64,000 nucleotides of DNA from an uncultured Gemmatimonadales bacterium (GCA_963739455.1 CAVUAK010000001.1:1120001-1184000), one strand, 5' to 3'; shown: positions 1 through 64,000, counted from the first letter of the stretch. Numbers and translations are program-made. Notes: generated by a model not told the origin, from the letters alone.

Positions 1-1262
1 CCCATGCCGGCGGCCGGGAAGAGGAACCACGGCGGATCCAGCTGCGTGGTGGCCACGTTCATGAGGAACAGGCCGCCGTTGACGGCGAGCCACGCGGCGA
101 ACTGCGCCCGGACCTTCTGGACGATCTTGGGCTCGCCGGTGTCCGGGATGACCATCTCCCCGCTCTTCTCGTTGCGCTCCTGCCATGCCGGGCGACGATC
201 GTAGCGGCGGTCGGGCGCGCGAGGAGCCCGGGGCGCAGGCAGGTTGCCGAGGCCGGGAATCGGCTCGTTGGCGCCGCCACCGATCGGGCTTCGGGGGTTC
301 GCGGTGAGCGGACGACGGCCAGCGGCGGTCGGCGGTCGCTGGTTCCCGGTGCCGCGCGACGTCCCCGCGCGCCAGGATGTTCCGGTGGGCCGGTACCCGG
401 TCACCGTGCGACTCTCGAGGGCGCGCCGCAGCGCGTCGGCCGTGGGCCAGCGGTTCTCCGGGTCCTTCTCGAGGCAGCGGGCCACCGCCAGTGCCAGGTC
501 CTCGGGCACATCGGGGCGTGCGCGACGAATATCGGGTGCCGGCTCCGTGATCTGCTTCATCAGGATGCCGGCGACCGTCGGGGCATTGAAGGGCAACTCA
601 CCCGCCAGCATCTGGTACGTGACGATGCCGAGACTGTAGAGGTCGGAGCGGCCGTCGATCTCCTTCTCGCCCGCGGCCTGCTCCGGGCTCATGAACGCCG
701 GGGTTCCGATCGCCACGCCGGCACCGGTCAGCGTTGCCCCGGATCCCTGGGAGAGCGCCTTCGCGATGCCGAAGTCGGTGACCATGACGCGGCCACGCGT
801 GCCCTCGAGCAGGATGTTGTCGGGCTTGATGTCCCGGTGTACCACCGAGACTGCATGGGCGGCGCTGAGCGCGTCGGCGCTCTCCTTCATGATGCGGCGC
901 GCTTCCTCGGGCGGGAGCGGCCCCTTCCGCTTCACCCGTCCCGCGACGGACTCGCCGTCGACATAGCCCATGACGAAGAAGACGATGCCCTTGGCCTCGC
1001 CAACCGAGTAGATCGGCACAATGTGAGGATGGAGCAGCTGGCCGGCCGTCTGGGCCTCGCGCTTGAACCGCTCGCGGATGTCCTGCTGGAACGCCAGTTC
1101 GGGCGGCAGCACCTTGATGGCGACCCGGCGCTTCAGCTGCTCGTCGCGCGCGCGATAGACCACGCCCATGCCGCCCCGCCCAATTTCACCCTCAAGGGTA
1201 TAGGCGGTGCCCAGCGCCTCAGCGACGCGAGCGGCAAGCGGCTTGTCGTACGTATCTGACAT
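1..1262 (-). CDS. Ser/Thr protein kinase (Hanks type), C-terminus runs off the window
   Basis: Manual translation from ATG 1262: GEIGRGGMGVVY, VAIKVL, HRDIKPDNILL, TDFGIA, GTPAFMSPEQ, SDLYSLG. Not in the ORF track because it has no stop inside the window. Confidence 0.93.
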   Translation of the reverse strand, partial: MSDTYDKPLAARVAEALGTAYTLEGEIGRGGMGVVYRARDEQLKRRVAIKVLPPELAFQQDIRERFKREAQTAGQLLHPHIVPIYSVGEAKGIVFFVMGYVDGESVAGRVKRKGPLPPEEARRIMKESADALSAAHAVSVVHRDIKPDNILLEGTRGRVMVTDFGIAKALSQGSGATLTGAGVAIGTPAFMSPEQAAGEKEIDGRSDLYSLGIVTYQMLAGELPFNAPTVAGILMKQITEPAPDIRRARPDVPEDLALAVARCLEKDPENRWPTADALRRALESRTVTGYRPTGTSWRAGTSRGTGNQRPPTAAGRRPLTANPRSPIGGGANEPIPGLGNLPAPRAPRAPDRRYDRRPAWQERNEKSGEMVIPDTGEPKIVQKVRAQFAAWLAVNGGLFLMNVATTQLDPPWFLFPAAGM

Positions 1263-1679
1263 CCGCGCGACGGACTCCGATCGGACAGGTGATTGACGCA
1301 GCTCGGCGGTTTTGCGCCACCGGAGCGCCAAAGTCCGGTAGCCCATGAATTTGACTGTTCGTCATGAACAGGGCAACGCCTTGTCGGAAAGGGTGCCCTT
1401 ACGCGACCGATATGACAAAGATTCAACCTGCACCGTACTTCTGGTTGCCCAGCAGCCAAAACGGCAGCGCGGGCCCATTCGGGGCCGCCGTTTCCGCTCA
1501 CCATGGCCATGCTGGGGGTTACCGGTCGAGAGTTCCTCGGCACCGAAGTGGTTCAGGCATAACGCCGAAGCGTGCGGCGCCAGGCATGGCACATGGGGTG
1601 CACCTGTACACCCAAACTTTCTCGCGGGCGAGGTCGCCTGCGCCGCAAAGGCAGGATTCCAATGGAAGGATCGCACACA

Positions 1680-4200
1680 ATGAATGAACGCCTGACACTT
1701 CCGGTGCTTCCGCTCCGGGAGGTCGTGCTGTTTCCCGGTGTCGCCGCGCCCATCGGGGCGGGTCGTCCCGGTACGCTCAAGGCCATCGAGGCAGCGCTCA
1801 CCACACCCGAGAAGCTCGTCTTCGCGGTGTCGCAACGAGAGAACGTGGAGAACGTGAACGCGGACGTCCTCTACACCATCGGCACCGTGGCTCGGATCGG
1901 CCAGATGCAGCGTGGCCTCGCCGGTGTGCAGTTGCTCCTGCAGGGTGAGTATCGCGGCATCGCGATGCATTACTTCGAGAAGGACGGTTATCTCGCCGCC
2001 GTGGTCCGCACCGCGGAAGAGATGGCGGCGCTCAATCCGGAGGACCCGGCGTTCGTGGCGTTGCACCGCGAAGCGCGTGCACGAGCCGCCGAGCTGGGCC
2101 AGAAGTCCGGCCTTCCGGAGGAGGTCGTCCAGCAGGTATTGGGCGGGGTCAACGACCCAGGAAAGTTTGCCGACCTGGTGGCCGGCTATATCGATATCGC
2201 CCCGGCGCAGCGGCAGGGCTTGCTCGAGAGCCTCTCGGTCGAGGAGCGGTTGCGGCGCGTGCTCGTGCACCTGCAGCGACAGATCGGCGTGCTCGACGCC
2301 CAGGAGGACATCAAGTCCCGGGTGCAGGAGGAGCTGGGCGACCGGCAGCGGGAGATGTTCCTGCGTGAGCAGCTCAAGACCATCCGCAAGGAGCTGGGCG
2401 AGGACGACGACGGTTCGGACCTGGAGGAACTGCGCGAGAAGCTCGACGCGCTCGACCTGCCCGAGGATGCCCGCCGTGAAGTCGACCGCGAGTTCGGCCG
2501 TCTCGACCGCATCGGTCGTGAGTCGATGGAGTCCCAGGTGATCCGCACATACCTGGAAACCGTTGCCGAACTGCCGTGGAACACCCGCACCGAGGAACAC
2601 CTCGACCTCGCAAAGGCGTCGAAGATCCTCGATGAGGATCACTACGCGCTTGGCGACGTGAAGGACCGGGTACTGGAGTTCCTCGCGGTGCGCCAGCTCA
2701 GGCAAGAGGTAAACAGTCGGCAGTCGGCAGTCAGCAGTGAGTCGGGAACCGATGCACAGGCGGAGGAGACGCCAGCGCCGGTCGCCTCAGGATCGACTGA
2801 CGACTCACGACTGACGACTCACGACTCGACTGAGAAGCAGGCCAAGGGACCGATCCTGCTCTTTGCCGGTCCCCCGGGCGTGGGCAAGACCTCAGTGGCG
2901 AAGTCGATCGCTCGCGCGATGGGGCGGAAGTACGTGCGCATTTCGCTTGGTGGCGCGCGGGACGAGGCCGATATCCGCGGCCATCGCCGCACCTATGTCG
3001 GTGCCATGGCGGGGCGGATCATCCAGGGCATGAAGCAGGCGGGGAGCCGCAACCCGGTGTTCCTGCTCGATGAAGTCGACAAGCTCGGCGTCTCCTTCCA
3101 GGGCGATCCGGCGGCGGCGCTGCTCGAGGTGCTCGACCCGGCACAGAACGACACCTTCGTCGATCACTACCTGGGCGTTCCGTTCGACCTGAGCGAGGTG
3201 CTCTTCATCGCGACGGCGAACTTCATCCAGAACATTCCCGGACCGCTGCTCGACCGGATGGAAGTGGCGGAGTTCGTCGGGCTACACCGAAGGCGAGAAG
3301 CGCGAGATTGCCCGGAAGTACCTCATTCCGCGCCAGCTCACGGAGAACGGCCTCGATGCAGCACAGATCGAGATCACCGACCCGGCGCTCAGCCACGTGA
3401 TCACGGCGTACACGCGGGAATCCGGTGTGCGGCAGCTCGAGCGCGAGCTCGGCAAGCTCGCGCGGAAGGTGGCGCGCAAGATCGCGGCGAAGGAAGTGGA
3501 GCGTGTCTCGGTCGACGCCGACCTCGTCACCGCCCTGCTCGGTCGGCCACGCGTGCATCCCGAGAAGGCGATGCGCACCGACCAGGTGGGTGTTGCCACC
3601 GGCATGTACTACACGCCGGCCGGCGGCGACATCATGTTCGTCGAGGCATCCACCATGCGCGGCAAGGGCGAGCTGGTGCTCACCGGCCAGCTGGGTGACG
3701 TGATGAAGGAGTCAGCGCGCGCGGCATGGACCTATGCACGGTCGCACTCGGCCGGGCTGCGCATCCCCGACGACATGTTCGACCGGGACGTGCACATCCA
3801 CGTGCCGGCCGGTGCCATCCCCAAGGATGGTCCGTCGGCGGGCGTCACCATGGCGTCCGCACTTATCTCGGCGCTCTCGGGCCGGCCGGTGCGGCATGAC
3901 ATCGCGATGACGGGTGAGATCACGCTTCGCGGGCACGTCCTGCCGATCGGTGGCGTAAAGGAAAAGGTGCTCGGCGCGCTCCGCGCCGGCATCACGGAAG
4001 TGATCCTGCCCAAGGAGAACGAGGCCGATCTCGAGGACCTTCCCGAGGAGGCACGCAAGCGGATCAAGGTGTATCTCGTGGAGGAACTGGGCGAAGTGCT
4101 CGCGCTGACGTTGCGTGGCGCGAGCTTCCGCGAGGGACGGCTGCTGTTCGGGGAGGAAAAGCCGGGTGACGTCGCCCCGCTGGCGGCGTATCACCACTAG
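1680..4200 (+). CDS. lon: ATP-dependent Lon protease (frameshift near 3278, likely sequencing error)
   Basis: LPVLPLREVVLFPG N-domain, GPPGVGKTS, LLDEVDK, and PKDGPSAG catalytic Ser in the second frame (3397-4200). Confidence 0.96.
2714..2833. repeat. Heptamer-repeat inverted element inside lon
   Basis: CAGTCGG/CAGTCAG units at 2714-2743 and CGACTGA/CGACTCA units at 2794-2833 in opposite orientation. Confidence 0.75.
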
Positions 4201-4294
4201 GACTTGAGGACTTGAAGGCGTGAGGGCTTGAGGTAGTTCACCTCAAGCCCTCATTCCTTTCCGCCACTTCAAGTCCTCACGCCCTCAAGTCCTA
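4198..4294. repeat. Octamer-repeat inverted element between convergent lon and DGC genes
   Basis: TAGG-ACTTGAGG-ACTTGAAG-GCGTGAGG-GCTTGAGG ... CCTCAAGC-CCTCA ... CTTCAAGT-CCTCACGC-CCTCAAGT-CCTA. Confidence 0.85.
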
Positions 4295-5917
4295 CGCATG
4301 TCCCGTCTGCGGTATCTCGGCGAACACGACCCGGTCCCGGCCCTCGGTCTTCGCGAGGTGCAGCGCCTTGTCGGCGGCGTGGCCGATCTCGAACGCCGTC
4401 TCGCCGTGGTGCAGGTACACGGCACCACCGACACTCACCGTCACCGGGATGACGCTGCCATCGCGCGTCTCGGCGGGCTGTGCCGCGATGATCTCCTGGA
4501 TCTTGTGCGCCACGTGGGCCGCGCCCTCGGGGGTACAGCCGCGCAGGATGAGGCCGAATTCCTCGCCACCGTAGCGACCGACGAGGTCGCTGGCCCGCAC
4601 GTGTGAGCGCATCAGGCTGCCGATGTGCACCAGTACCTGGTCGCCCACGAGGTGGCCGTAACGGTCATTGACCCGCCGGAAATGATCGACATCCACGATC
4701 AGCAGCGCGAACCCGCTGCCCGTCCGCCGGGAGAACTCCACGGCGATCTCCAGTTCGGCGAGCAGCGTGGCGTGATTGAGCAGCCCGGTGAGGCCGTCGC
4801 GGTGCACCAGCTCGCGCAACTGGCGCCCTCGCTCGGCGCGGGACACCACGAGCTGCAGCAGCAATGACTCATCCACCGGATGCGCCAGGAAGTCGTCGGC
4901 GCCAGCGCGAAGCGCCGCGATCTTGTCGGCGATGCCACCCGCCGGTCCCACCAGCACAAGCGGCACCAGGTGGAAGCGCGGGTCCTGGCGAAGCAGCTTG
5001 GCGAAGGTGACGCCATCGGCATCGGGCAGCGCCTCGGCGAGAAGCACGAGGTCGGGCACTTCGGCATCGAAGAGGTCCTGCGCCTCGGACGCGTCGCGCG
5101 CCTGTACCACCCGGACACCGGCCTGCATCAGGTATGCGGCATAGGCATCGGCAACGGGATCAGCGTCGACGATCACCACGCGCGCCGGCGGTGCTCCCAC
5201 GCGCGCCATCAGGCGCGCGAAGCGGGGGAGCTCGGAGTCCACCTGTTCGGCGATGTAGATCTGGTCGGCGCCGGAAGCCACGGCGCGCATGCGATCGACA
5301 GGAGATGCCGCCTCGATGAGGACAACGGCGCGAGGGCGCGCGAGCCGGCTGGATGTCCACGCTGCGATGGTGGCGTAGGGATCCTGCACCGCGTCCTCCG
5401 CCGAGATGACCACGAGGTCGGGGCGGGTAGAGGGCGAGGTGGTTTCCGGTTCGCCCGGATCACCGAGATGCACGTCGAAGCCGGCCGACCAGAGGGCGCG
5501 GATGGTACGCTCCCGCAGCAGCCCCGACTCGACCACCACCAGCGCGCGCCAGCCGAATTCTGCCTGACGCGGTGTCTCCCGGACGCCCACGGGCTGGAGC
5601 GACTGTCCCGCCGCATCGACGGCGCGGCTCAGCAGCGCGAGGCTTCCCTGGAGATGGTCGGCGCTTTCGGCCGACTGTGCCGGTGTTTCGGCGAGCCAGT
5701 TCTCGATCTCGCGCGCCAGCGCCGAGATTTCCGGCAGGCCATGCGCCGCCGCCGCACCGGCGAGCTTATGGATACGGGAGCGGAGCCACTCCGCCGCCTG
5801 GCTCTCGCCGGCGCGGAACGCCTCTGCTTCCTTGCGAAGCTCGGCGAGTCGCGCCGGTGCTTCCGTGAGGTAGCTCTGCCGGAGGGCCCGGTAGACGCGC
5901 TCGGTTTCCGCGTTCAT
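4292..5917 (-). CDS. Hpt-REC-REC-GGDEF diguanylate cyclase
   Basis: N-terminal Hpt (IHKLAG), two receiver-like domains, then DGLTGLLN, DVDHFRRVND.YGH..GD, RASD I-site and RYGGEEF. Confidence 0.92.
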   Translation of the reverse strand: MNAETERVYRALRQSYLTEAPARLAELRKEAEAFRAGESQAAEWLRSRIHKLAGAAAAHGLPEISALAREIENWLAETPAQSAESADHLQGSLALLSRAVDAAGQSLQPVGVRETPRQAEFGWRALVVVESGLLRERTIRALWSAGFDVHLGDPGEPETTSPSTRPDLVVISAEDAVQDPYATIAAWTSSRLARPRAVVLIEAASPVDRMRAVASGADQIYIAEQVDSELPRFARLMARVGAPPARVVIVDADPVADAYAAYLMQAGVRVVQARDASEAQDLFDAEVPDLVLLAEALPDADGVTFAKLLRQDPRFHLVPLVLVGPAGGIADKIAALRAGADDFLAHPVDESLLLQLVVSRAERGRQLRELVHRDGLTGLLNHATLLAELEIAVEFSRRTGSGFALLIVDVDHFRRVNDRYGHLVGDQVLVHIGSLMRSHVRASDLVGRYGGEEFGLILRGCTPEGAAHVAHKIQEIIAAQPAETRDGSVIPVTVSVGGAVYLHHGETAFEIGHAADKALHLAKTEGRDRVVFAEIPQTGHA

Positions 5918-6597
5918 GCCGACCTCCCCAGCACGTCGATCGCCAGCCGCGCAGACGCCACGAACGCAGGCGCGGTGCCCCAGTGCCCGGTCACGTCAGC
6001 GCCCTGTCGCGTCGCGAGCAATGCGGCGCGGCCATCGACCACGCAAATGAGCGGAACTCCGGGCCATGCCTCGGGCGCCCGCAGTTCGACGACCGTTGCG
6101 AAGGAAAGCTCAACCGGACCCACCGAGTGAAGGCGGACATCGAGTCCCGCCAGCACCGGGCGACGAAGGGCAGGACCGAGGAGTGGAAATGCCTCTGCGG
6201 GGGCGAGGAGGTCGACCGATGCCGCCGCGCGAGCTACGTCGTGCTGGATCAGTTGAAGGGCTCCGCGACTCGATGTGATCTCGACCAGCGTGGGCGTTGG
6301 AGGGGCGGCAAGCGCCTCGAGTTCCGTGGTGAGTCGACTGAGTGCCTGGCCGTGGTCACTCGCAATCCTGGCCAGAAGGGCGGCGGGAGGTTCGGGTCGG
6401 TAGCGCTTGGGACGGCCCGACTCGACGCGAGCCGCTCCCTTCCCAGCAAGTCCCTCGAGCGCGCTGTAGGCGTTGGCCCGCGCAAGACCGGCAGCACGGG
6501 CAATTGCGTAGCCGGTGCCGGGGCCGTCCCTCAGCAGGACCTTGTAGACCACACCTTCGGTGGGCGTGAAGCCGAAGGGCGTGAGATCGAGTGGCAT
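5914..6597 (-). CDS. TrmB-family transcriptional regulator
   Basis: FGFTPTEG.VY..LL..GPGTGYAIARAAGLARANAY.AL..L..KG winged helix, plus a C-terminal PLD-like effector segment (LICVVDG). ATGA overlap with the DGC. Confidence 0.8.
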   Translation of the reverse strand: MPLDLTPFGFTPTEGVVYKVLLRDGPGTGYAIARAAGLARANAYSALEGLAGKGAARVESGRPKRYRPEPPAALLARIASDHGQALSRLTTELEALAAPPTPTLVEITSSRGALQLIQHDVARAAASVDLLAPAEAFPLLGPALRRPVLAGLDVRLHSVGPVELSFATVVELRAPEAWPGVPLICVVDGRAALLATRQGADVTGHWGTAPAFVASARLAIDVLGRSA

Positions 6598-6655
6598 GGA
6601 GCGTAGTATGCCATGCTACCCCTAAAGCCGCAATGTCGCGTGCCACGCGGGACCG

Positions 6656-7763
6656 CTAAGCGTACGTGATTTCCCAGCCCAGCAGCTTGGCGATGACTGC
6701 CACCCGGAAGGTGACGTCGACCGCGCGGCTCTCGGCCGACTTTTCGTCGGTCTGGAGCGGGTACCAGTGGTACGTGATCTTGTTCAGCGCCTTGGGCATG
6801 CTGCGGAGGCCCTTCGGCGACCAGACACCCTGCTCGTCGAAGTCCTTCATGAGGCGCGCGAGCACCTTGGTGGCGACGGGCGCCCACTGCAGGGCTCCCA
6901 TGCGCGCCAGCATCTCGATGTAGTGCAAGGCAAGCGGCAGGTCCTTGGCGACGCCCTTCGAGTCGGCCTCGATCGGGTCGCCCAGCAGCAAGTGCTGCGG
7001 CTTGAGCGACTTCTTGCCGAGGACGACGACGAAATCCTTCTTCGGGGCTGGCTGCGCCAGGTAGTGCCCGAGCCGCTCCGTGAAGCCGGCCCGCTCCCGC
7101 TGGAGGCTGGGCATCTGCGCGATCATGGCGACGGAATACCAGGTCGGTGGATGCGCCTCAGGATTCAGTGCCGTGTGCTTTGCCGTCTTCACGAAGGGCT
7201 TCTCGGCGAGCGGACTGCGCAGGAACGCCGAGACCGCGTTGGCGATCTTGTGCGCTGCCCCGCGGAGTCGCGGGTCCTCGTGATGACCGGCCTCGGCCAG
7301 CGCGGCGGCGGCTGCCTCACGGAAGGCCTCGCGGATGAACGGCACCACCGCCGGTTCCGTCGACGATGCCTTGGCAAACTCGAACAGCAGCGCCGGATCC
7401 TCGTCGCGCGACAGCAGCCGGAAGAGCACCCGGTCGGAGAGCTTGAAGGGTCGCGATCCATGCGGCCAGCCGATCTGCAGCAGCCGCCGGTACTGGGGGA
7501 TGGTGCCGACTTCCTTGATTCCGTCCTTCACCGACGGCGCCAGCCCGAGAAGGTTGCCGCCCCAGATGCCGGTGTCCTTCTGCTTCTTGATCAGCGCGGC
7601 AGCCGGATTTTGATTCCACCACCGCTTGCTGGGCCGCTGCGATGGCCTCAGGCGTGGCGGAACCGGCCGGGGAGAGCTCGGTGAGGGTGCGGTAGCGGAT
7701 CGCCTCACTGCCGTGCTCCAGGAGCCAGGCAAGAGGTATCCGGTGTGTGCTGGGAAGTTCCAA
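6656..7763 (-). CDS. Hypothetical helical protein (prenyltransferase/squalene-cyclase-like repeat features); frameshift near 7605
   Basis: TTG start at 7763 with AGGAG RBS; WLLEHGSEAIRYRTL continues into KQKDTGIWGG and FDEQGVW in the next frame. Confidence 0.6.
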
Positions 7764-7900
7764 GTCGGCTCCTGGCCGAAATTGACGCAGGGAGTGCGAA
7801 GCGGGCGCGAATATAAGGGCGGCGCACGCCGGTGACAATCGCGGGCTGACCGGCGCCCGCCGTCCACATTCATAAGCCTCTGAGTCATAATGGCTTACGC

Positions 7901-7936
7901 AAAAACACAAAACGGGAGCCCTATCGGGCTCCCGTT
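7901..7936 (-). terminator. Intrinsic terminator after the cytochrome c gene
   Basis: AACGGGAGCCC-TATC-GGGCTCCCGTT hairpin followed by a U-rich tail on the minus strand. Confidence 0.8.
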
Positions 7937-7957
7937 CAGGTACATGCAGACCCTGGC

Positions 7958-8350
7958 TCAGGTCGGGTGGCTAAGCGACCAAACGTAGGCGGCGACAGCC
8001 TTCACGTCGTCTTCGCTGATCTGGGAGCCGCCCTTGGCCGGCATGGCGCCCTTGCCGAGCTTGGTCTCGGCGACCGGAATGCCAGTGGTGACGATCTGGA
8101 CGATCTCGGGATAGGTCCCCTTGCCATGAAGCCAGGTCGTGTCGGTCAGGTTCGGACCCACCATGCCCTTGGCGTCGGCGCCGTGGCAGGCGAAGCAGAG
8201 TCCGGTGCTGGTGAAAATCGTCTTGCCCTTGGCGATCATGGCGGGCGTGACGCCAGCGGGAAGGGCAGCGGCGGCCTGAGCCGTCGCGGGCGCTGCGGCC
8301 ATACAGCTCGCCGCAACTACAAGCAATCCAAGTCGGGTACGCATCTCCAT
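7958..8350 (-). CDS. Exported monoheme c-type cytochrome
   Basis: Signal peptide MEMRTRLGLLVVAA, CFACH, GPNLTD..WLHG, AMPAKG; AGGAG RBS. Confidence 0.9.
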   Translation of the reverse strand: MEMRTRLGLLVVAASCMAAAPATAQAAAALPAGVTPAMIAKGKTIFTSTGLCFACHGADAKGMVGPNLTDTTWLHGKGTYPEIVQIVTTGIPVAETKLGKGAMPAKGGSQISEDDVKAVAAYVWSLSHPT

Positions 8351-8453
8351 TTTACTGCTCCTGAGTAAGCGTCTTGTCGCTGCTGGCTGCCGGTGCCACA
8401 TGAGCTCCTCGGGAATAGTACGGACCCCATCGTCCCGCCGCCACCGGAGCAGC

Positions 8454-9675
8454 TCAGCGGGTCGCATCCACCGTGCCGTCGGATAACCCCGCCATGGCAA
8501 TGGGTACCGGCCGGCGTTCGGGGGTGATCTGTCCGCGCTCATAGACGCTACGGGGGTTCCAGAGCACCCAACTGGTGACACCGAGCTCCTCGGCCGCCCT
8601 GATCTGTGCCCGGACGTGTTCAGGGCCATAGCGGGGCGCGCCCAGCGTGAAGGCCTGCAGGTAGGGCCGGATCTCGGCGGTAGTGCCGCCGAGCTTCTGG
8701 GAGCGGCGGATGCCGTCCTGAAGGGCGCGACGAATGACGCCGTACGGTTCAGCATTCGGCTGGGCAAATCCGTATTCACCCCGGTTGTAGTGACTGGGGT
8801 AGACCATCGGGAGGACGGCGTCGGCCTTGGAGACGAGGTCTTCCCATACCTGGCCGATGCCCATGTCGCCGGTGGCGCTGGTGGTGAGGCCGAACACATC
8901 GATCGTGAACGGCACACCGAGCGCGCGCGTGCGCTGCTGCAGGATGGCGAGACCGTCGGCCACGCCCTGCCGCGTCGATTCCTGCGGGCGCCGCGCGGCA
9001 AACAAGGCGGTGGCCCGTCGTGACGGCGGCTCATCGGGAAAGCGCACGTAGTCGTACTGGATCTCGGCGAAGCCGAGCGACACCGCTTCCGCTGCGAGCT
9101 GGGCGGCGTAGATCCACACCGAGTCCTGGAAGGCGTCGACCCAGGCGAAGCCCTTCCGGTCGTGCCACAGGCCGCCTGCCGGTGTGCCGGATGGCCCACT
9201 CCGGCTTGCGCGCGGCGAGCAGCGGATCCTTCGCCACCACGATGCGCGCGATGGGGTGGATGCCGCGGGCCTGGAGGCGAGCCAGCCGGACGCGAACATC
9301 GCGCGCGCGCAGCTGGGTGTTGGCGCCGATGGCCCGCGCGGTGGGGACTTCCGACCGGTAGGTCAGGTATCCGGTGTCGTCCTTGACGTCGATGACGAAG
9401 CTGTTGACCTCGGTGCCGGCCGCCAGGTCGAGCAGTTGCTCGAGGCGCATGCCGCCGAAGGCCCATGCGTTCACGTAGAGCGCCCGCACCGGATGTGGCG
9501 GGGGCGACAGCGGCGATGCCGGCCACCGGACGGTGTCGGGATCGAACATGGGCAGCGTCAGCGGATGCGTTGGCGAAGCCAGTTCATCCCGCCAGTGTGC
9601 AGGAAGCTGCGCTGCAGCGGGAGGTGCAAGGAGCAGCGTGAGCAGGATCGAGGCGGCGGCGTGTCGGCGTAGCAT
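8454..9675 (-). CDS. Putative glycoside hydrolase (DUF4015-like), exported; frameshift near 9180
   Basis: VRALY, NSFVIDVKDDTG, IARIVVAKDP, GFAEIQYDYVRFP, PMVYPSHY, RPYLQAF, WVLWNP. Confidence 0.8.
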
Positions 9676-9848
9676 CGGCGAATCTCCCGGGCTGTGGCAG
9701 CTTCCAAGGCTCGATGAGCCGGTGAAGCGCTGCTTCCGGGAACAAGGGCAATCAGGAGACCGTCCGTGCTGGTGGCGGGTGTCATGATTGCTTACGATTC
9801 GCGGCGTCCGCCCAGTTTGATGGCACCTGCCTTCCAGAGTGAGGATTC

Positions 9849-10076
9849 ATGCGCGCCACGATCCACTACTGCGTCGTTTGAAACTATGAACCACGAGCCA
9901 CCGGTCTGGTGGCTGAGCTGCAGGAGGCATTTCCCGGCATCGAGACGAAGCTGATTCCCAGCAGTGGCGGCATCTTCGACGTGACGGTGGACGGGACGCT
10001 CATCTTCTCGAAGCGGGCCCTTGGCCGGCACGCGAAGCCAGGGGAAATCGTGAACCTGCTCAGGGGAGTTACCTAG
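9849..10076 (+). CDS. SelT/SelW/SelH (Rdx) family selenoprotein, in-frame UGA at 9879-9881
   Basis: MRATIHYCVV-U-NYEPRATGLVAELQEAFPGIETKLIPSSGGIFDVTVDGTLIFSK...; CxxU motif, GAGGA RBS, hairpin after the UGA. Confidence 0.88.
9896..9914 (+). promoter_or_regulatory. Candidate bacterial SECIS hairpin
   Basis: AGCCACC-GGTCT-GGTGGCT; G-starting apical loop 21 nt after the UGA. Confidence 0.7.
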
Positions 10077-10098
10077 GAGAGGAGCCGGACCGGCACGA

Positions 10099-11178
10099 AT
10101 GCGCATCGCCGTCAATACCGGTGGCGGCGACGCCCCCGGACTCAACGCCGTCATCCGCGCGGTCGTGCTCGCCGCACATCACCGCGGCTGGCAGGTGTAC
10201 GGAATCCAGCGCGGCTACGAGGGGCTGCTCACGTTCAACGGGGTGGTGCGCCTCGCGCCCGAGAACGTCCGCGGCATCGTCCATCTCGGTGGCACCATCC
10301 TCGGCACCACCAACCAGGGCAATCCATTCCGCTACGTGGTGACCGACCCCGACGGAACCCGCCGGGAGGTCGACCGCTCGGACGAGCTCATCGCCGCGTT
10401 CCGGGCGAGCGGGCTCGACGCGCTCATCGCGATCGGCGGTGACGGCAGCATGCAGATCGCCTGGGACCTGGCCCGCAAGGGACTGCCGGTGGTGTGCGTG
10501 CCCAAGACGATCGACAACGATGTCGAGTGCACCCAGCAGACCTTCGGCTTCGACACCGCCGTGAGCACGGCGACCGAGGCCATCGACAAGCTGCACTCCA
10601 CGGCCGAGAGTCACCAGCGCGTCATGGTGGTCGAGCTGATGGGTCGAAACGCGGGCTGGATCGCGCTGCACAGCGGGATCTCCGGCACCGCGGACGTCAT
10701 CCTGATTCCCGAGATCCCGTTCGACATCGAGAAGGTGTGCGAGGCGATCCGCGCGCGCGATGCGGCGGGAAAGCACTTCAGCATCGTGGTGGTGGCGGAG
10801 GGTGCGCGCCCGGTCGGCGGCGAGATATCGCTGCTCGAGCGCCGGGGCGCCGGAACGGTGGACCGGATCGGTGGCGTCGGCAGCCGGGTGGCCCAGATGA
10901 TCACCGAGCGAATGGACAAGGAGGTTCGCTCCATCGTGCTCGGGCACCTGCAGCGCGGCGGCTCGCCCACCACCTTCGACCGGTTGCTCGGACTGCGCTT
11001 CGGTGGTGCGGCGGTGCGGGCGGTGGCCGATGGCGCCTTCGGCACGATGCTGGGCCTGGCCGGGACGTCGATCGTCAGGGTACCGCTGGCCGATGCGGTG
11101 GGGCGGCAGAAGGTGGTGCCGCTCGACTCGGACATCGTCGTGACGGCCCGCGAGCAGGGCATCAGCCTTGGGGACTAG
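10099..11178 (+). CDS. pfkA: 6-phosphofructokinase (group III-like, probably ATP-dependent)
   Basis: TGGGDAPGLN, GGTILGT, GGDGS, PKTIDND, ELMGR, LGHLQRGG. Confidence 0.93.
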   Translation: MRIAVNTGGGDAPGLNAVIRAVVLAAHHRGWQVYGIQRGYEGLLTFNGVVRLAPENVRGIVHLGGTILGTTNQGNPFRYVVTDPDGTRREVDRSDELIAAFRASGLDALIAIGGDGSMQIAWDLARKGLPVVCVPKTIDNDVECTQQTFGFDTAVSTATEAIDKLHSTAESHQRVMVVELMGRNAGWIALHSGISGTADVILIPEIPFDIEKVCEAIRARDAAGKHFSIVVVAEGARPVGGEISLLERRGAGTVDRIGGVGSRVAQMITERMDKEVRSIVLGHLQRGGSPTTFDRLLGLRFGGAAVRAVADGAFGTMLGLAGTSIVRVPLADAVGRQKVVPLDSDIVVTAREQGISLGD

Positions 11179-13205
11179 GCGCGAGCCGGTGGTCGAGGTC
11201 CTCCACGGCGTCGAGGTCGTCGATCCGTATCGCTGGCTCGAGGATGGCGACGCGGATGAGGTGCGCGCGTGGACCGCGGAACAGAACGCGCAGACCGACG
11301 CGTGGCTCGCTGCGGTCCCGGCACGCGCCGCGATCCATCGCCGCCTGCAGCAGCTGCTGGGCATCGGCGTGCTCGGCACGCCCACGCCGGCTCGCGGGCG
11401 GTACCTCTACCAGCGGCGGGAGGGCAGCACCAACCAGCCGGTGCTCTACGTGCGTGACGGCCTCGAGGGCACCGACCGCGTCGCAATCGACCCGAATGCG
11501 CTGTCACGCGAGGGTACCACCGCACTCGACTGGTATCACGTGAGCCCGGATGGCCGGCGACTGGCATACGGCCTCTCCGCCGATGGCAGCGAGCAGAGCG
11601 TGCTGCAGGTGCTCGACCTCGATACCCTCGCACCACTCGCCGATCGCATTCCCCATACGCGCAGTTGCGACCTCGCCTGGCTCCCGGACGGGACGGGCTT
11701 CTACTACACGCGCTATCCGGCACCGGGCTCGGTGCCGGCTGGTGAGGAGCAGTACCATCGCGCCATCTGGTTCCACCGGCTGGGTGACGATCCTGCCGTG
11801 GACCGGCTCGTCTTCACGCCGGCGGAAAAGGAACACTGGCCGGGTGTGGCGCTCTCCGACGACGGGCGCTGGCTGGTGATCGGTGTGGCTCGCACCTTCG
11901 ACGAGACCGATCTCTACCTGCAGGACCTCGCGCCCGGCGGGCAACTCGTGCCGGTCGCGATTGGACAGGCGGCGACGTTCGATTGCCAGGTAGCGCACGG
12001 CGTCATGTACATCCGCACCAACCGGGATGCGCCGACCTTTCGCCTGTACGCCGCCGATCCAACGAGCGCCGACGCGCGACTGGCGCGAGCTCGTCCCTGC
12101 ACGACCCGATGCGGTGCTCTCGAGCGTGGGCGTGACTGCGACCCACCTTGTGCTGGACTATCTCGAGCGTGCAACCGCGCGAGTTCGCCTCGCCGGACTC
12201 GATGGTGGCAGCGTGCGCGAGGTGGCCCTGCCGACGCTTGGAAGCCTCTTCGGCCTGGCGATGGAGCCCGACGGCACCGAAGTGCTGTTCGGGTTCTCGT
12301 CGTTCACCGTGCCGCCAAGCGTGTACCGCCTTGACCCGGCCACGGGTACAACGGCCCTCTGGCGACGAGTCGAGGCCGGCATCGATCCGGAGCGCTTCCG
12401 TGTGAGCCAGGTAGAGTATCCGTCAGCCGACGGCACCAGGATCACGATGTTCCTGGTCCATCGACGCGACATCGACCCCAATGGCTGCCGGCCGACGTTC
12501 CTCACCGGGTATGGCGGCTTCAACATCTCCATGACCCCGGCGTTCTCGCGGTCCATGCTGCTGTGGCTCGAGTCTGGCGGCGTGGTGGCGATACCGAACC
12601 TTCGCGGTGGCGGGGAGTACGGCGAGTCCTGGCACCAGGATGGCATGCTGGGACGGAAGCAGAACACCTTCGACGATTTCATCGCCGCGGCAGAGTGGCT
12701 CATCGCCTCGGGGTGGACCAGTGCGGCACAACTCGCCGCCCAGGGCGGGTCGAACGGCGGCCTGCTCATGGGCGCCGTCCTGACCCAGCGGCCGGACCTG
12801 TTCCGGGCCGTCGTCGTTCAGGTTCCCCTGCTCGACATGCTGCGCTATCATCGATTCCTGATCGCGCGGCTGTGGATCCCGGAATACGGCTCGGCCGATG
12901 ATCCGGAGCAGTTCCGCTGGCTGGCCGCATACTCGCCGTACCACCGTGTGCAGGACGGCGTCTCATACCCGGCGATCATGATTGCCACGGCGGAAAGTGA
13001 CACGCGCGTTGATCCGTTGCATGCGCGCAAGATGACGGCCAGGCTGCAGGAGGCGACGTCGTCCGGGCTTCCGGTCCTGCTGCGGCTGGAGTCGCGAGCA
13101 GGACACGGGGCGGGGAAGCCACTGGCGAAGGTGCTCGACGAGTTGACCGACACGTGGACATTCATCTGGCGCGAGCTCGGGCTCGCCGCCCCGGAGGATC
13201 GATGA
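11168..13205 (+). CDS. Prolyl oligopeptidase (S9A); frameshift near 12068
   Basis: DPYRWLED, GYGGF, RGGGEYG, GGSNGG, DTRV, AGHG. Confidence 0.92.
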
Positions 13206-13735
13206 CCGACGCGGTCGCAGGCACCAATCGTGGCGTGGCGGGGCAGGGCCTGGCGGTGATTCGCGTCCTGGTGGGCTTCTGGTTCGCGAAGGCCCTGTAC
13301 ACCAAGCTTGCCCTGCTGGGAGGAGTTGTTCCGCTGCCGTTCGCATCCGATCGCTGGATCGAGATGATGCCGAAGATCGTCGCAAAGCAGATGGCCGAGA
13401 ATCCGAACCTGTCCTACAAGGCATTCGTGGAAGGAACGGTGCTGACGAACGTACCACTCTTCGCCAACCTGACGGCGATCGGTGAGGCAGTGGCGGGAAC
13501 GCTGCTGGTGCTGGGGCTGTTCAACGGTGTCGGCGCCGTCACGGCGCTCCTGCTCACGCTCAACTACGGCACGGCCACCTGGCACATCTCACCAGCCAAC
13601 CAGGGATTTCACTGGACGCTGGGTGCCGCACTCCTCGGCATCCTGTGGGGCCGGGCCGGGATGACGTGGGGCCTGGATGGGTGGCTCGCCAGCCGGAAGG
13701 CAGGATGGTGGGGCAGCAAGCGTCCCTGGAGCTGA
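13202..13735 (+). CDS. DoxX/DoxD-family membrane protein
   Basis: IRVLVG.WF..K, GE...G.LLVLG, GAG.TWGLD-type motifs; several hydrophobic helices. Confidence 0.75.
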   Translation: MTDAVAGTNRGVAGQGLAVIRVLVGFWFAKALYTKLALLGGVVPLPFASDRWIEMMPKIVAKQMAENPNLSYKAFVEGTVLTNVPLFANLTAIGEAVAGTLLVLGLFNGVGAVTALLLTLNYGTATWHISPANQGFHWTLGAALLGILWGRAGMTWGLDGWLASRKAGWWGSKRPWS

Positions 13736-13739
13736 AGCT

Positions 13740-14303
13740 TCAGTACGGTCCGCGGCTCATGTGGCTCGCGCCGGCCGAACCCATGACCTCGCAGAAGGCG
13801 TCGGTTTCCGAATAAAGGACGCAGAACATGCCGTCCACCTGCCAGCGTTGCCACCACAGGAACATGATGCCGCGGTCGGCCCCGGAAAAATTCGGGTAGG
13901 GGTGCTCGCCATCGTATCGCGCGATGTGCGTGTGTACGGTGCCCATCCAGTTCGGTGGTCCGCAGGCATCGATCGAGCCCTGCGCCGAGACCCCGAGTGA
14001 ATCGGCATTCCCGCCCTCCAGCAGCATGACCCGCGTCACCCGCACGCTGTCCTCGCGGACCTCGCCAGCAATGCATGCAACATGTTCCCGCTTCTCCGCC
14101 GCGCTCTCGCTCCACAGGCGCCGGAGCAGGCCGCTGGCGTCGGCGCCGAAGCTGAAGCGTGCCGGGAGCTTCTGGAAGTCGGACTTGGGAACCGGGGGCA
14201 TCTGGTTCCCGCGCGGCTGCTGGTAGCCGGGCGCCGAGTCCTGGCCAGCGACGGCGGACACGGTGCCGAAGACCAGGAGGAGCAGGATGCCTGAACGACG
14301 CAG
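13740..14303 (-). CDS. Exported hypothetical protein with a JAB/MPN-like metal motif
   Basis: In-frame signal-like N-terminus (LRRSGILLLLVFGTVSAVAG), then REHVAC ... GTVHTH ... FSGAD. Start codon uncertain (CTG 14303 or GTG 14261). Confidence 0.6.
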   Translation of the reverse strand: MRRSGILLLLVFGTVSAVAGQDSAPGYQQPRGNQMPPVPKSDFQKLPARFSFGADASGLLRRLWSESAAEKREHVACIAGEVREDSVRVTRVMLLEGGNADSLGVSAQGSIDACGPPNWMGTVHTHIARYDGEHPYPNFSGADRGIMFLWWQRWQVDGMFCVLYSETDAFCEVMGSAGASHMSRGPY

Positions 14304-14341
14304 GGTAACCTCGCAGGAGCAGACTCCTGAAGGTTACCCTG
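14301..14341 (-). terminator. Long hairpin after the beta-propeller gene
   Basis: CAGGGTAACCT...CAGGAG-CAGA-CTCCTG...AGGTTACCCTG inverted repeat. Confidence 0.6.
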
Positions 14342-14365
14342 TTTTCGTCCGGGTGGCCCGGCGCG

Positions 14366-15443
14366 TCAGGGGGCGGCGCCGATCGCGACGCCCCACGGCA
14401 CGCTTCCGACCGGGATGGTCTTTACGACCGTGAACGTCGCGAGGTCGATGACACTGACGTCGTTGGACGGACCGTTGGCGCTGTAGAGCTTGTTCCCGTC
14501 CTTCGAAAGCGCAATGCCCCACGGCCGCTTGCCCACGGCAACGGACTGCGAGACCTGGTTGGTCGCCACGTCAATGGCGCTCACCGTGCCACCCCGCCCG
14601 TTGCTCACGTAGAGGCGCTTCCCATCGGGTGCCGCCAGGATGGTCATCGGCTTGGAGCCCTCGGGCATCGTGATGGTTCCCGTCACCTTCTTCGTTGCGA
14701 CGTCGATCACCGAGACGGTGCCCGCACCCTCGTTCGCCGAGTAGGCCTTCGAGCCATCGGGCAGGAACGCAACGGTGCGGGGCCGCAAGCCTACGACCAC
14801 CCGACCGAGCAGCTTCCCCGATTCGGCGTCGAGGATCGTGATGTCATGATCGGTCTCGCCGCTTACCCAGACCGACTTGCCGTCGGGCGTGAGCGTGACG
14901 CCCTCGGGTTCCTTTCCAGTCGGCACCGTCGCGAGGATCTTCCCGGTGGCGATGTCGACGATGGATGCCACGCCCGCGTCTTCGTTCGAGACGTAGAGTC
15001 TTCGAGTCGTCGGCGGACAGGGTGAACGTCTCCGGGTCGGATCCACCCGGGAGCACGCGGCTCACCGTCCGGCTTGCGGCATCGACCACCGCCACCCCGT
15101 CCTTCGTCTTGTCGGAGCCGAGCTTTTCGCAGTCCTCGTCGGACATCGCCGGCGGGCACTTGGGCGAGCCGGTGAGTGCGACGAACACCTGCTTGCCGTC
15201 GCGGCTTGTCTTCACTCCACGGGGTCGGGTCCCAACGGGAATGGTGCCGATGACCGAGTCGTTGTCGACGTTGATGATGGTGAGGTCGTGCGAGTCCTCG
15301 TTGGTGACGTAGGCATACGCCGAGGGTGGCGGCGGCGGTGGCGGCGTTGCGGGGGTCGGTTGCGGCTTCTCGCCACACCCGAGGCCAAGGATGGTGCTGG
15401 CGGCGACAATGGCGCGGTAGCGCGCCGGGCGAGAATTCCTCAT
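14366..15443 (-). CDS. YVTN beta-propeller lipoprotein (PQQ-catabolism-associated type); frameshift near 15000
   Basis: Lipobox LGLGC, AYVTNE, repeated P.G...SPDG..LYV.N blades. Confidence 0.85.
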
Positions 15444-15485
15444 GCTCTCCTTACGTCCCTGACGTCGGTTGTCACGATGCCGGTG

Positions 15486-16283
15486 CTACGGTGCGCTGAA
15501 TGTGGCCTTGTCGACGTTCCGGGCCTCGTCGAGGCCCTTCATCTGGTCGCGCCCCGTGATGCCGACGAAGATGGCCCCATCGACGTTGGACTTGTTGAAC
15601 TCCGCCCCGGTGACATCGGCGCCGGTGAAATCGGTGCTGGCCAGGTCGGCGTTCTGGAGGTTCGCGTTGACGAGCTTCGCCTTCCGCAGGGAAGCGAAGG
15701 AGAAATCGGCCTTGAAGAGGTTGGCGCCGGTGAAGTCGGCGCCTGTCAGGTCAGCGCTGACGAACTGCGCCCGCATGACGCCCATCGACTGGTTGCCGGG
15801 ATCGGCGCCGATGTTGGCATTGGCGAGGTTGGCGTCAACGAGAGTGGCGCCGCGCAGGTAGCCGATGATCCGCGTATCGCGCAGGTCGGCGCCATTGAGG
15901 TTGGCTTTCTCGATGATCGTGGCGAAGAGGCTCGCGCCGCGCAGGTCGGCCTTCGAGAGGTTGGCACGCCTGAGCGTGGTGCCGTCGAGGTTGGCCTTCT
16001 TCAGGTCGGCGCCCTCGAGCACGGCGTCGGTGAGGTCACAACTGAAGAAGTCGGAGCCCGCGAGCTTCGCCCCGGAGAAATTCGTGCCGGTGAGGATGGC
16101 GCGCTTGAAGTCGACGCCCTCGAGCACGATACCACTGAGGTCGGCGCCGGCGAGGTTGGCCGGCGCAGCATCAGTGGACTGCGCGAGACGCTCGGTGACC
16201 TGTGCGTTGGTGAGGCGCGGGGCCTGGGCAGTGGCCGCACTGGTGAGGGCCAGGAACGCGGCAGCCGCCACGGCGCCCCGCAT
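15486..16283 (-). CDS. Exported pentapeptide-repeat protein
   Basis: Signal peptide followed by many A(D/N)Lxx repeats. Confidence 0.9.
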   Translation of the reverse strand: MRGAVAAAAFLALTSAATAQAPRLTNAQVTERLAQSTDAAPANLAGADLSGIVLEGVDFKRAILTGTNFSGAKLAGSDFFSCDLTDAVLEGADLKKANLDGTTLRRANLSKADLRGASLFATIIEKANLNGADLRDTRIIGYLRGATLVDANLANANIGADPGNQSMGVMRAQFVSADLTGADFTGANLFKADFSFASLRKAKLVNANLQNADLASTDFTGADVTGAEFNKSNVDGAIFVGITGRDQMKGLDEARNVDKATFSAP

Positions 16284-16291
16284 GATGTGGC

Positions 16292-16744
16292 TCAGCCGTC
16301 GGCCTTGGCGGCCGGCCTGCCCGCCGCGACCTTGCCATCGGCGCGAAGCTTCAGGTAGACGTAGATGTTCTGGATCTTGTCCATTTCGAGGCCGAGCTGG
16401 CACCACGAGGGCATGCCCTTGTCGGGGCGCCCCTGGCACACGACCGTGATGAACGCCGCCTGGTCGGGAATGGTGCCACCGTCCTTGAGCGACACGATCA
16501 GCGCCGGCGCGAAGGAGGTGCCGACACCGTACTCGCCATGGCATCGGGAGCAGTTGAGCTCGAACTGCTTCCATCCCTGATAGGCGTTCTGGGGAATCGT
16601 GTCCCGGTGGCCCGCCTCGGTCGACTTGATGTAGGCGTTCCAGTTGACACTGTCCTGCGCCTCTGCGCGGACGGTGCCGATGATCGTGAGGGCCGCGATC
16701 ACGGCGATGGCGCGGGCGGCAAGGCGAATCGGCGAGCTGGTCAT
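16292..16744 (-). CDS. xoxG: XoxG/MxaG-like cytochrome c, likely electron acceptor of XoxF
   Basis: Signal peptide, CSRCH, KGMPSW; third gene after xoxF and xoxJ. Confidence 0.75.
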   Translation of the reverse strand: MTSSPIRLAARAIAVIAALTIIGTVRAEAQDSVNWNAYIKSTEAGHRDTIPQNAYQGWKQFELNCSRCHGEYGVGTSFAPALIVSLKDGGTIPDQAAFITVVCQGRPDKGMPSWCQLGLEMDKIQNIYVYLKLRADGKVAAGRPAAKADG

Positions 16745-16769
16745 GCGGCTGACAGATCCTTTCATGGGT

Positions 16770-17630
16770 TCAATTGCCCTTTGCCGCGGGCGGCCCCGCG
16801 ACCTCCAGGGGCAGCAGCGGCACATTGTAGCTTTGCAAGATCTTCACCATGTCTCCACCGCGCGTGTCGATCACGGCCTGGAGACTGTCGCGGAACTTGG
16901 TGTCCCGCCGGCGGACACCCATTCCCATGCTGTAGACGAAGGGAATCCCCTGCACGGTGTCCTCGGCGACCCGCTGCATGACGAGTGGCACCTTGCTCTG
17001 CTGGACGAAGTACCCCGCGATCGGGCCCCACACAATCGCGACGTCGATGCTGTCCCCGAGGGCCTTGAAGATGTCGTCGGGGCGGTAGATGTCACTGTAG
17101 TTGGTCGGGAAGCCGACCAGGTTGCCCACCACACCGAACGAGCTCATGGCCATGGCCGGTGGGGTATTCTCGGCGTCCGAGTTGAGAATGTGCACCCCGA
17201 TGCGCAGGTGGCGGAAGGTGGTGTCCGCCAGCGACGAGAGATTGAGCCCGCTGTCCTTGCGGTACACGATGAAGTAGCCGGACCGGAAGTAGGGGCCGGT
17301 GACGCCGGCGATGTCGAGGCCGCTCGGTGCAGTGATGGCGACGTCGCAGTAACGGCCATTGAGCGCCCGGCTGAAGAACCCGCGCCGCACCGGCCACCAG
17401 GCGTACTCCACGCGCCATCCCCAGGTCTGCGCGATCAATTCTGCGATCTTGATCTCGTACCCCTCACCGGCCTGGTTGGAGGCAGGAAGGTTGTCGGGGT
17501 CGGCACACACGCGAAGCACTCCGGCTTCCCGGCCGGCCTTGAGCTGTGTGCTGTGCAGGGAGTCTTCCTGCGCGGCGGCGCTGCTGGCCGTGATGGCTAT
17601 GGCGACTAGGGTGACGATGCCGGTGCGCAT
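16770..17630 (-). CDS. xoxJ: XoxJ/MxaJ periplasmic binding-fold protein
   Basis: LRVCADPDNLP.SN..GEGYE, RRGFF, PYFRSGY, AIVWGPIAGY, MGMGVRR. Confidence 0.92.
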   Translation of the reverse strand: MRTGIVTLVAIAITASSAAAQEDSLHSTQLKAGREAGVLRVCADPDNLPASNQAGEGYEIKIAELIAQTWGWRVEYAWWPVRRGFFSRALNGRYCDVAITAPSGLDIAGVTGPYFRSGYFIVYRKDSGLNLSSLADTTFRHLRIGVHILNSDAENTPPAMAMSSFGVVGNLVGFPTNYSDIYRPDDIFKALGDSIDVAIVWGPIAGYFVQQSKVPLVMQRVAEDTVQGIPFVYSMGMGVRRRDTKFRDSLQAVIDTRGGDMVKILQSYNVPLLPLEVAGPPAAKGN

Positions 17631-17687
17631 GGAGCCCGACTCCTTGAGCGGCCAGGCGGAAGGTGCCCGGCGCGAGTAGGCAATAAT

Positions 17688-17740
17688 AACGAAGGCGCGG
17701 ACTGTTGGGGCAATGATACCCCGCAGCCGGCGCCTTCGTT
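17688..17740 (-). terminator. Large stem-loop between xoxF and xoxJ (terminator or mRNA stabiliser)
   Basis: AACGAAGGCGC...GGGG...CCCC...GCGCCTTCGTT with U-rich flanks on both sides. Confidence 0.65.
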
Positions 17741-17803
17741 TTGAAGCCTGTCAGACTGCACCGTGGGAGCCCGGCCGAAGCCGGACTCTCACGGATGGAG
17801 CAT

Positions 17804-19648
17804 TTAGAGCGAGAACACGGTCAGCACGCCGCCCTGCGTCGAGAACTGCGCGGCGTCGCCGAAGGCGCCGAGCGCGCCGAGACCGGCGGTCGGATCTTCA
17901 GCGCCGATGCCCGCGGCCACGCCGATGCCAGCCCAGCCACCGATGCCCGAGAGCACGGCGACATACTGCTTGCCATCAGGCGCAACGTAGGTCATCGGGT
18001 TGCCGATGATGCCCGACGGGGTCTTGAACTGCCAGAGGACCTTGCCGGACTTCTGATCGACAGCCTTGAGCCAGCCTTCCATGGTGCCGTAGAAGGCGAT
18101 GCCGCCGGCGGTGGTCAGTGCGCCACCGTAGGCTGCGAGCGGCTCCTTGATCTCCCACACCGTGGACGCCGCGCGGTCCTTACCGGCCGTCGGATCCCAA
18201 GCGAGGAACCGGCCACGGAACCCGCCCGGGCCAGGGAACATGCGGACGATCGCGCCAACGTACGGCTGACCGGCCGTGTACTTCACCTCTACGCCCTCGT
18301 AGTCCATGCAGATGTGGTTCGTGGGGACGTAGAACAGGCCGGTGATCGGCGAGTACGCAGCAGGCTGCTGGTCCTTGAAGCCGATTGCGGCCGGGCAGAT
18401 GCCCTCGGTGTTCTTCTTCGCGGTGGTACCAAACCGCGGATCCTTCTGCGGGATACCAGTCGCCAGGTCGACCTTGGTCGCCCAGTTGACCGGGCCGTAG
18501 GGCTCGGCCTTCGTGAGCTTGCCGTTGGTGCGGTCGATCGTGTAGGCGAAGCCGTTACGGTCGAAGTGCTGGAGCAGCTTCTGACCGCCCTTGTCGAACA
18601 GGATGTTCTCGTTGACGCCGTCGTAATCCCACTCGTCGTGCGGCGTCATCTGGTAGGCCCAGGCCACCGTACCATCAGCCGGGTGGCGCGCGAAAATGGT
18701 CATGGACCACTTGTTGTCGCCAGGCCGCTGGTCGGGGTTCCACGAGCCCGGGTTACCCACGCTGTAGTAGAAGAGGTCGAGCTCTGGGTCGTAGGAGTAC
18801 CAGCCCCAGGTCGTGCCGCCGCCGATCTTCCACTCGTTGCCCGTCCACGTGGTAACGCCGAGGTCCTTGCCCTTGTGCGAGGCATAGTTGGCGTTGCCGA
18901 CACCGTTCACGATGCCGACTTCGTCATCCGGACCGGTGCTGTACTTGGTCCAAATGTTCTTGCCGGTGTTCACGTCGAACGCGGTCACGCGACCACGGAC
19001 GCCGAACTCACCGCCAGAGATGCCGGCCATGACCATGTCCTTGATCACGATCGGGGCGTTCGTCATCGTGGCGCCCTGCTTGTAGCCGTTCGCCTCGACG
19101 CCGGCGTTGGACTTATCCGGGTGCTTCGACTTCCAGAGTTCCTTGCCCGTCTTCGCATCAAGAGCCAGCAGCTCGCCCTGCAGCAGCTGAATGAAGATCT
19201 TGCCGCTCTTGTGGTAGGCGGTGCCACGGTTCACCAGGTCGCAGCACGCGATAGGAATCGCGTCCGGGGACTGGTTCGGCGTGTACTGCCAGATGATCGG
19301 CGCGCCCGGCTTGGAAAGATCAAGCGCGTAGACCTTGTTCGGGAACGAGGTGTGCACGTACATCACGTTCCCGATGACGAGCGGGTTGCCCTCGTGACCG
19401 CGAAGGGTGCCGGTGGAGAAGCTCCAGGCCGCCTTCAGGTTTGCCACGTTGGCAGTCGTGATCTGCTTGAGCGGGCTGAACCGCGACAAGCCGTAATCAC
19501 GGCCCGTCATGACCCACTCGCCCTCAGCGGCGCCATAGGTCCACGCCCCTGTGCGGGCCGCCGCCTGGGCGTTGGCGGACGCGACGGCGAAAACGAGCAT
19601 GCTCGCCGCAATACCGCCAGATATCACCTTCTGGCTTCTACGGTTCAT
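17804..19648 (-). CDS. xoxF: Lanthanide-dependent PQQ methanol dehydrogenase XoxF
   Basis: Signal peptide, LRGHEG, vicinal ACCDLVNRG, SGGEFGVRG, GNPGSWN, PHDEWDYDGVNE (D-Y-D, extra Ln-binding Asp), C-terminal GG.LTVFSL; GAGGT RBS before ATG 19648. Confidence 0.96.
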   Translation of the reverse strand: MNRRSQKVISGGIAASMLVFAVASANAQAAARTGAWTYGAAEGEWVMTGRDYGLSRFSPLKQITTANVANLKAAWSFSTGTLRGHEGNPLVIGNVMYVHTSFPNKVYALDLSKPGAPIIWQYTPNQSPDAIPIACCDLVNRGTAYHKSGKIFIQLLQGELLALDAKTGKELWKSKHPDKSNAGVEANGYKQGATMTNAPIVIKDMVMAGISGGEFGVRGRVTAFDVNTGKNIWTKYSTGPDDEVGIVNGVGNANYASHKGKDLGVTTWTGNEWKIGGGTTWGWYSYDPELDLFYYSVGNPGSWNPDQRPGDNKWSMTIFARHPADGTVAWAYQMTPHDEWDYDGVNENILFDKGGQKLLQHFDRNGFAYTIDRTNGKLTKAEPYGPVNWATKVDLATGIPQKDPRFGTTAKKNTEGICPAAIGFKDQQPAAYSPITGLFYVPTNHICMDYEGVEVKYTAGQPYVGAIVRMFPGPGGFRGRFLAWDPTAGKDRAASTVWEIKEPLAAYGGALTTAGGIAFYGTMEGWLKAVDQKSGKVLWQFKTPSGIIGNPMTYVAPDGKQYVAVLSGIGGWAGIGVAAGIGAEDPTAGLGALGAFGDAAQFSTQGGVLTVFSL

Positions 19649-20002
19649 ACTGACCTCTTCATAAAGGGTGACTTCCACTGCACCACCGCACTGCGGGACC
19701 GACACCGCGCATCCGGACGGACGCGCGGTGAGACTGTAACCGCGCGCGACGAAGCCGCGCGGTGCATGTGACGGGAACTGGCGTTCAGCGTATGAAGGAC
19801 ATCGCTCGCGCTGGAGTGGGTCGGCGAGCCGGGCAACTGGGGGGCGGAACAATCGAGAAGGGTATTCGTATTGGGATCGGCGCACCGCCAGCGCATGGAG
19901 CGCCATGACGAGATCCCGCGCCAAGCAGGACGCCGGCGATTCAGGGACCGAATATTTGATGGATTCGTCATGAGAGTGCCTGGTTGTGCCATGATCCTCT
20001 AC

Positions 20003-20030
20003 AGGATACGCCCCCACCAGCCGATGTCAA
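20003..20030 (-). promoter_or_regulatory. Sigma70-like promoter for the xox operon
   Basis: TTGACA-N16-TATCCT on the minus strand, about 350 nt upstream of xoxF. Confidence 0.6.
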
Positions 20031-20180
20031 CAACCGGTGCGGATTGCCCCTAAGTCGGGCGCTGCCAAATGCCTAACGCTTCGATTCCCGTAACGTGAGC
20101 GTGGAGGCCGACCGTACGCCCTGAGATGTTTCGGAGGTTGCATCCTGAGGCGCCTAGAATACGGCGTGAACCCGGTGCTG

Positions 20181-21158
20181 TCAATCTGTTGAGGCGCCGC
20201 GTGTCAGGAGTTGTACCACCGCGCCCCGGTTTGCGAAAGCTCCAGACACCACCAAACCACCCGTTCCCACCTGCTCCCTTGCCACCGCCGCCAGGCGGTC
20301 GGCGTCTCCATCACTGCCTGCCAAGCCGTAAACTGCCGGTCCCCAGGAGCTCTGGCCCACCCCCGCCGCCCCGCTTTCACGGAAGCGTGCAATGAGCTGC
20401 GCGGTGGGGCCGGGGGCGAAAGGACCCCCTTGGCTGGCCGCGAACCACTGACCGGTGACGTGCTGCACTTCGGCCAGTGCCGTCCCGAAGTCGGGCAGGT
20501 CTTCCTCGACGAGCGCAGGCAACAGTTGCATCAGAACGAGGTGGGCGATGTGTTCCACCTCACGTTCGGGTGGTGCCGGGAGGGTACGAAACGCCTCCGC
20601 CTCGGCATCACCACTCAATCCGGGGCTGCTGGCCGGTACCGCCAGCACGCAGCGCCATGACTCCGGCATCGGGAGCCGGGTGAGCAGCGGGGCCAGCCCG
20701 GCGCCTTCCCGCCGCCCGCCCTCAAGCACGAAGCCGCCCCGTTCAAAGAGCCACGTGCCGACGCCCGATCGTGCACCGCGACTGACCTGCCGGGCCAGCG
20801 TGGCCGCGTCGTGAGGCTGGCCGTACAGCTCTGCCAGGGCGCGCGCCACACTGAGGGCCAGCTGGGTGCCGGAGCCCAGGCCACTGTGGGCGGGCATCGC
20901 CTGTGTAATCCGGATGCGCGCCCCCCCAGGTAACCCTGACGCGTCGCCGTATCTCCGGGCGAAGCCAAGCGCGCGTTCGGCGTCCGGCCCGGTGGCGAAG
21001 TAGCCATCGGCCCGCTCGGCCTCGAGCTCGAGCGCCGGCGACGGCACGGCGGCACCCATTCCGCCAAAGCGCCGGCCAAGCATGCCGCGAAGGTCAAGCA
21101 CGCCGAAATGGAGGCGCGCTGGCGCGCGCACCCGGACCCGCTCCACCGGCACGCTCAT
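20181..21158 (-). CDS. mptG: Beta-ribofuranosylaminobenzene 5'-phosphate synthase (GHMP kinase family)
   Basis: APARLHFG.LDL, RRFGG.G, HSGLGSGTQ, RGARSG.G...F..GG, GQSSWGP. Confidence 0.93.
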   Translation of the reverse strand: MSVPVERVRVRAPARLHFGVLDLRGMLGRRFGGMGAAVPSPALELEAERADGYFATGPDAERALGFARRYGDASGLPGGARIRITQAMPAHSGLGSGTQLALSVARALAELYGQPHDAATLARQVSRGARSGVGTWLFERGGFVLEGGRREGAGLAPLLTRLPMPESWRCVLAVPASSPGLSGDAEAEAFRTLPAPPEREVEHIAHLVLMQLLPALVEEDLPDFGTALAEVQHVTGQWFAASQGGPFAPGPTAQLIARFRESGAAGVGQSSWGPAVYGLAGSDGDADRLAAVAREQVGTGGLVVSGAFANRGAVVQLLTRGASTD

Positions 21159-21726
21159 CCGGGTACGGCCTGCGTTGCGGGGTGTGCCGCCACGTACTCG
21201 TTGAGCAGGGCCCACGCCTCCTGCTCCCTGGTCCCGGCGGTCTTGTCGATCAGGACCTGGAGTCGAGTCGAGTTCCTCGCGCACCTGCGCGGGCGGGAGC
21301 AGGTGCAGCCGGGTCGACAGGATGGCGGCCTCAAGTACCGCATGCTTCGCGCGGTTGAAGCCGATGAACTCGCGCCCCCGCCCCCGATGCAGCACGCGGG
21401 CGTCGATGCGCGAGCGAGGCGGGGTGTCGTCGATTGTCTCTACCTCGAGTTCGTGCCAGGAGCAGGCTGCCTCCAGGACGGCCCCGCGGACATGCTCGGC
21501 CGGACGCCAGGGGAACTGCGGACTGCCGATGGCGGCCTGGGCGAATAGCAGGACATCGTCGATGAGGTTGAACACCGCGTGCCCATGCGCAGAGAGATTG
21601 CGGAACGTCGTCGTCTGGAGGAACGGCTTCAGCACCAGGCGTTCGCTCGCCCCACTCCACGCCCATCGGCGCAAAGTTGACCTGCCCCGCGCCGTCCTGC
21701 GTGGTGACGATGCCCTCCACGATCAT
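21155..21726 (-). CDS. DUF447 family protein (Orf19 of H4MPT clusters); two frameshifts
   Basis: MIVEGIVTT...NFAPMG, KPF..TTT..NL, FIGFNRAKHAVLEAAIL.TRL, KTAG..E..AW. Confidence 0.85.
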
Positions 21727-21732
21727 CGGCAA

Positions 21733-23591
21733 CTACTGGCCGGCTCCCAGCACCGGCAGGTCGATGTACGACGGATACCGGCCGTTTCGGTAGACGCGAT
21801 GCGTCGCCGCGCGGAAGTCACCAGGCGCGGCCTCGAAGATGTTGGGCACGAAGGTCTGCGGATTCCGGTCGTAGGCGGGGAACCAGGTACTCTGCACCTG
21901 CACCATGATCCGGTGCCCCTTCCGGAAGGTGTAGCTCTGCTGGCGCAGGTCGACCACGTACTCGTTGATGGCGTTGGGCACGATCGGCCGCGCGCGCTCG
22001 AAACCCTGGCGGTAGCGCCCGCGAAGGATCTCGCTCGCAACCATGAACTGGTAGCCGCCCAGGACCGGTCCATTGATGATGCTGTCGGGGAAGACGTCGA
22101 TCAGCTTCGTCGACCCAGTCGGCGTCGCTGCCGGTGGTCGAGGCAAAGAGGTGTGCGGCGATGTCGCCGCCGATGGTGACATCCTCGGTGAGCGGTTCAG
22201 TGCGCCAGACGAGGATATCGGGGCGACCGTCGACGAATCGCTGGTCCTCGTAGAGCCAGGGTCGCCAGTGTGAACCCCGGGGGTCGTAGGTCAGCTCGAT
22301 GGGCCGCTTGCGGTAGGGAATCGGGTGCGCCGGATCGGAGACATAGCTGTCGTACATCGACGCCTTCGCCTCTCGCGAGGTGGGCGGATCGAACGACAGC
22401 TGGCCCCCGGCGCGGAAGTAGAGCTTCCGCGACGTGCCCTCCTTCGCCGGCCAGCTGTCGAAGCGACGCCACCGGTTGCTGCCGCTCTCGAACAGCGTCG
22501 CCTCGGCGAGGTCGAGCTTCCCCTTTCCCTTGAGCCAGAACGCGAACCAGGGCGCCTGGATCTCCTCCCGGAAGTACTTCCCCGTGGCGCTGCCGAAATC
22601 GATGTCCCCGACCTTCTGGCCGTCGCCCCGCGACCAGCTGCCGTGGTACCACGGACCCATGACCAGGAAGTTCCGGTTGTTCCGGTCGAGGCGCTCCAGT
22701 GCGGCGTAGGTGGTGATAGCGCCGAAGAAGTCCTCCTGGTCCCACCAGCCGCCGACCACGAGGGTCGGAACGGCGACTTCCGTGAGCCAGGTCGTGAGCG
22801 CCCGGCTCTTCCAGAAATCGTCGTACGCCGGGTGCTGGCTGAAGTTGGTCCAGCTCGGGGAGCGCCCCGCGAGCAGCTTCGTCAGGTTGGCGAGCGATCC
22901 CTGGGCGAGGTACCAGCTGTAGGTGTCGTAGAAGCTGACCGGCGGCGGCACGGACTGGTCATTGGAGAGTTCGAGGTCGGTGGCGTACTCGAAGCCGTAG
23001 CTGAGGCGGAATGCGCCGTTGTGGAAGAAGTCGTCGCCCTTCCAGGTGTCCGTCATCGGCGCCTGCGGGGAGATCGCCTTGAGCGCTGGATGCGGGTGGA
23101 TGCCGGCCATCGCGGCGAGCCAGCCGGGATACGAAATGCCCAGCACGCCCACCGCGCCGTTGTTCGATGGCACGTTGGCGAGGAGCCACGCGATCGTGTC
23201 GTAGGTGTCGGTGCTCTCGTCGACGCCCTGGGGATCCTTCGGGTCGTGCAGCGGCCGGTTCATGACGAACTTCCCCTCTGACCCGAACCGACCGCGAATG
23301 TCCTGGTAGACGAAGATGTACTGCTCTCGCGCGAGCTCCGCGTACGATCCCTTCGCCTCCAGGCCACCACCCGATCCCTCGATACCATAGGGCGTGCGCG
23401 TCAGCAGGAACGGCAGTGCCGTGGTCCCTGTCGCCGGTGTGTAGATGCGCGTGTTGAGCCTGACGCCGTCGCGCATCGGGATCATGACCTGCTGCTCGCG
23501 GTACGCGGGGAGAGAGTCTCCCTGTGCAGCGAGTCCCGTCGGCGTGCCGAGGGCGAGGACGACAAGCGACAGCGATCAGGTACGCGCGCAT
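21733..23591 (-). CDS. Exported CocE/NonD-family hydrolase (alpha-amino acid ester hydrolase/GL-7-ACA acylase-like); frameshifts
   Basis: [30 protein letters not shown] nucleophile, [22 protein letters not shown]. Confidence 0.9.
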
Positions 23592-23609
23592 TGGTTCTCC
23601 AGGGTGTCG

Positions 23610-24267
23610 TCAACCGTGATACCATGTCGGGGCCGGCTCCTCCGCCGGCACCGCATCGGCACTGCCGCCGTCGGCTGACGCGGGCAGCGCACTCACCGGC
23701 CGGTCGGGGCCGAAGAGGAAGCGCGCCAGCATGCGATATCCGTGGCGCGTGAGCACCGACTCGGGGTGGAACTGGACGCCATGCACCGGGTGCTCGAGCA
23801 TGCCGGACCCCCATGATCTCGCCGTCATCCGACACCGCGTTCACCACAAGCCCGGCGGGCACCGACTCGGGCGCGATGACCAGCGAGTGATAGCGGGTCG
23901 CCACCAGCGGCGACGGAAGGCCGGCGAACACGCCGGTGCCGTCGTGCGCGATCCGGGAGGTCTTCCCGTGCATCGGTCGCGTGGCGCGGACGATCTGGCC
24001 GCCGTAGGCGGCGCCGATGGCCTGGTGACCGAGGCACACGCCGAGGATGGGGATCTGCGGCCCCGAAGCGCCGGATCAGGTCCACGGAAATCCCTGCCTC
24101 GGCAGGCGAGCACGGCCCGGGTGAGATGATGATGTGTGATGGACGGAGCCTCGCCACCTCGTCGAGCGTGACGGCATCGTTCCGGCGTACAACCGGCTCC
24201 TCACCCAGCTCGGCCACATACCGCGCCAGGTTGTAGACGAACGAGTCGTAGTTGTCGATGAGGAGGA

Positions 24268-24271
<4 letters not shown>
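23610..24271 (-). CDS. pabA: Aminodeoxychorismate synthase glutamine amidotransferase subunit; frameshifts
   Basis: [42 protein letters not shown]. Confidence 0.9.
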
Positions 24272-25744
<1,473 letters not shown>

Positions 25745-25748
<4 letters not shown>

Positions 25749-27162
25749 TGCCGCGTCCTCCCGGCGGGCGGAGCGCTGGGTCAGCTTCACGTGCTCCGAG
25801 CGCACGTCATCGGGCGGCGTGAGGTAGCCCCACTGCAGCGAACCCTCCTGCCGGTACGTCTTGCCCAAGCGTGATGGCGAGCTTCGCCTTCATCAGTTCC
25901 TTGCCCAGGTAGAAGGCGTGGGTTGCCTCGTCGACGCCGAGCTGGCTGAAGATCTCCTGGATATCGGTGCCGCGGACGAAGCGCTCCCGGTTGAACACGG
26001 TGATGGTGTCCCGGTCGGTGAAGATCCGGAAATTGGGATCGGTGACCTGGCCCTGCAGTTCGCGCAGCTCGGCCTCGGTGTACTCGAGGATGCGGGGATC
26101 CTTCACCGTGACGAGCCGGTCGTCCACCCGCTTGGGGACCGTCTTCTGGCTCACGGCGTAGTGCATGAGGCGGCGGGCGACGTCGATCTCCCGGACGGAA
26201 CCGCGAGCCCAGGGAATGACCTCCGTGGTCAGCACGGCGCGGACGCCCACCTCCTCGCAGATCGCGATGAGCAGCGCGTTCATGCCGGTCGTGTCCGCGG
26301 CGGTGAGCTCGGTGATGTTCCCGATGCCCATCATCTGCGGCACGGTCGGGCCAGCGACGATGCGCCTCGGCGTAGCGCTCGAGCGACGCCATGAAGCCGA
26401 ACCCGATCGGCTCGACGATCGGGTCGATGAGGTACTTCACGCGCCACCGCTCGAGTTGCTCGAGGCTGCGCTCCAGCTCGGCGAACTGCTCGCCGGCGTC
26501 GGGAATGATGACGAAGCGCTTGTCGCTGCCGGCATATCGTTCCGCGACCTCGATGTTGCTGCTGTTCACGCTCAGCACCATCTCGGCCCCGGCGTCGAGC
26601 GCGGTGCTGATCTCCCCGGCATCGAAGGAGTCGATGCTCACGCGGAAGCCGGCGTCCGCGAGCTCGCGCACGACACTCGCCGAGCTCGGGGAACGGGCGC
26701 CCCGGCGTACAGCCGACGTCGATGACGTCGGCACCGCTCGCGCGGTAGTACTCCGCGAGGGCGCGCAGCGCCGGCCGCTCCATCTTCGGCGCGTTGTTGA
26801 TCTCGGCCAGGATCTCGATCTGCCAGGCGCCGTAGTCGGCGCCCCGCGCGGCGCGGCCGAAATACTGGGGAATCTCGCGCAGGTCCTTCGGCCCCTTCTC
26901 AACGGGAAGGCCGAGTCGAGTCGCCAGGATCGCGGCGTCGCCCTCGCACAAGCCCGGGGATCATGACGAGGTCGGTGCCATCAGGCGGGCACGAGTCACC
27001 TGCCGCGCGATCCACGTCGGTGGTCATCAGCGCCGCCACCGTGATTCGCATGACCGCGACATCCCACGCGAACGGCAGCTCCTGCTGCGCCAGGACGCGA
27101 CGCAGCGACGGCTCGGCGAGCTTGCCGGTGACGAACAGGACCCTGGTGGGAGCGGCCTGCAC
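25745..27162 (-). CDS. Dihydropteroate-synthase-like protein (Orf20; DUF6513 + pterin-binding + DUF4346); frameshifts
   Basis: LFVTGKLAE, VAALMT, KGPKDLR, GADVIDVGC, SIDS, IDPIVEPIGFGF, GIGNITELT.AD, HAFYLGKEL.KA, YRQE. Confidence 0.88.
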
Positions 27163-27164
27163 CT

Positions 27165-27530
27165 CTACTTCGGGTCCCCGCTGCGGACCCACTTGTTCGG
27201 CGTTCCCTCGAGGCCGGGGAAGCCGGTGGCCGGTCGCCACAGCACCACCTCCTCGATTTTCTTCGCGAGCTCGAAGTCCTTGTCGGTGATGCCGCCGGCG
27301 CTGTGCGTCTGCAGCTTCACCGTGAGCCGTGCCCACGTCACCGTGAGGTCAGGGTGGTGGTACGCCGCTTCGGCGACGTAGCCAACGGTATTGACCAGCA
27401 TGAGCGTCGCCTGCCAGCCATCGGTCTTGTAGACGCGACGGATCCAGCCGTTCTCATAGTACCAGCCCGGCATCGTCGCCAGCTTCTCGGCAATTTGCTG
27501 CTCAGTGTAGATCGGTTCCTTCGTCGCCAT
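27165..27530 (-). CDS. Pterin-4a-carbinolamine dehydratase
   Basis: AEAAYHHPDL, THSAGGITDKD.ELA. Confidence 0.92.
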   Translation of the reverse strand: MATKEPIYTEQQIAEKLATMPGWYYENGWIRRVYKTDGWQATLMLVNTVGYVAEAAYHHPDLTVTWARLTVKLQTHSAGGITDKDFELAKKIEEVVLWRPATGFPGLEGTPNKWVRSGDPK

Positions 27531-27557
27531 GTCGCCTCCTGGGTTGCCTCGACGTCC

Positions 27558-28334
27558 TCACGTCACCACCCCACCGTTGACCAGCAGCGCCTGCCCGGTC
27601 ACGAACGCGGCCGCGTCGGATGCGAGGTACACCGCAGCCTGTGCCACGTCCTCCGGGGTACCCCAGCGGCCGAGCGGGGTGACCCGCTCGACATGCGCCC
27701 GCCACTCCGCGCTGGCCTGGTCACCGAACGCGGTGTCAATGAAACCAGGTGCGATCACGTTGACGCGGATCGACGGAGCAACCTCCAGCGCGAGCGACCG
27801 GCTGAAGGCGTGGATGCCGCCCTTCGCGGCAGCATAGATGACCGGGTTCTCGCCCGCCATTCCGGTCAGTACGTGATCCCACGACATGTTGATGATGACT
27901 CCGGCACGACGACGGGCGCGGAAGAAATCCACCGCCGCCCACGAGGCCAGCACGGTGCCGCGCAGGTCCACGTTCAGCACGGCATCGAGCTTCTGCTCGC
28001 GCGTCATCGACTTCCCCTCGCCGGTGAGGATGTCGGCTCCGGCGTTGTTCACCCACGCGTCGAGTCCGTCGATGCGCTCGGCGAGTTCGTTGACCAGCTT
28101 CTTCAGGGAGTCAGGCTGGGCCAGATCGAGCGGAAAGACCTGGACCGTTCCGCCCGCGTCGCTGATGGAGCGCGCGGTTGCCTCGGCCCCTTCCCGATTA
28201 CGCCTGTAAGTTATTGCCAGCAAAGCACCTGCGCGCGCGGCTGCGACTGCGATTGCGCGCCCGATGCCGCTCGAGGCACCGGTAACGAGCATCGTCTTGT
28301 TGCGAAGCGCGGGGGACGGACTGGTTGTCGTCAC
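27558..28334 (-). CDS. Short-chain dehydrogenase/reductase, NADPH type
   Basis: TGASSGIG, YRRN, NNAG, YAAAK, VN.IAPG, PLGRWG.PED. Confidence 0.9.
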   Translation of the reverse strand: MTTTSPSPALRNKTMLVTGASSGIGRAIAVAAARAGALLAITYRRNREGAEATARSISDAGGTVQVFPLDLAQPDSLKKLVNELAERIDGLDAWVNNAGADILTGEGKSMTREQKLDAVLNVDLRGTVLASWAAVDFFRARRRAGVIINMSWDHVLTGMAGENPVIYAAAKGGIHAFSRSLALEVAPSIRVNVIAPGFIDTAFGDQASAEWRAHVERVTPLGRWGTPEDVAQAAVYLASDAAAFVTGQALLVNGGVVT

Positions 28335-28395
28335 GTAGGTGCTTGAACCCTGGTCGGCGGTGAGGCAGGGAAAACATACCCGCTAGAATTGGTGC

Positions 28396-29135
28396 ATGCG
28401 ACTGCTGGTAAGCGTGCGCGACGCCGACGAAGCCCGGGCAGCCCTCGCGGGCGGCGCAGACATCATTGATGCGAAGGAGCCGGCACTCGGGCCCCTGGCA
28501 CCGGTCGCGGGCCCCGACCTCAGGGCCATCTGTGCCGCCGTGCCGCTCACGATCCCGCTGAGTGTGGCGCTTGGGGACGCGCAACCGGGTGACCTGGGTG
28601 ACATCGTCTCGGTCGGTGGGCCCGCTGCAGCGCAGGTCGAGCCTGTTCTTCAAGGCGGCGATCATGTCGGACTCGCCCGAGGATGCAGCGCGAGGGATCA
28701 GCGCCGCCTGCCGCCTGCTCGAACAGCGGGCAGATCGTCCCGTGCTCGTGGTGGCGCGATATGTCGACGCCCCGTCGGGTGCGGATGACCTTCACCGCTG
28801 GGTGGAAGTGTGTGCTGCGGCGGGGGCCGGTGGATTGCTGCTCGATACCAGCTGGAAGGATGGGACCTGGCCTCTTCGGGTTCGTTGACGTGCAGGCACT
28901 GGCCTCACTGCGCCGGCAGGCCACGCGTCATGGGACATGGCTCGCCGTTGCGGGTGGCGTTGCCGACAGGAACTTGCAGCAGCTCGCGCAGGTTCGGCCG
29001 CACATCGTTGGTGTTCGAGGTGCGGTCTGTGAGGGTGGCCGGGCGGGGAAGCTTTCGTGTGAGCGCGTGCGACTGCTGCACAGCGCCCTCGCAGACCTCA
29101 CCCGGCGTACACGGCCTCGAGCGCAGCCGGTGTAG
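28396..29135 (+). CDS. MfnB-like (5-formylfuran-3-yl)methyl phosphate synthase (Orf22, DUF556); frameshifts
   Basis: MRLLVSVR...EA..A..GGADIIDAKEP..GPL, SVALGD, LLDT..K, VAGG, IVGVRGAVC.GGR. Confidence 0.88.
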
Positions 29136-29659
29136 CGACGGAGACCTTGAGCCCCGCCGAACAGGCGGCGGCGAAACCCGGGTCGACCAGTCCCGTCCAA
29201 TGGTCCGTCGCCTGCTTGACCAGGATCAGTTCACTGGCGCCGATCTCGCTCGCAATGAACGCGGCAATGCTGTCGCTCGTGATGTCCCAGGAGTGCGGCA
29301 GGGCGTCAGTGGCACGCATCCAGGCATAGGGGGCGAGCACCGGGATCTTCCCGGCATCGTGTGCCGTCGCCACGTCATCCTGGTGATGAATGAGCCTCGC
29401 ACCCTCGAGCTCCTCCACGATCAGGTGCGCGACCTGGTCCATCGCGAGGATCGCCATCCAGTGGGCAACATCGTCGGAGAATCCCTGCGCGCGCTGCGCC
29501 AGCCGGACCTGGTCGGCGAAGGCGCCGCCCCCGGGGACGACGAGGATCGAGCGGCGCTTCGCCAGATCGACCGATGGCCTGAAGCGCCTGGCGCCGGGTG
29601 TCGGCATCACGGCAGGCTGCCCCACCGAGCTTGACGACGGTGATCGGCACCTCAGTCAT
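29098..29659 (-). CDS. Amino-acid-kinase family protein (Orf21, MfnE-like); frameshift near 29620
   Basis: VVKLGG, VPGGG.FAD.VR, AHWMAI.AMDQ, PHSWDITSDSIA, VDP.F. Confidence 0.88.
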
Positions 29660-30662
29660 CCTGCGCCTCAAGGAGCCGAGCCACCGCGACCGCTGGCGCT
29701 GCGCGACTGGTGACGGCATTCCAGGCACCGTCCATCGCGACGAGGGTGAGGCCGGCTTCGCGGGCGGCAGCGGCCGCGATTGGCGCACCAAGGCCCAGCA
29801 CGGCTGCGCCGGTCGAGCCGCTGGGTGACGCGAACGGACCTGCCGGATGGCGGCGGCGATGCCGCTCACCTGTGCCGCTCGCCACGTGAGACGCCAGCGC
29901 AGTGATGCCGGCGTCGTCCATCATTGACCGATCGGCGCACACGACGCGCGCCAGTCGTTCGCCGGCGCGGTCCCGGTTGGCCGGATGCCCGCTCGCACCG
30001 TCGCTGGATGCCTCCTGCGGCAGCGTGCCGAGCCAGCAATGCACGTCCGCGGTGTGGGCGAAGTTGTCGGCGGACACGAGTGCCGTGTCGCCGCGCCACG
30101 GGACTCGGCGCACGAGCGCCTCGACCGGGGTCCGGAGCGCGCCACTGTAGACGAGCTCGCCGCTGGCGAGTCGGTCGGGATCGGTTCGACCGAGCGCCAG
30201 TACCCGACCGGCCGAGATGGGAATGATGTCGGTGGTCGTCGTGCCCATGTCGAGCAGGATGACGTCACGATGCTCGGTGGCCACGACCATGGCGGTGGCC
30301 ATCCAGTTCGAGGCAGCGACCTCGATCGGCGTGGATCGCGCTTCGGCGGGTGACCGGAAGTGACCTTCGGTATCGAGCACGTGGAGGCGCGCGCCGGGGA
30401 AGGCGCGCTCGAGGGCGTCGAGCACGAAGGTGACGCCCTCCGCCTTGGACCGAAAGCGCTGGGAAAGTTCCGCGGTCATGGTGACGGCGTGATTCCCGGC
30501 GCCAGCGCCAATGTCCCGGCCGATGCGCTCGAGCACCGAGTGGAGCTGGTCGGCATCGTGCTCGATCGAGAACGGCACCGTCATCGCCTGGACGGCTCCA
30601 CCAGCGGCAATGCGCGCCACCTTCACGTTGACGCCACCGATATCCCAGCCAATGGAACTCAT
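29652..30662 (-). CDS. Hydantoinase/oxoprolinase-family H4MPT-linked protein (Orf9, MfnF-like)
   Basis: IGWDIGG.N.K, AVTMTAEL, AASNW, D.GTTTTDIIP, D.DRL.SGELVYSG..RTP, RLAR..CAD. Confidence 0.9.
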   Translation of the reverse strand: MSSIGWDIGGVNVKVARIAAGGAVQAMTVPFSIEHDADQLHSVLERIGRDIGAGAGNHAVTMTAELSQRFRSKAEGVTFVLDALERAFPGARLHVLDTEGHFRSPAEARSTPIEVAASNWMATAMVVATEHRDVILLDMGTTTTDIIPISAGRVLALGRTDPDRLASGELVYSGALRTPVEALVRRVPWRGDTALVSADNFAHTADVHCWLGTLPQEASSDGASGHPANRDRAGERLARVVCADRSMMDDAGITALASHVASGTGERHRRRHPAGPFASPSGSTGAAVLGLGAPIAAAAAREAGLTLVAMDGAWNAVTSRAAPAVAVARLLEAQDD

Positions 30663-31413
30663 ACCGGTCCTCGATCTCGCGCGTGGTGTCGCGGTGCATG
30701 CCATCGGCGGGGATCGCTCACGCTACGAGCCGGTCCAGTCGGTGCTCGCACCGGGTCGTGATGGTGATGCGCTGGCGCTGGCGCGGGCGTATCGCTCACT
30801 GCCAGCGGTGAAGCGTTGCTATGTCGCCGACCTCGATGCCATCGGTGGCGCACCGGCGCAGCTCGAGCTCCTGCTCAAGCTTCAGTCGGCCGAGGGCTTC
30901 GGGGGTGTGTTGCTGCTCGATGCCGGGATCGGTTCGCTCGACGAGCTCGAGCGCCTCGGCGGGGCGTTCGAGCACGTTGTCGTCGGGCTCGAGACGCTCT
31001 CCTCGTTTACCGGCCTGACGAGGCTGGCCGCGCAGGTTGACGTGACGTTCAGCCTGGACCTGAGGAACGGCGTTCCGCTCGCGCGACCGGAGCTGCAGGC
31101 GGAAGCGGGGTCGGTCGACGCGATCTCCCTGGCGCGTGCTGCGGTCGAGGCCGGGGCCCGGTCGCTCATCCTGCTTGATGTCGGCCGAGTGGGGCGAGGC
31201 GTCGGCGTGAACCTTGAGTTGCTCGCGTCGCTCCGCCGGGCGCTGCCGCAGGTGGTGCTACTGGCCGGTGGCGGGGTGAGGGGCGACGCGGACATCGATG
31301 CGCTGGCCGGGGGTGGATGCGACGGCGTGCTCGTGGCGACCGCACTGCACCGGGGCACGCTGACTGGACCGGCCGGCCCGCCCGGTCAGTCGGGCGCGAG
31401 CGAGGTGCGATAG
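30652..31413 (+). CDS. HisA/HisF-like TIM barrel (Orf17)
   Basis: MELIPVLDL..G.AVHA..GDR..Y.P, YVADLDAI, G.ETL, SLDL, LLD..RVG.G.G, AGGGVR, VATALH.G. Confidence 0.9.
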   Translation: MELIPVLDLARGVAVHAIGGDRSRYEPVQSVLAPGRDGDALALARAYRSLPAVKRCYVADLDAIGGAPAQLELLLKLQSAEGFGGVLLLDAGIGSLDELERLGGAFEHVVVGLETLSSFTGLTRLAAQVDVTFSLDLRNGVPLARPELQAEAGSVDAISLARAAVEAGARSLILLDVGRVGRGVGVNLELLASLRRALPQVVLLAGGGVRGDADIDALAGGGCDGVLVATALHRGTLTGPAGPPGQSGASEVR

Positions 31414-31889
31414 GTGGCCGACTGGCCGAAGTTCTCCTCCACCTCGAGTTCGAGCAGCGTGAGGTGGGTATAGCCTTCCTTCTCCAGCTCTGCGCGGAGC
31501 CGCAGCGCAAGGAACTGCGCCAGCATCTCGGCGGTGGAGTTCTGGATCGGGAGCAGCGCGCAGTCGGACACCGGGAACACGTAGGTCGGCTTGCCGAAGT
31601 AGTCGACGTGGAGCATGTCGCCCACGGTACGGTACGCCAGCTTCGGGTTCTGCGTGGGCAGGAGCACCTTGTGGTCGATCTCGTCGGCCAGTGAGCGCGC
31701 AATCCGCTTGAGCACGCTGAAATCGAGCACGAAGAGGCACTCCTCATCGATGCCCCCCTCGACCATGACCCCGACGCGGTAGTTGTGCCCGTGAAGTGAC
31801 TCGCACTGATGACCGCGGAAGGTGATGAAATGTGCCGAGGCAAACACCAGGTAGTCCTTGCTCACCTTCACGCTGAAGCTGCTCTGCAC
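31386..31889 (-). CDS. 6-pyruvoyl-tetrahydropterin synthase family (PTPS-I/III-type motif)
   Basis: FASAHF, CESLHGHNY, LDF, DHK, STAE, EVEE; AAGGAGAGG RBS before GTG 31889. Confidence 0.88.
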   Translation of the reverse strand: MQSSFSVKVSKDYLVFASAHFITFRGHQCESLHGHNYRVGVMVEGGIDEECLFVLDFSVLKRIARSLADEIDHKVLLPTQNPKLAYRTVGDMLHVDYFGKPTYVFPVSDCALLPIQNSTAEMLAQFLALRLRAELEKEGYTHLTLLELEVEENFGQSATYRTSLAPD

Positions 31890-31914
31890 GCCCTCTCCTT
31901 GGCTCACTGCATCC

Positions 31915-32767
31915 TCAACCGACACGAATTCCCCGCTCAATAATAACGACGAACAGGGCCGCGGCGGTGAGGTCGGCGGTTGTTCCGGGATTGCGCCGAT
32001 TGGCCGCGTCCCTGAGGCCGGCTATCGAAATGCTCGAGGCGCTTCCGCCCCTCATCAGTACGCACGCCGCCGCTTGCGAGCACCTCGGCGGCGTCCCGGC
32101 TCACGGCGTCTGCGGCGGCGCGCCCGAGCTTGCGCTCGATCAGGGTATCGCGCTGGTGCGCGAGGATCGTCAGTGACGTCTCCACTGCGGCGACGGGCCA
32201 CTCGAGGCCGGCGTCCAGGGCCGCGGTCAGGGCAGGTGCCGCCGTCTCAAACGTGATGGCAAAGTCAGTGGCATACTCGGAAGCGATGGCATCGCGGGAG
32301 GCGGCAAGCGCCATCGCCTCGCGCAGCGAGACATTCGGCTCGCTGGCCACGTCCTGCGCATCGGCCGACCCGAGACCACCGGGTGATGCAAGCCTGATCG
32401 CGGCGTAGGCCACGCGGGCGTCGTCGACGGTCGAGGACTGAAGCACCCGTCGCACCGCGTCACGGAGGGAGCCATCGCCCTTCCGGAGCATGCCGTGCGC
32501 GAGCGGGGCGAGGAGGAGGATCAGCCCGAGGTTGGTGTTCGCCGCCGTCCATCGTCGGGTGGCCTCGACCGCGGCCAGGATGGTGGCGCCAAGACCCTGA
32601 CGGTCAGCCTCGAGGAAGGCGGGCCCGATCGCGGCAGCACTCGCGAGGAAGTCCTCGTAGCGCATGTCGCCGAAAGCGCGGCCCGGCGACACGTTGCCCG
32701 GCTTGGGAGCGGCGACCTCGAGCAGGCATGCGAGCTGGACGGCACTCGCGACGTCAGCGGGTGTCAT
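31915..32767 (-). CDS. CitG-like triphosphoribosyl-dephospho-CoA synthase family (Orf7); frameshift near 32020
   Basis: ACLLEV.APKPGNV, NTNLG..LL.APL, DT.I.RK.G, NPGTTADL.AA.LF. Confidence 0.88.
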
Positions 32768-33658
32768 CGCGCGCCCCCCGGTCGATGCGCACGGCCTGCA
32801 CCGCGTGCTCCACAATGGCGCCGGCGACGTCCAGTCCGGTCGCCTGCTGCAGTCCTTCCCAGCCGGGGATCCCATTCACCTCGAGAACATACGTCGTGCC
32901 GTCGCTACCCGTCAGCAGGTCGACCCCGGCGTACTCCGCCTCGATCGAGGCCGCCGCCCTCAGGGCGAGCTCGGCGTGCTCCGCAGGCAATTCGATCGCC
33001 GTCGCGGCCCCGCCGCGCGAGACGTTGGTGCGCCACCCCGGTGCGCGGCGCTCGATGGCGCCGAGGATGCGCTGGTCCCACCACGAACGCACGGACGTCG
33101 CGCCCCTCGTGCGGAATCATGCGCTGCAGGTAGTAGACGCCCTGGATCCGCTCGACGGTGCGGAACACGCGCCAGGCGAGGTCCTCGTCGGTCGACGCGG
33201 AGCATGCCAAGACCCATGGAGCCGAAGAGCGGCTTGACGATCACGTCGCCGCCCAGCTCGCGGTACGCCTCCATCGCCGCGTCAGGGGTCTCGCAGGTGC
33301 GCGTGTCGGGAACGGGAAGCCCGGCCTGCTCGAGCAGGCCGGTGGTCCAGAACTTGTCCACGGAGCGTTCAATGGCGCGGGCCGTGTTCACGACGCGGAT
33401 GCCCCGCTCGCTCAGCTGGTGCAGGGCATCGACGCGATGGATGATCTGTTCGAGGGAGCCACTCGGGATGATCCGGGCGAGGATGACGTCGGCCTGCTCG
33501 AGCTCGACGCCGCCACTGCGCAGGCCGCGCCGGCTGCCGAAGGAGCCGACGAGGTCCTCATAGCGCGCCAGCTGGTGCTGGTGACCGCGCTGCCGGGCAG
33601 CGCGGTCGAGTTCATCGGTATGCCAGCCGGACTTCGATGCCAGCGTGACGACGAGCAA
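32754..33658 (-). CDS. RimK-family ATP-grasp glutamate ligase (Orf5/MyfA-like); frameshifts
   Basis: GWH, GSLEQI, VDK, KPLFGSMG.G, DVR.FVVG, WRTNVSRG, YAGVD, LEVNGIPGW.GLQ. Confidence 0.9.
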
Positions 33659-33661
33659 CTA

Positions 33662-34430
33662 CTACTGCACTCCGATCATGCCGCGGATCCCGCCGGACGC
33701 GAAGTTGGCGAAGTCGTTGCCGACCTTGGCAAACCCGGTGCTGCCGACACCAGCGACGAGCGCCGGCATCGAGCTGAAGCAGAGCTCCGCCTGGCGATAC
33801 AGGGTGGGCGGCGTGCCGTCGAGGTTCGAGACGAACTTGGTGAGGTCGGCGCGGACGAAGCCGATCGTCGTCTGCTCCGCGCCGACCAGCGCGAGGTGCT
33901 TCGGGTAGTACGCCTCGAACGCCTCGGCGCTGGCCGGGGTGCCGTACATGACCGTCGCGAGGACGGGGCAGGGCGTGTCGCTGGCCGTGCCGGTCTCCTC
34001 GGCGATCATGGCGATGAGGCCGTCGGGCGCCACGAAGTTCTTGAAGTCGTCGCCCGACCGCCTTGAAGCCGGCGGTTGCAATACCGGCCTTGAGCGCGTC
34101 CATCGACGGGAAATACAGCTCGGCCTGGCGGTAGTACTCCGACTTCGTGCCCTGCAGCGACGAGACGAACTTCGTCACCTCCGCCCGCGTGAAGCCGATC
34201 TCCTGCTGGTGGTCGCCCACGATCTTGAGGTGGGTGGGATAGTACTTCTCGAACTTGGCGGTGTCCTTGGGCCACTTGTAGATCACGGTCACGATGGCCT
34301 GCGGCGGTCGGCGGCGGGGTGACGACGGTCGCCGTCGTGTCGGCGGCCTTGGCGCGCCTCCTTGGTCGGTGCCGCAGGCTGCCGCGAAGACGGCAGCGGC
34401 GAGAATGCAGGTACCGGTCAGGCTACGCAT
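33662..34430 (-). CDS. Lipoprotein with two EthD-like domains; frameshifts
   Basis: Lipobox FAAAC; duplicated motif TV.Y..P.....FE.YY..HL..V.....IGF.RA..TKFVS.L.G.....YRQAEL.F.SM.AL.AG....GF..V..DF.NF. Confidence 0.75.
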
Positions 34431-34462
34431 GTCCAACTCCTGGGTGAGAACGAGGTCCGCCG

Positions 34463-35425
34463 TCAGGCGGGATAGCACGACGCACGCAGCACATCCTGGT
34501 TGAGCTGCCCGGCGTGAAAAGTCCGACCACTTTCCGTGCTGGTCAGCCGCACCTCGCGCGGGGCTGAAGAGCAGCGGGTCGATGGCGTAGAAGTCCTTGT
34601 TGTAGCGCTGGAATATGTCGAAGAACGGCGTCCCGTAGTCGCGCGATGCCGAGGCGGGCACCTTCGGGGCCAGTTCCTCGAGCTCGGCATCGCTCGCGCG
34701 CACGGTGAAGTGCACGCTCCCGCCATACAGGATGCAGTCGTTCGTGCGCCCGATCGCCCGCACGTCGCTCTTCGCCACCGGCGGGAGCGGTGCAAAGCCA
34801 ACCGCGCTCACCACCTTCGAGAGATCGAAGTGCAGCTGCTCGATCTTGTGCATCGCGGTCTCGACGACGCGGGCGGCGATCTGTACACCGCCGGCAATGC
34901 TCGCCGTCGGCGCCACGAGGAAGGTGAGCTGGCTCGGCGCGAGCTTCGCCTTGGCCGGCAACCCACTCCGCCACCGCCTCGTTCGGAAGCTGGCGACCCT
35001 CGAGGACGAGTACGCCGTGTTCCGCAGTCTCGGCGTAGCCGATCTTGCCGAACAGCTCCTTCTCCACCCGTGCATGCGCCCGGAGTGGTCCCGACCCCAT
35101 GGCGAAGAACCCCTCGGGCGAGATGGCCCAGCCGGCATACTGTGACGCCATGCAGCTGACCATCGGGTGGTCGGTCCAGACGGTGAGCCCGGGCCAGGAC
35201 TCGTTTCCGATCGATCACCGGCCCGAGCGCAATATTGCCCAGCCCGCCCATGCAGATCTCGGAGAGCGCGAGACCGGCATCGTAGCCGCCGGGCACATGC
35301 ACGCCGCAGTCGATGACGCGGGCGCCGTTCGCGAGGGTGTGCACCTCGCAACGCAGCAGGTCGGCATGTTCAGCCACGCCATCCGCGATGTCGCTCGCAA
35401 GTTCACCCATGCCAAGCGCCTTCAT
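34463..35425 (-). CDS. mch: Methenyl-H4MPT cyclohydrolase; frameshifts
   Basis: IDCGV...GG, EICMGGLG, SQYAGW, MGSGP.RA, APT.S.AG.VQI.ARVVET..HK, GRTND.ILYGG, FY.IDP.LFSPA. Confidence 0.93.
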
Positions 35426-36246
35426 GCGGGACTCCATGCGAGAATCTCTCCCCTGCCGGTCTCGGCGAAATCGCCGCTGTAGCGGCGGAACCGGCCATCG
35501 ATGTGTTCTGCCGTCACCGGGAGCCCGTGCACATCGCGCAGGCGCCGGAGCAGCAGGCGAAGGTAGACGGGCTGGATGACGCAGGCATAGCGATAGGTGG
35601 CAGACGGCTCCACCGACCCGAGACAGACGAGGGAGCCGCGCTTGTTCCACAGCGCCGCGTCGGGGCCGGTTGGGCCGCACGCCACCACGGTGCCCGCGAT
35701 GCTCGAGAGCAGTGTGCAGCGACCCGTGCGTACCACCGACCGCTACGAGTCCGCGACGCATGCTGGCACCGGTTTCGTCGCCAGCACTGCCCAGCACCAC
35801 GAGCTCGCCACCGGTCATGCCGCGCTTGCTTCCGGGTGCCGCGGCCCCGGTGCGGTGGCCGGCGTTGCCGCGAACTACGATGACGCCACCCGACATGCCC
35901 TTCGCCGGTGGAATCTCCGGCGTTGCCGGCGATCTCGAGACGGCCGCCGCGAAGGCCAGCCCCGGCACGATCACCGACAGGGCCATCGACGCGCATGGCT
36001 CCTTCCGCCAGCCCGGCACCGACGCGCTCAGCCAGCTGCAGGTCGCCGGCGAGCGTCACGGTGCCATCGGGCGTGCCTTCGACCGCGAACAGGTCGCCCA
36101 GGGGCACGGGGCCGGAGCGAGGCGACCACACCTCGCGACGGGCAACGTCGGCAGCACTGGCGCCAGCCCACGGCGCGGCGAAGGCTGGACCAAGGTTGAC
36201 TCCGCTGGCCGAGTGGCGCGCGCAGGGTCAGTCTCAGTCCGCTCAT
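35422..36246 (-). CDS. fhcC: Formyltransferase/hydrolase complex subunit C; frameshifts
   Basis: LGDLF.V.G, beta-helix GxxMxGG repeats, GM.GG...V.G.AG, MRRG, C-terminal GD....GRGEIL. Confidence 0.88.
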
Positions 36247-37145
36247 GCGCTCGTGCCGCCCATGATGTTGCGCAGCTTGAAGTGATGCGGACCGAGCTTG
36301 CCGCCGTAGTTGCCGGCAGTGATCGACACGACGCCGGGACGGCAGGCCGCGTCGATCCCGGCGCGCATCGACGCACTGATCGCAGCCGCGTCGAGCCCGT
36401 TGACGACGATCTCGAGCACCGAGTTCACGGTGTCCGGTAGTGCCGTGGCGGTGATCGCGCGCAGGGTGGGACAGTACGCGTCGTTGGTGGAAGCGATCAT
36501 CGTCTTCGAGGTCTTGCTGCCCACCTTGGAGCCGCTCCGGACCACGCCGCCCGGAAACGGCAGGATGATGCCCGGCATGCCGTGCATGGCATCGACCGCT
36601 GCTTCGGCGGCGGCGAGGGCCTTGTCGGCGTCTTCAGCGAGGATCAGGAAGTTCCCGCCGCCGACGCACTTCACCATGCCAAAGGTCTCTGCGACCAGGA
36701 ACTCGCCTTCCATGACGGGGATGCGCCAGAATCGCTGGCCGCCGATCACCTTGCTCGCCTGGAAGCCATCACCGAAATAGCGGAGGGCGGATCCAACCTT
36801 GAGGCGGTCGGGCGCATCGGGAAGACCGTCATAGCAGGCGGTGGTGGGACAGGTCAGGATGGTCTGCCCGACCCGCTCGATGAGGCGCTTCGCCAGCTCG
36901 TCCTTGGACATCACCATCAGCAGGATGCTCACACCGGGCCGCCCATCGGGCGTCTCAGTCTCGGTGAGCTCGCGCTCGATGCCCGCCTCGCACTTGCAGC
37001 CGATGACCGAGGTGGCAAAGCCGGTGAGCTTCAGCGCGGCCTCGCGCACCCAGCGCGCCGAGCGCGCGGTGATGATCAGCCGCGCCGAGCGCATGGTGAA
37101 TGCCTCGGCGAAGGTGTCCTCGATAAAGACATTGCGGATCTTCAT
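36243..37145 (-). CDS. fhcD: Formylmethanofuran:H4MPT formyltransferase (FhcD/Ftr)
   Basis: IEDTFAEAF, GFATSVIGC.CEAGIE, TPDGRPG, RVGQ.ILTCPTTA, PFPGGVVRSGSK, AGNYGGKLG. Confidence 0.95.
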   Translation of the reverse strand: MKIRNVFIEDTFAEAFTMRSARLIITARSARWVREAALKLTGFATSVIGCKCEAGIERELTETETPDGRPGVSILLMVMSKDELAKRLIERVGQTILTCPTTACYDGLPDAPDRLKVGSALRYFGDGFQASKVIGGQRFWRIPVMEGEFLVAETFGMVKCVGGGNFLILAEDADKALAAAEAAVDAMHGMPGIILPFPGGVVRSGSKVGSKTSKTMIASTNDAYCPTLRAITATALPDTVNSVLEIVVNGLDAAAISASMRAGIDAACRPGVVSITAGNYGGKLGPHHFKLRNIMGGTSA

Positions 37146-37146
37146 G

Positions 37147-38791
37147 TCAGTCGATGCCGAGCGGCCCGTTGGGCAGCCCCTGCACGGGGTAGTGGTCGAA
37201 CTGCACCGTCGAGTACTGGTCGAAGTGCGACCGCAGGCCGGGGACGATCGCCTCGTCGTATCCGGGGCGCAGGTACAGGCGCCGGCCGGTCGGCGTGCGC
37301 CGGAGCTGACCCTCTTCCACCACGAGCTCGCCCTGCTTCACCACGTAGCGCGGGCTCGCAAACATCTCCGCGATGTCATCCTGCCGGGTATAGATGGTCA
37401 CGTCGGCATCGGCGCCAACGCCCAGGTGTCCCTTGTGGCGCAGGCCGAGGAGGCGCGCCGGCCCAGCGCGGGTGATGATGGCGATCTCTCCCAGCGTGAA
37501 TTGCCGGTCGAGCCCATCGAGCAAGGCACTGCCCGCCAGGAATTTCTGGTTGACCAGCTTGAGGCGCTCGTCGCGAGCGGTGCGGTCCATGAGCAGCTGG
37601 ATCAGCTGCGGGATAGGCCAGGAACGACCCGCCGTTCGGGTGGTCGGTGGAGAGGACCACCCTCCAAGGATCCTTCGCCAGCAGGAAGAGCTCGAGGCCG
37701 ATCGCCCACTGCAGCGCGGAGACCGCCGCCTTCTCCTTGTACTCGAGCGGCACGATTCCGCAGCCTGTCTCCAGCTCGACGTCGATGTTGACCCACTTCC
37801 GGCCGCTCGACTTGTGGAGCAGGTACTCCACCGGCCCGTCGGCGGTGACGGTGGTGGCGGGACCGAACATGACCTGTCCCACGTCCACGCTCAGCTCGGG
37901 GTGGACGTTGATCCAGTCGGAGAGCTCACGAGCCGCCGACTTCCATCCACCCCCGGCACCGTACGCATGGAACTGGAGGTGGGTGAAGTGCGCCCGTCGT
38001 CCTTCGAGCGCCCTGAAGCTCTCCATGGTGGTCGTCACGTTGCCGGGCATGCCGAGGTTGTTGGCATGGATGTGCACCGGATGCGGCAGGGCCAGCGTGT
38101 TCGCGGCGTCGGTGAGCGTCTCGAGGATGCCGCGCGCCGTGACCCGGGAACTGCCGAGCGGCTCGTCGAGCCCGGTGATGTTCCGCTGCGGCGTCTTCCA
38201 CGCCTCGACGCCACCCGGATTGACGATCTTGATCGCGTATCCGCCCGTGGCGCCGAGGAGCCACGCCGCGTAGTCGCGCGCGCGGTTCCGCTCGCCGGCA
38301 TCGATCAGCTTGAGGAGGTAGTCATCGTTCCCCATCAGCACGAAGCACCCGGCATCGATGCACGGCGTGTCGCTCATTTCGTGGTGCGTGTGCCGCGCCG
38401 TGAGCGGGGCAATGGCGGCATCGAATACCGTGGTGTAGCCGAGGCCGGCGTAGCGATACCCGGTGGTGAAGGTGCTCGGAACGGTGCCACCGGTGCCCGA
38501 GCGCCCACTGTGACCCCCGGCCAGGCGGGGTGCCGGTGCCGGGTCGGCGCTGTGCTCTTCAGGCAGGAGGCGGCGCGCATGATTGCAGCTCGAGCTGGCA
38601 ATATGACTGTGAATGTCCACACCACCCGGCATCACGATCATGCCACGCGCATCGAGTACCGGTGCGCCGGCGGGCAGGTCGGCCACGACGCGGCCATCCG
38701 CGATGCAGATGTCCCGCACGTCACCATCGATCCCGTTGGCGGGATCGTGGACCGTGCCCCCGGCAATGCGGAGCGTGGACAGCGGCGTCAT
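37147..38791 (-). CDS. fhcA: Formyltransferase/hydrolase complex subunit A (amidohydrolase); frameshift near 37605
   Basis: MPGGVDIHSH, GY.YA.LGYTT, KIVNPGG, PH..H.H.NNLG.PGN, THLQFH, STDHPNGG, TR.GPA.LLG, GADAD. Confidence 0.94.
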
Positions 38792-40040
38792 GCCGTCGCC
38801 TCGCGGAGGAGATTCTTCACGGCTTCCTCGAGCGCGACAAGCACCGTGACCGCCGTGCGGGAACCATCGAGCACGGGAGTCAGTGGCAGCGGAATGTCGT
38901 CCATGCGATAGGCCGTGCCCCCTTCATGGATACCGGCGCGCCCGGTGTCGATGGCGACGCGCGGATCGCCCGGGGCCTCGCTTGCTCCCGGTCCGATCAC
39001 CACGGTCGGAATGCCGGTGAGCGCGGGCAGGTTGCGCCAGTCACCGAGGACCAGCGCGACGTCGACACTGGCGAGATCATCCAGGCCGCGCCGGTCGAGC
39101 GGAGTACGATGGTGCGCCGCTGCGGAAGTCGACCGCGAAGGGGAAGCCCGCCTGCCAGGTCAGCAGCGACTCGACGCCATTGCGGTTGTCCCCGTTCCGC
39201 AGCGTGTAGAGTGCCGCGCGGGTCGGGCCATTCAGCGCCTGTGCCAGCGCGACCAGTCCCTCGGCTCGCTGCGACGGGCGCGCCGCGTCGCCATCCTCGC
39301 CCCCAGCCACGATGGCCACGTATTTCGCCGCCACGAGCCGCGCAGCCAGCTCGGCCAGGCCGGCAAGCTTCGCGGCCTCGGGCGCGCTGCCGCCGGCAAC
39401 AACGGAGCGGAGCATGCTGAGCGCCGCGAGTTCTCCCTCGGCTGGCAGCTGAAGCGTCGCGTCGGCACCATCGACGTCGCCGTCGGTAGCAATGCGTACG
39501 CTCACGACGGCGCGCGATGCGCGTCCACCGGGGACATGCGTGCCCTTGGCATTGACCAGGCGCTCGATGAGCCGTGGATGCGTGCGAGCCGGGTCGGCAC
39601 CCCAGAAGAGGACGAAGTCGGCGCGGTTCTTGAGTTCACCGAGCGTTGCCGCGGCCCGGCCGCGCCGCTGTCCTGCGAGGATTCCCGCCGCGGCGGCGCC
39701 GCTCGTTGCGGTGTCAGTCGGCCGCATGCAGGCGGTCGGCGATCGACACGGCTGGCTTGAGCGCCTCGATGGTGAGGCCGGGCCCGAGGCAGACCAGTAC
39801 GCGACCGCGGGAACCGGCGAGCATGGACGTGGCGGCAGCGATCGCCGCCTCGAACGTGACATCCTTGCCGCCGGCGCGGATGCGATCGGGCACGACGCCG
39901 GAGCCCAGCCATGCGCTCCCAAGTGAGCAGGCAGGCAGGAGATCGGCGACGCCGTTGCCGCGGACGGCAACCGTCACGTCATCACACAGCAACCCGCAGC
40001 CGAGGCAGGTGATGCCGACCCTCCGCTCGGCGTTGCTCAC
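38788..40040 (-). CDS. fhcB: Formyltransferase/hydrolase complex subunit B (FwdB-like); frameshifts
   Basis: CLGCGLLCDD, TLGE.KNRAD...FWG.DP..THPR, W..GFP..VDF, G..E.GTAYRMD.IPL.L. Confidence 0.9.
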
Positions 40041-41179
40041 GATGTACACGCCCGCACTATCGATGCAGCGCCTTCCCTGAGTGCGCCGTAGCAGCCCTCG
40101 GCGGATGCGCCGCTCGCGAGCACCGTGCAGATGGGGGCTCCCCGTGGCACGACGCTCCCGGTTGCCGGCACGTCCCTGATGTTGCCATCTACAAGCCAGG
40201 CGTCGGTGTTCGGCATGACACAGTCGGAAGGCGCGAACACGACGGCCTTGCCGACAACCCCATCCAGGGTGCCACCATGTGCGATGAGCGTGCCCTCGCT
40301 TCCCTCCACGTGGGCGGCAAACAACGGCACCGGCATTGAGGGCTCCACGAGCTCCGCCGCCGCGGTCCAGCGCGGGTTCACCTCGATTACCACGGCCGCA
40401 CCATCACGCGCGATAAAGTCGATCCCGTTCACCCCACGGAGTCCGAACGCGCGGGTGAGGGCCTGCGCAGCGGCCGTGGCATTCGCGAGCACTTCATCCT
40501 CCGCTGTGAGCACTGGCGCTCCAGCACTTCCCAGAAGATTGCCGCACCAGCGATGACCGGTTGCGCCGAAGGCGGCGTCACCGATGAGCTGGCGTGTCAA
40601 TCCGAGCGCCACGGCGTCATGGCCGTTTGCCAGGAATAGCAGGGAGGCTGGCTCGCCATCGACCCACTCCTGCAGGAACTCCCCATCCAGCAGCGGCTCC
40701 GCTGCGCGCCAGTGCCGGACACCATGGCCGCCGCCGCTGTGCCTCGGCTTGGCCACCAGCGGGCGCCCTGGCGCGCGGGAGGCAGCATCGCCGCTGCCGG
40801 CATACACGGGGGCCGCGTGAAGGCCAGACGCTTCAAGCACTTCGTGCACCCGTTCGGCGCGCCGCACCTCTCGCAGCACGCTGGGTGTGTTGCCGAGAAC
40901 TGTGCGACCGAGTGCGAGCCGCTCCAGTGCCTCGGGATGGTTCTCGAAGTTGGAGGTGTACGCCACCGCGTCATACGGCATCGTCACGTAGTCGGCCACG
41001 GCACCGGGCTCGAACGGCGCCAGGGTGAGGTGGCGCGCCGGCGCAGGCACTGCCTCGATGAGGTCCCGGTCCCCGTAACCATCGGCCGTGAGCACCTCGT
41101 ATCCCGCCGCGAGCGCCGAGCGCGCGAGCGAGCGGACCGACACTCCGGTGACGAGAATGCGGGGCAGCGACGTCGTCAT
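40037..41179 (-). CDS. ATP-grasp protein (OrfY/MyfB-like)
   Basis: G.SVR.LA.SA..AGY....D.YGD.D, KP...GGG.G, QE.V.G.P.S, G.NGIDF, IEVNPR, G.PICTV. Confidence 0.88.
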   Translation of the reverse strand: MTTSLPRILVTGVSVRSLARSALAAGYEVLTADGYGDRDLIEAVPAPARHLTLAPFEPGAVADYVTMPYDAVAYTSNFENHPEALERLALGRTVLGNTPSVLREVRRAERVHEVLEASGLHAAPVYAGSGDAASRAPGRPLVAKPRHSGGGHGVRHWRAAEPLLDGEFLQEWVDGEPASLLFLANGHDAVALGLTRQLIGDAAFGATGHRWCGNLLGSAGAPVLTAEDEVLANATAAAQALTRAFGLRGVNGIDFIARDGAAVVIEVNPRWTAAAELVEPSMPVPLFAAHVEGSEGTLIAHGGTLDGVVGKAVVFAPSDCVMPNTDAWLVDGNIRDVPATGSVVPRGAPICTVLASGASAEGCYGALREGAASIVRACTS

Positions 41180-42225
41180 GCGAGGTCCAGCGCGTGCCGC
41201 GCCGCATCAGGTGTTACGACGTAGAGATGATCCAGGGCGGTGCCTGACGCCTCCCGTATCCGCATCGTCTCCACCAGTTCCCGGTGCTGCCCACCGGCCA
41301 GCCCATCCGCCAGCAGTGCCGCGCCCTGGGCTCCCTGCTTGCCGTGTGACGCGAAGCCGGTGAGGTGCCGCACGGGGCCCAGGTCACCGAGCGCCGCCGA
41401 GAGTCGGTCGCGCACGGCCGGATCGGAAGCGATGCGCCCGGACACCAGGACCTCGCTGGCCAGTGGTGCAGACACGAGCAGTTGACGCACTGCCTTCACC
41501 GCGCCCTCGATGAAAGCGTCGAAACCGGCTCCGGCGGCATGGCGGTCAGAGGCCGCCACGGTCGTGACCCCGCCCTGGAAGAGCATTGCCTTGTCGACCG
41601 TGCCGGCGAGGTATGCCACCTCGCCGTCGAGCGCGCCGGCAGCCTGCCAGCCGATCGGTCCGCTGCTCCCGCCAATGCCGTCGACCACCTGGCCGTGCTG
41701 CACCGCGATCGCCGCGGTGAATGCGCCACCGAGCTCGAGCAGCACGAACGCGGTGTCCCGCGGATGCGCGCCCAGGCGATGCGCCTGGTCGTAGATGCCG
41801 AGCGCGGCAGCGCACAGCTTGTCGGACGGTGCCCAGGTCGATGCGATTGATCTTGCGATACTCGGGGACGGTGTCGAGGTGGATGACACCGGGCAGCATG
41901 ACCAGGGGGAGCCCGGCGTCGGCGAGTGACCGTACCAGCAAGCTGCAGCCCGCCGATGCCGCCCTGCTCGCCCTTCCGCGCGAGGAACGCGAGGCGCAGG
42001 CTGTGGTCGCTTGTCTCGGCGGCGCGGCGGAGCGGGCAGACCATAGCCCGACAGGCCTGCCACCAGGTCGGGGGCGCCGTGGACCGATAGCGCCGCGGCG
42101 AAACCGGCCGGATCGGCGAGGGCATCCGCGGTCGGCCATGATCGATCGATGACCAGCTGGCCGCCCGACAGGCCGCACACGTCGATCGAGACCGTGCCCG
42201 GGTCGATACCGACGACCCGCGGCAT
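41176..42225 (-). CDS. DUF1464 family (ASKHA/butyrate-kinase-like) protein; frameshifts
   Basis: VGIDPGT.S.D, SGYG.P, PGVIHL.TVP.YRK.N.ID.GT.DK, LELG..FTA, DG.GG, G..DGE.AY, KQ.AQGAA..ADG.AGG. Confidence 0.85.
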   Translation of the reverse strand: MPRVVGIDPGTVSIDVCGLSGGQLVIDRSWPTADALADPAGFAAALSVHGAPDLVAGLSGYGLPAPPRRRDKRPQPAPRVPRAEGRAGRHRRAAACWYGHSPTPGSPWSCCPVSSTSTPSPSIARSIASTWAPSDKLCAAALGIYDQAHRLGAHPRDTAFVLLELGGAFTAAIAVQHGQVVDGIGGSSGPIGWQAAGALDGEVAYLAGTVDKAMLFQGGVTTVAASDRHAAGAGFDAFIEGAVKAVRQLLVSAPLASEVLVSGRIASDPAVRDRLSAALGDLGPVRHLTGFASHGKQGAQGAALLADGLAGGQHRELVETMRIREASGTALDHLYVVTPDAARHALDLA

Positions 42226-42231
42226 CGCTCC

Positions 42232-43109
42232 CTACCCGTTCGACCCGGCCAACAACTCGCGGGCCACGTCGGCGATTGCCTCGGCATCGAGCACGAGGTC
42301 GTTCCTGGTGAACAGCCGCGCCACACACGCCTTGTGCAGCTTTGTCTTGAAGTTGCCGATCCCGAAGGCGCCGAAGCAGCGGATGCCATCCCGCAGCACG
42401 CCGGCATCACCCACCTCGATGCCCTCGATGCCGAGCGGCGGCGCCGCGTTCAGGTCGACAGCGACCTTGAGCGTGTCGTGCTTGAGCCAGGCCGACTTCG
42501 GCACCATCTGCACGCCGGCCGGCCCGGAGTTGAGCAGGATGTCCGCGCCCTCGATGACCTGGGACAGCGCGGCGGGGTCCGTCAGGGTGGTGGACTCGAC
42601 GGCGACATCGAAGCGCGCGCTGATGAACTGGCGCGCCTTGTCGCCCTGCTCCGGCTTGCGCGAGGTGATGATCACCGTCGACGCCGCTGCGGGCCAGGAG
42701 GCCCGCTGAGCGCTGACCCACCGGGCCAGTGCCGGCGAGGATGACGGCTTTCTTGCCGCGCAGGTCGCCCGAGCGCCTGCTCGATCTTGGTGACCGCGGC
42801 AACGGCGGTGGTGTTGGAGCCGTTCGAGTCGAGCATCACCGAGACCGTCAGCGGCTTGAACATGGCGTCCACCGCCATGGCGAGGAGCTGTTCGCCGGCC
42901 GTCATGTTGTTGCCGCCGATCCACACCGCGGTGTTCTTCAGGTCCTTCGACCCGCGCGTGAAGATGCAGCCGTGGATCAGGTCGCGGACGTCGGTCTCGA
43001 CCACGTTGCCGTAGCTCATGATGGCATCGGCGCCGGCGTCGTAGGCAACCACCTGGTCGAAGACGCTGGGGAGACGGGAGCTGTCGAGCTGGAGGAGGAG
43101 CTTCTTCAT
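42232..43109 (-). CDS. mtdA: Methylene-H4MPT dehydrogenase, MtdA/MtdC-like sequence type; frameshifts
   Basis: MKKLLLQLD...PSVFD.VVAYDAGAD, IFTRG, DSNGSNTTA, GTGPVG, D.NA.PP.GI.G, GA.GIG..K. Confidence 0.85.
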
Positions 43110-43148
43110 TGAGTGTCAGTCGGTCGTCAGTCGTGGGAGGCCAAGCAA

Positions 43149-43184
43149 CCGGGGGGCGTCCCGAGACTCTGGGCCGCCCCCCGG
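43149..43184 (-). terminator. GC-rich hairpin between fae and mtd
   Basis: CCGGGGGGCG...CGCCCCCCGG inverted repeat with no U-tail; may be an mRNA stabiliser. Confidence 0.55.
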
Positions 43185-43209
43185 CGCGAAGACTGGTGAA
43201 CCGCCTGGC

Positions 43210-43722
43210 TCAGCCTTCGGCGCCGCTCGCGAACGGGTGACGGGCCGCCTTGTACTTGGCAAGCACGTCATCCAGCGTCGGCTGGCCCTTCAGCGCGCGG
43301 GAGATGGACTCCTTCGTCGCCTTGTAGTTGAAGTCGTAGATCTTCTTGTCGTCGGCCGCCTGCCAGTGGATGAACACGCCCACGAGCACGACGTAGTCGT
43401 TTGCCTTGTCCTTCGGGATCGTGCCATCGGCGACGCTGTCCATGACGGCGCGCGCCACGGCGGCCTGGGCCGGGCCAAACATCTGGACGGCCTGCTTGGC
43501 GCCCTTGATGGTGACCTTGTTGAAGAGCAGCGTGTCCGGCTTGCACGCCAGGTTCGGCGTCACGACCGCGAGGAGCGTGGTGAAGCCATCGGAATTGCGC
43601 GACAGGGCCTGGGTGAAGGCCGCACCAGCGTGTCCGCTCTTGGAGCCGATGATGAGATCGATATGCGCGATCTCGTTGCCATCACCGACCAGCGATTCGC
43701 CGATGAAAAAATCCGCAGCCAT
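43210..43722 (-). CDS. fae: Formaldehyde-activating enzyme
   Basis: [58 protein letters not shown]. Confidence 0.97.
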
Positions 43723-44218
43723 GGAAAGCCTCCGTTTACGGTTGGTCGAGCCCAGGGAACCGGGGAACTGCCTTCAACATCGAGGTTGCAACAAAACCGG
43801 GGAGCAGCTGACGGCCTCATCGGCCGGGGGCGGTCCCGCCGCAGCGGGTAGCTCTTCGAGGATGCCTAGTATGGAAGCCACACATGAGGGTGTCAAGCCG
43901 GGATCCGGGGAAGGTGACCGAGCGTGACCTCCGTGTGATCCCCGAGTGCCGGGAATTGTCCTCGCTGTCCTCCCTCCCGGACGTCTTTCCGATGGTCGAA
44001 AAGCCTAAGCGACTTCCAATCATGATGTTACGACGTGGCACGGCGCTGGCCACTTCAGCGGTCCGTTGTCCCCCTGAGTACGCAAACGATTGTGAGGTTG
44101 GGCGGTACAACGAGAAGAAGCTGATTGTCGCGGTCAACACGACGCAGATCACAATTCTGGAAAAAGGGTCGACTGACCTTCCCTGCACCTCCCCGGTGCT
44201 GGATCATCCCGATCCGGG

Positions 44219-45001
44219 TCAGTCTCCTCTCTTCAAGTGCCCCTGCCTCCCCGGTGGGGGCGCTTGGCTATCCCCGTCGCGGAGCGACACGCCGCAGTGC
44301 GTCCGCAGCACCGCCTCCACGAACCATTCCCAGCCGGCATACTCGCGATACTGATCCGACGTCACTCCCGCCAGCTCCTTCAGTCGCCGCCGGAGAGTCC
44401 ACAAGTCGAGTCCCATGCGCTCGGCGGCCTGTGCGCTGGTCATGCGCAGGTTGCCGGCACCGGTGGCGAGGTGGAACACGTCCCGCCATGCGGAGGCATC
44501 GAGGTCGCCCAGCGAATTGAGACGGCCGGCAAGCCAGCGCACGCCGAAGGCCACTCGTGCCAGGCCGCGCGTCGGCGCTGACATTGCGATGGTCATCGGC
44601 ATGGCGATGGACGGTCTCCGGAGCCGTGCCGCCACATAGGCTGCCACGAGCTCAGGATCGGCCGACCGGCGACTGCACACGGCGTGCTGCGCCATCGACG
44701 GAAGCGAGAGGCCGTCCTCGGGGCGGCGCACGAGGAAGGCCGGTGTGCCCGGCACGCCATCGAGTTCGCGAAGGACGTCCGGGTCGCTCGCCGACGCGCG
44801 CGTGACCACGAGCAGCGGCGCCCACGGCGCGCCGCGCAGCGTGCTGCTCACGCCCCGGATCAGGCTGGCGTCCTTGTCGACGTCGAGGATGAAGATGCTC
44901 CCGAGGGGCAGCACACCGGGCACGAGCGCGAGCGCCGTGTAGGGCGGCATCGCGACCCGCAGCGGCGGGTCAATCTCGGCAGGGACCGGTGGCGTAATCA
45001 T
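44219..45001 (-). CDS. Hypothetical protein with C-terminal HTH, possible regulator
   Basis: TSAQAAERMGLDLWTLRRRLKELAG resembles an HTH; N-terminal region resembles a degenerate receiver domain. Confidence 0.55.
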   Translation of the reverse strand: MITPPVPAEIDPPLRVAMPPYTALALVPGVLPLGSIFILDVDKDASLIRGVSSTLRGAPWAPLLVVTRASASDPDVLRELDGVPGTPAFLVRRPEDGLSLPSMAQHAVCSRRSADPELVAAYVAARLRRPSIAMPMTIAMSAPTRGLARVAFGVRWLAGRLNSLGDLDASAWRDVFHLATGAGNLRMTSAQAAERMGLDLWTLRRRLKELAGVTSDQYREYAGWEWFVEAVLRTHCGVSLRDGDSQAPPPGRQGHLKRGD

Positions 45002-45079
45002 GTCGACCTGACAGCATACCCCACCTGTCCCGAATCGGTCAATTGACCTTTTGTTCACCGGCGGCGTTCATTCTCCGCC

Positions 45080-47713
45080 ATGCATCCCGCCCGAGATCAT
45101 CACCTTCCACCAGATCCCGAAGCCTTCCGCCACGCCGCGCATCCGCACGGCCGGGTCATCGTGATCGCGCCCACCCGCGCGGCGTGCGAAACCATCGAGC
45201 TGGCCCTTGGCCTTCACCTGGACACCCTGCTCGAACGGGAGCACGGCGCCGAGCTGCGGGCGTGGGCCTCTGGGGGACAGGGCTTCGGTATCGTGGCGGG
45301 CACCGGCGTCGGCAAGACCCTCGGCATCCGGCCCATCGCGGAGGCAATCCTCAAGGAGCCGCTCCGCGTCGGCGTGGTAAACCGTGAACGGGAAGCCACG
45401 CCGGAAACGCCGTCCTGGAATGTCGTCATCGTCACCACCGGCATTGCGCGCCGCTGGTTCCAGGATGACTTCATTACCGGGCGCGACACGCTCATCGTGG
45501 ACGAGATCCACCAGACCTCGGCCGAGCTGGAGTTGTGCCTCGCGCTCGGCAAGCGGGCGAAGTGCCGCTTCATCTGGCTCAGCGCCACCGTCGATCCGGC
45601 CTACTACTCCCGCTACCTCGAGTCGGCCAACGTCCTGGTGACGCAGGCATTCGACCCGGCGCTGCGGGCGAAGGTCGAGGTGGTTCCCCAGACGACACAG
45701 GAATTCTTCACCGAGAAATACGTGAAGCGGCTCATTCGCGACCGGCGCGGCGTCGCGGTGTTCGTTCCCACGCGCGCGGAGGTGGAACACCTCGCCTCGG
45801 ACATCGGGAGCCAGTGGCCGAAGCTGACGGCGGCCTTCTATCATGGGGGCGAACCGATCCGTGTAGTCCGCCCCTTCCTCGAAGGCGAGGTGGAGCGGCC
45901 GTTCCTCCTGGCGATGACCGCCGCCGGGCAGTCGGCGCTCAACGTGCGCGGCCTCGACACGGTGGTCATCCTCGACGCGCGCTATGCGAACAAGGTGGAT
46001 CGCGGCCGCAACGTGCTCCATCGCCTCTATCTCGGGGCCAACGAGATCCTGCAGATGGCCGGCCGGGTGCATGGGCGCGTGCCCAACGGCGAGGTCACCA
46101 TCCTGAGCGACCGGAAACTCGTGTTCGAGGAGCTGCGCCCAACACCGCCGGAATTCCAGCTGGCGGGCGACGCGGAGCGGGTGGCCATCACCTGTGCGGC
46201 ACTGGGCGTGGACGCCGGGGACCTCGACCTGCCGCAGCCGCTCGACCGCACTGCGTACCGGCGCGCGATGGAGCGCCTGACGTCGCGCGGCCTGGTGGAG
46301 AATGGCCGGCTGACCCGCTATGGACACGAGGTGGAGGCGATGCCGGTGGATCGTCCCTGGGCCGAGCTGCTGGTCCACGCCGATCCAGAACTCACGCCCA
46401 TGGTCGCCGTGTGCTCGAATATCGACTCGCTGCATCGCATGACGCGCGAGGAGCGCGAGCTCCATGGGGCACTGGTGAACGGCAGTGACCACCTCACCGC
46501 GTACAACCTGTTCGCCGAGGCGGTCAACCAGTGTGGCAGCATCGGCGAGGTGTACGGGCTGCCGCGGCATGTGTTCGTGGAGGTAGAGCTGGCCGCCTGG
46601 GCGGAGCGCCGCGGTGTGCTCGTGAAGTCGATCGAGGACACGGCGCTCGGCACGGCATCGGTGTACCGGGCCCTGGAGCAGCCGCTGCCGCGCACCATGC
46701 CGTACGCGTCCAAGGAGATTCGCCGCAAGTGGATCGAGCTCCTCGCGCGGGTGATGCCGTTCGACCTCGTCATCGATGAGCGCACCGCCGACGGCCAGGA
46801 GGCGCGCATCTCGAAAACGTCCGTTGCCGGCAGCTGGGGTGCGGTGACCGGGAACCTCCGGTTCTTTGCCGACCGGTTCGGGACGCCAAGGGCCGGCATC
46901 GAGGGCACGACCATCCCCTACGACGTGGTGAAGGATTTCGCGACCTGGGGCAAGCCGCAGGTGAGCGTCACCGGGCCGCGAAAGCACCAGCACCTCGCCA
47001 CCCACCGCCGGCTCGACTACTTCGGCTTCCACCTCGAGACGGTGGTGGAGGAAATCGAGGGGAACGTGCCACCCGCGCTCCTCGAGCCGGCGCGTGATGC
47101 GCTGGTCTCCGCGCTGATCGAGGGCGAGAGCCCGCACCCCGACCAGGGTCGCATACGGCGCGCGGTGGCAGACCTCGATGAAATGTGGCGCCGGAGCGGT
47201 GGCACGCTCAGCACCATCGCGCCGTCGGCGATTCGTGCCTTGCTCCGGTCCCAGCTCGAGCAGGTGAAAAGCTGGGATGGCTTCCTGCGCCAGCGGGTTG
47301 CGCTCGACCCCGAGGCACTCGTACCCGAGGAGACGCGCACGACCCTGGCTGCGTTGCCCACGTCGGTGCGACTGCATGGCGATGCGGCGCCCCTGCACTA
47401 CGAGATGGAAGAGGGCGTCGGCATCGTGCGCCTGCACCTCCGCGAAGGCCAGGCACGCCGGTTCCAGGATCGGGATCTTCCACCGCTCGACCGGCCGATC
47501 AGGTTCGCGATCGTGCGGGCGCGGCAGGCGCCAGCGCTTGGCGCCACTGTGGCCGAGGCGATGCGCGCGCTCCACCGGAACAGCGACGAGGGTGAGGGAA
47601 GGGACGGGAACCGGGGGCGTCGCGGGGGTGGTGGCGGCGGTCCACGGGGCGGCAAGGCCGGCAAGGGCTTCCGTGGCGGGCGCGACAGCCAGCACTGGCG
47701 AAAGCGCCGCTGA
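45080..47713 (+). CDS. DEAH-box (HrpB-like) helicase
   Basis: GTGVGKT, TTG, DEIH, SAT, VF.PTR.E, YHG, QMAGRV, LT.YG...P; HrpB-like C-terminal region and Gly/Arg-rich tail. Confidence 0.88.
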   Translation: MHPARDHHLPPDPEAFRHAAHPHGRVIVIAPTRAACETIELALGLHLDTLLEREHGAELRAWASGGQGFGIVAGTGVGKTLGIRPIAEAILKEPLRVGVVNREREATPETPSWNVVIVTTGIARRWFQDDFITGRDTLIVDEIHQTSAELELCLALGKRAKCRFIWLSATVDPAYYSRYLESANVLVTQAFDPALRAKVEVVPQTTQEFFTEKYVKRLIRDRRGVAVFVPTRAEVEHLASDIGSQWPKLTAAFYHGGEPIRVVRPFLEGEVERPFLLAMTAAGQSALNVRGLDTVVILDARYANKVDRGRNVLHRLYLGANEILQMAGRVHGRVPNGEVTILSDRKLVFEELRPTPPEFQLAGDAERVAITCAALGVDAGDLDLPQPLDRTAYRRAMERLTSRGLVENGRLTRYGHEVEAMPVDRPWAELLVHADPELTPMVAVCSNIDSLHRMTREERELHGALVNGSDHLTAYNLFAEAVNQCGSIGEVYGLPRHVFVEVELAAWAERRGVLVKSIEDTALGTASVYRALEQPLPRTMPYASKEIRRKWIELLARVMPFDLVIDERTADGQEARISKTSVAGSWGAVTGNLRFFADRFGTPRAGIEGTTIPYDVVKDFATWGKPQVSVTGPRKHQHLATHRRLDYFGFHLETVVEEIEGNVPPALLEPARDALVSALIEGESPHPDQGRIRRAVADLDEMWRRSGGTLSTIAPSAIRALLRSQLEQVKSWDGFLRQRVALDPEALVPEETRTTLAALPTSVRLHGDAAPLHYEMEEGVGIVRLHLREGQARRFQDRDLPPLDRPIRFAIVRARQAPALGATVAEAMRALHRNSDEGEGRDGNRGRRGGGGGGPRGGKAGKGFRGGRDSQHWRKRR

Positions 47714-48630
47714 TGTCGCCTGCAGTTCCACTGACACTGATCGTCGTGCAGGTGTTGTTCGCGAGTCTCGCCATTGCAGGGCGGTACGTCCTGCCGGAAT
47801 TCCCCGCGGGATTGCTGGTGACGGTACGCGTACTGGGCGCCGCCGCCGTGCTGCTGATGGTCAATGCACTGCGGGGCGGGCCGTGGGTGACGAACCGGCG
47901 CGACCTCGTCGATCTCGCGGTGCTGGGGCTGCTGGGGATCGCCGCCAACCAGTCGCTCTTCCTGTTCGGCCTCAAGCACACCACCGCGATCAACGCGACC
48001 ATCCTCGTTACCACCGTCCCGGTGTTCACGGTGTTCGGGTCGGTGCTCCTGGGCCGCGAGCCGGCCTCGGCGTGGAAATTCGCCGGGATCGCGCTCGCCG
48101 CACTGGGAACGGTGTACCTGATCGGTCCCGATCGCATTTCGCTCGCGCCGGATGTGGCACTGGGCAACCTCCTGATCGTCATCGGCATGGTCTGCTACGC
48201 GGCGTACTTCCTCCTGGCCAAGCCGATGATGGCGCGGTACGACTCGATCACGGTCAGCACGTACGTCATGCTCTTTGCAATCGTGGGCGTGCTGCCGCTG
48301 GGGCTCCTGGCATTGAGGGGCTTCGACCTCGGCGGAGTGCGCGCGCCGGTATGGGGCTGGGTGGGCTACATCGTGGTGGGACCCACAATCTTCACGTACC
48401 TCCTCAACATCTGGGCGCTTCGCCGGGCATCATCGAACATGGTGGCGATCTTCATTTACCTGCAGCCGCTGCTCACCGCTGCGGTGGCACCGTTGCTCCT
48501 GCGGGGAGAGTCGATCACGGCGAGGGCAGTGGCTGCTGCCGGCGCCATCTTCGCGGGGTTGGCGACGGTGATCGTGGCGGAACGACGGCAGCAGCGGCAG
48601 TTGCCCGACGATGTGCCGGTTGGCGAGTAG
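47713..48630 (+). CDS. DMT/EamA-family transporter
   Basis: About 10 hydrophobic helices; GLKHTTA.NA.I...P, YLQP. Confidence 0.9.
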   Translation: MSPAVPLTLIVVQVLFASLAIAGRYVLPEFPAGLLVTVRVLGAAAVLLMVNALRGGPWVTNRRDLVDLAVLGLLGIAANQSLFLFGLKHTTAINATILVTTVPVFTVFGSVLLGREPASAWKFAGIALAALGTVYLIGPDRISLAPDVALGNLLIVIGMVCYAAYFLLAKPMMARYDSITVSTYVMLFAIVGVLPLGLLALRGFDLGGVRAPVWGWVGYIVVGPTIFTYLLNIWALRRASSNMVAIFIYLQPLLTAAVAPLLLRGESITARAVAAAGAIFAGLATVIVAERRQQRQLPDDVPVGE

Positions 48631-48734
48631 TGTTTCCTCCCCGGACTGAGGCGTCCTTGACCAATGGACGGTGCCCGACGACCTTGACCGTCTCGGAATG
48701 AAACCTTTCGGTCCCTTGTCGCGTATCTGCATAT

Positions 48735-49199
48735 ATGACTGAAGGATCCACCACTACCAGCACCCAGCCATCAGTCTTTTCTCCGCTGGCCCGGGCGCTC
48801 CTCGACGGCTTCAGCGAAGGCGTGATCGTGTTCGATGCGCAGGGTCGTGTGATGTACGCCAACCAGCAGGCCCGGGAGGCGTTGCGATCCTTCGACTTGA
48901 GTGCGGATGCCCGGGACCTGTTGCCGCAGCTGTCGGCCATCGGTGGACGGCTCCGCCCGCTCCGCATCGGGCAACTCGAGCTGGGTGAGGCGATGTTCAT
49001 TCCTGGGGTGGCGGGACCGGCGACGTTGGCGGAGCGCGAGAAGGAGGCTATCGTCAAGATGCTGGACGCCAATAGCTGGAAGCTGGCGGACACCGCCCGG
49101 CATCTCGGCATCAGCCGCACGACACTCTGGCGCCGTCTCAAGGCATACGGGCTTCACCGGGACGGCCGGACCAAATGGGCGCATTCCTCGCCACGCTAG
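48735..49199 (+). CDS. Small PAS + Fis-type HTH protein
   Basis: EGVIVFD..GRV.YAN, then TLAE.EK.AI...L.A..W....TA..LGISRTTLWRRLK.YG. Confidence 0.8.
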   Translation: MTEGSTTTSTQPSVFSPLARALLDGFSEGVIVFDAQGRVMYANQQAREALRSFDLSADARDLLPQLSAIGGRLRPLRIGQLELGEAMFIPGVAGPATLAEREKEAIVKMLDANSWKLADTARHLGISRTTLWRRLKAYGLHRDGRTKWAHSSPR

Positions 49200-51388
49200 T
49201 CGCTGCGACAGTCCTTTCCCCGACATCACGAGACACCGTTACCCCATTCGCCAGCGCCGCTACCCAGGCGCTGGTTGAGCGCGCCATGGTGCGCCAGCGG
49301 GAGCAGGATTCCCTCGTCACCGACTACGCGGCGAACGTGCGATACCGGCTGACGATGTCGATGGGCCGGCGTCGCTGGGGGCGCAGCGTGCCGGCGGCGG
49401 TGGAAGAGCAGGAGGCCCGGGTGACGTGGGCGGCGCCGAACAACCTCCGGGTAGACATCGTCGGGCGCCGAGCCGAGTCGACCAACCAGGAAATCGAGCT
49501 GCGCAGTGTCTGGGATCGACCCTGGTTCGTGGCTCGCGGGCTCACCGACTCGATCCGCCTTTTCAGCGATGACTTTCCCGCCATTGCTCCGCTGCACCCG
49601 CTCGCCCCGAGCGGGCCAGAGTGGTACCGCTACGACCTCGTGGACAGCCTGCAGGTGACGCTGCCCAACGGACGTCGGGTCATGCTGCTGGCGGTGGACG
49701 TCGCGCCCGCCAGGGAGGGCCAGTCGCTCGTGGTGGGAAGGCTCTGGCTCGACGCCGAGACGGCGGAGACAGTGCGCTTCTCGTTCCGCTATGTGGGGAC
49801 ATCCCAGTGGGTGGCCCCGGACGGTGACACGAAGAAGGATTCGTCGAGTTCGCGGCGCGCCAACAAGCTGGTGAGCCGGTTGCTGACGCTCGATGCCGAC
49901 CTGGAGTACTCGCTGCAGGAAGGCCGCTACTGGATGCCGTACCGCCAGGTGCTGTCGGGTCGCGTCAGCATTCCGTTTGCCGGCGACCTGGTGATCCCAT
50001 TCGAGGCGGTCACGACATTCCGGGACTATGAAATCAATACCGGCCGCCAGCCGGTATTCTCCCTTCCGCTCCCCGACTCCACGCTATCGGCGGACAGCCT
50101 CAAGGCGCTGGTGAAGATGCGGCAGGACACCCTCCGCCGGGCGCGGCGCAGTGGTGAAGTGCCCGACAGCATCTGGGCCCGCGACTACGCAGCGGTGTGG
50201 ACAGGCGGTCGCTTCGAGATCCACCGGGCACCGCAGGACTCGCTCGCCCTGTTCAGCGATTGGGGCGACAGCCTGACGCTGGCCCCGAATCCCGATGCCG
50301 CGGCCCAGCAGCGCGAAGTCGAGGGTGAGCTTTCGCGAATGGCGCAGCGCCTGCCATCGGGACTCACCGGCGAGAAGCCGGTCCGCTTCACCTACCAGCG
50401 AACGTCCGATGCGTTCGGGTTCAACCGGGTCCAGGGTTACTCGCTGGGCGCGGGCATCGGGGTGACGCTGCCGTGGTGGGACTTCACGAACCTCTACGGC
50501 ACCGTGCGCTATGGCTTCAGCAACCAGCAGGTGAACGGCCGGCTCGGCGTGGTGCGCAACGGCCCCGGCTGGAAGCTGACGGTGGACGGCTACTACGACA
50601 TCGTGGACCAGGATCCCATCTCGCCGGGTCGCAACCTGGTGAACTCGTTCAACGCGATCTTCACCGCACACGACAATGCCGACTACATGCTGGCCGGTGG
50701 CGGTGCGGCGAACCTCAATGTGCCGCTGAGCGATCGCCTCGACCTCCGCGTGGGCACGAAGGTGGAGTGGCAGGGAACGGTGGAGACCGAGACCGGATCG
50801 GGCGTGAATGACTTCCTCGGCGGGTCGGGCGACATGCCGCCGAACGCCCCGGTGACGGAGGGCACCTTTGCCGGCGGGTCGGTGGCACTGCACCAGGGTG
50901 GAGCGCTGGGGTGGACACTCACGGCCGATGTACTGGGCGGGGCAGGGACGGTGACCGGCCGGGCCTGGGGTGATCTTCGCCTCAGCATGGGCAGTTCCGC
51001 CGGCGCGACGCTGCGGGTGAAGAGTGGTGTGGCCACCAGCCCGGTGCTGCCGCAGATGGAATTCCGCGCCGGCGGCATCAACACCGTGCGCGGATACCAG
51101 TACGGCACCGAACGTGGTGCCTCGTTCTGGGCAGCCCAGGCCGACGTGACACCCTTCGCGGGACCGGTGCGTCCGGTGCTCTTCATCGATGCGGGCTGGG
51201 CCGGGAGTGCAACGAACTACTTCAGTGGATCACCGCTGGTCGGCGCCGGCATCGGGCTCTCGATCTACAGCAAGCTCTTCCGCACCGGCATCATCCGGTT
51301 CGACTTCAGCCGGGCGTTGACGCAGCGCGATACGCCGGGCAACTCCGCATCCTTCCGCTTCGACGTCATCCTGACGGCAGTGCGATGA
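49175..51388 (+). CDS. Outer-membrane protein with an Omp85/TamA-like barrel segment
   Basis: Signal-like N-terminus, FNRVQG, GG..TVRGY, F.DAG, G.GL, RFD C-terminal strands. Confidence 0.65.
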   Translation: MGAFLATLVAATVLSPTSRDTVTPFASAATQALVERAMVRQREQDSLVTDYAANVRYRLTMSMGRRRWGRSVPAAVEEQEARVTWAAPNNLRVDIVGRRAESTNQEIELRSVWDRPWFVARGLTDSIRLFSDDFPAIAPLHPLAPSGPEWYRYDLVDSLQVTLPNGRRVMLLAVDVAPAREGQSLVVGRLWLDAETAETVRFSFRYVGTSQWVAPDGDTKKDSSSSRRANKLVSRLLTLDADLEYSLQEGRYWMPYRQVLSGRVSIPFAGDLVIPFEAVTTFRDYEINTGRQPVFSLPLPDSTLSADSLKALVKMRQDTLRRARRSGEVPDSIWARDYAAVWTGGRFEIHRAPQDSLALFSDWGDSLTLAPNPDAAAQQREVEGELSRMAQRLPSGLTGEKPVRFTYQRTSDAFGFNRVQGYSLGAGIGVTLPWWDFTNLYGTVRYGFSNQQVNGRLGVVRNGPGWKLTVDGYYDIVDQDPISPGRNLVNSFNAIFTAHDNADYMLAGGGAANLNVPLSDRLDLRVGTKVEWQGTVETETGSGVNDFLGGSGDMPPNAPVTEGTFAGGSVALHQGGALGWTLTADVLGGAGTVTGRAWGDLRLSMGSSAGATLRVKSGVATSPVLPQMEFRAGGINTVRGYQYGTERGASFWAAQADVTPFAGPVRPVLFIDAGWAGSATNYFSGSPLVGAGIGLSIYSKLFRTGIIRFDFSRALTQRDTPGNSASFRFDVILTAVR

Positions 51389-51940
51389 CCCGGCGCCATG
51401 GCGTGGCGTGGGTGATGGTTGCCGTGCTCGCAGCGGGGTGCCGGACCAGCACTGGGGGGACGCTGCACGCGCGTTGGGCCAGCATCGACACGACGCTGCG
51501 CGGCGGCACACTGTCGGTGCCGCTCAGGGGGACGTGGTGCGAGTCGACGCAGCCGGCTCACGCTGCTCGGCCTGCGGGGCGACACCGGGGTCGGAATCCT
51601 GGTGCGCACCGTGACGCTCGCGCCGGGGCGCATTCGCGGTGTCCGACACCAATGCCAGGCGCGTGCCGGGGGCGTCGTCGCGCTGCGCGTCACCGCTGGT
51701 GACAACCTGTTTGCGCTGAGCAGCGATTCCGGGGCTGGTGGCGATCACGTCGGTGCGGGAGGGGCGGATTGCGGGGCGATTTGTGGCGTGGCTCTCACGG
51801 CCGGCGGCGGGTCCGGTGACTGCTCGTCGGGGATTTCACGGCGGTGATCGGTGGAGCCGGACACGGCGCTCTGCGAGTCCCTTGTCGCGCCAGCCGGCGC
51901 CGCCTGTCCCGCTCGATTCGGGTGTAAATTATCCCGATGG
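51385..51940 (+). CDS. Hypothetical lipoprotein, frameshifted
   Basis: LAAGC lipobox; reading frame broken at least twice; 3' end approximate. Confidence 0.4.
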
Positions 51941-53152
51941 ACAGCACCTACTACCGGAAGGGGTTCGGCCTCAAGGGCGAGATCGAGGAGCAGCGGAGCG
52001 CGGACTACCACAGCGGCCTGGTGGAGCTGCTCCGCGCCCGAGACTACGCACTCGCCGTCGGGCCGCTCACCTTCCGGCTAGCCCGTGAGTTCGGCTTCTG
52101 CTACGGCGTCGACCGCGCGGTGGACTACGCCTACGAGACCCGCCACAAGTTCCCCGACCGGCGGCTCCTGCTCGTGGGCGAGATCATCCACAATCCGCAC
52201 GTGAACCGGAAGCTCGAGCAGATGGGCATCGAGTTCCTGCATCACGGCGACCGACGGCGAGTTCGACTTCTCCCCGGTGCAGCCGGACGACGTGGTGATC
52301 ATGCCGGCGTTCGGCGTCACGATCCGCGACTTCGAGCGGCTGCGCGCCATCGGTTGCGTCATGGTGGACACGACCTGCGGCTCGGTGCTGAACGTCTGGA
52401 AGCGGGTGGAGGGCTACGCGCGCGACGCCTTCACCGCGGTGATCCACGGCAAGCACTACCACGAGGAGACGAAGGCGACCGCGAGCCAGGTCATGAAGTA
52501 TCCCGGCGGCCGCTACCTGGTGGTGTTCAACATGGAGGAGGCGCGGGTCGTCTGCGACTACATCGAGCAGGGCGGCGATGCGGCGGCGCTGTCGCGCCGT
52601 TTCGAGCAGCGCCATTCGCCCGGCTTCGACTTCACCCGGGACCTCGAGCGGGTGGGCATCGCGAACCAGACCACCATGCTCTCGGGCGAGTCACTGGCGA
52701 TCGCGGAGGAGTTCCGGCGCAGCATGGAGCGGCGCTACGGCACCGCGGCCATCGCCGACCACTTCCGCACCTTCGACACGATCTGCTCCGCCACGCAGGA
52801 GCGGCAGGACGCGGTGGTGACGCTGCTGCAGGAACCGCTCGACGTGATGGTGGTGGTGGGCGGCTACAACTCGAGCAACACGACCCACCTCGCCGCGCTC
52901 GTCGAGTCGCAAGGCGTGCGGGCGTACCACATCGAGGATGCCAATTGCGTGGACCCGGCCGCCGGGACGATCCGGCACCAGCCGGTGGGGCAGAAGCAGG
53001 AGGTCGAGGCGGCGGGCTGGCTGGGCGATTCCCGGCGGATCGGCATCACCGCCGGCGCATCGACGCCCAACAACAAGGTGGGCGAAACGATCGCGCGCAT
53101 CGCGGCGACAGCCGGGCTCGAGCGCGAGCTGGGCGTACTGCTGGCGTCGTAG
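51937..53152 (+). CDS. ispH: 4-hydroxy-3-methylbut-2-enyl diphosphate reductase; frameshift near 52250
   Basis: FGFCYGV.RA, EIIHNP.V, DTTC, HEET, NQTT, TICSATQERQ, SSNT, TAGASTP. Confidence 0.95.
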
Positions 53153-53155
53153 CGG

Positions 53156-54100
53156 CTATGCGCTGTTGGCCTGGTCGATCAGCATCCGGGCCACGGCGAT
53201 GATCGTGAGTGGAGCACTTCCCTCCGCGCGGTTGTTCGCAATGACATAGGCCGGGAGCCGCAGGGCCAGCGCCGTGCGCACCAGGGACACGAGATCGGCG
53301 CGAAGCGCCGGTTGCTCGTCCCTGATCCGGTCATAGGGCGAGAAGGCCTCGACGGCATCGGCGTAGAGCCTTCCAGGTCGCAGCAATGCACGACAGATGA
53401 CGAACGGCCCGGTCACCGAGTCGGCCAGCGCGAGTTGCTCGCCGATCGACGGCATCCGCGTCCATGAATTGAAGACGTGCGCCACACCATGCTCGCGCAG
53501 CACCGCGAAGTACGCCGGGGTGAGGTACTCCGGATTCCGGATCTCCACCGCCCACGGCCCGCCCGCTGGCAGCTCCCCGAAGAACCGATCCAGTCGCTCG
53601 GCGAACTCGCTGGCCGACACACCGCCCCGTCCCTGCGACTGGATCGCCTGGAACTCGAAGACGAATGGGCCGGTGTGGCTGGCGAAGTGGGCCAGGTACG
53701 GTTCGTAGACCGACTCCAGGAAGAGCGCTGCATCGAGGAAGTGCGGGTTGACCTCACCCGCCCTCGTCTTGCTCTGCACCTTGGCCCAGGTGTGCACGGT
53801 GATTTCCTGCCACACCTTGCTGACGCAGGGAAAATCGGGCGGGAGACTGGCGGCGTAGCTGTCGAGGACGGCGTCGGTGGGCGGGCCGTAGAAGCTCGAG
53901 TCGATGCCCACGGTGCGAAAGAGCGGAAAGCGGCTGTACTCGGCGAGCATCGGCGCCGCCGTTCCCTTGCTGCCGTAGTCCTGCTGGTAGACGAGTCCCT
54001 TCCAGCCCGGGTAGGTCCAGGATGAGGTGCCGAAACGAATGAGCGGCGGGATGCCGGCGGCGAGGCGTTCGAGTTCCTCGCGCGTCACCGCCAGCGCCAC
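53156..54100 (-). CDS. DUF72 family protein
   Basis: RFGTSSW.YP.W, F.TV..DSSFY, K....IT, AVE.RN. Confidence 0.88.
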   Translation of the reverse strand: MALAVTREELERLAAGIPPLIRFGTSSWTYPGWKGLVYQQDYGSKGTAAPMLAEYSRFPLFRTVGIDSSFYGPPTDAVLDSYAASLPPDFPCVSKVWQEITVHTWAKVQSKTRAGEVNPHFLDAALFLESVYEPYLAHFASHTGPFVFEFQAIQSQGRGGVSASEFAERLDRFFGELPAGGPWAVEIRNPEYLTPAYFAVLREHGVAHVFNSWTRMPSIGEQLALADSVTGPFVICRALLRPGRLYADAVEAFSPYDRIRDEQPALRADLVSLVRTALALRLPAYVIANNRAEGSAPLTIIAVARMLIDQANSA

Positions 54101-54106
54101 CCAGGT

Positions 54107-55273
54107 TCAGTTCGCGACGATACGGTAGACGCCCCCCGCGGCGGTGAGCACGTAGAGTTCACCTGCGCCATCCTCCCCGAAGCTGGGCACGCCGCCGCCT
54201 GGGGCGAGGGCGCTCCAGCTTCCCTCGCTCGTGACCTGGCCGCCAGTGTACCGGAAGCTGCGGACCCATCCACCGCAGTAATCGGAATAGAAGTAGGTGC
54301 CGGCGAGGTCGGGAATGGCGCTGCCTCGGTAGACGTACCCGCCGGTGACTGAGCAGCCGTCACTGTGCGTGTAGTCGAGCACCGGAAGCGTGAGCCCAGT
54401 CCTGTCGCAGCTGCTCGCGTTGTAGCACTGGGTTCCTTCCATGATGTTCCAGCCATAGTTCACGCCCTTGCCGCCGCCGGACGCTGCAGTCGCGACGTCG
54501 ATCTCCTCGCGTTCGCCCTGACCCACGTCGCCGATGTAGAGGTCGCCGGTGGATCGGTCGAAGCTGAAGCGCCACGGATTGCGCAGGCCCCAGTTCCACA
54601 ACTCGCTCCTGGTGTCCGCCACCCCGACGAGGGGATTGCTGGCGGGCACCGCGTATCCGGTGGCACCGCTGACGTCGAGGCGCAGGATCGAGCCCAGCAA
54701 GTCGTTCCTGTTCTGCCCATGCCCGTCGGAGTCACCGGCACCGCCCCCGTCACCGATGCCCATGTAGAGATAGCCATCAGGACCGAAGGCGATGTGGCCC
54801 CCATTGTGATTGTCCTGCGGCTGGCCCACCGTGAGCCGGACAACACCACTGGACGCGTCCGCCACGTCGGCAGTGCCGGACACCTGGTAGGACGCGAGGA
54901 CATTGTCACCCGCCGTGTTGGTGTAGCTTACGAAGAAGCGCCCGTTCGCGCCGTACTGCGGGTCGAATGCGAAGCCGAGCAGGCCCTGTTCGCCACCGTT
55001 CGACACGAGCCGGGTGATGTCGAGGAAGGGTGTGGGCAGGACGGTGCCATTCTTCACGACCTTCACCACGCCGCCCTTCTCGACCACGAACAATCGAGTG
55101 TCGCCGGCGGGGGCCGTGGCAAGGATCGGAAAGTTGAAGTTGGTGGCCACGGGCTCCAGGGCGAGGTCGAGCGCACCCGGTGGCGGCGCCTGATTTTCAG
55201 AGGAGGAGCAGGCCGCCACCAGGAGAAGGCCGCTGGTCAGCACTACGCTGAGCGGGCAGGGACGTCGGCGCAT
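54107..55273 (-). CDS. PQQ-dependent sugar dehydrogenase (glucose/sorbosone family) lipoprotein
   Basis: Lipobox LVAAC, GEQGLLG.AF.P, NHNGG...FGPDG.LY..GDGG, GLRNPWR.SFD, DVGQ, NYGW, SFGED. Confidence 0.9.
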   Translation of the reverse strand: MRRRPCPLSVVLTSGLLLVAACSSSENQAPPPGALDLALEPVATNFNFPILATAPAGDTRLFVVEKGGVVKVVKNGTVLPTPFLDITRLVSNGGEQGLLGFAFDPQYGANGRFFVSYTNTAGDNVLASYQVSGTADVADASSGVVRLTVGQPQDNHNGGHIAFGPDGYLYMGIGDGGGAGDSDGHGQNRNDLLGSILRLDVSGATGYAVPASNPLVGVADTRSELWNWGLRNPWRFSFDRSTGDLYIGDVGQGEREEIDVATAASGGGKGVNYGWNIMEGTQCYNASSCDRTGLTLPVLDYTHSDGCSVTGGYVYRGSAIPDLAGTYFYSDYCGGWVRSFRYTGGQVTSEGSWSALAPGGGVPSFGEDGAGELYVLTAAGGVYRIVAN

Positions 55274-55371
55274 TGTGCATGACCTCGTTGAGGGAATTGC
55301 CGTATTCATGGCAGGGCTGCAATCCCTGTACCCCCGGGGACCCATCAACGTATCACGGTGAATTAGTGCAA

Positions 55372-56359
55372 ATGCGCGCAGCCTGGTACAACGGTGCAGG
55401 CGGCACCGAGGTCATCGAAATCCGCGAGGTGCCGCTGCCGACGCCGGGGCCGCACGAGATCCGCGTACGGGTGCACGCCGCGGGACTCAACCGGGCCGAC
55501 CTGCTGCAACGACAAGGGCACTATCCCGCGCCATCAGGGTGGCCGTCACAGATCCCCGGGCTCGAGTACGCCGGCACCGTCGAGCTCCTCGGTCCGGGCT
55601 CATCGCGCTGGCAGACCGGTGATCGCGTGATGGGCCTCGTTGGTGGCGGCGCGCAGGCGGACGCGCTGGTGGTGCGCGAGGATGAGGCGATGCCGATACC
55701 CCGCGCGCTGTCGTACGCGGAAGCGGCGGCGATTCCCGAGGCGTTCCTCACGGCATGGGATGCGCTGGTGCACCGGGCGCGGGTCTCCCGCGGCGATCGC
55801 GTGCTCATCCATGCGGTCGGCAGCGGCGTGGGCACCGCGGCCGTGCAGCTGGCGCGATTCCTCGGCGTCCGCACGGTGGGCACCTCGCGCACGGCAGCGA
55901 AACTGGATCGACTGATGGCGATGGGGCTGGACGAGGCAATCGACACGAGCCTGGGCACATTCGCCACCCAGCTCTCCGCTCCGGTGCATGCGCTGATCGA
56001 CTGCCTGGGCGGTCCCGTGCTCAAGGAGAACCTCGACCGCGCTGCTTCCGCGCGGCCGCCTCGTGCTGATCGGGCACCTGCTGGGCGGTCGCGGCGAGGT
56101 GGACCTCGGCCTGGTGCTGCGACAGCGGCTCGAGATCATCGGGACGGTGATGCGGTCGCGCGGCCAGGCCGAGCGAGCGATCCTGGTCCGGGAGTTCGTG
56201 CAGGAGGTCCTGCCCGCCTTCACCATCTCGCCGACCGGCGCCGGCGCCATGCTTCGACCGGTTGTCGACACGGTACTGCCGATGACGAAGCTTGCCGGCG
56301 CGCACGAGCTCATGCAGGGCAACGAGACGTTCGGGAAGGTGGTGTTGACGTGGACGTGA
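55372..56359 (+). CDS. NAD(P)H-quinone oxidoreductase (PIG3-type MDR); frameshift near 56040
   Basis: AAGLNRADLLQR.G.YP, PGLE..G, AAAIPE..TAW, HA.GSGVG, FGKVVL. Confidence 0.92.
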
Positions 56360-56384
56360 GGACGTGAAGACGTGAAGACGTGAG
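56353..56384. repeat. Tandem octamer repeat
   Basis: GACGTGAG-GACGTGAA-GACGTGAA-GACGTGAG between convergent genes. Confidence 0.85.
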
Positions 56385-56404
56385 GAGCGGGAGAGGACAA
56401 GCGT

Positions 56405-57400
56405 CTAGATCAGCAGGGCCATCTGCTCGTCGGTTTCCGCATCGGTTTCATTGATTGCATCGATGTCGCGGGTCATGCCACCTGTTGGAAAACCAAACTC
56501 TACCTGCAACTCCGTGAGGCGCCGGGTCAGCGCCTTCCGGTAGGCCGGCTCGGCGTTGCTCGAGTGGGAGAAGTGCTTCTCGTAGCGCTTCAGGTGTTCC
56601 GGAAACTCGGCCGCGATCTGGGCGAGGAACTTCTTCCTGGCGGTGGGCCCGAGGCGCAGCACGCCGCCGTTGACGCGCCGCGCGTTCGCCTCGCGCGCCG
56701 CGGCGAAGAGCCTTCCCAATCCTTCACGAGAATCGGTCAGCAGCGGGACGATCGGGGCCATGAGCACGCCGGCATCGATACCGGCGGCCGTGAGCTGTGC
56801 CAGCGCGCGAAGCCTGGCGTGCGGCATCGGTGTGCGAGGCTCGAGCCGCCGAAGCAGCGCGCCGTCGCAGGTGGCGAGCGAGATGTGGACCTTGAGCCGG
56901 TGCTTCGCCGAGATCTCGCGCAGCAGCGGGATGTCGCGGGTGATGAGCGGCGACTTGGTGATGATGCCGAGATGGAGCCGGTTGAAGGGCAGCAGCGCTT
57001 CGAGCACGCTGCGGGTGATGGCGAAGCGTCGCTCCGCCGGCTGGTATGGATCGGTAGCGGTGCCGATGACGATGGCCGCGTCGCCGACCCGCGCCGGTTC
57101 GAGCGTGCGCGTGAGCATCGCCGCAAGGTTGCGCTTGACCAGGATATGGCGCTCGAAGGCGTCGACGGCCGGCTTCGACAGCAGCGCAGCATCGTGCTCG
57201 GCGACCAGGCCGCCGCTCGCCGCGTGGCGCTCGACGGTGTAGCGATGCGTGTCACGCGCGTAGCAGTAGCTGCACCCGAACTCACACCCGATGTACGGAT
57301 TGATGGACCAGAATCCCATGTGCGTTGCCGCCGCGCTGTTGAGCGCGGAGCGCACGGACAGCTCACGGAACTCGGTGCCGCGCTCGCGGGTATCGAGCAC
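56405..57400 (-). CDS. Radical SAM protein (Rv2578c/spore-photoproduct-lyase-like); true start probably further upstream
   Basis: SINPY.GCEFGCSYCYAR, GTATDPYQPAE, ITKS.LI.RD, LEP.TP...R. Confidence 0.9.
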   Translation of the reverse strand: MLDTRERGTEFRELSVRSALNSAAATHMGFWSINPYIGCEFGCSYCYARDTHRYTVERHAASGGLVAEHDAALLSKPAVDAFERHILVKRNLAAMLTRTLEPARVGDAAIVIGTATDPYQPAERRFAITRSVLEALLPFNRLHLGIITKSPLITRDIPLLREISAKHRLKVHISLATCDGALLRRLEPRTPMPHARLRALAQLTAAGIDAGVLMAPIVPLLTDSREGLGRLFAAAREANARRVNGGVLRLGPTARKKFLAQIAAEFPEHLKRYEKHFSHSSNAEPAYRKALTRRLTELQVEFGFPTGGMTRDIDAINETDAETDEQMALLI

Positions 57401-57673
57401 CGGCAGGCCTCTCGGGCTGGCGCTCCCTGCGAGGTGACCGAGCTCGATTTGCCGTTGCAGTCCGGGGTCGGACTGACGGCCGCGAGGCTAGCCGCATCGG
57501 CCCCACCCACACTGACGACAGCTGACGCACCCTGACGCGCGGGCCAGGGGGCCAGCGCACTCGGGACAAACGCGTATCTCGCTGCTGCTTAAGTTCTTAG
57601 GTACTGAAATCTTGGTGGCGTGATTGGCAGGGAAAGGCATGGCTCGCTCCGGGTTCGAATCTTCGTACCCGAA

Positions 57674-57702
57674 GAAATACCGAACTACATTTTGTTCGTC
57701 AA
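57674..57702 (-). promoter_or_regulatory. Candidate promoter with a palindromic operator upstream of the radical SAM gene
   Basis: TTGACG-N17-TATTTC overlapping CGAAC-N8-GTTCG. Confidence 0.45.
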
Positions 57703-58253
57703 GTCGCCGTTACTGCCGCGGATTCCGAGCGCTGCTCAGCGAGGTCCTTCAGCCGGTTCACGCGGCCCACGATATCCACCAGCACACTCCCGGTCCATCC
57801 AAATGTGAAGAGCCCGGAGATCGCCATGATCGGGGCCAGCATCTTCCAGGGCGGTGAAAGAATGACCGAGCCGTAACCGAGCGTCGTGTAGGTGTTGGCC
57901 GCGAAAAACCCCGCCTCACGCCAGTCAGTGACGAGATGCGAGCGGACCAGCACCGTGGTCCAGATCCCGGTCTCCACCAGATGGGCCAGAAGCATGGCGA
58001 GGATGATGCTCGCCAGGAGCAGGTCGGCCCGCCACTGGGTGGGCTTGAGCGCCAGCACCTTCGAGCGGCGAATTACATGTGTGGTGATCATGCGCATGGC
58101 GGCACCGTGCACGAGCGCGATGCCAACGAGCATGGTGCCGCCCAGAATGAGGTCACCGGCCGGCAGGGCCTGGAGGACGGGGAGCACACGGGTGACGTCA
58201 TCAACGCCCCTGGCAGCGTCGGTGGCGATCTGACTGGATTGGAAGCCGAGCAT
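57699..58253 (-). CDS. Small ion-channel-like membrane protein (Ion_trans_2)
   Basis: YTTLGYG filter motif flanked by transmembrane helices. Confidence 0.75.
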   Translation of the reverse strand: MLGFQSSQIATDAARGVDDVTRVLPVLQALPAGDLILGGTMLVGIALVHGAAMRMITTHVIRRSKVLALKPTQWRADLLLASIILAMLLAHLVETGIWTTVLVRSHLVTDWREAGFFAANTYTTLGYGSVILSPPWKMLAPIMAISGLFTFGWTGSVLVDIVGRVNRLKDLAEQRSESAAVTAT

Positions 58254-58262
58254 GAGGTGCAC

Positions 58263-58686
58263 CTAGTGCTCCCGGGTTGAGGGTCGTGCGCGGCGTCGCT
58301 CCTCCGGCGCCGCGAAATCATCGGGCTCCACCGGATGGATGAGCAGGTCGAAGGCGAGAAAGATGGTATGCGACATCTGGTAGAACCCGACCGATGTGCC
58401 CGACCAGAACCACGACGGTGCTCACCTGCAGGAAGCGCCAGGGAACGTCTGGCCAGCTCCACATCATGACGCCAAGCAACCACGCGCAGGCCACGACTTC
58501 GATGGCGACTAGCCCCACGAAGTAGGCGCCGAGCCAGTAGCCGCGTTCACCGCGCTCGAGGGTGAGGCCGCAGCTGGGACAGGCGGGGAGCAGGCGGGCA
58601 AAGCCCACGAAGAGCGGCCTGCCCCCGCAATGTGGACAACGAAGCCTGACAGCCCGCCAGAAGAGTATCCGTGCGCGGGGCTTCAC
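58263..58686 (-). CDS. DUF983-like zinc-ribbon membrane protein; frameshift near 58400
   Basis: RCPHCG..LF, CPSCG...ER..GY..GA, AFDL...P. Confidence 0.75.
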
Positions 58687-59470
58687 TCGAGCGATTCCAT
58701 CCAGCTCGAGAGATCGGCCAGCCGCTCCTCATACCCCAGGTCCGCGATAGAGCGCGTGCCACGCATCGTACTCGAGCAGCCGAACGCGCGCCGCTGCCGG
58801 ACCGCTGGCGAAGCGGCGGCTGCCGTCGATGGAGACCATGCGATCGCCCGACACCATGCTGGATCAGCGCCGGTCCTGCAAGCGTCGCCGCGCGCGCGTG
58901 CACCGATGCAATGGTGGCGAAGACCTCGGTGGCGAGGCGCGCTGACGCACTTCGGTGAAAGAGCGGGTCATCGAGCACTGCGCGAATGACTGCCGGGTCC
59001 CGCGCCAGACCGGAGAGATCGAGGCCGGTCTCGAGCGTAAAGGTGGGCCAGGTGCGCGACAGCAGCCGCGCGAGCCAGAGCAGCGGCGCCGGCGTGCCGA
59101 TCGATCCGAGCACCGGTGCCGCCGCTGCAACGCCGCGAATCGTCGAGGGGTGCTCGAGGGCGTAGTCGAGCACCATGAGCCCGCCCAGGCTGTGGCCCAG
59201 GAGGACGGGCGCCGTGCCTTCGCGCTCCCGCACGAACTCCACGAAGTGATGGAGATCGTCGCGGTACTCCCTCCATCCATCGATGTGTCCGCGGCGTCCT
59301 GGCGACCGGCCGTTGCCCCGGGTGTCGAGCGCATAGACCGCCACGCCCCGCGGCGGGAACCACTCCGCGATGCTGGGATACATGGCGCTGTGGTCGCCGA
59401 GCCCGTGCACATTGATCAGTACGGCGCGGGGATGGTCCGGTCGCCAGTGCTGCCAGAACAGTTCCTTCAC
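58683..59470 (-). CDS. Alpha/beta hydrolase (lysophospholipase/monoglyceride lipase-like); C-terminal frameshifts
   Basis: HGLGDH, D.RG.GRS.G.RG, GHSLGG, RDP, DPL. Confidence 0.88.
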
Positions 59471-59980
59471 CGCTGCACCAGCATCACCCGGTCCTCGGCG
59501 AGCCACCCATCCGGATCGGCGGCGAGGTCGGCGATGCGTCGGGGCGTGACGGCCGTTGCCGGAAGCAGTGGCGGTTCATCGTGCGCGCTGAAGCCCAGGA
59601 GCCAGGCACTGTCGCCGGCGTTGCGGGCATGCTCCCTGACGAGGCGCACGAGCGCGTCGGGCTCGGCAGCGCGTCAGTACCGCCGCGCTCCGGCGATGGC
59701 GCTCGAGTGCTCGTATCACCTGCGCGCGTGGCACTCGACGCTCGCGGTAGCGCTCACGCAGGTGGGCCTCGTCGGTGTGGGCGGCGCGGAAGCGGGGTCG
59801 CAGCAGGCCGCAGGCACAGTGCCCCGCGCGGAGAATGACGGCAGTCTGGGCTCCGGGGAGCAGCGCGCGATAGGGCGCCTGCATGGCGGGACCCATGGCG
59901 TCGGCGTGGGTGCCCACGGGGAGCATGGAGCGGACTTCGCTGAGGGTCAGGGTACTGACGAGCACCAGCTGGTAGCACAT
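59467..59980 (-). CDS. Hypothetical protein; frameshift near 59670
   Basis: Coupled to neighbours (stop overlaps the hydrolase GTG); N-terminal MC and a CACG motif. Confidence 0.45.
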
Positions 59981-59989
59981 CGGCGTGTT

Positions 59990-60378
59990 TCAGCTTCGGC
60001 GAGGGGAATCCTGGCGTTCGCTCCGTCCCTTGAGGATGAGCTTGGCGGCCTCTGCAGCGGGGCCGCCGCGCCTGACGATGGAGGCGAGTGTCTCGTCATC
60101 CTTGCTGCCGAGCTCCGCGGCAAGGAGGACGATCATGCTGCGTCGGGAGGAGATTTCCTGGTCGGTGAGGGCGCGGTTGTGGGCCCGCAACCCGAAGAAG
60201 AACGCCACGACGGTGGCGGCCACACCGAGGCTCAGTCCGAGGAGGCCGGCAAGGCGGGGAACGTGGCCTCGCACACCGGCGATGCCCACGGCGTACCCGG
60301 CAACGGCGACGCCCGCCAGCGACCCACATGGCACTGCGGTATTCCCGTGCGGCATCACTCAGCGCGTGGCGTCGCATG
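59990..60378 (-). CDS. Small hypothetical membrane protein
   Basis: Two hydrophobic segments; N-terminus probably frameshifted. Confidence 0.45.
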
Positions 60379-60396
60379 AAAGGGAGCCCCCCGGCA

Positions 60397-60762
60397 TCAG
60401 ATCGGGGGATCCTCCCGCACGATGACCAGCAGCGCCGCCTGCGGAACCACCAGGTACTTCTTTTCCTCGAACGTGATCTCCACCGCTGCCTTGCGGAAGA
60501 AAATGGCGTGATCCCCGACTCGCGCCTGCATGGTGGACTTCCGCCGCTCGCTGCGCGTCTTCCACGGCTCGTCGTCCGGGGCGATGAGGTCGGCCACCGC
60601 ATCGCCGGGTCCCGTGGCCACGATGAGGCCGCTCTGCACCTGCTGTGCATCGAGGGCGGAGGCGGGGAGGTAGAGTCCCACGCGGGTGCGCTCGTCGCCC
60701 TCCTCGGGCGTGATGAGCACCCGGTCGCCGACGAGGATGAGCTGCTTGCGGGGGAAGTCCAT
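60397..60762 (-). CDS. groES: GroES-family co-chaperonin (no groEL adjacent)
   Basis: VGDRVLI, T..GLYLP, G..VA.GPG, VGD..IF, YLVV....L. Confidence 0.85.
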   Translation of the reverse strand: MDFPRKQLILVGDRVLITPEEGDERTRVGLYLPASALDAQQVQSGLIVATGPGDAVADLIAPDDEPWKTRSERRKSTMQARVGDHAIFFRKAAVEITFEEKKYLVVPQAALLVIVREDPPI

Positions 60763-60763
60763 G

Positions 60764-61243
60764 TCAGGCCTTCGCACCTGCGTCGTGAACGGTGATGAGC
60801 TCGAGTACCACGAGCCGACGCGTGATGGTCGGCAGGCGGAGTTGCACCTCGTCACCCACCTTCCGGTCGGCCAGCGCGCGCCCGAGCGGAGAGGCGAGTG
60901 AGATGTGCCCGGCATCGATGTCCATCAGCTCGGCGAGCACCACCATGAACTCCTCGACCTCGTTGGTGCCGAGGTCGCGCACCTTCACCTTGGATCCGAG
61001 GCCGACGCGATCGGTTGGCGCCTCGTGGTTGGCGAGCTGGGTAACCTGCTGCATCCGCGTGTGCAGCTGTCCGAGCCGGGCCTGAACGAACTGCTGGCGC
61101 TCGAGCGCGGCCTTGTACTCCGAGTTCTCGCGGAGGTCGCCCATCTCGACGGCGGTCGCGATGGCCTGCGGCAGGGTCACGTTCAATTCGTAGCTGAGCT
61201 GGTCGATCTCCCGGCTCAGCTTCTCCTTCATTTCTTGTAGCAT
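60764..61243 (-). CDS. greA: GreA/GreB transcription elongation factor
   Basis: GDLRENSEY.AA, V.LGS.V, IS..SPLGRAL...VGD. Confidence 0.92.
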   Translation of the reverse strand: MLQEMKEKLSREIDQLSYELNVTLPQAIATAVEMGDLRENSEYKAALERQQFVQARLGQLHTRMQQVTQLANHEAPTDRVGLGSKVKVRDLGTNEVEEFMVVLAELMDIDAGHISLASPLGRALADRKVGDEVQLRLPTITRRLVVLELITVHDAGAKA

Positions 61244-61316
61244 CGGCTGGTCCGGCTCACCGTGATGAGAATCGACCAGGGCACGGCGAGGTGCCGGCCC
61301 CGGGCATGAACTGCAC

Positions 61317-61345
61317 GGTCCGGGGTGAATGCCTCACCCCGGACC
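61317..61345. other. Perfect hairpin upstream of greA
   Basis: GGTCCGGGGTGA-ATGCC-TCACCCCGGACC. Confidence 0.6.
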
Positions 61346-61474
61346 CGTCGGCTAGCTTGAAGTTACTCGAAAGATACACCAATGGCTGGGGACCGCGAGA
61401 TCATGGACAGGGAAGCCAGACGGGGAGCAATCACTTTGCGTAAATCATTGTGCACTAATGGCTTAGACGTCCTT

Positions 61475-62143
61475 GTGCCGCGCCTGCCACTGCTGGGCTG
61501 GCTCCTGATGGTGGCAGCATGCAGCCCCACCCAGCCGCCCGCCCAGATCAACGCCCCGCCGGTGCCGATCGCCAGCGCTGCTGCCGCGGAGTCGCTCCTG
61601 GTGGATGTCCGCACGCTGGATTCGACAATCACCGTGAGCCTGCGGTATCTCACGCCGGACAACTTCACCGGCGCACCACTGCCAGGGTACGAGGCGAACC
61701 GGGCCTTCCTGCGCCGCGAGGCGGCGACTGCGCTGGCCAGGGTGCAGCAGCAGCTTCGCACCGAGGGGCTCGGCCTGCTTATCTGGGATGCGTACCGCCC
61801 GGTGAGTGGAACCGAGGGCATGGTCGCGTGGGCAGAACGGACGGGGAACATGAAATACTTCGAGCAGGGGTATATCGCCCGACGGAGCCGGCACAACATG
61901 GGGGTGGCCGTCGACCTTACGCTCGTGCGCCTCGACACGGGAAAGCCGCTCGACATGGGAACACCGTTCGACACCTTTTCGGATGCCGCGCACACAGCCA
62001 ATGCGACCGGAGCCGCCGCCGTAAACCGCCAGCACCTCGTGACTGCCATGGAAGGACAGGGATTCCTGAACTACGACCAGGAGTGGTGGCACTTCTCCTA
62101 CGACGTGCTCGTATCCCGTGCCGTTTGACGTGCCGGTGAAGTG
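61475..62143 (+). CDS. ddpX: D-Ala-D-Ala dipeptidase (M15D, VanX/DdpX) lipoprotein; probable C-terminal frameshift
   Basis: LRY.T.DNFTG, DAYRP, SRHN.G.AVDLT, DMGT.FD, EWWHF. Confidence 0.88.
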
Positions 62144-62156
62144 AAGTGTCTCCCGG

Positions 62157-62636
62157 CTACCGCTTTTTCCAGGCCTCCAGGTTCCTCAGGATCTGTCGTT
62201 CGTGCTGGTGCAGGTGCTCAGCGTAGATCTCCATCCACTGTTCCACTCCGTAGGACCCGGACTCGGTATGGGTGCCGCGCCGGGCCCATTGCTCCGGTGT
62301 GAGCCGGCGCAGTAGCGGGACGGTATTGGCGCGCACAGCTCGCGTTGCGACCAGGGCCGGCATGATGGGATGCGCGTCGTAGTCCAACTGGTCCACCCAG
62401 CGGTCCTGATCATAGCCGACGATGGTCGGCGAGTCCTCGCCCAGCAGGTAGCGCAGCCGCATGTGCGAGTTGGTCTCGCTGTCCCCGCAGTGAACGATGA
62501 CCTGGTGGACCGACCACTTACCGGGCCCGGGGACCCATTTGCGCGCCTCTTCCGGCACCAGGTTGAGCGCGGCCTCGAGGCGGTCGGGTCCTTCAGCGTA
62601 CCGGGCGATCAGTCGTTCCTGCTCAGCAGTGGGCAT
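62157..62636 (-). CDS. DinB-family protein
   Basis: PGKWS...V.H..DSE, R.R..L.E..P.I.GYDQD.W, H...H. Confidence 0.88.
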   Translation of the reverse strand: MPTAEQERLIARYAEGPDRLEAALNLVPEEARKWVPGPGKWSVHQVIVHCGDSETNSHMRLRYLLGEDSPTIVGYDQDRWVDQLDYDAHPIMPALVATRAVRANTVPLLRRLTPEQWARRGTHTESGSYGVEQWMEIYAEHLHQHERQILRNLEAWKKR

Positions 62637-62852
62637 CGGGTGACCCCCCTTCGGATTCAATGATAGGCGCCGCCTATCGGTCAATCGGCCAAGTTGTTGT
62701 GTGACCGTGTCTTCGGTGCTTTACAGTGTCGCCTGGATCGGCATTCCGACAACCATATTCATGATTGACTGGGCCAGTGCTGACGGCTAACATCTAGCCT
62801 CTTGTCGCTTTGGACTTGCGGCATGCTCCTCCCCGCACCGGGAAGACCCAGG

Positions 62853-63936
62853 ATGGATCACCGATTCAAACGCTGGCGCACGTTTGCCGGGGCCTTGCTC
62901 CTGCTGACGCTTCTCGTGGTCGTAGTTGGCAGCGCGCAATCCGATCCATTCCCCCAGAGCACACTCCGTCCCAAGGGCGATTTCGCCCAGATGGTGGACA
63001 AGCTCTTCCGCACCACGCTCTTCTGGGCCACCATCGTGTTCGTGCTGGTGGAGGGAGCGCTGATCTTCGTCATCTTCAAGTTCCGCGGCAAGCCGGACGA
63101 TCCGGAGCCGAAGCAGGTGCACGGCAACACGATGGTCGAGGTCATCTGGACTGCCATCCCGGCGCTGGTGCTGGCGATGATCGCGGTGCCCACCGTCCGG
63201 ACGATCTTCCGCACCTACGAGATTCCGAAGGGCGACGGCGTCCTGCAGGTCGAGGTCATCGGCCACCAGTGGTGGTGGGAGTTCCGCTATCCCGAGCTTG
63301 GCCTGACCACGGCGAACGAGCTTCACGTGCCTGTCGGCCGCACGGTTGCCCTCAAGATGGTAACGCAGGACGTCCTGCACAGCTTCTGGATCCCGGCCCT
63401 CGCTGCCAAGCGCGACGTCTTCGCCAACCGCAGCACGACGCTGTGGTTCAAGGCGGAGCAGGCCGGGTGACTACCCGGGCCAGTGCGCCGAGTTCTGCGG
63501 CCTCGAGCATGCCCGGATGGCGTTCCAGGTCATCGCGGAAGGCGAGCCGGAGTTCGGCGCCTATGTCGAGCGGATGAAGGCCACCGGCGTTCATGCTGCC
63601 CCGGCTGCACCAGGCGACAGCACGGCCCCGGCCGCGGTCGCCGCGGCGGCACCGGCCGGCGCTTCGGACACGACTGCCGGCGCGCAGCTGTTCATGATGA
63701 AGGGCTGTGTCGGTTGTCATTCGCTCGACGCCACCAAGCCAATGGGCATCGGCCCGAACCTCGCCGGTATCGGCCGGCGGCGGTTCATTGCGGCCGGCTG
63801 GCTGGAAGACACCGATGCGAACCTGGCGAAGTGGATCCAGCACCCGCAGGTGATGAAGCCCGGCGTGATCATGCCCGACCTGGGCGTCACGGACGCCGAG
63901 GCGCAGGCGCTGGTCGCGTACCTCCGGCAGCACTAG
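62853..63936 (+). CDS. coxB: Cytochrome c oxidase subunit II with fused cytochrome c (caa3 type); frameshift near 63465
   Basis: HGN...E..WT..P, GHQWWW.F.Y, DVLHSFW.P, CAEFCGLEHARM CuA site, C-terminal CVGCH. Confidence 0.93.
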
Positions 63937-63965
63937 CCGCCAGAAACCACGAAAAGGCATCATCA

Positions 63966-64000
63966 ATGGCGACCTCTGTTCTTGACCATGCAGGCGCAGC
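63966..64000 (+). CDS. Start of the next gene, probably cytochrome c oxidase subunit I
   Basis: ATG with AAAGG RBS directly after coxB; only about 11 codons visible, so the identity rests on gene order. Confidence 0.4.
   Translation, partial: MATSVLDHAGA

What the first reader, a model, noticed from the sequence alone, without database searches (positions are those of the whole stretch)
13740..45001. Contiguous 31-kb lanthanide methanol-oxidation plus H4MPT/methylofuran island in a probable Gemmatimonadota genome
Seen: xoxF (DYD Ln site)-xoxJ-xoxG directly downstream of fae-mtd-DUF1464-orfY-fhcBADC-mch-...-pabBA-orf19-mptG. Established: these genes encode methanol -> formaldehyde -> methylene/methenyl/formyl-H4MPT -> formate and the cofactor synthesis, best studied in Proteobacteria, Planctomycetes and NC10. 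Inference: the host is Gemmatimonadota-like, and this is a self-contained methanol-energy module with a gene order and accessory set unlike the proteobacterial clusters. No formate dehydrogenase, pqq, serine-cycle or RuMP genes occur in the window, so it may support energy-only methylovory.
Basis: partly seen in the sequence, partly recalled or inferred. Interest (0 to 1): 0.85.

Follow-up and report, generated by a model that had tools for sequence, protein, structure and literature searches.

The report
Methanol-eating gene cluster of Gemmatimonadales
This is a real 31-kb set of genes, in a common soil bacterial group, that is predicted to burn methanol with a rare-earth-metal enzyme; it was described with the same gene order in 2016, and because the rest of this genome also carries genes for building cell carbon from methanol, the organism is likely a full part-time methanol eater rather than an energy-only user.

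Summary
Observation confirmed: xoxF (lanthanide motif D341-Y-D343)-xoxJ-xoxG-like lies directly downstream of a fae-mtd-fhcBADC-mch plus methanopterin/methylofuran-synthesis block. The host is Gemmatimonadales. It is not new: Butterfield et al. 2016 (PMC5103831) drew this cluster in Gemmatimonadetes with the same gene order and detected its proteins in soil. It is not a recent island: a same-genus genome is colinear across both borders; fhcD occurs in 85 of 401 phylum genomes, 70 of 166 in the host's family. The 'energy-only' idea fails: elsewhere the genome has pqqABCDE, NAD-linked formate dehydrogenase, FtfL, FolD, SHMT and a serine-cycle cluster (sga-mcl-mtkAB-hpr-ppc, gck) plus a divergent isocitrate-lyase-like gene. 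MtkA tracks the cluster: 66 of 85 fhcD genomes versus 4 of 316 others. The many frameshifts are most likely assembly errors. Best reading: facultative lanthanide-dependent serine-cycle methylotroph; growth is untested. Extras not found in my literature searches: the phylum-wide counts, the odd lyase, and close Fae relatives in Vicinamibacterales.

The parts
44219..45010 (-). hypothetical protein upstream of fae, possible regulator (weak HTH signal in the G219 orthologue only); not conserved in most relatives
   Evidence: PF02954 E 0.007, below cut-off; function inferred
43210..43722 (-). fae, formaldehyde-activating enzyme
   Evidence: TIGR03126 246.9 bits over cut-off, PF08714
42232..43109 (-). 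mtd, methylene-H4MPT dehydrogenase (2 frameshifts); MtdA/B/C type not tested
   Evidence: PF09176; intact 298-aa frame in G219
41176..42225 (-). DUF1464 protein
   Evidence: PF07318 192.9 bits
40037..41179 (-). orfY-like ATP-grasp protein (MfnD-related)
   Evidence: PF02655; NF040722 below cut-off
35422..40022 (-). fhcB-fhcA-fhcD-fhcC, formyltransferase/hydrolase complex (B, A, C frameshifted; D intact 36243-37145)
   Evidence: TIGR03129, TIGR03121, TIGR03119 (430.9 over cut-off), TIGR03122; intact in G219
34466..35443 (-). mch, methenyl-H4MPT cyclohydrolase (3 frameshifts)
   Evidence: TIGR03120/PF02289 in pieces; 83-94% to intact G219 frame
33662..34511 (-). tandem EthD-domain protein
   Evidence: TIGR02118
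31924..33625 (-). orf5 (RimK/MptN-like ligase) and orf7 (CitG-like)
   Evidence: NF040720, TIGR00768, PF01874
31386..31913 (-). 6-pyruvoyl-tetrahydropterin synthase family protein
   Evidence: PF01242
   Evidence: TIGR00734 116.9 bits, PF00977
29098..30704 (-). orf9 (MfnF-like) and orf21 (MfnE-like kinase), methylofuran synthesis
   Evidence: TIGR03123 over cut-off, NF040623, NF040622
28378..28955 (+). orf22, MfnB-like 4-HFC-P synthase (2 frameshifts)
   Evidence: 61-67% to G219 frame, which hits PF04476 100.4 bits
27165..28334 (-). SDR-family reductase and pterin-4a-carbinolamine dehydratase; the SDR is a candidate pterin reductase (inferred)
   Evidence: PF13561, PF01329, NF002017; NF006598 below cut-off in G219 orthologue
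25773..27162 (-). orf20, dihydropteroate-synthase-like (4 frameshifts)
   Evidence: TIGR00284, PF20123, PF14251
23610..25751 (-). pabB and pabA, p-aminobenzoate synthesis (frameshifted)
   Evidence: TIGR01824/TIGR00553, PF00117
21736..23602 (-). CocE/NonD-family hydrolase, present in some relatives only
   Evidence: TIGR00976; in G219 and G126, not in G202, G129, G355
20181..21726 (-). orf19 (DUF447) and mptG, beta-RFAP synthase
   Evidence: PF04289, TIGR00144 over cut-off
17804..19648 (-). xoxF, 614-aa periplasmic PQQ methanol dehydrogenase with lanthanide-type D-Y-D site
   Evidence: TIGR03075; best solved relatives 4mae 697 bits, 6oc5 684, 6dam 653, MxaF 559-597
16770..17630 (-). xoxJ, periplasmic binding protein
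   Evidence: TIGR03871 231.5 bits over cut-off
16292..16765 (-). xoxG-like monohaem cytochrome c
   Evidence: CSRCH motif; TIGR03874 E 1.5e-13, below cut-off
14366..16283 (-). pentapeptide-repeat protein and YVTN beta-propeller protein (1 frameshift)
   Evidence: PF00805; TIGR03866, TIGR02276
13740..14309 (-). conserved hypothetical protein with a signal-peptide-like start; last gene of the block
   Evidence: no family; 45-74% in G219, G202, G129, G355

Best explanation
The cluster is the lineage's inherited methanol-oxidation module, and the host is likely a facultative, lanthanide-dependent methylotroph that would use methanol for both energy and cell carbon. Predicted route: periplasmic XoxF (PQQ from the unlinked pqqABCDE, a lanthanide in the E214/N299/D341/D343 site, helped by XoxJ) oxidises methanol and passes electrons to the XoxG-like cytochrome; formaldehyde is captured by Fae on H4MPT and oxidised by Mtd, Mch and FhcBADC to formate, with the pterin and furan carriers made by the co-clustered genes. 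Formate is either oxidised to CO2 by the unlinked NAD-linked FDH or activated by FtfL and FolD to methylene-THF and fixed by the serine cycle (SHMT, Sga, Hpr, Gck, enolase, Ppc, Mdh, MtkAB, Mcl), with glyoxylate likely regenerated by a divergent isocitrate lyase. Shown: genes, motifs, synteny, distribution. Inferred from family knowledge: every reaction, the metal, flux and growth.
For: Island genes and XoxF motif. Same genome: pqqA-E at C1:609180-612313; FDH gamma-beta-alpha with mobB at C1:2506590-2512061, alpha TIGR01591 948.7 over cut-off 666; FtfL (23, 30); FolD (73); SHMT (72); cluster C2:199285-208437 with Sga-like aminotransferase, Mcl (best solved match the malyl-CoA lyase 5ugr, E 5e-39), MtkA (NF010647 673.7 over cut-off 604), MtkB-like, Hpr-like, Ppc and glycerate kinase; enolase and Mdh; ICL-like C2:400541-401752; second XoxF-type enzyme (D-F-D) with a cytochrome cL-like gene on C3. 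Across 401 phylum genomes: fhcD 85, this XoxF type 76, MtkA 70; 74 of 76 XoxF genomes have fhcD; 45 of the 46 with both on one contig have them within 30 kb; 66 of 85 fhcD genomes have MtkA against 4 of 316 without. Butterfield 2016 reports the cluster, the serine pathway and proteomic detection in soil Gemmatimonadetes. 13C-methanol RNA-SIP labelled Gemmatimonadetes in rhizosphere (PMC9258066). Contigs from RNA libraries of three studies cover xoxF at near identity (presence only).
Against: No isolate or growth test is known to me; all steps are predicted. 13 of 74 genomes with XoxF and fhcD gave no MtkA match, so oxidation without this assimilation module may exist in the lineage (or reflect gaps). 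The genomes are kin, so co-occurrence is not independent evidence. The ICL-like protein is far below curated cut-offs (NF011645 186.5 of 562) and its activity is untested; no Ccr over cut-off. Sga and Hpr assignments rest on family plus position (best models BhcA 596 of 650; glyoxylate reductase 309 of 455). Frameshifts are about twice as dense inside the cluster (25 in 29.2 kb) as in the flanks (10 in 25.6 kb; one-sided binomial p = 0.02). SIP labelling can come from cross-feeding and concerns the class, not this genus.
Confidence: 0.75

Rival explanations
1. Energy-only methylovory: methanol is oxidised to CO2 as an extra energy source while carbon comes from other organics; the serine-cycle-like cluster serves another purpose (e.g. 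glycolate/glyoxylate or acetate assimilation) or is little used.
For: 13 of 74 XoxF+fhcD genomes lack an MtkA match; the assimilation genes are unlinked; the aminotransferase's best NCBIfam model is BhcA; in dilute soil methanol a mixed diet is plausible (general knowledge).
Against: The sga-mcl-mtkAB-hpr-ppc/gck grouping is the signature serine-cycle set (recalled from Methylorubrum), and MtkA is almost confined to genomes with the oxidation cluster (68 of 70 in XoxF- or fhcD-bearing genomes); FtfL and FolD link formate to it.
Confidence: 0.15
2. The H4MPT block mainly detoxifies formaldehyde from demethylation of plant or methylated compounds, with XoxF a secondary addition.
For: Related fae-mtd blocks occur in Vicinamibacterales, mostly without a close XoxF within 10 kb; 11 of 85 fhcD genomes gave no match to this XoxF at the strict threshold; XoxF position varies (inverted in G282, upstream of fae in G032).
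Against: XoxF and fhcD co-occur in 74 genomes and stay within 30 kb in 45 of 46 testable ones; XoxF was the most abundant protein of a soil proteome (PMC5103831).
Confidence: 0.06
3. In this particular genome the cluster is decaying into pseudogenes.
For: 15 of 33 genes frameshifted; rate about twice the flanks, p = 0.02.
Against: 30 of 31 cleanly aligned indels are insertions in this assembly, mostly single bases outside homopolymers; housekeeping genes lon, ispH, IF-2, truB, enolase and Mdh are split too; contigs of independent runs lack the extra base at or within 5 bases of five of the sites (14998, 21645, 23797, 24980, 25867); xoxF, xoxJ, xoxG, fae and fhcD are intact and 89-98% identical to G219.
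Confidence: 0.04

Closest known systems
Gemmatimonadetes methanol-utilisation contig of Butterfield et al. 2016 (PeerJ 4:e2687, PMC5103831, Fig. S3; seen: passages, Results part 2, text of supplements S3 and S4)
   Same: Order read from the Fig. S3 labels: fae, mtdB, two hypotheticals, fhcB, A, D, C, mch, alpha/beta barrel, ATP-binding, phosphorylation-domain, 6-PTS, hisA/hisF, THMPT protein, kinase, hypothetical, SDR, pterin dehydratase, hypothetical, pabB, glutamine amidotransferase, hypothetical, beta-RFAP synthase, methanol dehydrogenase, methanol oxidation protein, pentapeptide, YVTN, hypothetical - gene for gene the order here. PQQ synthesis, FtfL and serine-cycle genes in the same genomes.
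   Different: This genome adds a CocE/NonD hydrolase and an upstream hypothetical, has other flanks (HrpB-like helicase and pfk side instead of mutS/ddl/rhomboid), and belongs to another genus-level lineage; the figure itself was not viewable, only its garbled text.
Methylorubrum extorquens AM1 H4MPT/methylofuran cluster, xox1 operon and serine cycle (recalled; solved relatives 6oc5, 5ugr)
   Same: Same enzyme families and the same predicted flow methanol - formaldehyde - formate - serine cycle.
   Different: Here xoxFJG is fused to the H4MPT block; order differs from alphaproteobacterial loci (fhc reversed - PCD - mptG - mtd - orfY - mch - orf5 - orf7 - fae); no mxaI neighbour; no Ccr, so an ICL-type rather than ethylmalonyl-CoA route is inferred; FolD present.
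XoxF2 of Methylacidiphilum fumariolicum SolV (PDB 4mae; clade label recalled)
   Same: Best solved match (697 bits); all metal and PQQ-site residues conserved.
   Different: 6oc5 (clade XoxF5, recalled) scores almost as well (684), so clade membership is open; Butterfield placed Gemmatimonadetes XoxF in a new clade. Verrucomicrobial methanotrophs fix CO2 by RuBisCO (recalled), which was not found here.
XoxF3 systems of Acidobacteria and Gemmatimonadetes (PMC10875860; passages)
   Same: Lanthanide-type MDH with XoxJ/XoxG in the same phylum.
   Different: Those clusters go with cox/ctaG/NRAMP genes, and the paper's main text never mentions methanopterin; this one goes with the H4MPT block.

Membership tests
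XoxF lanthanide-dependent methanol dehydrogenase | PQQ MDH-family sequence closer to XoxF than to MxaF or ExaF/PedH | tested here: met
   4mae 697, 6oc5 684, 6dam 653 bits versus MxaF 559-597 and ethanol dehydrogenases about 330
XoxF lanthanide-dependent methanol dehydrogenase | Extra Asp two residues after the catalytic Asp, with Glu, Asn and vicinal Cys-Cys | tested here: met
   D341-Y-D343, E214, N299, C135-C136 aligned to 4mae
XoxF lanthanide-dependent methanol dehydrogenase | xoxJ and xoxG neighbours, no mxaI small subunit | tested here: inconclusive
   xoxJ over cut-off and a cytochrome follow directly; PF02315 found in 0 of 6 genomes but no control rang
XoxF lanthanide-dependent methanol dehydrogenase | Lanthanide-dependent methanol oxidation by the protein | not testable with these tools
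   needs an enzyme assay
XoxF clades 1-5 | Placement in a reference tree | not tested
   named reference sequences could not be brought into a tree; PDB scores to 4mae and 6oc5 are nearly tied
Bacterial H4MPT/methylofuran formaldehyde oxidation pathway | fae, mtd, mch, fhcABCD | tested here: met
   intact in G219
Bacterial H4MPT/methylofuran formaldehyde oxidation pathway | Cofactor genes mptG, orf5, 7, 9, 17, 19, 20, 21, 22, orfY, pabAB | tested here: met
   (orf names recalled, matched through Pfam/NCBIfam families)
Bacterial H4MPT/methylofuran formaldehyde oxidation pathway | Dihydromethanopterin reductase (DmrA/DmrB/AfpA) | not tested
   none among the 85 window ORFs; the conserved SDR is a candidate; rest of genome not searched
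Serine-cycle methylotroph | Sga, Hpr, Gck, Ppc, MtkAB, Mcl, SHMT, enolase, Mdh | tested here: met
   MtkA over its equivalog cut-off; Sga and Hpr by family and position
Serine-cycle methylotroph | Formate to methylene-THF link (FtfL plus FolD or MtdA/Fch) | tested here: met
Serine-cycle methylotroph | Glyoxylate regeneration (ICL or ethylmalonyl-CoA pathway) | tested here: inconclusive
   ICL-like protein nearest to solved ICLs (E 1e-43) but below curated cut-offs; no Ccr over cut-off
Serine-cycle methylotroph | Growth on methanol as sole carbon source | not testable with these tools
   needs culture or single-cell isotope tracing
Horizontally acquired genomic island (recent) | Foreign composition, tRNA/integrase border, absence from close kin | tested here: not met
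   GC as flanks, no tRNA, present in 4 of 5 same-genus genomes by fhcD and 5 of 5 by XoxF, colinear with both flanks in G219
CBB- or RuMP-type methylotroph | RuBisCO or hexulose-phosphate synthase | tested here: not met
   PF00016 0 of 1, TIGR03128 only E 1e-4 fragment; genome 83.7% complete

The most novel reading that the evidence does not exclude
About a fifth of Gemmatimonadota species, and whole genera of one large Gemmatimonadales family, are autonomous lanthanide-dependent serine-cycle methylotrophs - the first such lineage outside Proteobacteria to grow on methanol alone - with one clade closing the cycle through an undescribed, divergent isocitrate lyase (here without malate synthase), and the fae-mtd module having crossed between Gemmatimonadota and Vicinamibacterales (Acidobacteriota).
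Probability: 0.35. Interest if true: 0.55.

Novelty: already known. Interest (0 to 1): 0.27.

Why it matters
The cluster itself adds little to the 2016 description. What this check adds is scale and a testable target: the module is common and vertically kept in an abundant, mostly uncultured soil and sediment lineage (fhcD in 70 of 166 genomes of the host's family), and it travels with a serine-cycle cluster, so these bacteria are predicted to be a real sink for plant-derived methanol and should be enrichable on methanol plus La or Ce. That makes a ten-year-old prediction directly testable, and points to two unstudied enzymes: a XoxF of unsettled clade and a divergent isocitrate-lyase-like protein.

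Tried and rejected
Energy-only reading: rejected on genome content. Chimeric join: rejected; G219 is colinear over about 57 kb including both borders and an independent contig bridges the left border (piece 13484-14006). Read-level support exists only for window 12000-26500; the rest of the cluster and its right border stayed unchecked at read level, and whether relatives lacking the cluster have an empty site was not examined. No public run held half or more of the sampled words (best share 0.20), so habitat is not named. Depth was not used to rank expression (contigs only). The idea that the divergent ICL is a methylotrophy-specific gene was weakened: 50 of 53 carriers have XoxF or fhcD, but 17 of 22 fhcD+MtkA genomes lacking it have an ordinary ICL, as do 10 of 14 genomes without the cluster, so it looks like a lineage-specific replacement; malate synthase is in 22 of 29 genomes tested, though not found in G000, G206 or G219. 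Ethylmalonyl-CoA route: Ccr 0 of 22 and below cut-off in G000. pmoA/amoA and mxaI searches were uninformative because no control rang. Fae tree is the quick tree only (79 rows; L039, L060 and L076 dropped for coverage); it groups Gemmatimonadota and Acidobacteriota apart from 7 proteobacterial rows but leaves their branching open, so no donor is claimed; the Mtd tree timed out; FhcA, Mch and XoxF trees against Planctomycetes, NC10 and Rokubacteria were not built (no such sequences were in hand). No structure or complex prediction was run.

Full report
OBSERVATION. The window is C1:1120001-1184000 of a 3.6-Mb, 4-contig genome (83.7% complete, 0.44% contamination). Scanning 85 window ORFs against NCBIfam and Pfam confirms the block between 13740 and about 45000, almost all on the minus strand: fae, mtd, DUF1464, orfY, fhcB-A-D-C, mch, an EthD-domain protein, orf5, orf7, a PTPS-family gene, orf9, orf21, an SDR, a pterin dehydratase, orf20, pabB, pabA, a CocE/NonD hydrolase, orf19, mptG, then xoxF, xoxJ, a cytochrome c, a pentapeptide-repeat protein, a YVTN propeller and a hypothetical. 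Two plus-strand members, orf17 (HisA-like) and orf22 (MfnB-like), lie inside. The orf numbers are recalled names attached to the families the calls returned. XoxF is an intact 614-aa protein with C135-C136, E214, N299 and D341-Y-D343; its best solved relatives are lanthanide enzymes (4mae 697 bits, 6oc5 684, 6dam 653), ahead of MxaF (559-597). Its clade was not fixed.

HOST. GreA from the flank is 78% identical to that of a Gemmatimonadales MAG, 53% to a Gemmatimonadaceae MAG, 40% to an Acidobacteriota, 34% to an Anaerolineales and 30% to an Alphaproteobacteria MAG (5 genomes). Named XoxF relatives are Gemmatimonadales or Gemmatimonadota with one exception. The host is Gemmatimonadales.

NOT AN ARTEFACT, NOT A RECENT ISLAND. 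A same-genus genome, G219, is colinear from greA to lon, across both borders, with intact frames; nucleotide identity is 77-86% inside and 78-84% outside; GC matches the flanks; no tRNA. Against G219, 15 of 33 cluster genes and 9 of 26 flank genes are frameshifted (25 shifts in 29.2 kb against 10 in 25.6 kb, p = 0.02). The excess counts against my reading, but 30 of 31 clean indels are insertions in this assembly, housekeeping genes such as lon, ispH, IF-2, enolase and Mdh are split as well, and contigs from independent runs lack the extra base at or beside five of the sites. These are most likely assembly errors; an earlier unreviewed note on this genome said the same of another gene. Read-level support covers only 12000-26500; the remainder stayed unchecked.

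DISTRIBUTION. In 401 phylum genomes (one even draw, G000 included): fhcD 85, in three families (70 of 166 in the host's family, 12 of 94, 2 of 7); this XoxF type at E <= 1e-230 in 76; 74 have both, and in 45 of the 46 with both on one contig they lie within 30 kb. Of 53 Gemmatimonadota Fae loci, 29 show the whole fae-to-mch order within 10 kb, 10 carry an inserted inverted block, the rest are mostly cut by contig ends; 26 have the same helicase upstream (my count). Five of seven larger regions fetched keep mptG-xoxF-xoxJ-xoxG-pentapeptide-YVTN as here; in G282 xoxFJG is inverted and in G032 it lies upstream of fae. 15 of 16 Acidobacteriota loci have fae next to mtd, 12 with DUF1464, and a quick Fae tree joins them with Gemmatimonadota apart from Proteobacteria without resolving who nests in whom: a transfer between the phyla is likely, direction unknown.

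REST OF THE GENOME. pqqA, B, C, D, E at C1:609180-612313. NAD-linked FDH (gamma, beta, alpha; alpha 948.7 bits over cut-off 666) at C1:2506590-2512061, FtfL about 12 kb away, and an FdhF/YdeP-family enzyme on C3. FolD and SHMT. On C2:199285-208437 a cluster of Sga-like aminotransferase, malyl-CoA lyase (best solved match 5ugr), MtkA (NF010647 673.7 over cut-off 604), MtkB-like, Hpr-like reductase, Ppc and a divergently read glycerate kinase. MtkA is in 70 of 401 genomes: 66 of 85 with fhcD, 4 of 316 without; kin are not independent, so this is a pattern, not a test. No RuBisCO, no convincing Hps, no Ccr over cut-off. A roughly 380-aa ICL-like protein (nearest solved ICLs E 1e-43; below curated cut-offs) is in 53 of 401 genomes, all in the host's family, 50 of them with XoxF or fhcD; other methylotrophy-gene carriers mostly have an ordinary ICL (17 of 22). 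A second XoxF-type enzyme (D-F-D) with a cytochrome lies on C3.

MECHANISM. Shown: the genes, motifs, synteny and counts above. From established knowledge of these families: XoxF-PQQ-lanthanide oxidises methanol in the periplasm; Fae, Mtd, Mch and Fhc take formaldehyde to formate on H4MPT and methylofuran; FDH yields CO2 and NADH; FtfL and FolD feed methylene-THF to the serine cycle. Inferred: that these run together in this organism, that the ICL-like protein regenerates glyoxylate, and that it can grow on methanol. I put 0.75 on facultative serine-cycle methylotrophy, 0.15 on energy-only use, 0.06 on formaldehyde detoxification first, 0.04 on decay.

WHAT IS KNOWN. Butterfield et al. [quoted passage not shown] S3 labels give the order found here. 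Diamond et al. 2019 (PMC6784897; passages) found XoxF abundant in Gemmatimonadetes; PMC10875860 (passages) describes their XoxF3 clusters; PMC9258066 (passages and one section) reports 13C-methanol labelling of the class; PMC10994693 (passages) recovered one Gemmatimonadales bin from methanol-enriched soil without tying it to methanol use in the passages seen. Six searches (open-licence PMC and bioRxiv only, listings read) showed no phylum-wide survey, no account of the divergent ICL and no Gemmatimonadota-Vicinamibacterales Fae link; subscription papers and unread supplements (for example those of Diamond 2019) may hold them.

VERDICT. Real, correctly read, already known; the energy-only twist is contradicted by the rest of the genome. 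Interest 0.27, kept above the floor by the phylum-wide pattern and two testable enzymes.

Noticed in passing
G000 C2:199285-208437 (L129:13285-19143, L130:1232-4437): Compact serine-cycle cluster gck | sga-mcl-mtkA-mtkB-hpr-ppc; MtkA tracks the H4MPT cluster across the phylum.
   Followed up: yes
G000 C2:400541-401752 (L132:1348-2559): Divergent isocitrate-lyase-like gene (RTCGH in place of the usual KKCGH loop, motif recalled) inserted among polysaccharide genes; a conserved clade (72-95%) confined to the host's family; no malate synthase found in G000, G206, G219.
   Followed up: partly
G000 C3:119292-121556 (L099:9292-11556): Second XoxF-type dehydrogenase (D-F-D motif, best match 4mae) followed by a cytochrome cL-like gene; three further PQQ-family dehydrogenases on C1.
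   Followed up: partly
G129 C2 (L119-L120), G126 C3 (L109); also G150, G319, G390, G141: Some relatives carry a second, divergent fhcBADC set in tandem, or only the divergent set, together with an inverted block of extra orf9/orf5/orfY-like genes - possibly a second methylofuran variant with its own Fhc.
   Followed up: no
L032, L034, L038-L040, L044, L049, L052, L055, L056, L058, L062, L064-L066, L070: Vicinamibacterales/Acidobacteriota carry fae (74-83% identical) mostly with mtd, DUF1464 and orfY in the Gemmatimonadota order: likely inter-phylum transfer.
   Followed up: partly
L060, L071 (Anaerolineales), L069 (Caldilineaceae): Chloroflexota MAGs hold fae (64-65%), in two cases with DUF1464, mtd and orfY.
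   Followed up: no
G219 C7 (L108:5687-6085): A second xoxG-like cytochrome sits between the pentapeptide and YVTN genes in the same-genus genome but not in this window; G070 has two xoxF copies 4 kb apart.
   Followed up: no
window 15486-16283: The pentapeptide-repeat protein is conserved behind xoxG in five relatives (57-84%); its matches to Qnr and PipB models are far below cut-off and reflect the repeat only. Role unknown.
   Followed up: no
G000 C2:188717-193307: Cyanophycin synthetase-like gene in pieces with a cyanophycinase-like and isoaspartyl-dipeptidase-like neighbours, judged by eye from translations; not scanned.
   Followed up: no
L098:35-520 (G000 C1:2504035-2504520): Aminoglycoside 6'-N-acetyltransferase-like gene near the FDH operon; scores near or below family cut-offs.
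   Followed up: no
whole assembly: Single-base insertions split many genes (about 0.4-0.9 per kb in this window), so gene-absence or pseudogene claims on this genome need care.
   Followed up: yes
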